In this document: positions 1 through 64,000 of the stretch, one piece after another
Layout of the letters: every line of letters starts with the position of its first letter
Position numbering within the stretch: position 1 is the stretch's first letter
Assembly: GCA_964016885.1 (NCBI GenBank)
Contig: OZ024740.1
Span: 288,796,001 to 288,860,000, forward strand
Direction of reading: 5' to 3'
DNA: 64,000 bases
From: Eledone cirrhosa
Taxonomy: Eukaryota
Program-made: the position numbers and the translations under genes
The notes under the pieces: model-generated
What the model saw: only the letters and a program-made list of their open reading frames with translations
Told to the model about the DNA's origin: nothing
Database searches by the model: none

Positions 1-1941
1 TTGGGTAGAGGTGTCTATCATGTTGATCAACCTGTCAGTCTGGAAACTTTATACAATGTTAAGAAACCTTCTATTGAAGCAAGTGAGCATCCTGTTGACC
101 ATTCAGCTGATGTCATTGAGAACGATGATGTCAACATTTCTTATGCTCCACATATTCCATATGGTCAAGATTCTAATATTGAATGGAAATCTGGTCAAGA
201 TATTCCAAAAGTAAAAATGGCCAAAGGTGAAGATAATTTTCAATATGGTGATCTACCTACAAGTGAACAGCTACAGAAGTCAAATGTAACCACACCTACT
301 GGTCAATATGGTGTCTACCATGTTGACCTTCCTGTGGATCTGGAACAACTACATCGTGTTGCCCAGCCTTCTCGTCCGGATGTCTCTGGATATGTTGATA
401 AAACTATTGGTCAACCTGACATCACTGCTGGTCAAGATCTCCCTGAAGCTATTGAACAGTCTCTAGGAGAATATCATGTAAAACCAGTTTATCTCCCAGC
501 AGGTGAAGATCATTTAACTGATGAACAAGATGGTCAAGAAATTAAACTGCCTTCTTTTCAAGATGTTCCATGTGTACAGATATCCAATCAAGATACTAAA
601 TCTGCTTATATTCCCAGTGAGCAATACAGTGATCCCATTGCCACACCCACAGCTCAAGAGAGACAAGATAACAGACAGTCCATTGGTGAAGGTGTCTATC
701 ATGTGGATGTCCCTATAGCTTTAGAGAGCCTTCATCGAATTGACCGATCTAAGGGACAAAAACCACGTGGCCACATTCATCAGCCTTCTGATCAGGGTGT
801 CAAAAAAACTGACCATGATCTCAGAAAAAGTGTTGAGCTACACAGTGGCCAAGACCCTCTCCAAGATATCACTCTGTCACCTGATCAAGATCAACAATTG
901 CCAGACGTGACATTGACCCATGAAAATGTTCAAACTGTTCAAATGAGCCCTGGTCAACTTCCTGGTAATTTGTCAACAGATCAAGATATTCCATGTTTAC
1001 CTCCACCTACTGGTCAAAGTAGCAGAAATTCCTTGGGTAGAGGTGTCTATCATGTTGATCAACCTGTCAGTCTGGAAACTTTATACAATGTTAAGAAACC
1101 TTCTATTGAAGCAAGTGAGTATCCTTCTGACCATTCAGCTGATGTCATTGAGAATGCTGATGTCAACATTTCTTATGCTCCACATATTCCATATGGTCAA
1201 GATTCTAATATTGAATGGAAATCTGGTCAAGATATTCCAAAAGTAAAAATGGCCAAAAGTGAAGATAATTTTCAATATGGTGGTCTACCTACAAGTGAAC
1301 AGCTACAGAAGTCAAATGTAACCACACCTACTGGTCAATATGGTGTCTACCATGTTGACCTTCCTGTGGATCTGGAACAACTACATCGTGTTGCCCAGCC
1401 TTCTCGTCCAGATGTCTCTGGATATGTAGATAAAACTATTGGTCAACCTGACATCACTACTGGTCAAGATCTCCCTGAAGCTATTGAACAGTCTCTAGGA
1501 GAATATCATTTAAAACCAGTTGATCTCCCAGCAGGTGAAGATCATTTAACTGATGAACAAGATGGTCAAGAAATTAAACTGCCTTCTTTTCAAGATGTTC
1601 CACGTGTACAGATATCCAATCAAGATACTAAATCTGCTTATATTCCCAGTGAGCAATACAGTGATCCCATTGCCACACCCACAGCTCAAGAGAGACAAGA
1701 TAACAGACAGTCCATTGGTGAAGGTGTCTATCATGTGGATGTCCCTGTAGCTTTAGAGAGCCTTCATCGAATTGACCGATCTAAGGGACAAAAACCACGT
1801 GGCCACATTCATCAGCCTTCTGATCAGGATGTCAAAAAAACTGACCATGATCTCAGAAAAAGTGTTGAGCTACACAGTGGCCAAGATATCACTCTGTCAC
1901 CTGATCAAGATCAACAATTGCCAGAAGTGACATTGACTCAT
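1..1941 (+). repeat. Coding tandem duplication, 1032-nt (344-aa) unit, about 1.9 copies in window
   Basis: Sequence at 1 recurs at 1033 with few substitutions; copy 2 has a 12-nt deletion and stops near 1941. Confidence 0.95.
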
Positions 1942-4432
1942 AATCTCAGAAAAAGTGTCCAACCTATTGATCAGGATGTTGAAGAATATTGCTATTATGT
2001 TGATCGTCCTCTCACTGAACATATTTTCCAAGAACCTCAAACTGTTGACGTATCCATGTTGAAACACCCTTTTAATCTGTCTTCTTCTCAAGATTATCAA
2101 CAAGATATTGATCATCTGACTGGTCAAGTGGATTCACATTCTCAAGCTGACCAAACTGGTAGCCATGTTGATTCTCAGCTTGATCCAAAACACACTGATC
2201 AATTTGACAAACAAAAGTATGAAGCGAAGTGTGAAAAACTGTCTGCTAGTGGTCAAATTTTCTCCACTACCATGACAGCTGGTAGTGGTGTTGGTCAGCT
2301 TGAAATGGAAAATCGTGACCATTCATTTGGGATGGCCCCTGTTATACAGGGACAAGCGCAGTACAGTGACCACACTTTTCACCAAAGTCAGCTAAATAAA
2401 GTTAATCTTTCCACTAGGCAAGATCAAATCAAGCTTGGAGCGCATACTATTAGTGAAACCCCGTGTGATATCCTCAGTACTCAGGTTCAAAATAGGCCTG
2501 ATAGTGGTGACCATGAAGATCAGTATGGTCTGAAACATACTGGACAGCAGAGTGGTGACCATGAAGATCAGTATGGTCTAAAACACACTGGACAGCAGGG
2601 TGATGACCATGAATGTCAGTATGGTCTAAAACACACTGGACAGCAGGGTGGTGACCATGAAGGTCAGTATGGTCTAAAACATACTGGACAGCAGGGTGAT
2701 GACCATGAATGTCAGTATGGTCTAAAACACACTGGACAGCAGGGTGATGACCATGAATGTCAGTATGGTCTAAAACACACTGGACAGCAGGGTGGTGACC
2801 ATGAAGGTCAGTATGGTCTAAAACATACTGGACAGCAGGGTGATGACCATGAATGTCAGTATGGTCTAAAACACACTGGACAGCAGGGTGATGACCATGA
2901 AGGTCAGTATGGTCTAAAACACACTGGACAGCAGGGTGGTGACCATGAAGGTCAGTATGGTCTAAAACACACTGGACAGCAGGGTGATGACCATGAATGT
3001 CAGTATGGTCTAAAACACACTGGACAGCAGGGTGATGACCATGAAGGTCAGTATGGTCTAAAACATACTGGACAGCAGGGTGATGACCATGAATGTCAGT
3101 ATGGTCTAAAACACACTGGACAGCAGGGTGATGACCATGAATGTCAGTATGGTCTAAAACACACTGGACAGCAGGGTGATGACCATGAATGTCAGTATGG
3201 TCTAAAACACACTGGACAGCAGGGTGGTGACCATGAAGGTCAGTATGGTCTAAAACACACTGGACAGCAGGGTGATGACCATGAAGGTCAGTATGGTCTA
3301 AAACATACTGGACAGCAGGGTGATGACCATGAATGTCAGTATGGTCTAAAACACACTGGACAGCAGGGTGATGACCATGAATGTCAGTATGGTCTAAAAC
3401 ACACTGGACAGCAGGGTGGTGACCATGAATGTCAGTATGGTCTAAAACACACTGGACAGCAGGGTGATGACCATGAATGTCAGTATGGTCTAAAACACAC
3501 TGGACAGCAGGGTGGTGACCATGAATGTCAGTATGGTCTAAAACACACTGGACAGCAGGGTGATGACCATGAATGTCAGTATGGTCTAAAACACACTGGA
3601 CAGCAGGGTGGTGACCATGAAGGTCAGTATGGTCTAAAACACACTGGACAGCAGGGTGGTGACCATGAAGGTCAGTATGGTCTGAAACACACTGGACAGC
3701 AGGGTGGTGACCATGAAGGTCAGTATGGTCTAAAACACACTGGACAGCAGGGTGGTGACCATGAAGGTCAGTATGGTCTAAAACACACTGGACAGCAGGG
3801 TGGTGACCATGAAGGTCAGTATGGTCTGAAACACACTGGACAGCAGGGTGGTGACCATGAAGGTCAGTATGGTCTGAAACACACTGGACAGCAGGGTGGT
3901 GACCATGAAGGTCAGTATGGTCTGAAACACACTGGACAGCAGGGTGGTGACCATGAAGGTCAGTATGGTCTGAAACACACTGGACAGCAGGGTGGGGAGT
4001 GTCAGTATAGCCTTGAACAAGGTCGTCAACAGAGTAGTAACAATGAATGCAAATACATCTTTGGATATACTGGTCAACCAGATGAAGGTAGCAGCTCTAC
4101 TATTGAACAAAAAAACATCACAAAGATTGTTCACAAATCTGTTAAGCACTTTGGTCATCCACAAGGTGATGAATCCATTCTCCATCTTACCACTGAACGA
4201 CCTCAGGCACATGCTGCTGCTTACTCTCAAAGTAGCAGCACTCAGCAGAGTGACAGCTCATGTTCTCCTCATACATCATCATCTCAGTCAACATCAGACA
4301 CAGGCACACTCCAACTCCAAGACTCTCACATGTCAACTGTTTTATCTGATGCCACTACTGAGGTTACAACAAAAAAGTCTTCACGGAAATCTCGTAAATC
4401 ATCTCGTAAGAAGAAAAAATCATCTTCACAAG
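1..4432 (+). CDS. Giant coding exon A (5' end outside window); repeat-rich disordered segment, probably of a giant ankyrin-like protein
   Basis: Open frame 1-4452; donor CAAG|GTAATT after 4432 (phase 1, same as all downstream exons). Contains a 1032-nt duplication, 31 x 48-nt repeats and a basic end KKSSRKSRKSSRKKKK. The TTG start in the ORF track is a window-edge artefact. Confidence 0.8.
2503..3990 (+). repeat. Coding minisatellite, 31 x 48 nt ([G/S][G/D]DHE[C/G/D]QYGLKHTGQQ)
   Basis: 1488 nt / 48 = 31 near-identical units. Confidence 0.95.
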
Positions 4433-5523
4433 GTAATTTAGATGATCTCTAGTTTTTACCTACATCTCTTTCTTTCTCTTATGCAATTACTCTTTCTCAT
4501 TCACTCACTTCACATTCTCACCCTTTCGTCTTCTCTTAGTATCTGCTGAAATGTGTCTTTGGCCTTATCATCAGCTTAACATAATCAAAGGCTCTGGTAT
4601 AAAAGTTAAACAAATCTAAGCAAAAGCGCTGAAACTAACCATTCTCCTTTTCAAAGCTGTCTCAGAAATACACCTCACAGTTGAGAAAAAAAGCCTTCTT
4701 CCTTTTTACAAAACCTGGAGTTGTTGTTGTTGGTCAATCTTTGAGTGATGATTTCTCTGATTGTACTTTGGTGCTAATTTATTGAATTTCAATCATCATA
4801 TTCTAATTTTTGACAGGTTTGATTTCTATGTAGAAATTGGCTGTTTATTGTACCTTTACCATTTTTCTTTTACTACTACTTTTCTTTTAATTCAAAATGG
4901 CACTCATAGACAATTCAAAGATTTCATTTGCTTGACGCTTTGTCAGGTAAGCAATATTGATGACAACAATGATGATCCAGAAAATTCTTCAATTAATATA
5001 TGCTTAAAGTATGTTTCAACAACTCTATCTGTGTTGGTTGATATTACCATCCTTCATGGCCATATAACTATTTGCTCATTGACCATAGAACCCCATCTTT
5101 TCAGTGACCATATAACTTTCTATATAACATTATTTTGAGGTAGACATATTACCATCTCTTCTCACTGACCATATATTCAGTGGACTGCTCAACTATCTTA
5201 CCTCTTCTTCAGTGGTCATGTACTTTATTCTTTTGTGATCATGTAACTATCTATTCAATGACCATGCAATTGTCTAATCAGTAGTCATATAATGATTCCC
5301 TCAATGGTCATATAATTATCTTATCAATAAACACAACCACTTCTTCATCGGCTATGTAATTTCTTCTCTTGTGCTCATGTAACCATCTATTTAACAGCTA
5401 CACAACTATATCTTTTGGTGGTAAGCATTTTGTGTGACACCTTTATATCTCTCCTCACATACAGTTGCTTTCTAGCAGATATATATATGTATATATGTAT
5501 ATATGTGTGTGTGTGTGTGTATA

Positions 5524-5595
<72 letters not shown>

Positions 5596-7115
5596 TCAAA
5601 GATGTATTTGTTTTATGGTGCTGGTATCTATAAACACATCACTCATAACCTTAATCTTCAGAGGTTTGCATGCTTTCATAAAATTTTCACAGATATTTTC
5701 TTTTCTATTTTCTGTTTATTTTCTCTCTATATTTTTATATTATTATTATTTATTACTATTATGTCATCTCTTTTTCTTTTGATTGGATCACTTTTTGCTT
5801 TCTTAACTAATACATGTAGTATCATTTCTTCAAACTTCTGGTGGTGGTGCTTTTTGATTGTAAAAAAAGTGTGTCAGTCTTGTTATTCATTGACTTTCAC
5901 TTGCCATTCATCTTATTTATTATTATTGTTATTTTCGGTAAGATCATTATCTCTTATGCTTAATTATATTCATGTGTAGCATATACATACAAACATACAC
6001 TCACATACACACTATATATATATATATAAACTTCAAAGATGTATTTATTTTATGGTGCTGGTATCTATAAATCAATCACAATCACACAAAACAAAAACCC
6101 ACAATAACTACAACAAAATAGTAAAAAAAACATTCATTATCTTCATTTATTTTTTGTTTATGTTTGTTTTATTTGCCTTTTCATTTTGTTCTCTTTTAAA
6201 ACATTTCTGCATTCATTTTTATGTCGGCATTTTGGGGGTTGGACATGTTTGTAAAGTGAAATTGTTCTACAGACTTTTGAAATATATAGACATACATCAT
6301 GTATTTTGTATTGTGTGTGTCTGTGTGTGTTATACATATCATATTCATAACATACATGTGATTGCATATGCCAAATATGATGTATGAAAAACTTTATCAA
6401 TGAATTTTTAATTGCCCAAGATCATCATTACCATCATCATCATCATCACCATCATCATCACCATCATCATTACCATCATCATTATCATCATCTCCCCATT
6501 TCAAGTCATGTGAGCCAAATGTAAACCAAAGTGGAATTGTCACTGAATATTGAATGAACAGTTCACCTTCATAAGGTTGTATTTATATAGAGTATAGGTA
6601 TAAATGTGTCTCCATGTAAAGTCTATAAAATCAAATGAGGAGCAAAATAACCAAGATTGTGTATTAATTAAGGATATTGTCACACCTTGCTCTCATAGCA
6701 AGCGGCAAGTGATGTCACAAGATATTTCACCAGCTTCATCAGTAGTTCATAGATGTATATCATCACCGTCATCATCATCAATTTTTCTATGCTGGCATGG
6801 GTCTTGAATGAGTCTTTAAGGCAAAATTCAATGGCCAGATGTCCTTCTTGACATCAACCTTCACTTGTTTTTAAGTCAAGTATGGATCTTCACATACCTA
6901 ACCACTAACAGCAGGATCTTTAACATAAACAAATAACACCAAATGCAAAGAAAAGAGAAGAGACAAACTCTCAGACACATATATGCATACATGCATATAT
7001 ATATATATATACACACACACATTGACAGGATTCCTGACAATTTCTGTATTCAAAATTTACTAAAAAGGCATTGGTCACCCTGAGGTTATAGTATGAGATA
7101 CTTGTCCAAAGTGCC

Positions 7116-7152
<37 letters not shown>

Positions 7153-7155
<3 letters not shown>

Positions 7156-8455
7156 GGTGCGGACAATATTTGTTCGCAAGATTACTGTCTAGGAAAAAAT
7201 AACACAGTAGTTTTATTTTTTAAGATTTATTTATCAAACTTGGGTCAGTTTGTCTTCATGACTTGTTCTTTCGATCTCACTCGATAAACCCGCCATAGGC
7301 TTTGATGACGGCCTCAAGGTGACCTCGGAACCGGCTACAGGCCTTCGTCACTGTCCCCCGACTTAGGCCCCTAAAGGCACTTGTGATCCTGGCCTTCAGA
7401 TCGTCTTTTGTATTGCAGCTAGATCTGTTGGTGTCTCGTTCCACTGCACCCCACACAAAGAAGTCGAGGGGATTGCAGTCAGTCGAGCTGGGAGGCCAAA
7501 TGTCAGGTGGAGTGTGGTCGACAAAGTTCTCTGACAGCCAGGCTTGGGTCTTTCGGCTGGTATGGCAGGGCGCTGAGTCTTGCTGCCACACGTACGGCTT
7601 ACCTGCAGCTACCTGGTCGATCCAGGGCTTTACTACCTCGCTCAGAACGCGGATGTAGCCATCGGTGTTCAGCTTGAGGCCCTCAGGGAAGAAGTGAGGT
7701 GGCATGACGTCACTTTGACTACTGACGACACCTAAGACCAATGTTGTCGCTGGAAACTTTGTCTGCCTGACTCTGGGCATGTCTATGGATGAGACAGTAA
7801 GCCACCTGTTGTTCTGGGAGTTGATCTTCTGGTCTTGGCAGAAATTTTTCTCGTCGGAGAAAAACAACAGCATGTCTGGCTCCAGTGGGTGTTTCAACTT
7901 GTTGATCAGCTTCTTTGCGTGCTTCAGTCGCTTTTCTTGCATCGCCTTTGACAGAAATTGTCCTTTCCTCATCTTGTATGAAACGTACCGAATGTCTTCA
8001 TGTACCACCAGCCTAATGAGCTTTTCATCCACGCCTTTCTCCCTTGCAATGGCATGCATTGACTTGCTAGATTTATTGTTGATGATATCCTGAACTTCAG
8101 CGACGAACTCGGAGGTTCTGAAGGCGTCAGATCGTCAATCATGTGTTTTCCTCTCTGAAGTTGCTTCGTAGTCGAATCCTGAATCTTCCAATTCCTTTCT
8201 GACCTTTTCCACCATTCTCCTGCTGACGCCGAGATAGTCTGAAATTTCCTTATTTGTCCTCCCGGCGGATTCCAAGAAGAACTCCGTGTCTCTTCCACAA
8301 ATTTGGAGGTTCAAAATTATTCATAATCAATTATTCTGAAAATAAATAATGGAAATATAGTCACTGTTTTTATGAAGACAAGAGTGACAACGGAAGTAAA
8401 AAAAAATTTGCATAAAATTAGCAGTTGAAAATTGCGAACAAATATCGTCCACACC

Positions 8456-8458
<3 letters not shown>
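7153..8458 (-). mobile_element. Full-length Tc1/mariner-superfamily DNA transposon, DD37D (maT) family, defective
   Basis: 27-bp TIRs CAGGGTG(C/T)GGAC(A/G)ATATTTGTTCGCAA (2 mismatches), TA flanks inside (TA)n, 1306 bp; transposase motifs FSDEK..WQQDSAPCH..DCNPLDF with 37 aa between 2nd and 3rd Asp. Confidence 0.93.
7277..8324 (-). pseudogene. Disrupted DD37D transposase
   Basis: Reconstructed ATG at 8324 (MNNFEPPNLWKRH..), frameshift near 8265 and in-frame TGA at 8137-8135; catalytic domain 7277-8059 still open. Confidence 0.85.
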
Positions 8459-8527
<69 letters not shown>

Positions 8528-11500
8528 CTGGCAAGAGTTTTCATATGAAAACATGCGGAAACAGAAATTGTAGTGTTTTGGGGGGGTTATTTTTGCTATT
8601 AATGAAGCAAAAGCACTGATTGTAATTATTACTTATTCCCATATTCTATAATTATCATAACTGAAATGTGGCAAACATTATCAAATATGTAAATAAGATT
8701 TGTGAGAAGACTGTTAATTATAACTAAATAACTAAATTACTCAGATGTTGTTTGATGATATGCTCTGCACTTCAACAAAATCCCATTACATAATCGGAAA
8801 AACATTTGACAAAGTATTAACCCTTTAGCATTTGCATTACTCTATATATACCATTTTGATTTTGTAATAAAAGCTTTACCTCACATAGTTTTCTCACATA
8901 ATATCAAATCTAAGAGATTTTGATATTTATTTTGAGAACAATACCTTAACATCAGTATGAGTGGCCAGTTACAGCTGGTTTGAACAGAAAGAGGGGAGAG
9001 AATTCTGGGCAGATACAGCCAGTTTAAATGCTAAAGGTTTAATCAAAACATTGCCAAGTGAAAATAAAGGAAAAATCCTCTACAACATTTGATTGTATTT
9101 TACATGACTAACTAAAAGTAAAGGGCCCTTAACTTCTAGTAGGGGCCTGATTTTGAAGCATAGCATACTTTCATCATTGTAAACCTAAAAGGGACCATCC
9201 TCCTCCAGGTCAAAACTTAGTTGTTTCTTCCAGAAAAAAATTTATAAAAAGAAAGAAAGTGATGGAGATAAGAGGAAGAATTGACACCAGTATTGAACTG
9301 ATATTTTATTTATTGACCTTGAAAGGATGTGAGGCAAAGTTGACCTTGATGTGATGCGGACTCAGTGTGCTGTGAGTTGGATCAAATACCAAAGCAGTTT
9401 TAATATGACATTGTAACAACTGTCAATTTGCCACCTTGCACACTACTAAATACTATTATGTCTCAAGAACTCTCAATTGAACTTTCAATGTATGAGTGTT
9501 CAATAAAAAAAAAAAACTATCTCCTCATTTTATTATAGTATAAATTAATGATTATTCTACAGACACTTGCCCCTTTAAGCAGAATCAATGTGACAGGGTT
9601 TTTAAAATCATAATTGAGTTCCATCTGACGGGTTTTCCCCCACAGTTTCTGAGAACCCAATTTCAATTCTATAGCTGTAGTTGACCTCAGGCTTGAGTAA
9701 AAGACTCTTCTCTAATGTGTCATCCTCTGGGACCAAACCAATGGCCTCATGATTGAAAAGCAAACTTAACCATTTAGCAGTGTGCCTATTATATGTGGTC
9801 AGTATTTAGCTGCTTTTTGTTCTATTATATTTTGTACTACTATTATATCTACATATATGATCAGTGTTTGAATATATTTTGTATCACTATTATATGCACA
9901 TATAACTACATGTCTGATCAGTTTTTTTACTATTATACTAGCTATTATAACCACCATCTGAAAGAAATTGTGTTGCTATGTTTGTATATGTGTGAATGTA
10001 TATATATTGTTTAATTTCTTATGTACTGATTTTTATTTCCTGTATAACCTATTATATGTTCATGTTTTTGTCAGGGTTTTTTCATATAACGTGTAGCTCA
10101 GTATAAAATAAATACATTTGGATCATATACATAGTGTTAAAATAGTGAAAAAGAAAAGAAAGTATTATATTTTAATTTTGTTTAGTAATCCATTGATAAA
10201 ATCCTTCTACTTGTTATCTGCAGTGATGCCTGAAACACTTGAGAGGACATTCAAGTAATAATTCAGTCAAACAACCAAACTGCATATGAAACAGTAACAT
10301 CTAATGTTTTGGTGGTTGGATATACTATAAAGATATTAATAATACATCATCATCGTCATTTAGCATTTGTTCTATCTGCTAGTAAGGGCTGGATGAGTTG
10401 TCAAAGACCGAGTTAGTACTAAAGTGGAGCTGCTGACATCTTGGGTGGATGTTTGAATGCTCTACTGAGTTCAATTTATCATGGCACCAGCACTAGGTAG
10501 GTTGTTATGTCTTTGACATTGCTGAAGAGTTCCTCCAACCCTGTATTTGACAGGTTTTCTGTGGTTGGATGCCCTTTCTATCACTAAGACTAGGAAGTTT
10601 GACATTTCTTTGACACAAAATATCCTCCCAACCATTTGTAGGAACTTTAGTGTGTCAAAGCCATGACAACCTCCCTGGTGTTGGTGTGGTGGTCAAGATG
10701 TTTCTTACAAAATACAATCTCAGAAAGACAACGTCAACCATATATATATATATATATACTTACTCAAAGGGGATTAACCAAAGAAAAATAATAAGGCTGT
10801 CTGCTTTCTTAAAGAAAAGGGATTACAAAATCACAGATAATTAAGGATTGGGTATATGTATAGTCATCTATTAGAAGACATGCATAAACAAACATATACA
10901 CACACTTGCAGGCACACATTTTTATAACAGGTATACACACATATCCACAACAATAAAGATGAATTCATTATAATTTTGATTTTTTTTTTTTAAATCATTT
11001 TTTTCATGTAATTTTTCGACTTTTCAGCATGTTTTCATCTCGGCATCATGTTTTCTTAAGGTTTTGTTACCTCCTGTTTTCACTTTGTTGCCATGGTTAC
11101 CATCAACCCCACTATTGTTTTTCTTGCATGTTTATAATTATGCTGATTGTTTTTTTGTTGTTTTTTTTGTTGTTTTTTGCTATTGCTGTTGATGTTTAAC
11201 CCCAGGTCAAGCTTGTTTCAGCCAAACTATCAAAGACGTTCCAGCCAAACTATCAAAGACGTTCCAGTCATGACCATCACAATTTATTCAGACATAGTAT
11301 GTCTGAGGCTACATTATCGAATGTCTTTCCATATATTCTTTTAAAGATGGTTGGATATGATTTGAGGAAGATTTGGCTGCTATTTATAAAAGGATACAAG
11401 CTCATTTGTTGGCTCATAATTTTATGTTGTTCTTATTGTCACTTGTTAATGCTATTGTTAGTGTTCTGATATATGCAAATGAATATTGGTGTTTTAATTT

Positions 11501-11618
11501 TTTCATTAATTAAACTTGCAAGTTAATAGTGCTAGTGCAATCAACAGTAAATGTATTTTATTTTGTTTATTAATTCATTTTTTTCTTATATGCACACATC
11601 ATCATCGGTGATGATTTT

Positions 11619-11710
<92 letters not shown>

Positions 11711-12627
11711 CAAAGGGCAAAGGAGCTCTTAAGAGTCAATGGCCATCTAAAATCACTGGGAGAGATGACCCCTTAGCCTTTGTCAAGGCAGAATTCTAGG
11801 AGAAGGAAAACTCTGATATAACACCTGCAACCCTGATGGTATCCAATGATGTTGACTTGTTCTTCTTTTTGGTAAATATCATCTTGGTTAAGAGAGTGGG
11901 ACTGGCTTTGTGCAGTGCCTTTGCTCACTATAAAAGCTTCACGGCACAGGCATTGCTTTATATCTGGAGATCTCTCTGCACTTGTCGTCACATGGTACCA
12001 TGGGCCCAGCACTATGTGTCAGTAATTGTCACAAGTGTAGTGTTTGTACCAGAGTTTTCAAGTCGCTGGCTGGACTAAAAAGTCACACTCGTTCAGCGCA
12101 TCGGTAGGGGTTTTCCTACATGGATATAAAGTAGTGGCCGTACTCGAAAACGAGTTGGCAGCCACCATATATATATATATATATATAATACACACACATA
12201 TACGCATATACAGATAAATATATGTGTATGTGTCAGTGTTTATATCCCATAACTTAGCAGTTTGACAAAGAGAATAAGTACCAGGCTTGAAAAAATAAGA
12301 TCAAATATAATAGACTAAAACTCTTTACAGCATAGTTGCAGTCTAATAACTAAAACTAATAACATAATAAAAGGATGTATACATATATATATGTATATAA
12401 TTTTTTTAATCTTTTGTTTCAGTCATTTGACTGTGACTATGATGGGATTGAGTCAGTCAAATCAACCCCAGTACTTATTTTTTCAAGTGTTATACTTAAT
12501 TTGTCTATCCCTTTTTGTCAGACCACTAAATATCGAGAGATGCACACAAATGTAAATACAGAATACACACACAAACACACACATACACACATCTGTGTGT
12601 ATGCATATATAATTTTATGCAGATATC

Positions 12628-12677
<50 letters not shown>

Positions 12678-12781
12678 CAGGGAGTGTAACGTGAAGTTAC
12701 TGTAGGTTCACCTGGGTGAGCACACAATGTTTAGATTCACGCCTGCATCGAGGTGTAGAGCTAATCAGTGTAAATATAATA

Positions 12782-12965
12782 ATTGTTTCTACTTTTGGCA
12801 CAAGGCCAGCAATTATTCCAGTGTATTACTGGTACTTTATTTTATCGACCCCTTAAGGATGAAAGGCAAAGTTAACCTCGGCGGGTTTTGAACTCAGTCC
12901 GTAAAGGGACGTAACTGTGCTGCAAAGCATGGCGTCCGACCCTCTACCGATACTGCCAATCCACC
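12782..12965 (-). mobile_element. tRNA-derived SINE, family 1
   Basis: Minus strand A box TGGCAGTATCGG, B box GAGTTCAAAACC, body GCCTTTCATCCTT..GGGGTCGATAAAATAAAGTACCAG, (TTA)n tail, flanking direct repeat GTGTAAATATAATAAT. Confidence 0.85.
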
Positions 12966-12976
12966 GTGTAAATATA

Positions 12977-13258
12977 ATAATGCAAGTATGATTTGTTAAG
13001 TCTTCATTACATTTATTGATTGGTGACGCACGTTTTGCTTTTGATCAGCTGAAGGTTCAATCTGTATCGATCTGGTCTGACTCTGAAATCAAAAGCTCAT
13101 CGGACCTCTGCTGTCATTACATAGCAGAGGTCCGACAAGCTTTTGATTCCAGAGTCAGGCCAGATTGATACAAATGGAACCTTCAGCTGATCAATAGTGA
13201 AATGCGTGTCACCAGTCAATAAACATAATGAAGGCTTAACAAATCATCCTTATATTAT
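12977..13258. mobile_element. About 280-bp foldback palindrome (MITE-like)
   Basis: Arms of about 130 nt are reverse complements around a 6-10 nt loop at 13113-13122. Confidence 0.75.
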
Positions 13259-13620
13259 CTTATATATATATATAAATCAGGATGGATTCAGTTGACCATT
13301 ACTCAACAGAGTACTTAATACTTGGGGGTAGTAAAGTATGGTTATACAAAAGAATTGGAACTCTGACGACTGAGCTCTTGCTATATCAACAGCTAATTCC
13401 AGACTGAGTCTGGAACTAGCTGTTTTGAAAATGTATAGATACAAAATATATACATATACAGCTATATGTACATGTAAGGTGTATAAATTTAGGTTTTTTA
13501 GTTTATTTAGCTATCACAGCTAAGTTCTTTTGTGGGCACCATCTTTTGTTTGTGTATGTTGCTAACATTTCTTTTTAACTAATGCTCCTCTACCTTCTGC
13601 TTAATTCATACTTATTTGTA

Positions 13621-13698
<78 letters not shown>

Positions 13699-13925
13699 TT
13701 CCTTTATTATATGGTATTTTATTTTTATATTTAGCTGAATTATGCTCGCTTGGCAGTGTTACAGCTGTTCTTTGCTCTAGCAGTCTTGCATTTGAGTAGG
13801 ATGTTTGCAGCTATAAATATACATATATATGCATATTCCAGGTTTCTTTTGTTTCTTTCCGTCTTCTGTTTTCATTTGTGTTGCAGGCAGCAGTTCGCAT
13901 TTGTCACTTTTGTTGTTATTTTCAG

Positions 13926-14087
13926 CCCGTCTTGCTGTGGCGGGGAAAACGCCCACCATAACTATCACCGAGGACAGCAGCAGCCCACATCATGACGATG
14001 ATGATGAAAGCGATGATTATCTCCGCTTTATTGAAAAGCATCAACAAAAAATGCAACAGCAACAAGCTGCTGCTGCTGCTGGCAAAG
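13926..14087 (+). CDS. 162-nt phase-1 cassette exon (ARLAVAGKTPTITITEDSSSPHHDDDDESDDYLRFIEKHQQKMQQQQAAAAAGK)
   Basis: Pyrimidine tract + TTTCAG|C acceptor, AAAG|GTTAGA donor, 54 codons, frame-compatible. A second in-frame acceptor TTGCAG|G at 13887. Confidence 0.7.
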
Positions 14088-14128
14088 GTTAGATGATTAC
14101 AGAGAAAAAACATTTGAATAACAATTAT

Positions 14129-14201
<73 letters not shown>

Positions 14202-14519
14202 AAAAGAATGGGGTCTTGGTTTGGGTCTGGTTCAAATACCAGGTGTCTAGAAATGTGCATGTAAAAATATATATTTTTATTTAAATAATCATAATAATAA
14301 TAATAATGATTTCTAACATAGACACTAGGCCAAATATTTAGGTGGAGGGTAGCAATCCATTAAAGTACTTCACTGGTACTTTATGTTATTGACCTTGGCA
14401 AAGTTGACCTGGGCAGTATTTGAACAATAATAATGTTGATTTTCTATCATGGTAATTGAACTGTTTTGAGGGAAGACATATAGTCATTTATGACTGAAAG
14501 GGGGTCTTTACCATATAAG

Positions 14520-14551
<32 letters not shown>

Positions 14552-14994
14552 AAGAGAGAATAAGATAATGCAAAGTAGTTGCAGATGTTAGTCCTTTATT
14601 GGTAAGGGTGTGATACATATTCCAAATACGACAGTGGCCACACAATTCCACGTAACCAGTGCCACAATGTTATCAGACAACTTCATTACATAATAAGGTT
14701 ATGTTCTTGAGGCAGTCCAAACTAAAACAACAAGGGAATGGACAAAGATGATGTTTTTGAAGCTTTCACCCATTCCCTAAGTGTGTGTATGTATATATAT
14801 ATATATATATATATATACACCTCTCCAAGACAATGTCACTGGACCGAGATCTTTGGCGGTACTCAGTAATAGAGAAGACCCGCCTTACCTGAATACAAAG
14901 TAAAACCTACTACAGTCAGTAGGCATCTCTAACAAAATACATCCCCGTCCCACCACCCCCACCCCATCCACACCGCCCCTTTCAATGTAAAGTT

Positions 14995-15274
14995 ATGTTG
15001 GTGCCACAACATCCAGGCCGAAACATGAGATCGTGTAGGTGTCACGACAAAAAAACACACAGTCCACTCTGTAATATGGCCGTGTAGGCAACACGGTAAA
15101 AACCTCCCAGTCCCACACTGTAAATGTGGTTGGTGTTAGGAAGGGAATCCAGCTGTAGAAAACCCGCCAGACAGTCCTATGCGAGCAAGACAACCACTCT
15201 TGCCTCAAGTGGGAAAACTCCCGTCCAAACCCATGCAAGCGTGGAACATGGACGTTAAACGATGATGATGATGA
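14995..15274 (+). mobile_element. SINE/LINE 3' fragment ending in (GAT)n
   Basis: Shares AGGAAGGG.ATCCAGCTGTAGAAA..GGACGT.AAA..GATGATG with 15298-15638; reverse copy of its end at 61344-61462. Confidence 0.65.
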
Positions 15275-15297
15275 TATATATATATATATATATATAT

Positions 15298-15638
15298 GGA
15301 GGCACATGGCTTAGTGGTTAGAGCATTGGCCTTGCAATCGAAAGGTTATGAGTTCAATTCTCAGACCGGGTGATGTGTTGTTTCCTTGAGCAAGGCACTT
15401 TATTTCACATTGCTCCAGTTTACTCAGCTGTAGAAATGAGATGATAGGGACTGGGGCCCCTATCATTTCCACTGCAAAGTGGTCGTGGAGGTGCCACGGC
15501 AAAAAAGCACCCAGCACTCACTGTAAATGAGGCTGGTGTTGGGAAGGGCATCCAGCTGTAGAAATCAAGCTAGAATCAGTTCCCGTCCCACCCTTGCAAG
15601 CAGGGAAAAGTGGACGTAAAATGAAATGATGATGATGA
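15298..15638 (+). mobile_element. tRNA-derived SINE, family 2 (CORE-like centre, (GAT)n tail)
   Basis: A box TGGCTTAGTGG, B box GAGTTCAATTCTC, CCTTGAGCAAGGCACTTTATTTCAC body; near-identical copy at 63851-64000. Confidence 0.8.
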
Positions 15639-16488
15639 TATATATATATATATATAGTTCTTCAGAGAGATATGAATGCCACATACTTTCTTTCCATTGC
15701 TCTATAAAAAGCCAGAAAATCCAATTTGTAATCCAACCCCTCAGTTAGAAAAGGCAAACTATAAGAGAACTGTATCTCTTGAGATTAGATTCAGTCTCTG
15801 TCTTTATAGGAAGGCATGGATGTCACATAATCAGATTCCTCCACTAAAGCTTAAGGGTTAACTTTTAATCTATTAATCTCTCACTTTAATCTCTTCAGAA
15901 TCAATAAGTACCATTAATATTCTATGGAAGGAATTATACCTTTTGCAAACAAATATTGGTCTTGGTCTTTAGAAATCATTATTGAAATTATTGTTGTTAT
16001 TATTAACTGTTGCTTGCTTTGTGCCTGGAATATTGTGCTGATATTGCCTTTTCTTTGTTCTATTGTTTTCTTCTTCATTGAATAATTTTATTTTTATTTT
16101 CACAGTATCTATTTTTTTTATTTTTACTCTTTTTTTTTCTTGGATCCAGTCTCTTTCCTGTTTTGATCTAATTTTATGGATTGAGGCACCACAAAAATGC
16201 ACATAGACGCACATAATTATATCCGTGTCAAAGCTGAATGTTTTGGTGTCTTCTGATGACACCACAAACCCACTATCAACTATTTAAAGACAGTGTATAA
16301 GCAAAATCAGTATAATATAGAGTTCAACTTTGTCTTTCACCCTTCAGAGGTAAATAAAATAAGAACTTGTTAAGTACTAAGGTGAAGTTAATCTACTATA
16401 TCTACTCTACAAAAAATGCTTGGTTTTGTGCCAACAATAATGATGGTAATGGTTTCTGATTTAGGCACAAGGCTAGCAATTTATATGA

Positions 16489-16560
16489 TATTTCATCTGA
16501 TGAACGAACTAGACGTTTGTTAGAATCATCTAATTTCATGAAACCTTGGGTAATAGAATA
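16489..16560 (+). ncRNA. Degenerate minimal type I hammerhead-like motif, probably from a Penelope-like element terminal repeat
   Basis: CTGATGA (16497-16503), imperfect stem II, GAAA (16540-16543), short stem III, GTA site, stem I TATTTCAT/ATAGAATA. Confidence 0.45.
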
Positions 16561-16652
16561 ATTATATTGTGTTGTTTATTATATAATTAAATAGCTCTGT
16601 ACTATACATAGAGCACTCTTCTTTCCTTTACCTTTTCTACAGAAATACATAA

Positions 16653-16694
<42 letters not shown>

Positions 16695-17571
16695 CCAATT
16701 AATTTTTGCAACAATCATACTTGGTTAATCTTCTGTAAAGGCCATTATGACAACAATAAGCTATACTCTGTAGAGGCCAGTATGTCAACAATAACGGGTC
16801 CTTTATAGAAACCTGTATATTAACTGTAACAGGCCTGTTTCCCTGTAAAAGTTAGTATCTATTGCATTAAGTTAGCAGTGTGTAGGTTTTCCTCTTTTTC
16901 TCTCACTCCTTCTCTCCAACTCATCAATCTGATTTTTTATTTTCTCTCCAGAACTTCAAGACACAACAAACTTTATAAATTACAAAAGAAAAAAAAAAGA
17001 AAAAAGAAACATTCTCAGTTCTAAATAAAAATGCTGTGAAACTCTTTCTCTGATTATTAAAATCTTCTAATTTTGTGAAAGATATAATTTTACTAAAATA
17101 TATGGGGCAAGAAGGGTGATCAATATTCCTGATCAGCTTTGAGACTTATAAAGTCAAAACTGAGATGACGTTTTTAAATAAAATTAACTGCTTTTTTTTT
17201 AAGTTTCGTCTCTCAAATTTTTCAAAATACACTCATAAAAGATTGTTAAATCTAAATAACTGATCGTTTCCTTTTTGTACTTTTTAGCAACTGATCTCTT
17301 GTTTTTGTTTGTTATCTAAACAGTCTCTGGTCATTCAGTGGGTCTTTTTTTTATTTTTTTTTTAGCAATTTTACTGCACACCGGTTCTTTATTTTTCTGT
17401 CTGTTTTCATCACTTTCACATGTGTGTCTATCACTTTACCTCTTTGTTTCTTTACCCCCTATGTTTTTGATCCTCCCTCGTTACTATTGTTTGTTTTTGT
17501 TCTGGTTTACTCTTTATCTGCTTGTTCTGGTGTAAATTAATATATTGACTAATCCCTTCTTTTACTAGCAG

Positions 17572-17622
17572 GTCAAGAGCCAATTACCACAGTGTCCTCT
17601 GAACACCATGAGGAAGAATCAG
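17572..17622 (+). CDS. 51-nt phase-1 microexon (GQEPITTVSSEHHEEES) with NAGNAG acceptor
   Basis: Branch-like TGACTAAT, pyrimidine tract, TAGCAG tandem acceptor (17569/17572), TCAG|GTAACG donor; 17 codons, no stop. Confidence 0.7.
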
Positions 17623-17842
17623 GTAACGTTGAAACCTCTTGATGCTATGCTATGCTGTCTGTTGCATCTAGTCATCTATCTATATGTTTCACATAAACAG
17701 TTTTTATTTTATCCCCACATATTATTATTATTATTATTATTTTTGTCTTTTTTGCCTCATTGTTGTTCGCTACAATTGATCAATCCTTTTTGTATTATGA
17801 CTATTTGTATTATGCACCCATCCACACACACACATGGAAATA

Positions 17843-17896
<54 letters not shown>

Positions 17897-18505
17897 CCAT
17901 GTGTGGGTGTATGAGAGAGAAGAATTATGTAAAACAATATAGAGAATATAAATTAATTCTATATAGAAATGTGTGTAGCTAACCTTGGTCTAAGATATCT
18001 TTAGATATACCTAAAGGTAGCATACTGACCTGACAATAAATATAAAGAGAAAAAGATTGTGATTTTGACCTAGTAGGGTCAATGGTTCTGTGAAACCCAA
18101 CGTAATTGAAATTCCAATTTTTCTTTTGTTTGTCCCATGTCGTCTGTCTGTGGAACATCCAAAACTATCTCATAACCAGGCTAAATATTTACATTGATAT
18201 GTACTTATTTTTTAACTGGTTTCAGTCACTTGACTGTAGCCATGCTAGCGCACACCTTTAAAGATTTTAGTTGATTGTATCAACCCCAGTACTTATCTCA
18301 GTCTGATGTATATTTTATCAAGCTCTATTTGTCGAATTGCTTAGTTAAATTTTTGACATAAATGGCCACAACTCGACACAGTCAGTTTACACTGATAAAT
18401 GTAGACTCACATACACACATATAAATATATATACACACACACTCACAAGCTTCCACAAAATCCCCATCAATCAAATTCCACTCACAAGGTATTGGTCAAC
18501 CTATG

Positions 18506-18565
<60 letters not shown>

Positions 18566-20159
18566 TATATATACACACACACATACACACAAGGTGCAGC
18601 AGAAAAACCTCCCATACACGATCAATCGTTAAAATGTGGGAGGTATTTTTTCCTCACCCTGCATATACACATACATGCACAGGCGCACTATTTTTATATT
18701 GTTCATAGTACCTTCTAGAAGAATAGAAAGAAATTATCATCAGCATGTCAATAGATGATGATTTAAGAATAGTTTCTGGGGAGAGGAGGAGGGTCCCAGC
18801 CTAAACTCACCACCTCCTAACATCCCAAAAGTGCATGAAAGCATTGATGTGTAATTACCCCCCCCCCCCTCACATCCCCCTTCCTGTTCCTCTGAAGTGA
18901 ACCCAATTCAATACTTTTTTTTTAATAATTTTATTTTAACATTTAAGCATTCCCACATTTGTATTGGGCCCTTTTTCTTTATTGTGTATGTTCATTTTCT
19001 TTATTTAGTGTTGTACCATTATAGTTTTTTCCCTTTTTCACCACTGAATATCATAGTTGATCAATTTATCCCTTACCCTCACTGATGTATCTTACTTAAT
19101 CCATGATTTCTGCACTGTGTATGTTGTCTTTTTTTTTGTTTGTTTATTTCTTTAATCATATATTGTTTTTTTTTTATTATTTTTTATATGCATTAATATT
19201 TTTGTTATTGTTTTTTTTTTATATTTATTTTTATTTCTTCCAATTAAAGCTGTTTTATTCCCTGTCTGCATTGTCAAGCTTGTTTACTATATATATATAT
19301 ATATCACTTGATAATCTTATGATAAGGTGATATATCATCTTGGGTGTTTATTAAATGTTCTAGAGTATCCTGGAATGATATACCAATCAGTAAAAGAGTG
19401 ATTTCCATTTGTCCCATTAACCAGAATAGCTGAAATGAGGCCTGAACATCTGGCCCTTTTTTAATTTTTACAACTTTAAATTATCAACTTCAAGAAAATT
19501 CCTTCCAATTAACATTTATCTCTCCAAAATTCCTGCTTTGTCAGAGAAGCAGATGATCTAAACTCAAAGTATTTAACTTTAAGTTGACCCTAAGTTTTTG
19601 GCTATGTCATTTGTGAAATTCCTAATTTTTTGATTTCACTCAAAAGGGTTGTGGTATATCCAGGCTTCTCATTACAATAATTATAATTAATAATTAATAA
19701 TTCTGTTCAGAACATTTCATTATTAATCAGGTTAAAATGAGCTTCAATTAATTAACTATTTTTTTTTCTTTATTCCATCTTAACTCTCTATTAATTATAA
19801 CTCTGAATTTAAATTTAAATTTATATACATATGCTCTCACACACTGTTACACAAATGAACACACACACACACATATACAGAAATACATGTAAATGTATAA
19901 AATATGTATCAATGTGTGTCTGTATGTGTATCTTTTTAATGTTCACATTTTAGATACAATAATAACTAATATATGTACTGTTCAAACCAAAACACTGTAA
20001 ACATTTTCCTTCTAATAACAATTTCCATTTTACTCATCTTGAAATCTCTCCTTTTTAATGCTTGCATTTCGGATTGCTGTCGGATTTTTTTTTTTTTTTG
20101 TCTCCTTTTAAATATTAAACAAATTTAAAAAAAAAACTTGACAAAATAACCCTTGTTAG

Positions 20160-23100
20160 ATGATGAGAGCGAGGGTAAAAGAAGATCAGTTGCTTCTATT
20201 ATTCAAATGTTTGAGCAAACATCTGACACTGCCTTGCAAAGTTCGGCTACAGACATTGTTCGTGAAGTCCAGAAATCAGCACAGGCAACATTACGTAAAG
20301 AATCCAAGGAATTCACAAAACAAGACTCTTCTGAATGGGTTGTCATTGACAACAGCGATCTTGATGGCTTTGATGCTGAAAAAGTACCATCAGCCAATGG
20401 CACTTATGAAAAAACAGAAGATTCTGCTTCAAAGGTAGAAGAATGGGTAAAAGTCTCTGCTGTCAAAGAAAAATTTGAGGACAAAATTAAAAATGGCTCC
20501 GTGTCTGAAAAGACTGTTGTTCGTGAAGTCACCAAAGTTGAAACTACTGTAGAAAAGCAAAAAGCTCCAGAAAAAGATGATGTAGAACAACCTTATGGTG
20601 TCCCAGAACTGCCCGACACCCACTTCAAGACTCCTTCTGATGATGAAAATCTTGATTTTTCTGAAAAATTGAAATTATTTACTGGCAAACATGCCCAAAG
20701 TTATTATGTCACAACTCAAGCCGATGAATTATTAAGCTCCGATGAAGAAACGCCGGACACCACCTCTAAAGGAAGTGAAAGGTCATACCAAACCGCATCT
20801 GAAACGAGTGAAATCCGATCCGAAACCGTTAAAGTGTCTTCTGCAGTAGAACAAAAAAGTGAAGTCGTTGAAGAACGACGTGAAAGCACTTCATCGTTGA
20901 TTGCCAAGTTTGAAGAAGTTACAAATCGTGAAAAATCTCTGAAGAAAGAAGCCATGTCATTTGACAAGGATAATAGAGAGACAGTACAGAAAGAAATGAC
21001 AAAATCTTGGAAAACTGATTCTTCTCAAAGTACAGTTCAGGAAAAGAATGAAAGTTACATATTCCAAGAGAAAAAAGAAAGTGTTTCTTCACACAGCTTT
21101 CAACCTGAGCAAAAGACAACATCAGAAGCGAAAGAAAAACAAAGTGAAACTCCTGATTTGAAGGAAGTTTTCAAAGAGAATAAAGGAATTGTGTCATCGG
21201 TTGAGAAGAGCTTCAAAACTGAAACAACTGAAATGAAGCAGAAAGTAGAATATTCTATAAATGATGGCAAAGTAAAAGAAGTCTTCACTGCTGAAGATAG
21301 CCAAATTTTATCATCTGAGACTTTGGACAAAACTATATCATCATTTGATAAAGATATTTCACCAGCACCTAAGGATAAATCACCTTCACCAGAAACTCAG
21401 CTGAAGACACCCTCCCCAGAACTTAAGGAAAAAGCTCCTTCACCAGAGCCACAACTTAAGTCTCCTTCACCAGAACCAAAAGATAAGTCTCCTTCACCAG
21501 AACCTAAAGATAAGACCCCCTCACCACTACAACTGAAGTCAAAGTCCCCCTCACCAGAACCTAAAGATAAGACCCCCTCACCACTACAACTGAAGTCAAA
21601 GTCCCCCTCACCAGAACCTAAAGATAAGACCCCCTCACCACTACAACTGAAGTCAAAGTCCCCCTCACCAGAACCTAAAGATAAGACCCCCTCACCACGC
21701 CAACTGAAGTCCAAGTCCCCCTCACCAGAACCTAAAGATAAGACCCCCTCACCACTCCAACTGAAGTCCAAGTCCCCCTCACCAGAACCTAAAGATAAGA
21801 CTCCCTCACCACTCCAACTGAAGTCCAAGACCCCCTTACCAGAACCTAAAGATAAGACACCCTCACCACTCCAACTGAAGTCCAAGTCCCCCTCACCAGA
21901 ACCTAAAGATAAGACCCTCTCACCACTCCAACTGAAATCCAAGTCCCCCTCACCAGAACTTAAGGAAAAAGCTCCTTCACCAGAGCCACAACTTAAGTCT
22001 CCTTCACCAGAACTTGAAGATAAGATACCCTCACCACTACAACTGAAGTCAAAGTCCCCCTCACCAGAACCTAAAGATAAGACCCTCTCACCACTCCAAC
22101 TGAAATCCAAGTCCCCCTCACCAGAACTTAAGGAAAAAGCTCCTTCACCAGAACCACAACTTAAGTCCCCTTCACCAGAACCAAAATATAAGTCAACTTC
22201 ACCAGAACCTAAAGATAAGAGCCCCTCACCACTACAACTGAAGTCAAAGTCCCCCTCACCAGAACCTAAAGATAAGACCCTCTCACCACTCCAACTGAAG
22301 TCCAAGTCCCCCTCACCAGAACTTAAGGAAAAAGCTCCTTCACCAGAGCCACAACTTAAGTCCCCTTCACCAGAACCAAAATATAAGTCAACTTCACCAG
22401 AACCTAAAGATAAGAGCCCCTCACCACTACAACTGAAGTCAAAGTCCCCCTCACCAGAACCTAAAGATAAGACCCTCTCACCACTCCAACTGAAGTCCAA
22501 GTCCCCCTCACCAGAACTTAAGGAAAAAGCTCCTTCACCAGAGCCACAACTTAAGTCCCCTTCACCAGAACCAAAATATAAGTCAACTTCACCAGAACCT
22601 AAAGATAAGACGCCCTCACCACTACAACTGAAGTCAAAGTCCCCTTCACCAGAACCTAAAGATAAGGCCCTCTCACCACTCCAATTGAAGTCCAAGTCCC
22701 CCTCACCAGAACTTAAGGAAAAAGCTCCTTCACCAGAGCCACAACTTAAGTCTCCTTCACCAGAACCAAAATATAAGTCAACTTCACCAGAACCTAAAGA
22801 TAAGACCCCCTCACCACTACAACTGAAGTCAAAGTCCCCCTCACCAGAACCTAAAGATAAGACCCCCTCACCACCCCAACTAAAGTCAAAGTCCCCCTCA
22901 CCAGAACCTAAAGATAAGACCCCCTCACCACTCCAACTGAAGTCCAAGTCCCCCTCACCAGAACCTAAAGATAAGACCCCCTCACCACTCCAACTGAAGT
23001 CAAAGTCCTCCTCACCAGAACCTAAAGATAAGACCCCCTCACCACTCCAACTGAAGTCCAAGTCCCCCTCACCAGAACCTAAAGATAAGACCCCTTCACC

Positions 23101-26100
23101 ACTCCAACTGAAGTCCAAGTCCCCCTCACCAGAACCTAAAGATAAGACCCCGTCACCACTCCAACTGAAGTCAAAGTCCTCCTCACCAGAACCTAAAGAT
23201 AAGACACCCTCACCACTCCAACTGAAGTCCAAGTCCCCCTCACCAGAACCTAAAGATAAGACCCCTTCACCACTCCAACTGAAGTCCAAGTCCCCCTCAC
23301 CAGAACCTAAAGAGAAAACTCCTTCACCAAAACCTAAAGATAAGTCACCTTCACCACCTCATCTTAAGTCAAAGTCTCCCTCACCAGAACCTAAAGATAA
23401 GTTGCCCTCACCACTCCATCTGAAGTCCAAGTCCCCCTCACCTGAACCTAAAGATAAGACCCCTTCACCACTACACCTCAAGTCAAAGTCCCCCTCACCA
23501 AAGTCTAAAGACAAGTCTCCTTCCCCACCACATATGAAGTCAAAATCTCCCTCACCTCTCCACCTGAAGTCAAAGTCTCCCTCACCAGAACCTAAAGAGA
23601 AAACTCCCTCACCCAAAACAAAAGACAAGTCTCCCTCACCACCTCATCTGAAGTCAAAGACTCCCTCACTGTCTCCCTTGAAATCCAAGTCTCCTTCACC
23701 AGAACCTAAAGATAAGTCTCCCTCCCCAGCTCGCATGAAGTCAAAGTCTCCCTCACCATCTCCCTTGAAATCCAAGTCTCCCTCACCAGAATCTAAAGAG
23801 AAAACTCCTTCACCAAAACCTAAAGATAAGTCACCCTCCCCACCTCATCTTAAGTCCAAGTCCCCCTCACCAGAACCTAAAGATAAATCACCCGCACCAC
23901 TCCACCTGAAGTCAAAGTCCCCTTCACCAGAACCTAAAGATAAGACTCCCTCACCAAGGCTGCAATTGAAGTCGCCTTCACCAAAAGCTAAGGATAAGTC
24001 TCCTTCACCACCTCACCTGAAATCCAAGTCTCCCTCACCAGAACCTAAAGAAAAGACTCCCTCACCAAAACCTAAAGACAAGTCACCATCACCAGAACCT
24101 CAGCTGAAAGCACCCTCACCAGAGCCTCAAGCCTCTGAAATTTGTCCTAAGCCTTATGATGAAGAGGATTTTGAAATTATTGAAAAGGAGGAAATTTTGG
24201 AAGCCAAGATTTCCTTAGAGCGCCAAACACCGTTCGACCCAGCTGCTATTGATCTTTCATCAACTGAAAAGGTTTGTCCTCCAAAACAACAAGGAGCAGA
24301 GCCACCAGATGATGGCCTTCAAACACAACTAAAAGAAGAACCTCACAGAGATACTGATTATGAAATCTCAAGGAGAGAAGTTTTTTTAGAAAAGGAATCT
24401 CGCAGTTTCTATTCATCGAAACCTGAGCCATCAATCTTAAGTGATTCTGTTAAAAAGGATCTACACACAGTTGTTTCCTCAACTACTATCAAGGAAGTGT
24501 CATCCACCATTACTGAACACACAACCAAGTTAGTTGAAGATAAAGATAAGGAAAGAACAACCCTATCTAGTGATAAATATTTTCTTCCAAAAAACGAGGA
24601 GAGATCTCCTGTGTGTGATGACATACAGGAGAGTAAAGTAGAGAGTGTGTCAGCAGACAGTGTTAAAGTTTCACCTGTGGAACAAAAAATTACCAGAAAA
24701 TCATCCTCTGGTGAACTGTTTGAGATCTCTCGGCAAGAAGAAAAAATGATCATAGACTCTCCTGAAAAACTAGAAATTCATGACTGGCAAACCTCAGCCC
24801 CAGAAGTCACTGAACGGTTTGATAGACAGGCTGAATCCATGTCAGATGAGAGTTTGGTTGAAGTTCAACTTGATGCTTTAAAAGAAGATATCAGAGAAAA
24901 AGTCCTTGAAGAAAACCAAGAAAGATCTATCAAACAATTGCAACAATTGCAAGATGTTTCAGATGAGGAATCAGATGAAATATTTACACATACTGATCAA
25001 AGAATGAAAGAGGAATTCACTGAGAAGCCACATGAAGATTCTGAGAAAAGGTTATCCTCAGCAGAATCCTCTGGTTTGTCACCAACAAAAGATCTTAAAA
25101 AAGATGTGGGTGACCGAACTGAGATAACTTATGAATTCCCTGTACAAGAAGACATGTCTTCAGATGAAGGGTCAAAGGGTAGTTCTCTAGAAATATTCCT
25201 TTCGCATGAAAAGATCTGTCAGGAAGAAGAAGAGTATATATCACACAAAGACCAAACATCTGTTACTCGTGAACAGCGAGTTTCCACAGTAACATCGGAA
25301 TATAAAACATCAAGTACATCTGAAATTAGAGAAGAAAGTACCAGCACAGAAGTGAAACCTGCATATCCAAGTAAAATTTCCCAAGAATATCGTGTGGAAG
25401 ATGAGCAGGATATGACATCAGATGAAGAAACATCTGAAGAAATCCCTGAATCTGAGACCTCAAAGAAAACAGCATCTCAGTTTAGTTCCATTCTATCAGA
25501 GGAAGCTACGTATTTTGAAATCAACAGACAAGAGCAGTACATGAAAGTTGAGTCACCTGAAAAAATTGAATTTAAAACACCGGCCAAAAGCGATGGTCTT
25601 AGTTTTAGTGCCGATCCTTTTTTAGTATCTAGTGCCTTGGCACATGAAACATCGGTGGAGAGTATTAGAAGCATTCCCAAAGTGGAATCTCCCCTTACTG
25701 AAGAATCTCCAAAACATGTAGCCAAGGATGACACTTCTGACCGAACTGACGAGAAATATTCTGTTGACCTCTCTACTTTACAAAAGCAGTCAGAGGCTAA
25801 ATTTAAAGATACTTCAATTCACAATTTCCAGGAAGAGAAATATATGTCCAGTGATGAAGAAAGTGATGTTGATGATACTGATCATGTTGACATAATGGCA
25901 GAAATGGAGTATATGTCTAAATCACAGAGCACAGATGTCACAGATGAAATGGAGAAGAGATCTGAAGATATCACTGATAGTGGATTTAAAAGTGGAGCTG
26001 ATGATGATTTACTAAAGAGGAGTACTGATAAAGATCAAATGGATTTTACAAAACCATTTCCTTTTCAAACGTTTGAGGAACAACTTCTTAAAGAACAGGT

Positions 26101-28274
26101 TTCTAACAAAGAAATAAGAAATGAGAGTTTTAAACAAGAGACTCGAGTCAAAGAAACCACAGTTCATGAAGGATCTATTGAGGAACATAAAATTCTTGAT
26201 GACCAAACTCCCAGCAAATTCACATCAGAGTCAAAGATTACTGAAGATGTCAAAGTAAAGAGATCAGAAACAGCAACAACAGAAGAGAGCACAACTCGAT
26301 CAACCACTGTTGGTGATGAGACTCAATCAATTACAGATGAAATTCGTTCTGTGAAACAAAAAGATGTTGAATCTGAAAGTAAAAGAGAACAGGCAACTGT
26401 AGAAGATGAGTTTCAAAAGGAAACCACTGAAGAACTAACAACTAAAGATGCACTCAAAATGCATAGTGAACTGACTGAAGGAACGTCTCATACATTTGAA
26501 GAAGATGGTACCAAGAAGGAAATAAGCCAAGAAAAATCATCTGTGTGTGATAAATCATTTGAAGAAGAGATTGAGAAACAACAGTATGAAAAACAATCAA
26601 AAGATGGAGAAATTCAGAAAATTGAAGATTTAGAACAGAAACTGATTGAAAAAGATTCTAAAATGGAAATTATTACTGATACAACCAGCAAAGAAGATGA
26701 GTTCCAGAAAGAAATTAAAAAAGAAGTAGCTGTAAAAGACGAATCCAAGTTGTCTATGACCATCACTGATGATTTGATGGAGGTTGATAAAACAGACAAA
26801 AAATACAAATCCAAAACATCTGAAATCGAGGAAAATGTAAAACATGAAGACACTTTTCACAAAGAAGTGGTTGAATTAAAAGAACCTGAAACAGCTAGAG
26901 TTCTTGAGGTAATTGAAGGAGAAGATTCTGGGGGTGAGAGTGACCATTCCTTCATTGAACATAGTGATGAAGAGAATGAACAAATGGAGGCTTTAACAAG
27001 GAGCGGTCATTTAATTGGTTCAAGGATGGACGATCTTGTTGAAGAAGAAATTGATGAGACTGAAATCGAGGACCAGTTTATTGACAGGCGAGAATATTTT
27101 GAACATCATCAAAGGGACACTATTGATTTCAGAATTGTTCAGAGAAATTCCAGACCTGATTTTAACACCACTGAAGGATTTCCACCATTACACACAGACA
27201 AAGATGTCACTACAGTTCTGAAAGGTACATCAAAAGATAGTGATATCCCTGCAAAGAGCCAAGAACATACTGAACCCCAAGAAGATCAGATTCCTTTTTT
27301 AGGGAAACAGGAAACAGTTCGGGAAATAACCGACACTAAAGCTACCACATTGACCAATGAGAAATCAACTATTGGGCAGAGTACTGGGCTGTTTCCAACT
27401 GACTCTCTAAAAGAAACCGAAAAAGTGTCACACAAGGGGGCTGCTGACAAAGTGAATTTTGCTGAAGATTTCACTTCATACAACTCCCACATCACTGATG
27501 ACTACACGAATTACTCTTCTGATTTCTCCTCTTATCACCGTGATGGAAGTGGTTTGGGTACTCGTAACATCCTTGTCCCATCTTCTTCCACTGAAGCACA
27601 GGAGCGTTCAGCCACTCCTAGTGCAAGCGATGATGACAGTTCTGGTGAGTACTATTCGAGTGAGTGCATAAAAAAACTGAAGATAACTGACCAAATGACT
27701 GAGAGTATAGAGTACCCATTGAAAGACAAGACAGACAAAGACTCAAATGGTAGACCACTGTCTCCCACTGAATACACACTCATGACAGAATCTCAACTGG
27801 AACTTCATGAGGCATTTCAGACAGTGGTTGATGATCAAGACATAATGACTCAGTCAATGATTGAGTCACATGAGTCACTAGTCCAATCAATGATCGATCC
27901 AATGACTCAATCCCAAATCGGAGAAGAGTTCAGACGCTCTCTTGATTCACAGTCTGACATTGATGGTAGAATGGTTATTGACCAAAGCATTGAATCAAGC
28001 AGAGAAGCCAAACAAGAAGACTTTGTAGAGTCTGACCTGAAAAAAGATGAAGAGAGACCCCCATCACCATCAGAATTCACCCTGTTGACATCCCTTGAGC
28101 AAGATGAACTTGCCAAAGCTCTGGGGTTACAGGATAATGGTTTAACAGCAGTCGAAATTGAAGATGAGTATGAACCGGTAGATAAAGACCGAGATGACAC
28201 TAGTCAACAGCTTGCTCAACAGCCATCTGCTCCCACACAAGATGATCAGTTCACCACTGATGCTGATCTAAAAG
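20160..28274 (+). CDS. Giant coding exon B (8115 nt, 2705 codons); KSPSP-repeat and acidic disordered region, probable giant ankyrin tail
   Basis: Within the 2743-aa ORF; acceptor TGTTAG|AT at 20160, donor AAAG|GTATAT after 28274, both phase 1. Extended LIR-like motif at 24158-24208. Confidence 0.85.
21358..24130 (+). repeat. Coding KSPSP/KTPSP array (27/30-nt subunits, 57-nt unit, 195-nt higher-order unit)
   Basis: 57-nt period at 21551/21608; marker CCAAAATATA at 22181, 22376, 22571, 22766 (195-nt period). Confidence 0.95.
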
Positions 28275-28455
28275 GTATATTTCACTTTGATTCTATTTGT
28301 TATGTAGACACCGTGTTGTGGTATTCTTTATTGATAACACACACTTACTCTCTGATACTCTCCAATCAGAAATGTTATTTATAAAGAAACAATTATTATT
28401 ATTATTTGATTTTCTTACTATAAATTAAGAAATTAGTCTTCATTATGACTTTTCG

Positions 28456-28810
28456 GGCAGTGAATTAGTAGAATCATTAGAACACCAAGCAAAATACCTT
28501 GTTGTATTTATTCCAGCTCATTACATTCTGAGTTCAAATCCTGTTGAGGGCAACTTTGCCTTGCATCTTTTTGGGTTCAATAAAGTAACAGGCCTGTAGT
28601 GGGAGTCAATTCTACTTTAGAGCAATAGATTGGCAGAATCATTAGAGCATTACATTTAGTTACAGCTCTTTACATTCTGGCGTCAACTTCGTCTTTCATC
28701 CCTCTGGTGTGGTCAAATAAAATAAAAAAACCACCAGTGAAGTGCCGGGGTTGATTTAATCAACAAGCCCCTTCCTCTTAATTTCTGGCATTGTGCCTAT
28801 GTTAGAAACA
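28456..28810 (+). mobile_element. Two degenerate family 1 SINE copies
   Basis: TAGAATCATTAGA..CTGAGTTCAAATCC..AACTTTGCCTT and a second similar body; boundaries approximate. Confidence 0.6.
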
Positions 28811-29105
28811 ATTGTTAACATCATTAATATTATTGAGTCCTACAGAATATAGACCAGAAATAAATTTTCAGTAACTTAGTTTCAATACATTGATGAAACA
28901 TTTCATTTATATTCCTTTACTAGTTTCAGCCAATGGACTGTGACCGTGCTAGGGCATTGCCATTATGTCACTGTTGAGTTAACTCTTTTGATACCAAACT
29001 ACACGAAACCACTCCTGGATAGTGGGCTATTTATATTTATCTAAACATCTTCCATCATAATTTTATGTAAGAACATTTGTGAAGTTTCAAACACCAACGT
29101 AATAA

Positions 29106-29450
29106 TTGTTTCCACCTTTGGCACAAGGCCAGCAGTCACCCAGTGAATCACTGGTACTTTATTTTATCGACCCCATAAGGATGAAAGGCAAAGTTAACCT
29201 CGGCGGGATTTGAACTCAGAATGGCAAGGGCCATAACTCTATGCGTCAAATCATGGTGTCCGACCCTCTACCAATACTGCCAATCCACCGCCCTATCCAA
29301 CATAATAATGAGAAAGTTAATAATTGTTTCTACTTTAGGCACAAGGCCAGCAAATAACCAGTACATTACTGGTACTTTATTTTATCGACCCTGTAAGGAT
29401 GAAAGGCAAAGTTAATCTCGGCGGGATTTGAACTCAGACGTAACTATGCT
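29106..29450 (-). mobile_element. Two tandem family 1 SINEs (one full, one 5'-truncated)
   Basis: 29106-29293 and 29324-29450 closely match 12782-12965. Confidence 0.85.
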
Positions 29451-29587
29451 AGAAAAAGTTAATAATGTTACTAAATCTGTTCAAATTCTTGATTGTTTGA
29501 AAATCATAGGTTGTCTTTCATTAGAAATGTGGTAATGGGAGGATTAAAAGAAACCACTTCTATTTGTATTATTAGTAAATATTGTAG

Positions 29588-29806
29588 GATGGTGGATTGG
29601 CAGTATTGGTAGAGCATCAGACAATATGATTTTTGGCATAGAGTTACAACCCTTTACACTCGAAGTTCAAATCCCACCAAAGTTAGCTTTGCCTTTCATC
29701 CTTACAGGCTCAATGAAATAAAGTACCACTCATGCACTGAGGTCGATTTAATCGACTTTCCCCTCCCCTAAAATTGCTGGCTTTCTACCTAGATCAAACC
29801 ATTATC
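29588..29806 (+). mobile_element. Family 1 SINE with 12-bp target-site duplication
   Basis: A/B boxes, conserved body, TAAATATTGTAG at 29576-29587 and 29809-29820. Confidence 0.8.
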
Positions 29807-32800
29807 AATAAATATTGTAGAGGCAGGTGATAGTAAATTATCAACACATACACTTTGAATATATTTTCCTACAGTCAATCCTTAATTGGAACTCTTCTTA
29901 AGCCTGAAAAGGCTTCACAACTTTCAATCACTCTTCTCCATCTCCACTCTATAAATCTCGGGTTTTTTGTTTATAGCTGTATAATTGGTGTTCAAACCTT
30001 CTTTAGACTGTGTCTTTGAAAGACAATCTAACAATATATAAAGACACTATTGATAACACTACATGAAGTCAACCCCAATGAGAGAGCCTGTACATAGTCA
30101 CACAACCTTCCAGCCAAATTGCTATCAAATGATATCTACAGTTTTAAATAAAGAAAAGACATGTTAGATAAGGGTGTCGTGTACAGCTCTTAGCAGGATT
30201 GCCAAATCTAGCTAAAAATAGTGGATTATGCTACTTTTCATGACTGCAACTACTTGTTTGTTTGTTTTTATCTACGACTTGTTACTTCAAGATTTTAATT
30301 CTTAAAGGTAAGAATCCTATTTGATATATTAAATTATCAACAAGGCAAATTAGAATCAACCCCCATGCAATCTATATTTTTAATTTACTAGAAAAAAAAT
30401 GTAATTTGGGGTTACTTTCTAACACTCTCCAGTACTTGAAAAATTTGTGCTACTTTCTATGAAATTTATCTGGCAACCCTGCCTCTTAGAAGACATAGGT
30501 CTGCTCAATCAAGGGTGTACCTGAAACTTCAAGGGTGTACCTGAAACTGAACAATAATAGCTACATAAAGACAGTCTTCCATAGTGTCGCTATTGGTTTA
30601 GTCAATGAGGACATTACTCTTAGAAGTAAAGTTGCCTAGTTCAAATTCAGTGTATATTTACCTTAAACTTCTTTAGATTGATTGATGTATAGAAAATTTG
30701 GAGAGGGAGTTCCAATCCAGAGTTAGGAATAGGAGAAAGTGTTTTAGCTGAGATTTGAATGAGACACAGTGGGAATAACAAGAAAAGAGGTAGAGAAATT
30801 AGGTTGGCTAGGACAGGGCAATAATACAGCTTGCTAGTTGAGAATGAGCAGAAATCAGTATAGTAGTAGTAGAAGAGACACTGCAATGATATAGTGTATC
30901 ACTGTTTATGAGAGCAATTTATCTAAGTACCAACACTATCTGATTTCTAATAGTATAGCTAATCTCCAAGTTCTATAACTATGAAATAGACTGACTGGAA
31001 GTAATACTATGTATTACAACTGCAGCTCAACTTACAAAAAGTATCAAAACTATGGCTACTACTATTAGTATGTTGTAGTGACACTAACTTTACCTAACCT
31101 AACATTTTCGGTACTATATCTAACAAAAACTGTGGCTAGTTGAAGTCATGCATTGGAACAACCAAGGGTGTAGATTGTTTCCCAGAAACCTTCCCTTGAA
31201 TGTTGCACTATTCCAACTTACTGAAATGGTTGACTGTTTCTTCTATGGTTGAAATAAAGGCCTTTAATGTGGTACCTACTAACAGTTCCTTCCTTTGATT
31301 GGCAGGCAATCTGCTGCATGAGCATGGCACTAGAAATTTGTTGTTTGCTGATTCTGTTGTAATGTTTACCAATTTCTCATATGATTCTTCTTACTAAGCT
31401 CATGTACTTTTTTAGTTGTTATTTTTTTTCTTCCATTTTTATCTTGAAATTTGTTGTCACTAGTATGAGAACTAAATGAATTTGAATATATTTGAATATA
31501 TCGGGGAATTTGGAAGGGGTATGGAGAATATGTCTGAAACACACATACAACACACACATGTACATACACATTTGGGAAAGTATTTAGGTCACCTTACATC
31601 TCATTTATGCCATTTTGTGTTTGTGTGTGAGTATGAATGTGTGTGTGTGTAGAAAATGAAAAGAACTTAATAGATTATTTGTATGATGAATACTTCAAAC
31701 TATGGATAATTTTGTCAACAGAAATTGTGTTATAGCCTTGGACACTGAACTTAATTCTACTAGCCTGAATTTAACCAGTTCATCTGGAGAAGTTAACCTG
31801 CAATAAACTTGCATTCTATTCAAAATCAAAGATTTATTTATCACTTGTTGAACACTAAAGAAAAGATCTAGATGTAAGGAAGATCGTGATGGCGTGTGGA
31901 ATAGGACAAGGGAAGAACACAAGATGACTTCTGCCTTGTACACACATTCAAAAAATCAAAAGGTCATGTTACCTATAAAGTGAGTCTTCATGAAGAAACA
32001 TTTTGCAACCAATTGTAGAAAGACCATCCTGCTATTTTAAAAAATATTGGATCCAACACTATGAAATTATTACCAGAAAGTGAAAGATGTGTGAGCCATA
32101 CTTGATCAGCAGGCTTGTTTTATCTTTACTGTCTTAAATTGGTGCTTATAAATGACTAATATCAACAAATCCAATTTGAAAACACACTGGTGGAATAAAG
32201 CTCACAACCAATTTTATTGTCTAATAGTGACTGGGATTACATAGGCCAATTGAGCTTACTTTGCTGACCTCTGCATAACATATGACAAAGATGACCTATG
32301 TAGGACTTGAAATCGGAATGGAGAAGTGCTGAACTATAAACAGTAAAACATCCAGTTTGATAATACACTGTCTTGGGCCAACCATCTTACCATTGTTTCA
32401 TACAGTTATTGATGTTCCATATATGTAAATCTATTGAACCAATCGACCTATGCTACACAAGAGCAATTATGATAAACCTTGGAAGCATTTTATCTTCTTA
32501 TATATAATTATATAGCTTTAAGTATTTTAACATAGAATATTTGTGTGTATGTGTATGTGAACCCATATATGTATGTGTGTGTAAATCCATATATGTGTTT
32601 GTATGTTTGTGTTGTGCTTTTTTTTTTGTCATATTTAAAAAGATGTCCATTTTGTTATTGCTACTTTTCACTGTTCCTTTTTTATGTTTACTGTTGCTTA
32701 TGTATATGCCATGTGTCCCACATGTTTGATAGATTTCCAAACACTAAACATGTTTAAGTGTTACCTTAATTGTGGAAAACTATTTTGTTTTTTTATAAGT

Positions 32801-33577
32801 GTATGTTCCTTTATGTAAATTGTGTATGTGTTAGTCATCAACTTCCATACATTCTCTTCTAGTCCTTCCCTTGGCTTGGTTTATTACCTGAAATTGTCCC
32901 ATCACAATTCCTCTCATTGTTCTAACTACCTCAAATTCCACAATATTTAACCTATCACTCTTATTACTGTGGGCAAGGATGATAACTGTAGATCATTCCA
33001 TATTTCTTAATATCTCAGCTGATGATGATAATGAGGGTGATGGTTATTATGGTGCTGGGTGAAAATATATCAAGACTTGACATAGGTTGGACCTTTGATA
33101 GGCCAATTAAAACAGGAACAAGAGATGGGTGGAGAGTAGATCTGTTATCTGTAAACATGTTGGTACCACATATAAGCAAACATGAGATACAGATGGAGCA
33201 ATGGTGTACTGCAAATCCAGCCAACCCATGAAGCTAACCCAGCAATGATAATCATCGGCTGTCAAATCCTGTCCCTCTAAGTCATGTAAATTCTTAAACA
33301 CTTTGTGTGTGTGTGTGTGTGTGTGTTGGCAATTAAGGATGAAAAACTCTCACATAATGTCCCTGTCCCAGCATAGTTGGGATTAACTGAAACTGAAAAC
33401 ATCATTTCCAGTTGTATAGCTATTGGTAATTATTTTACCTTATCAGTTCAAGTCTTAGAAACTCCAGGTTAACCTGTGTGTCCCCTATGTGTGGTGTGAA
33501 TGTGAAAGAGAGAGGAAGTTGCATGAAAGATGATTTCCAATTTGTATCATTTTGTTTTGTGTGTTGTTTTTGTGCAG

Positions 33578-34423
33578 GTATTGACAAACAGGAAATCATA
33601 TTTGAGCAGATGGTTGAACAAATTGTTTGTGAGGGAAACAAAATATCAGTGCCTGATTCCACAATACAAGATGAAGATTCTGTTTCCACTGAACCTGCGT
33701 TGATGTCATCATCTCAGTCTAGAGACAACAATACTTATTCTAGTATCAGCAGTTCTGATTTTGGTGAACAAGTAGCAGCCGTACAGTCACAACAAGTCTG
33801 TAGAGAAGACAGCGGCTCTGATGATCGAGCTCTAACTGAAGAAGACTTTGAACGCATGATGTCCAGTTATGAAAATGTTTATGATGGAGTGCAACTCGCT
33901 CCTGAGGTCAGCAAGTTAGCCATGACTGCCAGTGATATAGATATTGGAGATCGTTTTGACACAAAACAACTTGACCTGCATCTTCAGCCAACTGGACGCT
34001 CTTCAAGTTATGAGCAGCTTTACAAAGAAACAGGTGAAATGGCAGCTGAATTAAATGAACAAGCCGAGCAAGTTATTTATTCTGCAGAGTCAAAAGAAGG
34101 TGAGTTGAACAACGTGAGTGCAGCGACTGACTCACTTGTGTCTCAAGCTTGCTCGAAACCACAGAGTGAGCCAAAATGTTTACCTGCAAAGAGGTCAGTC
34201 CGGTTTGACACTGATCCCAGTCCAATTCACATAACAGTACAGTCTGGACTAGACACTTTAGGCTGTGATGATAGCATAACAACGGAGTCAACTGACCCAG
34301 AATTTATGATGCGAGCCTATTCTTGGGACCCAGACTGGGACCAGTCTAAGTGTCGTAATAGAACATATTCTGCTCCTGGGAAAAAGTCTCGTCGGGGTTT
34401 GCCACAAATTTACCAAGAGAAAG
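33578..34423 (+). CDS. 846-nt phase-1 exon (282 codons), acidic/Ser-rich
   Basis: T/G-rich tract + TGCAG|GT acceptor, AAAG|GTATCG donor, inside ORF 33478-34515; composition like the giant exons. Confidence 0.8.
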
Positions 34424-36204
34424 GTATCGTGTTACTAATGTGCTTCTTAAAAAGCAAACCATTTTCCAGTTGCCCTTGCTTGTCTCTAGTTCCAACCATA
34501 TTCTCATTACCGTGACTCCTGTGTTTTTTTTTTATATATATATATAACCTTGCTGTTCTTTGGTGCATCCATTTTGCCGTGGCTTCAGGCTGTGTAGAAT
34601 TTGTTACGCGTGACTGGCCATTTCTATGTAGTTACTTTCTAGAAACAGTAACATGGAAGTGACACTTTGTCTGGATTTGATTTTGGTTTGCTTGGAGAAA
34701 TTCAGTTTAGGTTAGAATTATTGATCTATTGTGTCCGCTTCGATCTATTTAACCTAGCTTCAATAACTAGGTGGGTCAAGCACTTCATATTCTTTCAGGG
34801 AGAAAGGAGGTTGTTACTGACATCTTACTGCTATTAAACCACTAGCATTACTAACTGACCGTCAATGTTATCTATACTTCATTGACAACTACTACCACAC
34901 TCACAATGACCTTTTCTACTACCACGACCACCACACTCACTATACTATAACCACTACTCTGTTTGCTTAATCAGGAATTAAATAACTCTGAATCCTGATA
35001 ATATATTGGAGAGAATAAGATCCCACATTATTTTGTTTATTAACGAAGTTTTACAGTTAACCCAACAATAAGGGTTGTGCATATATATATATATACGTAT
35101 GTATGTGTGCGTATGTATATGTGTCTGCATGTATGTATATGTGTCTGCATGTATGTATATGTGTCTGCATGTACATATATGTATGTGTGTCTACACGTAC
35201 ATATATGTATGTGTGTGTCTACATGTACATATGTCTATATGTGTGTGTGTGTATGCATATATGTATGTGCATGTGTGTGTGTTTTATTTTGGAATTTATC
35301 ATTTCCGTAGTGCAAAAAAGCAGCCATTAGCAATTCGTCTGAGGTAGTAAATTTGACACTCAATGATATTCAAAATGGGTTTGAACTATCAGAATGACAA
35401 TATTTGATTCTGTCTAAGCTAACATCAAAAATAGACTCTTATAATTGCCTCATATCTCACCTTGCCAACTGTCTAGATAGAGCAAATAACAAAAGCCACC
35501 AACCTTAAATCTAAGATTATTCTATATTGAAGGAAGCAATGCCATAGGAAGGGTGAGGAATATATCTCATCAATTCTCATCAGATAAGAGTGTAGAGATC
35601 ATGTCCTGCTGGAACCATTTTGAACTTTATGTAGTCAGTATGGGTTAATCTTATTAATTTGTTTTTAAATATGTACATATATATATCATCATGGACGTAA
35701 AACAGTGATGATGATGATATATATATGTGTGTGTGTGTGTGTATATATATACATATAATACATATATATATTATGTAGGGAGTATCTATGCAACTTGGGC
35801 AGAATAAATACCACAAGGTATTTTTATGAAACACACCAGTTTTATTGATATGTATATCTTTGGCTGATAAACACAAACACTCACAAAGGGTTTCCACATA
35901 GTTTCCAAATACTAAATTATACTTAAAAAGCACTGGTCAACTCAAGGCCCACATGGTGAAATCCTACTTGGAACTACATGGTTGTGAAACAAACTTTTAA
36001 ACTACACTATTAGACGTTTGCCTATTTTTATCATAAACTTTTCTGGACAAGATTCTAAGCAGGAGTGAAAAATGGTCCAAATCAATAAGATACCAGACTT
36101 CATTCGCTTACAAAGTGAGGTAGAACTCGTCTGATCAAACCAAGGAAACAATGTTTCCATTGATCTTTCCAATTGCTGATACTATCTACCAGTTGCAACT
36201 CCTG

Positions 36205-36325
36205 GCAGGAGTAATGTGAAATAAAGCATCTTTCTCAAGGACACAACACATCGCCCAGCCTGGGAATCACTCACATCCTCATGATTGTGAATCTAACTCC
36301 CTAACCACTAAGCCACATGCCTTCA
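36205..36325 (-). mobile_element. Family 2 SINE 5' part
   Basis: Reverse complement begins GAAGGCATGTGGCTTAGTGGTTAG and contains GTCCTTGAG..GCTTTATTTCACA. Confidence 0.6.
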
Positions 36326-36800
36326 CTAAGCAGGAATAATAAATAGTGCCTATAATATTTTGATAACTGGAGTGATGAGAATAAAGATAGAATACGAATA
36401 TCTGAGTTCACTTTGAGTATGGTACTCTTGATTAGACTTAAATGGAAAACAAAACTAGTCCTTCCAAGCTGCTGAAAACTCTGCTTTTTAACTACAAACA
36501 CTACTTCCACAAGCATACTAAATGTTATGTAGTAGTATGATTCTGTATACATGTGTGTTAAAGTATATAGGCAGGCCTGTGAGGATGTTGGTAACTGTAA
36601 TAGAATTCTTTTATTTTTTCCTTGTACTGGTTTCAGTCATTAGGCAGCTCCTATGCTGGAGCATAACCTGAACTTTTTTGTTCCCCTGTTTCTGTGATTT
36701 TGAAATAATTTTCAAAGTAACCACAAATTTGGAGGGATCTAGTCAATTGAAGGATGGATGAACTCAGGAGAGTTAACAACCATCCAATAGTGTGTATATA

Positions 36801-36841
<41 letters not shown>

Positions 36842-37382
36842 TTATCCTTGTCAACCCACAGTGCATAACAAGTATAACACACACTTTGGACTATGCCAGG
36901 CAACATCAACTAAAGGCCCTCAGTCCCTGGCAGCTCTGGAGTCACCACCCAAGACAACTCGGAGTGACAGAGTGGACGAGGCCAAGGGGATGACCAAGAA
37001 TGAGGAGAGACAAACTCCAACATCATTTGGCTGGCCCATGACCGATGTCGCTGGAGGCAGTCCAGGGGTGGGTTCCTCCTCCAGGCGTGATAATGACCTG
37101 ATGAAAAAAATTAAGTTACGGGACATAAACTCAGACAAAGATGAACTTAGACATTCATATATATATATATATGTATATGTATATATATATGCATATGTAT
37201 ATATATATATGTATATATATATGCATATGTATATATATATATGCATATGTATATATATATGTATATATGTATAAATATTATGTATATATATATATTAATT
37301 AAAATAACAGATTAAAGTTTAAACAAAGAATCGCTGCTTTCACCCTTAACGGGATATACATATATATATGTATGTATGTATG

Positions 37383-37419
<37 letters not shown>

Positions 37420-37430
37420 ATATGTATATT

Positions 37431-37842
37431 TATTAAAATAACAGATTAAAGTTTATGCAAAGAATCGTTGCTTTCACCCTTAACGGGATCTTATTGAGCC
37501 CTCTTTGGATTTTAGTCTTCACATTTATTATTATTACTATATGTATATGTTTCCTAAATAGAATATTAGTCTATGACTCCATTTATACCATAAACGTGGT
37601 TTTGTCTTTGCATGTATTTGTTCTCATCGCTCCACATAACGACGTATTATCTTCGCTTTTTTCCATTCATTGCCAGGGAACGTGTTCACGAACCAAAGTA
37701 TCATCTTCTTGTTTTCCTTCAGTTGCAACGTTTTTCGAAATATTTACTTCTGCGTTCAGATTGATTTTTTTTAGTTTCAGAAGATCCCGTTAAGGGTAAA
37801 AGCAGCGATTCTTTGCTTAAACTTTAATCTGTTATTTTAATA
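37431..37842. mobile_element. Non-autonomous TIR element (MITE) with 62-bp inverted termini in (TA)n
   Basis: 37431-37492 is the near-perfect reverse complement of 37781-37842; an orphan TIR copy sits at 37299-37355. Confidence 0.8.
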
Positions 37843-39496
37843 AATATATATATATATATATACATACATATATACACACACACATACATACATACACCCA
37901 ACAAACTTCTGCAGTTTCCATCTACCAAATTTCACTCACAGAACATTGGTTAACTCAAGGTGTCATGCAATAAGAGTGAGCCTGACAGTCATGCTTAGGT
38001 ATAAGATATATGTATTCTGGTGTGATGATAAAGGAGTTTGTGTGAGGATATAACTAAGTGGTGGTTGTAGAGGTTGTCACAAGTAGTTTCAATTCTGCTT
38101 AGCCAGAAACGAATCAAACTAAACATTTGATTAGTATTTTTAACAATGACCATCCTCTCTTTATTATAGAGCATGCTGTCCTAGGATTTAGAATGTAAAA
38201 CATATGGTCTTCAATTTGAAGATGGAAGAGAGGTTTATTGAGATATATGTGCCTGTTATGTGACTACGATTCTCTGTAGGGGTTAAGGGCTTATTATGTG
38301 TTTTCATTGGCTCGTCTGACTGAAGAAAATTTGTGAGGCTACATTGCTCTGTCAATGTGGGTGGGGTGCAGATGAACCCTAATTTCAGTCTACTCTAATA
38401 CAAACCACCATAATAAAAGAGGCCAGGTGTGTCTATGTCTCCTTAAATACATGAAGCTTCTTTATCATCAGATAAATCTTTTTTTTTTTTTTACTGTTGC
38501 ACTGGAAAATCGGACTGAATGAGCCCCAAGCCATCAACCTTCCAAGTTACATATGGGAGGATGAGGATTGTAATGCTGACTTTGTTTAATTTTTTACTCT
38601 ATGAAATGGTGGTAATGATGATGAAAGATTAGATGGGGGGGGGGGGGGGTTTGCCGCATGTCATTTTCCTTCCTATTGGTTTTAGTAGTTTTCTGAGTTT
38701 ACAGGAATGACTTCTCAGTACCCTTCCCTTGTTCCTCCTCTCAGAAAATTACAGGAGTGTTGGTGGTCAAGGGCTCAAGTGCTTTTTGGGAGGTTGGCTT
38801 TCCTCCTTCTCATCTTCTCTCTGTCTGAATCTAAACACCTAGTGGCATAACTCCATCAGAAGTGTAACAAGAGAAGATCCAAGAGAGCCTGTAGTTTTAA
38901 TATTACCTAACAGTATAGTGCCATATTCATAAGTATGGGATGAACTGAGAATGAAAAAGGATATAACTAAATGACACAAGGCACTTTGTCCAGTGCTTCA
39001 ATTCTACAATTGACGGACATAATAATAACATCAATAACAATGATTTCTAATGTAGATACAAAGTCATAAATGATTAAAAGCAAAGTCTACTTTACTTTAT
39101 TACAAAATACAAGACCTAGCTTAGAAAAGGTGAGGGTACAATTGATTGGATTGACACTAATATATGACCGGTACTTACTCTTGGTGACTTAAAAACAAAA
39201 CTAAATACTGTTTTTGCTAAATCATAACTTTAATAAATAATAATATTAATAGCAACAACAACAACAACTGACAGATGCATAACCAAAACCCAGGACCTAC
39301 AAATATACACAACATACAGCAAATTGCACTATTAGGCACTGCCCACACATTATGGAGAGTACTTTCAATACAATAGAAACAACACCAAAAATAATACTGC
39401 ACTTATCCAAGGTAAACAGAGTTGGGCTTGGTCATACAGTAACAGCTTGCAATGCAAATAAAACTAATGATAATAAAAATGAAAGGAATAATAATG

Positions 39497-39930
39497 GTTT
39501 TTGATTTAGTCAGAAAGCCAACAATTTTCGGGGAGGCAAAGTCAATTAAATCAACCTCACTGCGTTACTGGTACTTTATTTTATTGAGAAAAGCTAATCT
39601 CAGTGGGTTTGAAATCCATACATAAAGGCCCATAACTCTATGCCACAAAGCATGTTGTCCGACACTCTACTGATATTGCAAATCCACCACGCCAATGATA
39701 GGGATAATAATAATAATGATGGTTGCTAACACAAGGCTACAAATTTACTGAAGAAGAGTATAGTCAATTGAATCGAACCTCAATAAATAACCAGTAATTA
39801 TTTATATTGACTTCATAGAAATGAATGGCAAAGTTAACCACATAGTAATTTGAACTCAGATCAGGAAGTGGTGATCCAATTATTGCATGACATTTAGTGC
39901 AGTTCTCTACTCTTTCTACTGCTCTGCTAT
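39497..39930 (-). mobile_element. Two degenerate family 1 SINEs
   Basis: ACTGGTACTTTATTTTATTG..TCCGACACTCTAC..AATCCACC and a second GGCAAAGTTAACC..TTTGAACTCAGA; boundaries approximate. Confidence 0.6.
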
Positions 39931-42900
39931 CCTTTGATAATATTCAAAACTGTTTCTAACATACACACAATTTTGAGGTTGGGGGTTAGTTAATTCAAAT
40001 CCAATACTTGGTTGGTACTGTATATTACTGGCCTCGGAAGGATTCCACTCTTATACTTTTTTTTTTTTTTTAAATCAAACAACAAAAGCATCACAAAGCA
40101 AATCAACCCCAATTTCCTCTTCATCTGTTGAATATTGTTGTTGCTGTTGCTTTTGTTTAAAGCTTCAAACATTCCTGTCTGATATATTTGGTTTCTTTTG
40201 TGGTGTCTGTGTGTGTGTTTTGAACACCCTACCACCTCCTTTAGAAATTAACTCCTCCTAATCAGCATGATTTTTCTTTTAGAGTGTTTAATCTATTCTA
40301 GAAACCTCTTTACAAATGGACTTCACTAAGTTGTATGATCCATTTATTTTTTCTTTACATTATTTGACCTAAAGTTTCCTTTATTCCCCACCTACCTCAT
40401 TCCTTTTACTTCTCTGTAACCAGTAACTACATCACAAACTAATGAAGAAGCTTCTGTGTGGTTGCTCAGCCTGCTAGAAATAAAGCCAAATCTCCCTCAC
40501 TCTACCATCTTTATAAATACATTTGACAATGTAGTGTTTTGATTATAGAAAAAGACAAGATGATCATGACTGAAATGCCTTTGGTCATACATCTACTTAA
40601 TCAGGGTTGACCTGGGTTCAACATCATCATCACAGTTTTTACATGCAGTACTAAACACTTAAACTTTAACCATATTCCAGATCAATTGATTAATTCTTTT
40701 GTATTTCAATTTATGGAAGTTAGTTATTTTTCACATATAAAACGTAGAATAATATTCTTTTAGAATTTTCCTGAATTACTAAAATCCAATGTAAAAAAAC
40801 AAACACTGAATAGTACCTGTTTTACTTCTATTTTTATAGAGTAAACACTTCTAAGATCCCCAAACAAGCTTTTTAACTCTTTTGATATCAAACTGTCTTT
40901 TGTTCTACACTATAATTCTGTTTGTTATAAGTGTTTATATTCATATCAAAACTTTGCATCACAATTCTATGTATGAACCTTTAAGTTATGCCCCAAATTA
41001 ATGAAAATGTTATATTACTCTATACCCCCACCACCACAAAAAAAATTCTTGATTATTTTCAAATTCATTTGAAAATCATAGGTAGTATTAGAAATATGGT
41101 AACAAAAAGGTCAAGGGACAGCGATTGATTTCAGTTTTGCTGCATTAAAACATGAGAGATAAAACCCATCAAGGATACAATGCTAGTCTTTCACATATCA
41201 CAGTTTCCTGAATATCTAGTACATATTCCCAACAACTGATGCTTCAAGTAAATGTAGACTTAAGTGTACTCTCAAATTAGATTCAAATTCAGGTTTTTTT
41301 TCTTAACAGTATTCCATTACTTTATCCATACAGTTATTCTGTTTCAACTTTCCTAGGAAAATCCTTCCTTTATTCCACTGTCCTTCTCAACAGTGTTTTG
41401 TATTTTGTATATATTTTCTATTATTTTGCTATTGTTTTCAGCCATTGGGCTGTGGCTATGCTAAAGCACCACTTTCTAGATTATAGTCTGTTATATTGAT
41501 CCCAGTATTAAGTTTGTCAATCTCATAAGAATCTAAAACAAAATGGACCTTGGCAACATTTGAACTAAGAACGTAAATGGCCATAACTAAATACCTTGCA
41601 GTATTTTGTTTGATGCTCAACTGATTTTTTCCATACCATACCATTTTGTTGGTGACCTTTCAGAGGTGCCATAATAAGCTAGAATGGGGTATTCATCAGG
41701 CTGTTGTTGTTTCAACCTCTTCCCTATATCAGCTCTGATGAAGCAGACTCTGTAATCCTGCCGTGACTATCTCATCTTTTATCCAAGCATAGTGCATTGA
41801 GTACCAGATAATTCAATGTGTCATTTCTTTTATAAGATTGCGGGGTGTGTTTTGGTAGAGATTTGGCTGTTATTTCTAGTTGGTCAAGCATCTATGCAGA
41901 GACTCTCTCATTGACTTGTATCTGGTTTTAAAGTAAGGTGTTACACTCTAGATCTTTGTCAGGTTTTGAGGTTGGTGTCACACTACCTGTTGACAAGTTT
42001 ACATTCTTTCACTCCAGTTCAACCCAGACTGTATATATCTCTTATCAAAGCCAATCTGGCTGAAATTATGCCAGTTTTTTTTCTAAACATATTATATCTA
42101 AGACTATGTTATCCAATCTGTCCTGTTTTCTTTTAAGACATTGTCATAGGATTTGAGGGATATTGTGTGATGCAAGTAAACAATCAATTAGGTTGCTTTT
42201 ATTGTTGTTTACCCCCAGATAGAATCAAATGCATTTCAGCCATGGATAATTACTCAGGGTAGGCAGTAAGTAACAATAATAGTAATAATGGTTTCTAATT
42301 TAAGAATAAGGCCAGGCCAGCAATTCAGGGAAGGGAAAATTGCTTAAATTGACTTTAGTACTTGACTGGTACTTTAATAATAATAAGGATTTGAGTCAAA
42401 TACGGAATAGTTACTTCTCTTCAAAAATGTTATAAAATTAGTTTCGCCATTTATATTTATCATAAATATTTAGCAGAAAAAATGTTTATATTATTCTATC
42501 TAGCTTCTGTAATGTAAAATTTTCCAACAAGGTCAGGCCATTTTCACTACTTTATCTAAGAGAAATAGGTGGAGGCACTGCTAACTTCAACAGAACATCA
42601 GTTTATCATCAAAAAGGTCTATATTGTGTGTTCTTGCTTCTGGTTGAGTTGATCATGACTGGAATATTTAATATTTAAACTGGCCATATCCAACCAGAAT
42701 TCTCTTCCCTTTTTCTGTTCAAACCGGCCATAACCAGTTGCTCATATTTATGTTAAGTTACTGTTTTCAAAATAAATATCATAATCTCATAGATTCAATA
42801 TTATGTGAGGTAAAGTGTTTACCATGAAAATACAATAGTAAATATAGAGTAATGTAAATGCTAAAGGATTCATGCCTGTTGGCTAAGTGTACCAAAGTTT

Positions 42901-43745
42901 GAGTAAATATGGAGAGAGGTGCAGTTTACCTACCTGTAAGCAAGTGACATTGTTGAATACATTGGTCTCACTACAACTATTGAGCTCACTGTGTAAATGA
43001 AATTGTTTTATTGACTTGCAGTATTGGACTCTAATCCTGCTGTATAGCTTGGAGAGAATATCATTTGAAGTTAGCCAGTCTGATCACACATTGATGGATA
43101 TGTCTGATTAGGAGCCTGAAGCTGCTGCCTCTTTAATTATATACCTCTATAAGATAGATTAATATTGATTTCTTATATTACCTGAAGGTCATATATTTGC
43201 CAGGGAGAGGACAGATGCTTATTTTATTGACATTTCTACCTCCACCACCACCCAGAGAGACAAAAGGTAATTGGACTCCAGCAGGATTTCAATTGAAAAC
43301 CTAGACTGTCAACAGACAGATGTCTAATTACCAAAAGGTGTTTAGTTTGGTGCTCAATCTCAATTATTTTGACTATTCCAGTTGATTGTTCAAACAAATG
43401 TGGGAGGAGTTGGGGGAAGAAACTTTGGAAATATTGGTCCTTGTTATCATTGTTGTTCTCATGGAGAGTATAGTGAGATAAAAGTTTTAATTCCTGCCAA
43501 CAGACATAATTGTAACTTTACAACTAAAAACCACTAAATCACTCACACCTTGAAAAAGAGATGAGCATCACAACACAGCCTGAGTGAGATCTTTCTGTAC
43601 CTCCATTAAGAAGCCAGTTTTAAAACAAAAACATTATCTTCCCCTGGCCCTACCCCCAGTACAGAAAATTTTTTAAAAAACAAGAACAACAACAAATCCT
43701 TGTTGTTATGGATGGTCAATTTAGATATTTCTCTTCTTGTCTCAG

Positions 43746-43889
43746 ATATGCCTCCTACTGACCAGCATGATGTCCAGCGAGAATTAATAACGGCTGCAAA
43801 GGATGAGGAGGAGGAGAAGGAAGAGGAGGAGAACCTCAGCTCCTCCAGTTCCGAAGTAGCCCAAGTTGAAGATGTAGATTTTCTGCCAG
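43746..43889 (+). CDS. 144-nt phase-1 exon (DMPPTDQHDVQRELITAAKDEEEEKEEEENLSSSSSEVAQVEDVDFLP)
   Basis: TTTCTCTTCTTGTCTCAG acceptor, CCAG|GTAGCT donor (weak), 48 codons, in frame. Confidence 0.65.
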
Positions 43890-44935
43890 GTAGCTGTGGA
43901 AACCGAACTCAAGCATGAATTCTTTCCACGCATTCTTCTAGATGTGTGTATGTTTGTGTATGCCTACATATATGTGTGTGTGTGTCTGTCTGTATGTGTG
44001 TGTGTATAAGTGTATTTCCACTAGACATTTGTTTTTACACCAACACCGTCACTGCCGCCATCACCCCTACCATTGTCCCTGCCTCCCCCCCCCCCTCACT
44101 CTCATTTTGAAATGGATGCATCTACACCTGTACCAAATCTTTACACCACATCCCAAGACCAAGGTTGACGAAAGAAAGAAAAAAGGGAAGAAAGAAGTTG
44201 ACCCCTGCATGCGTGTTGCACACAACACACACACCCAAACATGCACACATACACGCACGTACAAAAGAAAGTAGTAAAAAAAAAAGAGTGCTCTTGCACA
44301 TATGACCACCACCCCACATACTCCATCATTCATAAACACCAATAAATGCACACGTACACACACACACATATACACATATATATATATAATATATATATTT
44401 ATATATATATATATATGCATATATATACACATATACATATATATACACACATATATATATATATATATACACATACATATATATACACATATACATATTT
44501 ATATATACACATATACACTATTTAGGGTTTGTAAAAATATATATAACTACAAAAGGTTTTTGTATTTGCATAACCATAAATAGTATCCTTAATACACATA
44601 CATATATATATACACATATACATATATATATACACATATACATATATATATACATACACACACACACACGTGTACACACACACACTCATACACATGCAGT
44701 GATAAGGTGCTTTACCAATTTTTTTTCCTACCTCTATCTTATTTTCTCTTGTTGTTTTCTTTTCCTTGTTATTTCACTTTTTATTTCTCTTTCTATTTTC
44801 AATTCTTTTAGATATATTTTTCCTTCTTTAGAAACCACACCATACCGTTTCCTCGCTGCTACATGTGATCAAATATGTTCCTAAACTGGCCACATGTCTG
44901 TCACCATGCTTCAATGTTTAGTGCTTTTTCAATGT

Positions 44936-45000
<65 letters not shown>

Positions 45001-45007
45001 CATACAT

Positions 45008-45059
<52 letters not shown>

Positions 45060-45289
45060 CCAAAAAAAAAATGTTTTTAAGAAGATTCAATGTTTTCAAT
45101 GTTTATTTTTCTCTTTCAGGATTTTTTCTTTTGCTTATGGCAGTATCTTGCATGTTTGTTTAATTCTTCTATTACTACTTGTTCTTCATTGCCTTCCACT
45201 TCTTATTATCCTATAAATTCTGTCATCTTCATGATTTGTGTCTATATATATGCTGTATATGTGTATGTATAATGTATGTACATGTGTGT

Positions 45290-45911
45290 GTATATATATA
45301 ATATATGATATATATATATTATATGTAATATATATATCAGATATGTATATATTATATATAATATATATATATTATATATAATATATATATATATTATATA
45401 TGTGTATATTATATATGTATATTATATATGTATATTATATATATATATTATATATATATATATTATATATATTATATATATATATATATTATATATATTA
45501 TATATATATATATTATATATTATATATATATATATTATATATATATATTATATATATCATATATATATTATATATATTATATATATCATATATATATTAT
45601 ATATATTATATATATATATATTATATATATATATTATATATATATATCATTTATATATATATATTATATATATATATCATATATATATATATATATATTA
45701 TATATATCATATATATATATATATATTATAAATATCATATATATATATATATATTATAAATATCATATATATATATATATATTATATATATCATATATAT
45801 ATATATATATTATATATATCATATATATATTATATATATCATATATATCATATATATATCATATATATATATATCATATATCATATATATATATACGATA
45901 TATATATATAT

Positions 45912-45946
<35 letters not shown>

Positions 45947-46098
45947 TATATATATATATATATTATATATATCATATATATATATATATATTATATATAT
46001 CATATATATATTATATATATCATATATATCATATATCATATATATATATATATATACGATATATATATATATATATATATATATCATATATATATATA
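45290..46098. repeat. About 800-bp compound (TA)n/TTA/ATC microsatellite
   Basis: Almost entirely A/T, with C only in ATC interruptions and very few G. Confidence 0.95.
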
Positions 46099-48268
46099 TG
46101 CACACACAAATATGTGTGGACAGAAATGAATGTATATACACTACACATACACATATGGGCTTTCAGCTTTTGGTTCAATGGTTTGCTTTCTTGCAGGCTG
46201 ATATTAAATAATATAACATGATATTAAGTGATATTAAAATGGCAACAATATTCACTCTCATGCAATTATTTTTCCTAAATAATATGTCTTAGTCCACCTA
46301 ACTTCAGCTTTAATTTAGTTATGGAATAAACACTTTAATGAGATTGCTTTAAAATGTTTGGAATTCATTTCTGTTTTCCTTTCCCTTCTCTTTTCTAAAT
46401 TAATTCATATATTAAGAATTTCTCCCCACTCTTGATTACTGACCACCACCCCCACACTACAAACTAAAGAAATACTGAGTAAAAAATAATTTTTTTTTTG
46501 AAAGGAAAGTATTTTTAAGTGGAAATGCTTGTTTTTGTTCTCTTAAAACCTTCTGGGACTTAACTTTAAGAGTTGATATATTACATAAGATTGTTGTTGT
46601 TATTATTGCTAGGTAGTGCTGTTGTATTCTGTTTGATCAGATTTATGGTATATAGTTAACTGATTCATCAATGCATTTTGACAAGTATTTCTAGCTTTAA
46701 TCATCTTGTTTTTATTTTAAGAAATGCTAAAAGTATGTGGTCTGCCATTTTAACTCTGTAACATCCTGTAATGATTTAGCAGAAAATATCTAAAAACAGA
46801 TTTGTTTATTCAAATGTATATAGTATCTTTACTGCTAGACAGATTGTTGTGGAAATTAGTAGTATTAAAGTAAAGTCATAATGCAGTGGTACCAGACATT
46901 AAGCATTAATACTAATGTGGATTTCATTGAAAATAATTTCATTGTTAGATTGAAGAGATTAGTTAACCACATAGAAGTTCCCTCACTGGTCTTTGCATTC
47001 TACATCATGCATGAATATTTTCTCAGTTGGCCTAGCAGTGAAACAACTGCTGCAATATTTAAATAATGATTATTTGAAAGCTGTGAAAATATCATTCATC
47101 TATCAACATAGTGTATCACATTTATTCCTATCAATTGTTTATCTCTTAAAATACAAATGGTATATCCTTCATATTATCTCTAACTCTGCAGCTTTCACAT
47201 ATCTTCTACAGTATTATGTATATACAGAAGTGTTCAAAGAATCAACCCTATATTCACTATTACACCTTTGAAAGCAGAAAAGCAAAGTAATGATTATTCA
47301 TAATACACTGCAATAGGGAACCTAACAAAAATATTAAATTTGTAAAATCATGTACATAGTTGTTCTCTAACAATGTAGGTTGAATTGTTTCTGCAAATTC
47401 AAATGTTTACTTTATCAGTATCAGGTGATGCCCATGAGAGTGCTTCGTTATTTCAGTGCCTTGTCCTTGTTATCACCCGCAGCAATGCTGAAAATGAGTT
47501 GACTTGCCTCAAAAATTATCAGAGGGAGGCTCCAGTACCCCATGTTGGAGTGTGTGATTAAGTATGAGGGTCTTCTCCCCACGGCATTTTTTTTTTTGTT
47601 ACAGTTACTGTATTTAAATGTTTTAAAGTTCCATTCGCTTCTCAACCATGAATTAAACAACATCAGTTGGGAATGGCTGGTTGCTTAACTGACTTATGTA
47701 GAGTGATTGTTTGGCACCCCCTTTTCTTCCATTTAGCTCCAGTCAAGCTATTTGGGGCAACTAGAGTTATGTGCCTTGCCTAAGGAGACATTACAAAGTT
47801 CAAACTATAACATTTAGGTATTTACTTAATTGATACTTTAATGCCTTTGTTACTGTCTCCTAATACTTTTACCTAGATAGTTAGATTTTCATCAATATTT
47901 CCTAATTTATTATTGGTCTATTTTCTTATCATACTGCTAAAAATAGAGTAGGTTCCTTTGTAACACACACACACACACACACACACAATGTTATGCAATT
48001 TAGAATTTCATAGATCCCTTCTAAGTTGTATACTAATTCTTCTTACTAATAACAGTTCTCTATGGGATCATTATAGTTACATACTAGATCAGCTTACTAA
48101 TGACAATAATTTAGATGTTACTAATCCATTGTTATCATTATCCTACTCTCTAGATAATTTGTGCACTTTCATCTGACATTTCTTTCTAACAATTCACTAA
48201 GCTACTTCTATGTTATGTTTCCTAATTGTTCTGCATTCTACTCCACTGTCAGTCGAATGATGGCAGTC

Positions 48269-48275
48269 TACTAAC
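48269..48275 (+). promoter_or_regulatory. Consensus branch point TACTAAC upstream of giant exon C
   Basis: Exact TACTAAC about 28 nt before the acceptor AG (48301-48302). Confidence 0.7.
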
Positions 48276-48302
48276 ACACTAATATCACCCTGATTTCTAT
48301 AG

Positions 48303-51300
48303 ATGCCGAGATGCGTGACACCAGTGAAGAAAAAACAGAAGAAACGGATGTGGAAGAGCAGTTCTCTCCCCTTCCTAAAAGTTCTCCTGCTTCTAAAGGT
48401 GCTCTTGATCTTAGGTTAGAAGACAAGTTCTTTTCGTTCACGCAATCCCCCGTGGAGTCCCCGACCGCTGAAATAACAAATGAGATATCTCCTGCTCAGG
48501 ATCTCCTCGATGTCAAAGATATGCAAATAGCTGTCGGCCTCTCACCATCGGAGATTAATGCCAAGTCCAAGCTGGGATCTCTTCCAGAATTCTATGAAAC
48601 AAAAACAACTGAAGACTTCAAAGCTATGAGTAAAATTATCTCCTCAAAATCTCACAAAATAGAATATGAGAAAGATACTGGTGAATCATTCAACATTCCT
48701 AGGATTTCGACCGATTCTGATACAACTGAAGAAAGATTAGAGCTTGATAATGTAGCAGAACAATCAGCTACATCATTAATGTCTGAAGAACATGATGGAA
48801 CTGAAGATGACTACAAAAGAGAAACACCCGAAGAAAGAGCTGAACGTTTATCTTCCATGGCCTTTGATAACATGGGTTTTGCTGGTGAAGATGTTGTCGA
48901 CAGTGAAATTAAGACACACTCTGATGACTTCTCTGAAGAAAGTCCAATTCTTGCTGCCAAAGAAATATCTCCAGAAGACCTCGAAGAGAAGCCTCATCAA
49001 TTTGACTTCCCAGCTGTTCATCAAGAAATATGGCAGATGGGTATCCAAGCACTGGGGAAAACCACATTATCAGAAGAGAGTGAGATGTTTTCTAGCTCAA
49101 TGAAATTTGAAGAAGTAACACACAAGGTTTCATTTGAAAAAGATGATGATGATGAGAGTGGTGCAGCAATCTATTCTGAGAGTGAAGAAACCTCTCGTTC
49201 AGAAAGTGGAGATACTAAAGATCAGAACTCTTTCCAAGAATCTATCCAAACATCTAAAGCATCTGATGGCCAATTTGAAGCTACCTCACAAATAAGAACA
49301 GAAAAAACTGTTGTAACATCATCCCGAGCACAAGTCTCTTTATCAGAGAGTCAAAGTAAAATGGTAACTGAAACTAAAGTCTATCAAGCGAAAGAAACCA
49401 GCAAAGGAATTGAACTGGCTGGAGATGATATTACTGAGAAGGCTCCTAAACATCTTACAAGCATAGTTAGTGAGCCTATTATTTCTCATCCATTTGATCA
49501 TTCTACAGTGGAAAGTATTTCTCCAGAAGCCAGTAGTTCTGAAAGTGAAGGTTTCTATGACAAAGAATCTGGCAAGAAGTTACCTTGGGAAACTGTCCAC
49601 CATTTCTCCCGGCAGTTCTCTGATAATTATCTTGAGCAACAGGAAAAACAAGGAATCATTACTGTGCAGTCAGTTGACATGGGAGTATTTTATCGGAGAA
49701 GTAGTAAAGACTATACAAATGTAACGTTTAGTGAACAAGATATCTCCGAATCTATTGCTGAAGAAGATGAAGAACCCCCAAAACGGGTTACCTTTACCCT
49801 CTCAGAAGATTTAGAAGAGTTTCCATCAGAAATAGTTACCGGTTCAGATGAGTCAAAGCATGATGATGAAACTGACCAAGAAATCAGAAAATCAGATGAT
49901 GTTATAGAAGTATCTGTCAAAGATCAAATTGTTTTCGACAAGACAAGAAAAGGTGAGCCTGTTGCAACATCCAAAACAGAAGAATCTGTTGTCATCACAA
50001 CATCCAAGACAGCAGAACCTGTCACCACTACATCCAAGACTGAAGACAGTGTTGTTACAACATCCAGAAGAGAAGAACCTGTTATTACTACATCAAAGAC
50101 AGAAAGATCTGTCTTCTCAACATCCAAGACAGAAGAACATGTTACAACATCCTCCAAAACTGAGGAACCTGTCATCACTACCTTGAAGACAGAACATGTC
50201 ACTACCACATACAAAACTGGAGAACCTGTCATTACAACATCTAAGACAGAAGAATCTTTCATCACAACATCTAAAACTGAAGAACCTGTCATCACAACAT
50301 CTAGGACAGAACACGTTACTACAACATCCAGAACAGAGGAGCCTGTCACCACAACATCAAAGACAGAAGAATATGTCACAACATCCAGAACAGAGGAGCC
50401 TGTCACAACATCAAAGACAGAAGAATATGTCACAACATCCAGGACAGAGGAACCTGTCGTCACAACATCCAGGACAGAGGAACCTGTCGTCACAACATCC
50501 AGAACAGAGGAGCCTGTCGTCACAACATCAAAGACAGAAGAATATGTCACAACATCCAGGACAGAGGAACCTGTCGTCACAACATCAAAAACAGAAGAAT
50601 CTTTCATCAAAACATCTAAAACTGAAGAACCTGTCGTCACAACATCCAGAACAGAGGAGCCTGTCGTCACAACATCAAAGACAGAAGAATATGTCACAAC
50701 ATCCAGAACAGAGGAGCCTGTCACCACAACATCAAAGACAGAAGAATATATCACAACATCCAGGACAGAGGAACCTGTCATCACAACATCAAAGATAGAA
50801 GACCATGTCACAACATCCAGGACTGAAGAACTTTTCACTAGGACATCAAAAACAGAGGAACCTGTCACCACAACATCGACAGAAGAATCTTTCATCACAA
50901 CATCTAAAACTGAAGAACCTGTCATCACAACATCTAGGACAGAACACGTTACTACAACATCCAGAACAGAGGAGCCTGTCACCACAACATCAAAGACAGA
51001 AGAATATGTCACAACATCCAGAACAGAGGAGCCTGTCACAACATCAAAGACAGAAGAATATGTCACAACATCCAGGACAGAGGAACCTGTCGTCACAACA
51101 TCCAGAACAGAGGAGCCTGTCGTCACAACATCAAAAACAGAAGAATCTTTCATCAAAACATCTAAAACTGAAGAACCTGTCGTCACAACATCAAAGACAG
51201 AAGAATATGTCACAACATCCAGAACAGAGGAGCCTGTTACCACAACATCAAAGACAGAAGAATATGTCACAACATCCAGAACAGAGGAGCCTGTCGTCAC

Positions 51301-54300
51301 AACATCAAAGACAGAAGAATATGTCACAACATCCAGAACAGAGGAGCCTGTTTCCACAACATCAAAGACAGAAGAATATGTCACAACATCCAGGACAGAG
51401 GAACCTGTCGTCACAACATCAAAGACAGAAGACCATGTCACAACATCCAGGACTGAAGAACTTATCACTAGGACATCAAAAACAGAGGAACCTGTCATCA
51501 CGACCTCCAAGACAGAAGAATATGTTACTACAGAATCTGATAGTGAAGAACCTGTCATCACAACATCAAAGACAGAACATATTATTACAACATCCAAACT
51601 TGGAGAACCTGTCATCAAAACCACAAAAACAGAACATGTTACTACAACATCCAAAACTGGTGAACCTGCCATAATAACATCCAAGACAGAAGAATATGTT
51701 AGTACAACATCGGAGCCTGAAGAAGCTGTCATCACAACTTCTAAAACTGGTGAACCTGTCATTACAACATGCAAGACAGAAGAACGTGTGATCACAACAT
51801 CCAAAACAGAAGAACCTGTCATTAAAACAACTAGGACAGAACGTATCTCTGTAGAACCAAAAGAAAAATATGACACAACAGCCTCCAAGACAGGGCATGT
51901 TACTAAAACATCTACATCAGCACATGTCACTGTGACCTCCACTGTGGAACGTGTCATCACAACTTCCTCGAAAAAAGATGATGATATTAAAGAAGTTGAA
52001 GAACATATCACTATAACATCTAAGGATAAATATGTCTCTGAGGAAGGGCCTATGGTGGGAGCCAAGGAAGGTATTATTGAACCATATGACAGGATGTCTG
52101 GGGAATATGAAGCTACTGTTTTGGCTAATATTATGGATGACCAATCTTTTAAACAAGAAAAAGTGTCTGAATCACCTGAAGAAATATCTAGAGAGGGCAC
52201 TTTAAAAGAGAAAGATCTTGAATATGGAATGGTCTCCAAGAGCACTGCTGACTTAGCTAGTCCTTGTGAAAGTAAGTCTTCTGACCTTTCATTAGATCTT
52301 TCATCAGAAAAACTCCCGTCAAAAGATGGTCTTGATGAAAAACAACTTGAGCCAAAGCCAACCAGTGAAGAAATATCACCAAAATCAGGAATAATCGGTG
52401 TTGTAAGCATTGAATCTCGAATGGCTCAAAAGGAATTATTACAGGAGTCAGCAGATAAGGATCGCTCACTTTCACCATCAGTTGACAGTGATGAGTTATC
52501 AACAACTTATGAAAGTCAAGGAGAACTGCAAGAACTCTGGGGTGAAATCCCTCCTGTTGATCGCTATCCTGCCCCAGCTAGAAGGAAACATTATGCTGAT
52601 AGTGAATCTTCGGAAGCAGAGAAAGAATCTCCTGAAACTGAACTTTCTCCTATTGCTGAAACACCAGCCTCTAAAGCTGAGACTGAGGAGCAAGAAGAGA
52701 GTAAGCTGACAGCTCAAGACAGAAGGGTAACATTTTTGTCTGAGGAGAGTAAGGAGAAGCTGAGACAATCTATTTCTAATGAAGATTTAGTCAAAACATC
52801 AACCTCTTCTTCTGAAGTATCCAACGAACCAACTTTATTAGCTGCTTCGTATGATTTGGATTCAGGGCATGTTTCACACATTGTGACAGCTTATGATATG
52901 TCTCCAGACACCATTGAGAGTCAGGCACCGCATCCACCGGCGCCTAAAGCTATTCTTTCGAGTCCTGAAGATGACGTGTTTGAAGTTGAACCAACTGTGG
53001 GAACTGCTCGTATCGACGAACCCTGCACTGAGCCAGATTCTGAAAAGAGTTATACCGGGCCTCAGTCTGAGGTCATCATTATAGAAGACATTTGTGTCAC
53101 AAAAGACAAAACGGGGTCGGAGTCGACGGAATCTTTACCGCCAACTCCTGCTCCAACGCCGAAAGATGCAACCACCATCAAAGATACCGTTTGTAATCTT
53201 CAAGATGCAGCCAACAAACTGCAAACCGAGGGTCTCTTTGATCGGCAGTTTGGATCTGTAAGCAGTGAAACTTCTGAAAAACGTCCTTCAAGTTTTGAAA
53301 AGGACTTTTCAAAAGATGAAAGCAGTGATGATGATGATGATCATGGCCAATCATTTGAAATGGTTTCACCAACTGAAATTATTGGCTATGATCAATATGC
53401 TGCTAAATATTTACAAGGTGGTATAGCGGGATGCATTGAAGCAGCAAGTTTGACCGCTTCAGTGGAATCCCTCTCTACATCCGGAAGTAGTTTTGCTGAC
53501 CTCAGAGCTAGTGAGCCCACAAGTATGAAATCTAGTTTAGAAGAGTCTGCCAGTGCTACAGCTTTTGTTGAGCCATCAGCACCTCCAATGGAAGAAATAT
53601 TTCAACTTCCCAGTTCTCAGACTACAAAACCTGATACCGATTCCTCACCAGATCAATCACTTTTTAGCAGTAGCGATGCTTCAGAGAAAGGTGCAGCCAT
53701 TATGGATATTGTTGCCTCAAGTGTTGCATCTCCAGGTGCATGCCGTCCTGATTTGTTACCCTCTGACTCTTTTCAGCAGAGTTTATCTACAGAGGAGATC
53801 AGTGAAACAGAAAATATTGAAGACATCGCTGCCGATAGATTCTCCCAATTACCAAATGGTCCTACAGAGGTAGATTTCCAACCAGACATTGATTCTGTTT
53901 CATCTACTGTAAAAACTGTGGTGCCTACAGCACCACCAGATTTGGTTCAGTCATCACCATCATATGTTATGGAAAAGGAAAAATCAGAAAGCAGTCAGCT
54001 TGATGAGGCTGTCATGGATCTTGAAGACAATCAGATATCGGCTGGTTCTGATGCTGCTGTTAGAGATGTTATGACCGATAGCTTGATAGATGATGTGAAG
54101 TTGTCGGCTGAGCAACAGGAAGTTTTAGTAACGTCAGATCAGACTTTATATGAACTTGAAATGCCAATGGAGGAAGAAGCTTCCCCCATTGAACAAGTTG
54201 GTCCAGCATCAGCTGCAGTTTCCATAACTGAAACTACATCATCTGTGGTTGTTAAAACAGAAGCCCCTACACCACTGGAATTTCATGAAGAACATCATCA

Positions 54301-57300
54301 TGACATATATCCAGCAGAAATGATTGAGTCTGGATCTCCAACTGAAATTATTGGACTAGAAACAGTGTTAGATGACCTAGAAGAACAACCGTATGAGTTG
54401 AAGAAAGATGAAATTTATCCTGGCAAAAGAGCACTTGAGTTTGATGTGTCTAGCTATGAAACTTTGTTAGAAGAAAACGAAGAGAGACAGCATGAAGGAG
54501 AGTCTGGCGTGGTAGAGGTTAGCCATCTAATTAGAGAAGATCAGAGGATTAATCTGGATGATACTGATGAAGAAACAGTTCAGTTTTCGGATCAACTAAA
54601 ATCCGATCTTGATGTAAGCTTTGTTCATACTTCAGAAGAAGTATGTACAGACATGGTAGAAGAAGACTTTAGTGATTTAAGCAAAGATGCTTCTTATGAA
54701 CAAGTTGAACTGACTGAAAGCAGTCTAGAATTTGCTGAGAAAGCTGAAGAAGAACTTGAAGCGTTAGCAGGAAAAACCCCAGAAATATCATTTGAACCAT
54801 CTAAAGGAGAACAAGATTTGGACAGACCCATATCCCCAACACCCCAGGATTCTCAAGAAGGAATCCTTAGTGATGATTATGAGAAGGTTGACTCTATTCT
54901 AAGCACAGAAGAACTAGAAAAAACAGCTACAGTATTTGTAGACTCTGTTCTTGAAGAAGTTTCCAAAGTTAGGGAAACTACTCAGGTGTTCCCTGAACAA
55001 ATAGAAGAAACTGAAAAACCAATCAATGAAACAGATTTCGATGAGAGCAAAGAATCTGAAAAAATGCTTGCCTTCTCATTTACAGAACCATTTGATCCAT
55101 CAATGATGTGTCGGTCACAACCAGCCTTTTTCTCGGCTCCACCTCCACCTTCTCATCCCCCTCCTTTCACGAAACAGGGGTCAGATGATATGCCCGAGAT
55201 CACCATCACTGAACACATACATAAGGTTGCTGATGAAGATGACTATCCTACCAGCTTTGCTCGATCACATATGCCAGATTCTTCCTCTGACCAGGAGGAC
55301 AAGAATGATGAAAAAGAATCTGGAGATGATAGTCCAAAGGGTGTTGGAATGTCCTATTTTGAAATGATTCAGGATGAAATGGAATTTGAATCAGATGAGA
55401 CTGAAAAGAATGGAGTGTCATCACATGAAACCAGCTCATCAGCATTCATCATTGCTGAGGCTCATTCTGGTTCCGCAAAAACCTTCACCAGTGAACAAGA
55501 AATTGAATGGAATGTGCAGAAATTTTCTGAAACTCCTGACAAAGTACCAACCACTTCTTTTGAAGACTCCTTTTCTCTACAGACTAAAACTGAGCCAGTA
55601 CCTATTAGTTCTTCAAAACAATTCCAACGAGATTCTGAAACTAAAGATTCTTCCAAAACTGGTTTCCTTGGATTTGAGCCATCGATCACACATGTCACTG
55701 ACATTCTGAGTCCAGAAGATATTGCTGATACATCGAGTGTGGACAGCTTTACAACAGTCGTCGGTGTAGACCAAGAAGGGGATGAATGTGATGATGACCG
55801 ATTGGCTGATGTGGCGTCTATGACGTCATCAATCCACTCCGACATTTATTCCATGCACACTGAACCAGAAGAAGAAGAAGAACCATTTGACTGGCCCTTA
55901 TTGACAGAAGAGGACAAATCTGGGGAATCTTCTCCATGTAGCGATCGTTTTGAGATGATTGGGAAGACTGCTTTATCAGTGATATCTGAAAAGTCTGATG
56001 AAGATCGATTTGAAATGATAGAAAAAGATGAACTTGAAGCTCTCTCCGACAGCCACTCTGGCCATTCTGGCCACTCTAGCAAAACCTCACCAGAGATGAT
56101 ATCTGCCTCACCTGGTACTGTGGGTCATACCCATGGCTATCCAAACATACGATATGCTGGCAGAAGTCGAGACAAAGATGACGGATCTGCTGCTTCTTCT
56201 GTTTCTTCATCTTTGCTAGAATTTGAGAGGTTAGAAGGGGAAATGGGACAATTTGGTTCCCTAGGATCAAATGAAGCCCACAGCCTGCCTAGCTCTTTTG
56301 ACAGTCGAAACTTCCGTTGGCGAGCAGGTGATCGAGATGATGTGTCAGTTGCCTCATCATTAGGAGAATTTGAACGTCTAGAGCGACAGATTGCACTTGG
56401 AGGTTCAATTGGCTCGTTTGGTTCAATTGACAAGTTGATGCCATCGGGACAAGGTAGTGCCACCAATGGTTCAATGTCGTCATTGGCCGAGTTTGAAAAC
56501 CTTGAAAAAGAGTGCACTGGGGGTGGATACTCCAGTTCTGGAGATGATCGCCACAGTTCATCTAGTGGCCATAGCAAACGCAGTGCAAGTTCATCTCTTG
56601 CTGAATTTGAGCGACTAGAACAAGAAATAGTCATATCTGAAGAACTTGCTGCTGAAGCTAAAAAAATAGCGTCAATATTGGAATCAGGGGAGCTGCCTGA
56701 ATATCCAGAAAGTGAAAGTTTAGGAAGTTCATATCAATCAAATGGACATATGAGAGATTTACCTGAAATAATTGGTAATTTTGATATTGAACAGGACTCC
56801 ATAGATGGAGATGACATTGACAAAGATTCACTGAGCTCTGAAGAACCTAAGTTACAGGATGTTAGTCAAGTGGCTAAAGATGATGAAGACGATGTAGACT
56901 CATTGGATGGAGACAGCAAAGATGAACTAACTTCTAGTGTCATCTTTGTCTCAAATGCTGAAATACAAGATTCCAGTGAAATAGGTCAGTTTGAATTTGA
57001 TCGAGATTCTTTGCAAGGAGATGATACAGCTATGCAGTTTTCTGTGGAATCCTTGCAATTGGACCAAGATGCTTCATTTGACATGCACAGTTCTGTTGAT
57101 TCCTTAGAAATAAAAGACAAGTTCAGCCGAGATATGCAAAGCTCAGCTGACTCTCTGGAACTAAAAGAAAGAATGAGCAAAGAAATGGTAGATTCAACCG
57201 ATTCTTTGGAATTTAAGGACACTGTGAAAGATACTGACAAATTTGAAACAGATTCACTGGTTGACCAAGATGATATCATGCAAACGTCTTCTGATTCACT

Positions 57301-58220
57301 TGATGCATTTCCTGAATTAACACACCAAAACATCATGGAAGCTTCTTTAGAATCAGCTCGTTGGAGTCTAAGCAGCTCTTACTTTTCCCATTCCTCACAA
57401 GAAACCTTACGATCTGAATCCCACAGTGACTCAAGCCATTCTAGAGATGTCATGCAAATGTCTGCAGATTCTGTGGATTTTGAAAAAGACAAAAGATTTG
57501 AGGGTTCTGATACCGAAATGGAATATAAGTCAGTAACGAGTAAAACATTGACATCATCGACTTTAGATCCCGAAATCCGCATGATCACAGGAATATCTCA
57601 TCCCAACAATCCTTTCTTAGATAACGAAGGCAATGTTAGGACAGATCTGGGGTATCCGGGCCATTTTAGAAGCAAATATGAATATTCAAAGTTTGATAAA
57701 GAAGGGAACTACCGTTGGAACACAGAGCTAGAAGAAAGTACCAGAAACAACACTTATCTCAACTGGGGTCCTTATCAAGAGAAAAAGAAGGTTTACACCA
57801 TGACAGAATGGGAAGCCATGCGCAACGCTAAAAAGAGAAGTGCTGATAATGATGAAGAACTTGGCGGGGACAGTGAACAAGAGTCTGTGATTCCTGATAA
57901 TCACTTTGCCCAACTTAAAAACAAAGAAGTCTCTTCTAACCTTCCTTCTGAGCACACAACTTCCCACCCTAGAACTTCTTCACCTCCTCCTCCTCCTTCT
58001 ACCGTTCTACGGCCTTCTACAGTTTCCTCCTCTTCTACTACTACCACTACTACTTACTACTCCTCTTCCAATTCCTCTTCCTCTTCCTCAACCTATAATG
58101 CTGCTGTGACTCGGCCTGACTCCAGCTCCACCAGTCAAACTGCTGCTACCTCCGATCCTCTGCTATACCATCACAGTATGTCGGACACTACTACTACTAC
58201 TGTCCATAAAACCAGTAGAG
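48303..58220 (+). CDS. Giant coding exon C (9918 nt, 3306 codons); TTS[K/R]TEE repeats, SLxEFERLE and DSLE repeats; probable giant ankyrin (Ank2-L/UNC-44-like) long exon
   Basis: 3308-aa ORF; TACTAAC branch point 48269-48275, acceptor CTATAG|AT, donor AGAG|GTATAT, both phase 1. Confidence 0.85.
49955..51840 (+). repeat. Coding TTS[K/R]TEE(PV/YV) array (27/30-nt units) with internal block duplication
   Basis: Visible in DNA and protein; a block starting at 50248 recurs at 50881. Confidence 0.95.
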
Positions 58221-58509
58221 GTATATCTAACTGTTAGACGTACAGCCAGTGTACAGTCACGCTGCATGACCTCTAGCCTAACCAGTTGCATGTCAGCCTG
58301 CTACTTTACTGTGTATTCTATATGCTATCATTGTTGTTAAGTGTTGTTGTTGTAATAGTCAATTAATTCACTATGCTATGTTTTTGTTGCAGGGTCACCC
58401 TATTTCCCTATCACACACACATACACCCTCTCACACACACATACACCCTCTCACACGCACATACACCCTCTCAAGGATTTGTTAATGCATCTATAATGGT
58501 ATATATATA

Positions 58510-58562
<53 letters not shown>

Positions 58563-59254
58563 ATGCGCATGTACATATATATGTATGTATACATATATAT
58601 GTATGTATATATATATATATATGTATATGTGTGTATACACATATATATGTATGTATGTGATATATATATATATATATATGCTTCCTTCATGTAAAACAAC
58701 AATCTCCATTCTCAAACAAACCTCACCTCAACAAACCAACAAACACATACATGGTTATATACACATATATGTACTTACATACAGCTACATACAGTTGTTG
58801 TTTTTTTTATGTATGTATGTATGTGTTTGAGTTTCTATAAATGTGTGTATGTGTGTATATTTCCATAGGTATTTCTATTATCAATAATGTTGGTACAATG
58901 ATTATTATCATAATTATTACATTAGATGTTGGTATTATTGTTGCTTTTGTTTGTTTTGTGTTGTTATTGTTTTAGTTGTTTAGAGGGGGGAACAGTGGTG
59001 TGGCAGCAACCACACTGAAGACTAAAGTCATGAAGTGTTTCAATTCACACTTAGAATGGCTTACCCAAATGTCACCATTGCTCATGTGAGGAAAACCATG
59101 AGCTTCATAAATTTCTGTTTTCCTTATCGTATGCAAACTAAACTCTGTGCCAATGTAAAAAAAAAACTCATCATTATTTGATGATAAAACACGTTGCAGC
59201 CAAGTAGTAGTAGAGTTGATATTATTAACTGATCTCTCCCTCTCCCTTGAGATC

Positions 59255-60690
59255 AATTGGTAAAATCATTAGAATATTGAACAAAATATCTTGTGGTATT
59301 TAGTTAAAGGCATTTACATCCTGAGTTGAAATCCAGTTGAAGTCAACTTTGCCTTCATCCTTCCAAGGATTGATAGAATATGTTTAAGAACTGGGGTTAA
59401 TATTATTGATCATTCCTCAAATTTGAGCCATGGTGTCTTTGTTTGAAATTATTATTATTATTATTGAGGGCGTTGAATGGCAGAATAAGTAGAGAAATTA
59501 TTTAAAATGCCTTGCAGTGTTTAATTGCATATCTTTTAAATTCTGTGTTCAAATCCTATTAAATTTGAGATAGAAAGGCATCCTTTGAAGGGCAATAAAA
59601 AAATATGTACCATTAGTGACTTATCATTATTATTATAAAAGAAAGGGCGGTGAATTGGCAGTATCGGTAGAGGGTCGGACACCATGCTTTCCAGCATAGT
59701 TGCGTCCCTTTACGGTCTGAGTTCAAATGCTGTCGAGGTTAACTTTGCCTTTCATCCTTACGGGGTTGATAAAATAAAGTACCAGTAATGTACTGGGTAC
59801 TTGCTGGCCTTGTGCCAAACGTAGAAACAATTATTATTATAAAAGAAATCATTATTATGATATGATATAATAAATAATATAATAAATAATATAATAATAA
59901 ATCATTATTATTATTATAAGGGCGATTGATTGGCAGTATCGGTAGAGCATCAGAGACAACGTGTTGTGGCATATTTACTGCTCTTTGGCTCTTTACATTC
60001 TGAGTTCAAATCCTGCTGAGGTTAACTTTGCCTTTTTTATCCTTATAGGGTCGATAAAATAAAGCACCAGTAATGCACTGGGTCGATTTAATTGACCCCC
60101 CCCCCCCCCCCCCCCCGAAAATTGCTGGCCTTGTGCCTAAATCAGGAACCATTATTATTATTAAGGGCGAAAGATTGACAGTATGGTAGAGCATCAGACA
60201 TGTTTTGTGGAATATTTACTGCTCTTTGGCTCTTTACAATCTGAGTTCAAATCCTGCTGAGGTTAGCTTTGCCTTTTTTATCCTTATAGGGTCGATAAAA
60301 TGAAGTACCAGTAATGCACAGGTGTTGATTTAATTGATTTTCACCTCTAATAAAAATTATTGGCCTTGTGCCTAAATTAGAAGCCCTTATGAGGTGACAG
60401 TCCTTCTTTTGGGATCTAAATGTATTTCAATTCTCCACCACTCTACTGTGTACCATAGCTCCTTACTGTTTATCTGTTTGTCCTAAAGTGTCTCTCATCT
60501 GTTGCTCTTGTGATAATTAGAGAACAAATAATATTATTACTATTATGAGTTCAAATCCCACTGAGGTTAGCTTTGCCTTTCATCCTTACAGGGTTGATAA
60601 AAAAAAAAGTACCAGTCACACACTGGGGTCGATTTAATTGACTTTCCCCTCTACCCAAATTGTTAGCTTTGTACCTAAATCAGAAACCAT
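59255..60690 (+). mobile_element. Cluster of about six head-to-tail family 1 SINEs
   Basis: Copies start near 59255, 59467, 59645, 59920, 60165 and 60546, mostly separated by (TTA)n; the 59645 copy is flanked by ATTATTATTATAAAAGAAA. Confidence 0.85.
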
Positions 60691-61304
60691 TATTGTTATT
60701 ATTATTGATGTTGTTACATATACTGTAGCAGAAGAGATAAGCTTTTAGTGATCTGAATGCTGAAATGTTCTTAAGAAAGAAATAAAGACAACACTATTGC
60801 GTTTTCCTGAGGCCCCAAAATGTCCACCCTTTTCAGCAAAATCTAAATAATATTGCAATAGTAAATTCTTAACAAACCTAATTTCAATTACCAGTGGAAG
60901 CTGCTTCACTTCTGTAACACCCTGTCCATCTTTCTTCCATATTTATGTGTGCACGTGTAATATATAATATATATATATGTGTGTATATACATATATCATT
61001 TATTTATATATTCTTTATTTATCTGTTATTTATTTTCAGGTCTCTTTCCTTATATTTAGACATAGTCTCCATTGTCACTATTTGTCTCACCATGTGCATG
61101 ATACATTCTCATTTATGCAACATGTCCTCACTGCACATTCTTTTTTATTTTGCAAATTATTGTGTTGTATTTGTATTGCATATTATTATGATTATTATTT
61201 TCATTATCATTTAATGTTCTGAGTTTTCTGTTTTGTTTTAGATTCCACATTGATAAATCTAAATTAAAACTTTTAAACTTTTTATTTGCTCTCTCTCCCT
61301 CCAA

Positions 61305-61347
<43 letters not shown>

Positions 61348-61634
61348 TCATCATCATCATCATCATCATCAGCGTTTAACGTCCGTGTTCCACGCTTGCA
61401 TGGGTTTGGACGGGGGTAGTCCCACTTGAGGCAAGAGTGATTGTCTTGCTCGCATAGGACTATATATATGTAATATTCTGTTGATAATTCTTATAACCAT
61501 ATTTTTATTTAATTTTTAATTCTTTTTTTATACTTTAAATTCGTTTTATCATAAATTAACAATTTTACAATAATAGAGATGAGGAGGGTAAGGATAATAT
61601 TAACAGTAACATTAAATCTTGCTTTATCTTGCAG

Positions 61635-61643
61635 ACCTTTGGG
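61635..61643 (+). CDS. Candidate 9-nt microexon (adds D-L-W)
   Basis: CTTGCTTTATCTTGCAG|ACCTTTGGG|GTGAGT: strong acceptor, consensus donor, frame-preserving and stop-free in phase 1. Confidence 0.55.
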
Positions 61644-61836
61644 GTGAGTTAAAAGTAGACTTAACTATTTTTTTGTTTTATTTCATTTTTATTTGTTTTT
61701 ATTTGTTTTGATTATACTTGTCCCTATCACCCCATCCACAGGTCTCATTTTTATTTATTTAAAATCCATGGCAACAAAATAGTTATTTATTCTATGATTT
61801 CCATTCTTTATCATCTATTACTTTTTTTAACACACA

Positions 61837-61874
<38 letters not shown>

Positions 61875-61994
61875 TCATTTTCTGCTTTTTACTGTTTTAA
61901 TTGTTGTTCTGTATCTTACTATCTTAAAGCTATACCAACCCAACAGGAACACTATGTTGCATATGTCTTCATAAATATACTCTACATGCATGAA

Positions 61995-62043
<49 letters not shown>

Positions 62044-62520
62044 TAAATGTGTGTGTGTGTGTTTGTATATATATATATATATATATATGAGTATATTTTT
62101 TTATTCATTCATGTTCTGCTTATTAAAACATTTTTTTTTAAGTCTTAAGTTTTCAGGCTTAATGTCTGTGTGGCTTAAAATGTTCACCTCGCTAGCACAT
62201 CTTTCTGGGCTGGATCCCAATTCTGTGCACTTTCACTGAGTCTCTTCTGCCATACCCTCAAGTTGACTAATGTCTTTAAGAGAAAATTGGATGGAAAGAA
62301 ACTTTGCAGAAGCACATCATCATCATCATCGTCGTCATCAGCAGCATTTATTAATGATGATGATGATGGTGATGTGCTTCCACACAGTTTCTTTCCCTCG
62401 AATTTCCCCCATGTGTATGTAGGTCAATAAGGGATTGCCAATAGATAAAAGCATCAAATAAAAATACCTTGTGTTACTTATTCCCTTCAAGTAATATAAG
62501 GAATGTTAGTGGAATGATCA

Positions 62521-62552
<32 letters not shown>

Positions 62553-62826
62553 CATACATACCAAGGTATTTGATAAAGATTGGTGCAATAAGTACCAAAT
62601 ACTGATAACCAATTTATTCATCAAAAGCATTGAACCACTGGCATGGTCTGAGTTCAGTGATTACAGACCAAAACAATTGGTAGACTCTGTTCTGAGGCCA
62701 TGTTTACTTGAAACATGGAATGAAATGCCACAGCATATTTGAACTCATTAACTGGTAATCCAATATCACTCAACCCTCATGCCTCTTTCTATTTATTTAT
62801 GTGTGTTTGTGTCACATATATATTTA

Positions 62827-62875
<49 letters not shown>

Positions 62876-62919
62876 TTTATATATATATATATGTATATTT
62901 TATATATATGTGTGTGTGT

Positions 62920-63270
62920 AGCTGTGTGGATAAGAAGTTTGCTTTACAACTATATGGTTCCAATTTCCGTCCCACTATACAGCACCCTTGATACAGTACT
63001 TTTCAACTTCAGCTTCTTGTTGGTTAATGCTTCCTGGGTAGAATTTGTATACATCTATGTGTATGTATGTATGTGTCTATGTTTATGTACATCAGTGAAT
63101 CGAGTTGTGTTCCTTTATGTCAGAAGGTAACTTACCCATACAATAAATAGAGATCAGTAAAATAAATACCAGACTGAAATAAGTACTAGGGTGGTGTTAA
63201 TATAATCGATTAAAATCTTTGAAGGAGGTGTCCCAGCATGGCAACAGACCAATGACTGAAGCCATTAAAA
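62920..63270 (+). mobile_element. Old SINE, family 3 (GCTGTGTGG.TAAGAAG.TTGCT head; CAGCATGGC.ACAG.C.AATGACTGAA.CC tail)
   Basis: Fragments of the same head/tail recur near 9620-9785, 12415, 18218, 28922, 35885, 36628, 41435 (-) and 62170 (+). Confidence 0.55.
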
Positions 63271-63410
63271 GAATAAAAGGAGATATGTATAAAGTATGTA
63301 TTTATATAATGAACATTAATGGACTTTTACATTATATTTACTGACTGATGACTAGAGAGATTTATTATAGAGCAGTCTGTACTTGAACCAAGAACTATTT
63401 TGTTTTTCAG

Positions 63411-63467
63411 AACAGACAGATTTGCCACAACAGATGTCCACTGAAGAATCACAGAGCAAAACAGAAG
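63411..63467 (+). CDS. 57-nt phase-1 exon (EQTDLPQQMSTEESQSKTE)
   Basis: TTTTGTTTTTCAG acceptor, GAAG|GTGATT donor, 19 codons. Confidence 0.7.
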
Positions 63468-63759
63468 GTGATTTGAACATGTGAATTTATTTTTATCGAC
63501 ATGTTGTTTTTAATTTTGGTTTTGTTGCTGTTGTGATTTGATCAGTACTATACATATATATGCTCTAAGTTATCACATTCTACAAATATATATATACATA
63601 GGGAAAGTTAAATGAAATATACACTCAATTAACATACATACATACTTACACATGCCCACACATGTATAATATTCCAGCTTTACTCTTCTTACCATAAAGC
63701 TAAGGAATTTGATTAAAACAGTCTGTACAGAATGTGTGTAAATGTTAATGAAATGAGCA

Positions 63760-63818
<59 letters not shown>

Positions 63819-63850
63819 TTGTGTGTATATATATGTGTGTGAATATATAC

Positions 63851-64000
63851 GAGGCACATAGCTTAGTGGTTAGAGCATTGGCCTTGCAATCAAATGGTTG
63901 TGAGTTCAATTCTCAGACCGGGTGATGTGTTGTTTCCTTGAGCAAGACACTTTATTTCACATTGCTCTAGTTTACTCAGCTGTAGAAATGAGATGATAGG
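63851..64000 (+). mobile_element. Family 2 SINE, cut by window end
   Basis: Near-identical to 15299-15448. Confidence 0.85.

Follow-up and report, generated by a model that had tools for sequence, protein, structure and literature searches.

A giant-type ankyrin gene in Eledone cirrhosa with three exons of 8-13 kb predicted to be used in alternative combinations

Judged from its sequence, the 64,000-nt stretch of Eledone cirrhosa DNA analyzed here (the window) corresponds to the tail, 3' of the death domain, of a canonical ankyrin gene of the giant type, a known family of membrane-skeleton scaffolds. We consider it probable (roughly three in four) that the phase-1 exons of this tail would give rise to short and giant isoforms of a neuronal membrane-cytoskeleton scaffold, and three exons of 8-13 kb are predicted to be used in alternative combinations. 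Giant ankyrins have a role in organising axons; that a mollusc should possess a giant multi-exon form is in itself no surprise. The exons also contain conserved motifs, overlooked in the first-pass annotation, by virtue of which the cassettes are not mere length spacers. A single origin of giant ankyrins has been argued for (PMC5135030), as opposed to convergence (PMC7401806), and an origin shared by vertebrates and invertebrates is disputed because the giant exons are said to lack homology.

Gene identity and the ankyrin core

The first-pass annotation had suggested a giant ankyrin and recommended inspecting the upstream sequence for ANK, ZU5, UPA and death-domain exons; all of these were found there in collinear order. 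The full ANK-ZU5-ZU5-UPA-death core lies on the same strand, 75-290 kb upstream of the window exons (Table 1). The orthologue's ANK-region exons map to the locus in order with 80-100% identity, and Pfam Ank was assigned to the last ANK repeat of the core; an N-terminal ANK array is present. ZU5 and UPA_2 scored above the Pfam cut-off, the whole ZU5-ZU5-UPA cassette is collinear with the orthologue, the UPA_2 match is confined to the ankyrin locus, and a death domain (Pfam) is located 3' of UPA. Seven small exons and candidate exon Z likewise lie upstream of exon A.

The window exons are assigned to a giant ankyrin because public Octopus models join the core to exons B and C. A total of 34 such models connect the death domain and core to both exons, and it is through these orthologous models of relatives that multi-kb exons 3' of the death domain are seen within one gene. 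Together, the upstream core, its Pfam domains and the joining models bear out both the proposed ankyrin identity and the post-death-domain position. All splice evidence consists of gene models (predictions) of related species, none derived from E. cirrhosa reads. The 49 octopus models comprise the 34 core-containing ones, obtained by a search restricted to 4,133-13,152 aa, and 15 core-less older (2015) O. bimaculoides models; coverage was 15/19 and 15/99 members of two clusters.

Source names such as 'titin' and 'microtubule-associated protein futsch' would suit an independent gene of futsch/MAP1 or titin type lying 3' of the ankyrin, which we regard as highly improbable. The 'titin' models themselves bear ANK, ZU5, UPA and Death Pfam domains together with the same exons, no Ig, Fn3 or MAP1 match was obtained (0 Pfam families in the in-window exons), and the same exon order is found across molluscs. 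The futsch/MAP1 or titin identity is thus largely refuted by the core-joined models and the absence of these domains, and the exons are treated below as the tail of the ankyrin gene.

Exon structure of the tail

Table 1. Features of the E. cirrhosa locus. Positions refer to the window unless preceded by C1 (the contig holding the window).
Feature	Position	Strand	Evidence or remark
Ankyrin core	C1:288,506,211-288,720,609	+	Collinear mapping of the orthologue's exons
Candidate exon Z, 4,587 nt, phase-1	C1:288,771,617-288,776,203	+	Upstream of A
Exon A, 3' part	1-4432	+	AG/GT, phase-1 frame; whole exon 12,570 nt, C1:288,787,863-288,800,432
162-nt phase-1 cassette exon	13926-14087	+	In some octopus models, skipped in others
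51/54-nt phase-1 exon, tandem acceptors	17569-17622 (51-nt form 17572-17622)	+	Second acceptor 3 nt upstream
Giant exon B, 8,115 nt	20160-28274	+	In 34/34 core models
Predicted LIR core and C-helix	24170-24205	+	F-E-I-I, +7 Glu, +8 Ile, +11 Ala; shortly after basic array
Exon with two donors	33578-34423	+	34099 (522 nt, in models), 34423 (846 nt, in none)
144-nt phase-1 cassette exon	43746-43889	+	Variably included among models
Giant exon C, 9,918 nt	48303-58220	+	Open phase-1 frame; in 34/34 core models
Second LIR-like motif	56009-56044	+	Within exon C
Four S-L-x-E-F-E-x-L-E helices	56210, 56357, 56480, 56594	+	Common to arthropod giant ankyrins
Candidate 9-nt micro-exon	61635-61643	+	Strong splice signals; 0/49 models
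57-nt phase-1 exon	63411-63467	+	C>57 junction in 48/49 models
61-nt phase 1-to-2 exon	C1:288,872,024-288,872,084	+	Beyond window; octopus models
Terminal exon	from C1:288,873,753	+	Beyond window; octopus models

Nine exons summing to 23,734 nt had been proposed, and all nine (9/9) indeed have AG/GT at their ends, are a multiple of 3 in length and keep a phase-1 frame open. Chance ORFs are ruled out, as the ORFs of 2,744, 3,320 and 4,204 aa are far above the longest shuffled frame of 177 aa (200 shuffles, 52 kb of local intron). Octopus models support the junctions 51>B (49/49), 144>C (46/49), and 57>61 and 61>terminal (48/49 each). Two elements of the proposed set, the 9-nt exon and the 846-nt donor, are absent from the 49 models, which use the 522-nt form instead. 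The extra frame of the 846-nt form is conserved in three relatives, homologues of the 522/846 exon occur in 43 cluster representatives, and no other micro-exon in 154 kb has splice signals as strong as those of the 9-nt candidate. As a description of the whole tail the nine exons fall short: exon A extends beyond the window, the 61-nt and terminal exons place the gene end 12-14 kb past it, and candidate Z lies upstream. Exons A, B and C and candidate Z total 35,190 nt.

As first described, each giant exon (A, B and C) carries a different repeat array. The arrangement is not specific to cephalopods, since A-module, B, 522, C and terminal exon follow one another in this order across molluscs.

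Exon combinations in gene models

The earlier proposal that any subset of exons splices in frame holds arithmetically, but core-containing octopus models always use B and C together and never include A. All 34 core-containing models carry B and C, 0/34 carry A, and only small exons vary; none of the 49 octopus models skips B or C yet reaches the terminal exon, and a search among shorter proteins yielded only cephalopod models ending before B. It is therefore conceivable, though we lean against it, that B and C form one obligatory block in octopods, with essentially a single class of giant length, varied by the small exons, and a combinatorics of giant exons that is arithmetic only. Against this reading, separate omission of A-, B- or C-equivalents is observed in bivalve and gastropod models, and only there: the B-equivalent is missing in 2/16 Ostrea edulis, 2/18 C. 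virginica and 1/2 Mercenaria models, the A-module in 5/10 Mytilus californianus models, and C in 15/15 Mya RefSeq models, while one Mya GenBank model has it. In addition, the 34 models come from the length-restricted search, and public annotations favour the longest isoforms.

Exon A and neighbouring candidates

Repeats in exon A include nine anchors of a 344-aa unit, at 96-99% identity, and a 16-aa His/Gly/Gln unit present in 31 copies (2504-3995). The 5' end of the exon lies outside the window and encodes a 130-aa module that is conserved in molluscs and predicted to form a beta-sheet. The statement that the tail has no globular domain agrees with the lack of a Pfam family in the in-window A, B, C and 846 sequences, but not with this module, which is predicted to fold. 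Nothing was found by Pfam on the module or the terminal exon, and nothing above cut-off on A, B, C, Z or ORF Y. The module profile had no match among PDB sequences (best E 0.56), and its fold model had no Foldseek match at E<=0.001; the best structural match (Z 7.0, rmsd 3.1, 72 aligned) reflects a generic beta-sheet likeness. With no match in the PDB profile search, a resemblance between the module and vertebrate obscurin-binding motifs is unsupported. For two queries, the ESM Atlas offered no usable match.

It is rather unlikely that A serves mainly as an alternative first coding exon, expressed from an internal promoter as a core-less tail protein of ~7,700 aa, and is no cassette of the full ankyrin. 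This would agree with the 15/15 older O. bimaculoides models that start in A and splice through its donor to the 162 or 51 exon, 13/15 of them at a Met eight codons past the A acceptor, and with the 0/34 core models that contain A or use this acceptor, isoform X1 (7,761 aa) included. On the other hand, A has a good phase-1 acceptor, its module is found inside death-domain models of scallops, mussels, oysters, clams and snails, and the older models stem from an annotation that cut the gene in two. Our preferred reading would make A, and possibly Z, rarer optional modules.

Candidate Z is likely a fourth large exon; a metagenome scan detected no relative of it. None of the 49 octopus models joins A or Z to the core, and both are absent from the core-containing ones. 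ORF Y (L019:2199-5270, just past the window) was not accepted as an exon, being a 24-nt minisatellite with several open frames, a weak acceptor and atypical composition.

Conserved motifs in exons B and C

Long exons of protostome giant ankyrins contain about 25% Ser+Glu and above 55% S/E/T/D/K/P (PMC5135030, section 9). This signature is present in B (28.0% and 67.2%) and C (28.9% and 59.4%) and missing from A (14.7% and 42.0%) and Z (17.0% and 43.1%).

Exon B contains a basic Lys-Ser-Pro array (21358-24100, 914 aa, pI 9.9) followed by an acidic tail. Scans of oyster, snail, clam, brachiopod and scorpion proteins did not find the array, so any microtubule binding it mediates is not conserved. 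Next to the array is a putative Atg8/GABARAP-type LIR-plus-helix, spaced as in vertebrate AnkB/AnkG. The pattern (aromatic-x-x-aliphatic after acidic residues, +7 acid, +11 Ala) arose in 4/1,000 shuffles; the motif was found again in oysters, snails and one scorpion, and was lost together with the B-equivalent in 4/4 B-less oyster models. The peptide had 0 PDB matches and no Pfam match. In octopus, introns interrupt the GABARAP-like gene, and a 50-kb stretch did not reveal its first exon.

Exon C, a single copy in the part of the genome searched, has a Thr/Ser/Glu array (49965-51841) flanked by blocks whose conservation spans molluscs, a brachiopod and a nemertean, and is likely the oldest giant exon. 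Its conserved part is 96-97% identical to O. bimaculoides, O. sinensis and O. vulgaris models, and its last conserved 717 aa are predicted to be disordered with five isolated helices, the helices coinciding with motifs. Profiles of three other exon-C blocks gave 0/106 matches in a mostly arthropod set, and hence counterparts in arthropods (species other than fly) are limited to the helix block, the acidic block next to it on the 3' side and the terminal exon. The four helix motifs of exon C are shared with arthropod giant ankyrins, and a motif is likely shared with vertebrate giant ankyrins.

Proposed mechanism

The ANK/ZU5/UPA core of ankyrins holds membrane proteins and spectrin. In E. cirrhosa, the core would anchor these partners and the tail would serve as an extended disordered linker, and the phase-1 exons likely yield short and giant isoforms in neurons. 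The commonest giant form is likely core+B+C, which comprises about 7,400-7,900 aa in relatives. By analogy with the basic repeats of AnkB, the B array may bind microtubules electrostatically under the control of phosphorylation; the LIR-plus-helix is predicted from its motif to bind Atg8/GABARAP, and exon C may offer short conserved helices to partners. The repeat arrays expand per lineage and would tune length, whereas function would be carried by the motifs. The analogies are drawn from PMC7401806, PMC6703079 and PMC7159925.

Comparison with known giant ankyrins and significance

The locus resembles protostome giant ankyrins (Jegla et al. 2016, PMC5135030) in its full core, long exons past the death domain, Ser/Glu-rich composition (B, C) and lineage-specific arrays. 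S4 Table of that paper lists Aplysia ankyrin with long exons of 7,569 and 6,560 bp, and no locus with more than two such exons, whereas octopus has three exons over 8 kb plus the 4.6-kb candidate. No homology among fly, worm and urchin giant exons was reported there; here, short motifs are common to molluscs and arthropods. Drosophila Ank2-L/Ank2-XL likewise has two giant exons past the death domain and a repeat array as spacer, with other repeat units; in octopus a shared terminal exon follows all giant exons. Ank2-XL organises microtubules with Futsch (PMC6703079), and Ank2 is an Atg8a two-hybrid hit (PMC7615515). The C. elegans UNC-44 giant isoform (AO13) has a similar long Ser/Thr/Glu/Pro-rich tail with repeat blocks past the death domain, but in one long exon (14,974 bp); its C-terminus anchors microtubules via UNC-119/UNC-33 (PMC7159925). 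Vertebrate giant AnkB has a comparable basic Pro/Ser/Lys module (pI 10.6, PMC7401806, vs 9.9 for octopus B), and AnkB and AnkG share the LIR core with +7 acid and +11 Ala spacing (PMC8727931). Their giant exon, however, precedes the death domain, and the present comparison showed no alignable similarity beyond the 12-residue motif pattern.

The closest counterparts are the Octopus models LOC106871604/'titin' (O. bimaculoides, O. sinensis, O. vulgaris), an orthologous locus with the same exon order and shorter arrays than in E. cirrhosa (A 1,978 vs 4,189 aa; B 2,258 vs 2,704 aa). This orthologue is misnamed 'titin' or 'uncharacterized' in databases. A literature search, with most subscription papers outside its coverage, returned nothing on cephalopod giant ankyrin isoforms, octopus ankyrin long exons, a mollusc ankyrin LIR or the exon-C helix motif.

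The locus corrects a database error by which an octopus ankyrin gene is filed as 'titin'. More tentatively, and with the odds somewhat against it, the giant exons may be partner-binding cassettes: the LIR-plus-helix of B would be an inherited remnant common to vertebrates, molluscs and chelicerates, splicing of B would switch Atg8/GABARAP binding, the tandem helices of C would form a pan-protostome binding site, and with A and Z the protein could exceed 13,000 aa. If true, the LIR-plus-helix would supply the sequence connection that a single bilaterian origin of giant ankyrins has lacked. The motifs shared by molluscs and arthropods, together with one matching the vertebrate GABARAP-binding site, provide concrete peptides testable in fly, worm and mollusc.

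Gene identity

The window spans G000:C1:288,796,001-288,860,000. Exons encoding the ZU5, UPA and death domains were found upstream of the window on the same strand. The first 1,800 aa of an O. bimaculoides model align in collinear order to DNA between about 290 and 75 kb upstream of the window, 1,612 aa of them at ≥80% identity, and UPA_2 matches occur at this locus only in the genome. In three Octopus species, public predicted proteins named 'titin' or 'uncharacterized' contain the ankyrin core (ANK-ZU5-ZU5-UPA-death) followed by giant exons B and C, and the conserved part of exon C is 96-97% identical to the Octopus models, which places the animal among the octopods. The first-pass annotation had proposed an ankyrin whose core should lie upstream; with the core collinear there and joined to B and C in Octopus models, the gene is almost certainly an ankyrin (probability about 0.97). 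A futsch or titin identity was set aside, since Pfam found no domain behind either name on the in-window exons. The orthologue has already been modelled publicly, but under the wrong name. Between the ANK repeats and ZU5, a ~90-aa exon is 89% identical to O. bimaculoides.

Exon anatomy

The window contains three long plus-strand frames, and the nine exons first proposed are all bounded by AG/GT, with a phase-1 frame that stays open (9/9; sum 23,734 nt). Chance ORFs were ruled out as the source of the long frames, because the longest frame in 200 shuffles of the local intron was 177 aa. The repeat arrays consist of a 48-nt unit (x31) in exon A, 27/57-nt Lys-Ser-Pro units in B and 30-nt Thr-Ser-Lys/Arg-Thr-Glu-Glu units in C.

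Upstream of the window, seven small exons, whose inclusion differs among models, follow the death domain. Exon A measures 12,570 nt, starting 8.1 kb before the window, and encodes 4,189 aa here versus 1,978 in O. bimaculoides. It contains nine anchors of a 344-aa unit; eight measured units are 96-99% identical, and the variable codons of seven equal-length copies comprise 34 non-synonymous versus 10 synonymous, which is consistent with a recent expansion under little constraint. Its 5' part holds a 130-aa module (34-44% identity in bivalves and gastropods), predicted to be an all-beta sheet (pLDDT 92.5, pTM 0.66; 13 sequences), for which fold searches with the predicted structure gave no specific structural match. 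The splice sites of a candidate giant exon, Z, hug its ORF like those of A and C; no supporting model or homologue was found for Z in public models and a metagenome scan. Together, Z, A, B and C would amount to 35,190 nt (11,730 aa).

Several other sequences were observed. The 16-aa unit of exon A, with 62 His and 14 Cys in 498 aa and 11-20 copies in O. bimaculoides models, is a possible metal-binding array. A 285-aa minus-strand frame resembling a Tc1/mariner transposase fragment had no Pfam match. The intron before the 61-nt exon carries a 24-nt minisatellite with a 1,062-aa Gly/Ala/Thr/Asp/Tyr frame, flanked by possible phase-1 sites, with other frames open too and no model including it. 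Downstream of the gene, 17-39 kb beyond the window, lie fragments resembling LINE reverse transcriptase and hAT transposase.

Locations of features in and around the gene (C1, contig; G000, genome; L, genome stretches outside the window)
Feature	Location	Strand	Description
Candidate exon Z	C1:288,771,617-288,776,203		4,587 nt, phase-1, 12 kb before A
Gene 3' end	beyond window		61-nt phase 1-to-2 exon, then terminal exon
~90-aa exon	L016:3574-4008 (G000:C1:288,669,574-288,670,008)		
16-aa unit	window 2504-3995		
285-aa frame	window 7280-8134	minus	
Exon B start motif	window 20180-20215		S-V-x-x-I-I-x-M-F-E
1,062-aa frame	L019:2199-5270		
Transposon-like fragments	L020-L023		
Atg8-family loci	L048-L054		

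Splicing and exon order

Splicing was assessed on 49 giant models from octopuses, a subset in which two big clusters were covered by 15/19 and 15/99 members. Junction counts were 51>B 49, B>522 45, B>144 3, B>C 1, 144>C 46, 522>C 2 and C>57 48, where 522 is the 846-nt exon spliced at an earlier donor; neither the 846 donor nor the 9-nt exon was used (0/49 each). All death-domain models contained B and C (34/34) and none A or Z (0/34), and older core-less models used the donor of A (15/15). Combinatorial splicing, as originally suggested, is therefore partly supported: in octopods, these model counts support apparent small-exon combinatorics and omission of A, and skipping of B or C was not supported by the 34 death-domain models.

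Other molluscs retain the arrangement of death domain, then A module, B and 522, then C and the terminal exon, with differences between models of one species. The B-equivalent was missing from 2/16 Ostrea edulis, 2/18 C. virginica and 1/2 Mercenaria models, the A module from 5/10 Mytilus californianus models, and exon C from 15/15 Mya RefSeq models (present in one Mya GenBank model); an exon missing by probe may also reflect divergence or annotation gaps. Of the two ankyrin loci in the snail Babylonia, one has exon C in its model and the other lacks it (proteins P0355 and P0357).

Conserved motifs

Exon C contains four S-L-x-E-F-E-x-L-E motifs, which structure prediction (mean pLDDT 46, pTM 0.28) renders as separate helices along a chain that is otherwise disordered. 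The motif was present in 74/74 exon-C homologue hits (partly by construction), in 47/55 arthropod giant models (an isoform-redundant set) and in 25/30 hand-picked gene representatives; it occurred in 0/2,120 shuffles. Among 106 mostly arthropod proteins, the helix-block profile matched 48 and no reversed ones, and three other exon-C block profiles matched none. Because the motif reaches arthropod giant ankyrins, exon C is likely, on sequence grounds, the ancestral protostome giant exon. A terminal helix motif was found in 16/30 representatives, arthropods included.

Exon B carries a motif resembling an Atg8/GABARAP-binding LIR: F-E-I-I preceded by acidic residues and followed by Glu (+7), Ile (+8) and Ala (+11). 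Vertebrate AnkG and AnkB have an acid at +7 and Ala at +11, according to the available text of PMC8727931. The LIR-plus-helix pattern, later compared with that source, occurred in 4/1,000 giant-exon shuffles, and in 4/30 representatives (two octopods, oyster, scorpion) versus 4/1,500 shuffles. A second, post hoc pattern occurred in 9/30 versus 0/1,500 shuffles and was absent from 21/30, including mussel, clam, brachiopod and crab models. Four oyster models that lack the B-equivalent also lack the motif, and 5/10 scorpion isoforms contain it; a PDB search with the LIR peptide gave no match. Another LIR-like motif lies upstream of the helices in exon C (34/74 homologues). In the brachiopod Lingula, the short motif with which exon B begins (S-V-x-x-I-I-x-M-F-E) recurs immediately after hairpin repeats that resemble those of A. 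Exon-by-exon matching identified at least four loci of the Atg8 family in this genome.

Working model and comparison with known giant ankyrins

In ankyrins generally, the core binds membrane proteins and spectrin. From the observed gene identity, exon frames, repeat chemistry and motif conservation, we propose a working model that, as a whole, appears probable. The tail would be a disordered arm. The basic array of exon B (914 aa with a pI of 9.9), which the scanned non-octopod proteins lack, would bind microtubules like the basic repeats of AnkB (PMC7401806, in part), and its predicted LIR would recruit Atg8/GABARAP. By analogy with UNC-44, whose C-terminus binds UNC-119 (PMC7159925), and Ank2-XL, which acts with Futsch (PMC6703079), both as described in the text available, the helices of exon C would bind an adaptor.

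Giant ankyrins with variable repeat arrays have been reported in molluscs, and fly, worm and urchin giant exons showed no detected homology among them (PMC5135030, available text, which neither covers octopus nor mentions GABARAP). Fly Ank2 is an Atg8a two-hybrid hit (review, PMC7615515, in part), so a connection between ankyrin and Atg8 in an invertebrate has a precedent. Two long exons were found in 8/23 loci, Aplysia included, the maximum in the accessible part of PMC5135030, whereas this gene has a third and possibly a fourth. The family and the position and multiplicity of giant exons were thus already known; what is new here is the third and possible fourth giant exon, together with motifs shared across phyla.

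Follow-up and report, generated by a model that had tools for sequence, protein, structure and literature searches.

The window analyzed here, a 64,000-nucleotide stretch of Eledone cirrhosa DNA, covers the 3′ half of a giant ankyrin gene from an octopod. On balance, we lean toward reading the long tail encoded there as a multivalent docking region for Atg8/GABARAP proteins, in which the peptide flagged in a preliminary description (site B) would likely be one of about four sites that combine a LIR (Atg8/GABARAP-binding) core with a C-terminal helix. That description missed three further motifs in the tail (sites A, C, and D2), two of which, C and D2, are conserved across Mollusca. The copies with cores at 53354 and 56009 are more important than the flagged copy, which alone is modest.

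The gene was identified by homology. P0069, a protein of 7515 aa, contains an ankyrin core (ANK, residues 49-800; ZU5, 1184-1278; UPA, 1516-1646; death domain, 1688-1766), with the domains assigned via its match to a Pfam-annotated Mytilus protein and one ZU5 scored. After the death domain, P0069 is 82-93% identical to exon E2, exon E3, and most of E4 of the window (77-93% over the window exons E2-E4), and this continuation of an ankyrin core into the window exons is the basis for our assignment. A search with the conserved part of E4 returned 68 homologous proteins, the best of which was an Argonauta hians protein named "titin-like" (P0001; 91%). Mytilus and Saccostrea ankyrin-2-like proteins that carry ANK, ZU5, UPA, and death domains were among these 68 and matched both E3 and E4, and the Argonauta protein model connects E2, E3, and E4. 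Searching with the motif region among 50%-cluster representatives retrieved P0069 and P0070 alone, and further members may hide inside clusters. With E2 residues 1322-1900 as query, none of 7997 candidates matched, under a length window that shut out the full-length proteins. Pfam detected no ANK, ZU5, UPA, or Death domain in the four long open reading frames (ORFs) of the window, the single match being irrelevant and below cutoff. The names attached to P0024 and P0001 raised MAP1/futsch or titin as candidates; both identities were rejected because the full-length relatives carry an ankyrin core. The proposal that the host gene is an ankyrin is thus borne out by homology to P0069 and to the Argonauta, Mytilus, and Saccostrea ankyrins. 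The motif itself, which had been offered as support for that identity, does not identify ankyrins, because the class of LIR cores with a C-terminal helix comprises not only AnkB/G but also FYCO1, FAM134B, SEC62, STX17, RTN3, Ede1, and Atg40, the last with Met at +3 (PMC8727931, PMC7335187, PMC7615515).

The architecture of P0069, with its long exons downstream of the death domain, is that described for protostome giant ankyrins; vertebrate giant ankyrins have their long exon before the death domain (PMC5135030). Amino acid composition also agreed: the tail is 28% S+E and 62% S/E/T/D/K/P, and the published long exons of protostome giant ankyrins have about 25% and >55%, respectively (PMC5135030).

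Giant exon E2 (20160..28274, + strand; about 2700 codons, 8.1 kb), placed by its ORF, homology, and splicing, is rich in S/E/T/D/K/P and holds sites A and B within an open frame of 2744 codons (20150-28384, +). Its non-repeat part is 87% identical to P0069 and 74% identical to Argonauta P0001. The E2 donor is spliced in contigs of related octopods, and the acceptor was inferred from P0069. In three of four runs of related octopods, presumed to be RNA, E2 continues into E3 on one contig across a GT..AG junction (28274->33578). Exon E3 (33578..34099, +), placed by homology and splicing, contains one block conserved in bivalve ankyrin-2-like proteins. Tblastn of P0069 placed a small linking exon at 43746..43889 (+), the 68 homologues placed giant exon E4 (48303..58220, +; about 3300 codons, 9.9 kb) with sites C, D1, and D2, and comparison with P0069 placed another small exon of this gene farther downstream, at 63411..63469 (+); the edges of these three exons were inferred.

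Several other features of the locus were observed. A separate contig runs past the E3 donor in two runs (34097-34300, +), with the frame open to 34515; this may be a longer form of the exon or material that was left unspliced. E1, the third long ORF, lies at 1-4452 (+) of the window, with 13925-14041 and ~17562-17627, and contains a 31-copy array of a 16-aa unit at 2504-3995. The P0070 model joins an E1-like start and a small exon to E2 without an ankyrin core, and P0069 skips E1; P0070 may represent a giant isoform that is headless or alternative, or its model may be an artefact. Repeat reading of E2 revealed a 2.7-kb KSPSPEP/KDK(T/S)PSP tandem array (21358..24100, +) that ends just 5′ of site B and is replaced by an FSSVD array in the distant orthologue P0071, and a second tandem array, TTS[KR]TEE, lies at 49965-51841 (+). 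Both window arrays resemble the phosphorylatable spacers of neurofilament and MAP proteins. A [FY]EI[SN]R.E motif recurs in E2 as DYEISRRE, LFEISRQEEKMIIDSPEK, and YFEINRQEQYMKVESPEK at ~24352-24390, ~24718-24770, and ~25511-25570 (+), respectively, and the latter two copies are retained in P0071. The intron after E2 contains very high-copy short interspersed repeats (28400-29800; depth up to 80,000 in contigs of related octopods), and a 285-codon ORF on the opposite strand (7277-8134, −) looks by eye like a transposon remnant and had no Pfam match.

Site B (DEEDFEIIEKEEILEAK; 24158..24208, +; residues 1337-1353 of the E2 open frame) translates as previously reported. Numbering from the first core residue as 0, the published rule for LIR cores with a C-terminal helix is an acid at +7 plus a hydrophobe at +8 or +11 (PMC8727931). 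Residues 0 and +3 fill two Atg8 pockets, the acid at +7, often accompanied by one at +1, pairs with R67, and the hydrophobe at +8 or +11 packs against helix α3 (PMC8727931, PMC7335187, PMC7615515). In our alignment of animal GABARAP ORFs, the invariance of F62, L63, and R67 was built in by the search pattern. Site B conforms to this rule at F0, I+3, E+7, I+8, and A+11 (core FEII, 24170-24181; E+7, 24191-24193; A+11, 24203-24205), and E+7, I+8, and A+11 are retained in P0069 and Argonauta. The acidic N-flank (DEED-FEII) follows directly on the low-complexity KSPSPEP array, with no Pfam domain. Of the two vertebrate peptides given for comparison, that of AnkB was correct (ANK2 1578-1613, bioRxiv 10.64898/2026.01.05.697675; PDB 5YIR chain C), and its gap-free alignment to site B has 8 identities in 16 positions over −3..+12. 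For AnkG, the WIEF core, W1989, E1996, and A2000 were confirmed; the remaining residues stand as given in the preliminary description. Among 10-mers of the tail, residues +7 to +16 of site B fall in the top 1% by helix propensity. In an AlphaFold2 model of a free 60-mer around the site, the core and tail form a single helix (18-37). A bound LIR core is extended, and the free-peptide model neither demonstrates nor rules out the bound form.

Two of the other sites are much more broadly distributed. Site C (HGQSFEMVSPTEIIGYDQ; 53342..53395, +; core FEMV from 53354) follows the mollusc-wide consensus S-P-F-E-[IVML]-[MV]-S-P-S-[ED]-L-x-G-Y. After collapse of identical blocks and exclusion of 14 of the 68 proteins that had no anchor, 37 of 39 distinct blocks had an aromatic residue at 0, [ILVM] at +3, an acid at +7, and a hydrophobe at +8. 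This count falls to 11 of 39 when Met is disallowed at +3, which is usually Met. Site D2 (SDEDRFEMIEKDELEAL; 55994..56044, +; core FEMI from 56009) is SEC62-like, and 41 of 52 distinct blocks have all four features. Ahead of D2 lies a degenerate tandem copy, D1 (FEMIGKTAL at 55949, +), with all four features in 3 of 52 blocks; D1 lacks the +7 acid (8 of 52). The C and D2 blocks were anchored on independent flanking motifs, and their median column conservation is 0.31 and 0.42, respectively. Conservation of sites C and D2 extends to cephalopods, bivalves, and gastropods alike: both sites are present in Argonauta, Mya, Mytilus, and Nucella, Biomphalaria carries D2 only, and Saccostrea carries C and a partial D2. 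Over FEIIEKEEI, some mollusc D2 copies share 8 of 9 residues with site B, which is thus one instance of a motif type found repeatedly along the tail. Site A (DSSEWVVIDNSDLDGFDA; 20324..20377, +) has a Trp core (WVVI at 20336) with D+7 and L+8, shares with site C a likeness in the tail (D/E-L-x-G-F/Y), and is retained in all three octopod proteins compared.

Motif reading also revealed four S[LV]xEFE[RN]LE motifs in E4 (56210-56620, +). In every protein examined, the site D block was anchored on such a motif, and the region is a candidate counterpart of the UNC-119-binding C-terminal region of C. elegans. In two bivalve proteins, D-[FY]-[FLY]-D-L-I-[DG] occurs just after the death domain (Mytilus P0035, 1854-1980, twice; Saccostrea P0059, 1915) and is, from its sequence, a candidate for another LIR- or FFAT-like site.

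Chance expectation was assessed on 6232 exon-trimmed residues with 2000 shuffles. The exact pattern in the preliminary description, which was drawn post hoc, would arise by chance 2e-5 times and was absent from all 2000 shuffles. The literature rule (core, E+7, hydrophobe at +8, and A+11) occurs once in the tail, as 96 and 93 of 2000 shuffles also reach (about 0.05). Plain LIR cores are about as frequent as chance predicts (46 versus 42-43 expected), and many canonical LIRs are reported to be nonbinders (bioRxiv 10.64898/2026.01.05.697675). Cores followed by E+7 are enriched (13 versus 5.8-6.0 expected), with 13 reached in 11 and 16 of 2000 shuffles. Five motifs combine a core, an acid at +7, and a hydrophobe at +8, against about 1.6 expected (5 reached in 36 and 50 of 2000 shuffles), and in four of these five, namely A, B, C, and D2, the flanks are acidic or rich in Ser. 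In 50 distinct non-octopod tails, which are related rather than independent rows, the extended pattern was counted 124 times; local shuffles gave 53.9 +/- 6.9, and the highest count among 200 of them was 73. A profile of the four motifs searched against 177,635 PDB sequences put the AnkB LIR at the top (5YIR, E 0.018), followed by the SEC62 LIR-GABARAP fusion (7BRT, E 0.26), a result that is partly circular because the motifs were chosen by LIR pattern. A control profile of four plain-core motifs, one of whose four alignment rows was out of register, matched neither 5YIR nor 7BRT in PDB. Site B alone and D1 plus D2 alone gave no PDB match at E<=10.

Within octopods, site B is retained. It reads DEEDFEIIEQEEILEAK in P0069 and DEEEFEIIGKEEILEAK in Argonauta, with substitutions limited to −1, +4, and +5 and positions 0, +1, +3, +7, +8, and +11 unchanged. 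Over its 51 nt, the differences listed for four related octopod runs, which are not independent, include one synonymous change, and the exon differs by about 8-10%. Between 39 and 46% of E2 17-mers are conserved as well as, or better than, site B. Coverage of E2 outside octopods consists of one partial protein, P0071, which is 43% identical over E2 residues 1401-2710 and from this identity appears to come from a more distant cephalopod. The motif is absent in P0071 between the repeat array and the alignable region, the 5′ part of the protein lying outside coverage. An E-[IL]-x-E-A tail after a core was found in 1 of 50 distinct non-octopod tails, mostly representing E4 or short isoforms, and there it is located at site C. 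These two observations together suggest that site B is limited to octopods, as far as seen. The preliminary description had called the site ancient or convergent. Great age is not supported, given that site B is no better kept than its flanks and is missing in P0071, and convergence is the best reading. The expected conservation across molluscs likewise divides: site B is conserved in octopods and not in P0071, and C and D2 are conserved mollusc-wide.

How the docking reading would work at site B can be drawn by analogy with the AnkB, SEC62, and FAM134B complexes. F0 and I+3 would enter two hydrophobic pockets, E+1 and E+7 would form pairs with R67 of GABARAP, and I+8 or A+11 of the helix E+7-I-L-E-A-K would pack on helix α3; the K/Q at +5 would favor partners from the GABARAP subfamily. 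The very tight, AnkB/AnkG-like binding first proposed for site B is not what its residues point to. Its Phe core, E+1, and K+5 are closer to SEC62, which binds GABARAPs at 0.19-0.57 uM and LC3s more weakly, and by this comparison the affinity of site B would probably be submicromolar rather than nanomolar. Sites C and D2 may hold the old function, with site B an octopod addition whose AnkB-like EEILEAK tail would have arisen by convergence. The Ser-Pro flank of C and the Ser-Glu-Glu-Asp flank of D2 suggest tuning by phosphorylation. In the cell, such a tail might tether lipidated-Atg8 membranes or GABARAP-bound receptors to the neuronal ankyrin-spectrin cortex, as AnkG does for GABA-A receptors. 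More tentatively, Atg8/GABARAP docking could be what the long exon of giant ankyrins already did in the bilaterian ancestor, a role preserved while short motifs turn over in an exon that is otherwise unalignable. In molluscs, this would take the form of a multivalent array of extended LIRs, tunable by phosphorylation, on which autophagosomes or GABARAP-bound receptors would be scaffolded along axons, with C and D2 predating the bivalve-gastropod-cephalopod split and A and B seen in octopods only. We hold this wider proposal as a possibility that is probably not correct as it stands.

Three other readings were weighed against multivalent docking. Site B could be an acidic helix that arose incidentally because the tail is rich in Glu, with only C and D2 functional or with B binding only in vitro. 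In favor of this reading, site B is no better conserved than its flanks and is missing at the matching place in P0071, and roughly 5% of shuffles of this protein reach the literature rule. However, mollusc D2 copies match B at eight of nine residues, the octopod changes spare all six key positions (0, +1, +3, +7, +8, and +11), and a synonymous change is the one listed in 51 nt of an exon over which the runs differ by about 8-10%; we consider an incidental site B unlikely.

It is more doubtful still that the FE[IM][IV]xx[ED][ED]L motifs are merely LIR-like and are conserved for binding something else, whether a trafficking adaptor, UNC-119/CRMP, or the ankyrin-repeat groove of the protein itself. 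There is a precedent in the C terminus of C. elegans giant UNC-44, which binds UNC-119 (PMC7159925), and the conservation of C and D reaches past the LIR positions (S-P, G-Y, SVI-TELS), with D1 conserved without the +7 acid. Yet the best-kept columns are those of the Atg8 rule (acidic or Ser flank, aromatic 0, E+1, hydrophobe +3, acid +7, and hydrophobe +8), and D2 equals the SEC62 LIR at 8 of 11 residues, some of them at positions outside the search pattern. We give very little credence to direct orthology of site B with the vertebrate AnkB/AnkG LIR through the long exon of a bilaterian ancestor. The identities to AnkB include EEI-EA, and giant ankyrins have been argued to share one origin (PMC5135030). 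Against this, the long exon follows the death domain here and precedes it in vertebrates, long-exon homology across phyla is described in the same paper as undetectable, with composition alone shared (PMC5135030), and B was not found outside octopods, though the bivalve isoforms compared may omit the E2-equivalent exon.

The multivalent docking reading matters because of what the link does in mammals, where the giant-ankyrin-GABARAP connection stabilizes inhibitory synapses and is abolished by the bipolar-associated ANK3 variant W1989R. Mollusc giant ankyrins, extended LIRs in vertebrate giant ankyrins, and a two-hybrid interaction between Drosophila Ank2 and Atg8a, as cited in a review (PMC7615515), are already known. 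Conserved Atg8-type sites in mollusc tails, if true, would give the long exon a shared molecular function across phyla, and the mollusc sites would extend the natural series of helix-assisted LIRs. Their exact sequences also provide peptides for asking whether ankyrin was linked to Atg8 before vertebrates arose. Better targets than the flagged copy are those conserved at 53354 and 56009.

Among known systems, the closest by host are AnkB (ANK2 1588-1613; PDB 5YIR/5YIS) and AnkG (the W1989 site), which belong to the same protein family and, like the octopod site, lie in a giant exon of the type that is neuronal in vertebrates. Site B resembles them in its acidic N-flank, core, E+7, I+8, A+11, and predicted helical tail. 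In contrast, site B has a Phe rather than a Trp core, E rather than V at +1, and K/Q rather than D at +5; its long exon is downstream of the death domain, whereas theirs is upstream; and the octopod tail holds several predicted sites, with homology to AnkB/AnkG around the motif undetectable. By sequence pattern, the nearest relative is the SEC62 LIR (7BRT), to which site B is identical at 7 of 11 and D2 at 8 of 11 positions, with F-E-[IM]-I-x-K-[ED]-E-[LI] in common; the D at +4 in the 7BRT construct is an engineered T367D. Atg40, with its Met at +3, provides a precedent for most site C copies. SEC62, FAM134B, Atg40, and Ede1, which form the class defined by +7 and +8, are receptors for ER-phagy or condensates and are unrelated to ankyrins. 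In a full-text literature search that covered few subscription papers, no LIR was found to have been mapped in an ankyrin from molluscs or other protostomes; Drosophila Ank2 is reported in a review to bind Atg8a in a two-hybrid screen (PMC7615515). In architecture, the octopod gene is most like Drosophila Ank2-L/XL, C. elegans UNC-44, and the Aplysia and Lottia ankyrins, which share long exons after the death domain and repeat arrays, and it differs from these other protostome giant ankyrins in having at least two giant exons together with a third long ORF, E1.
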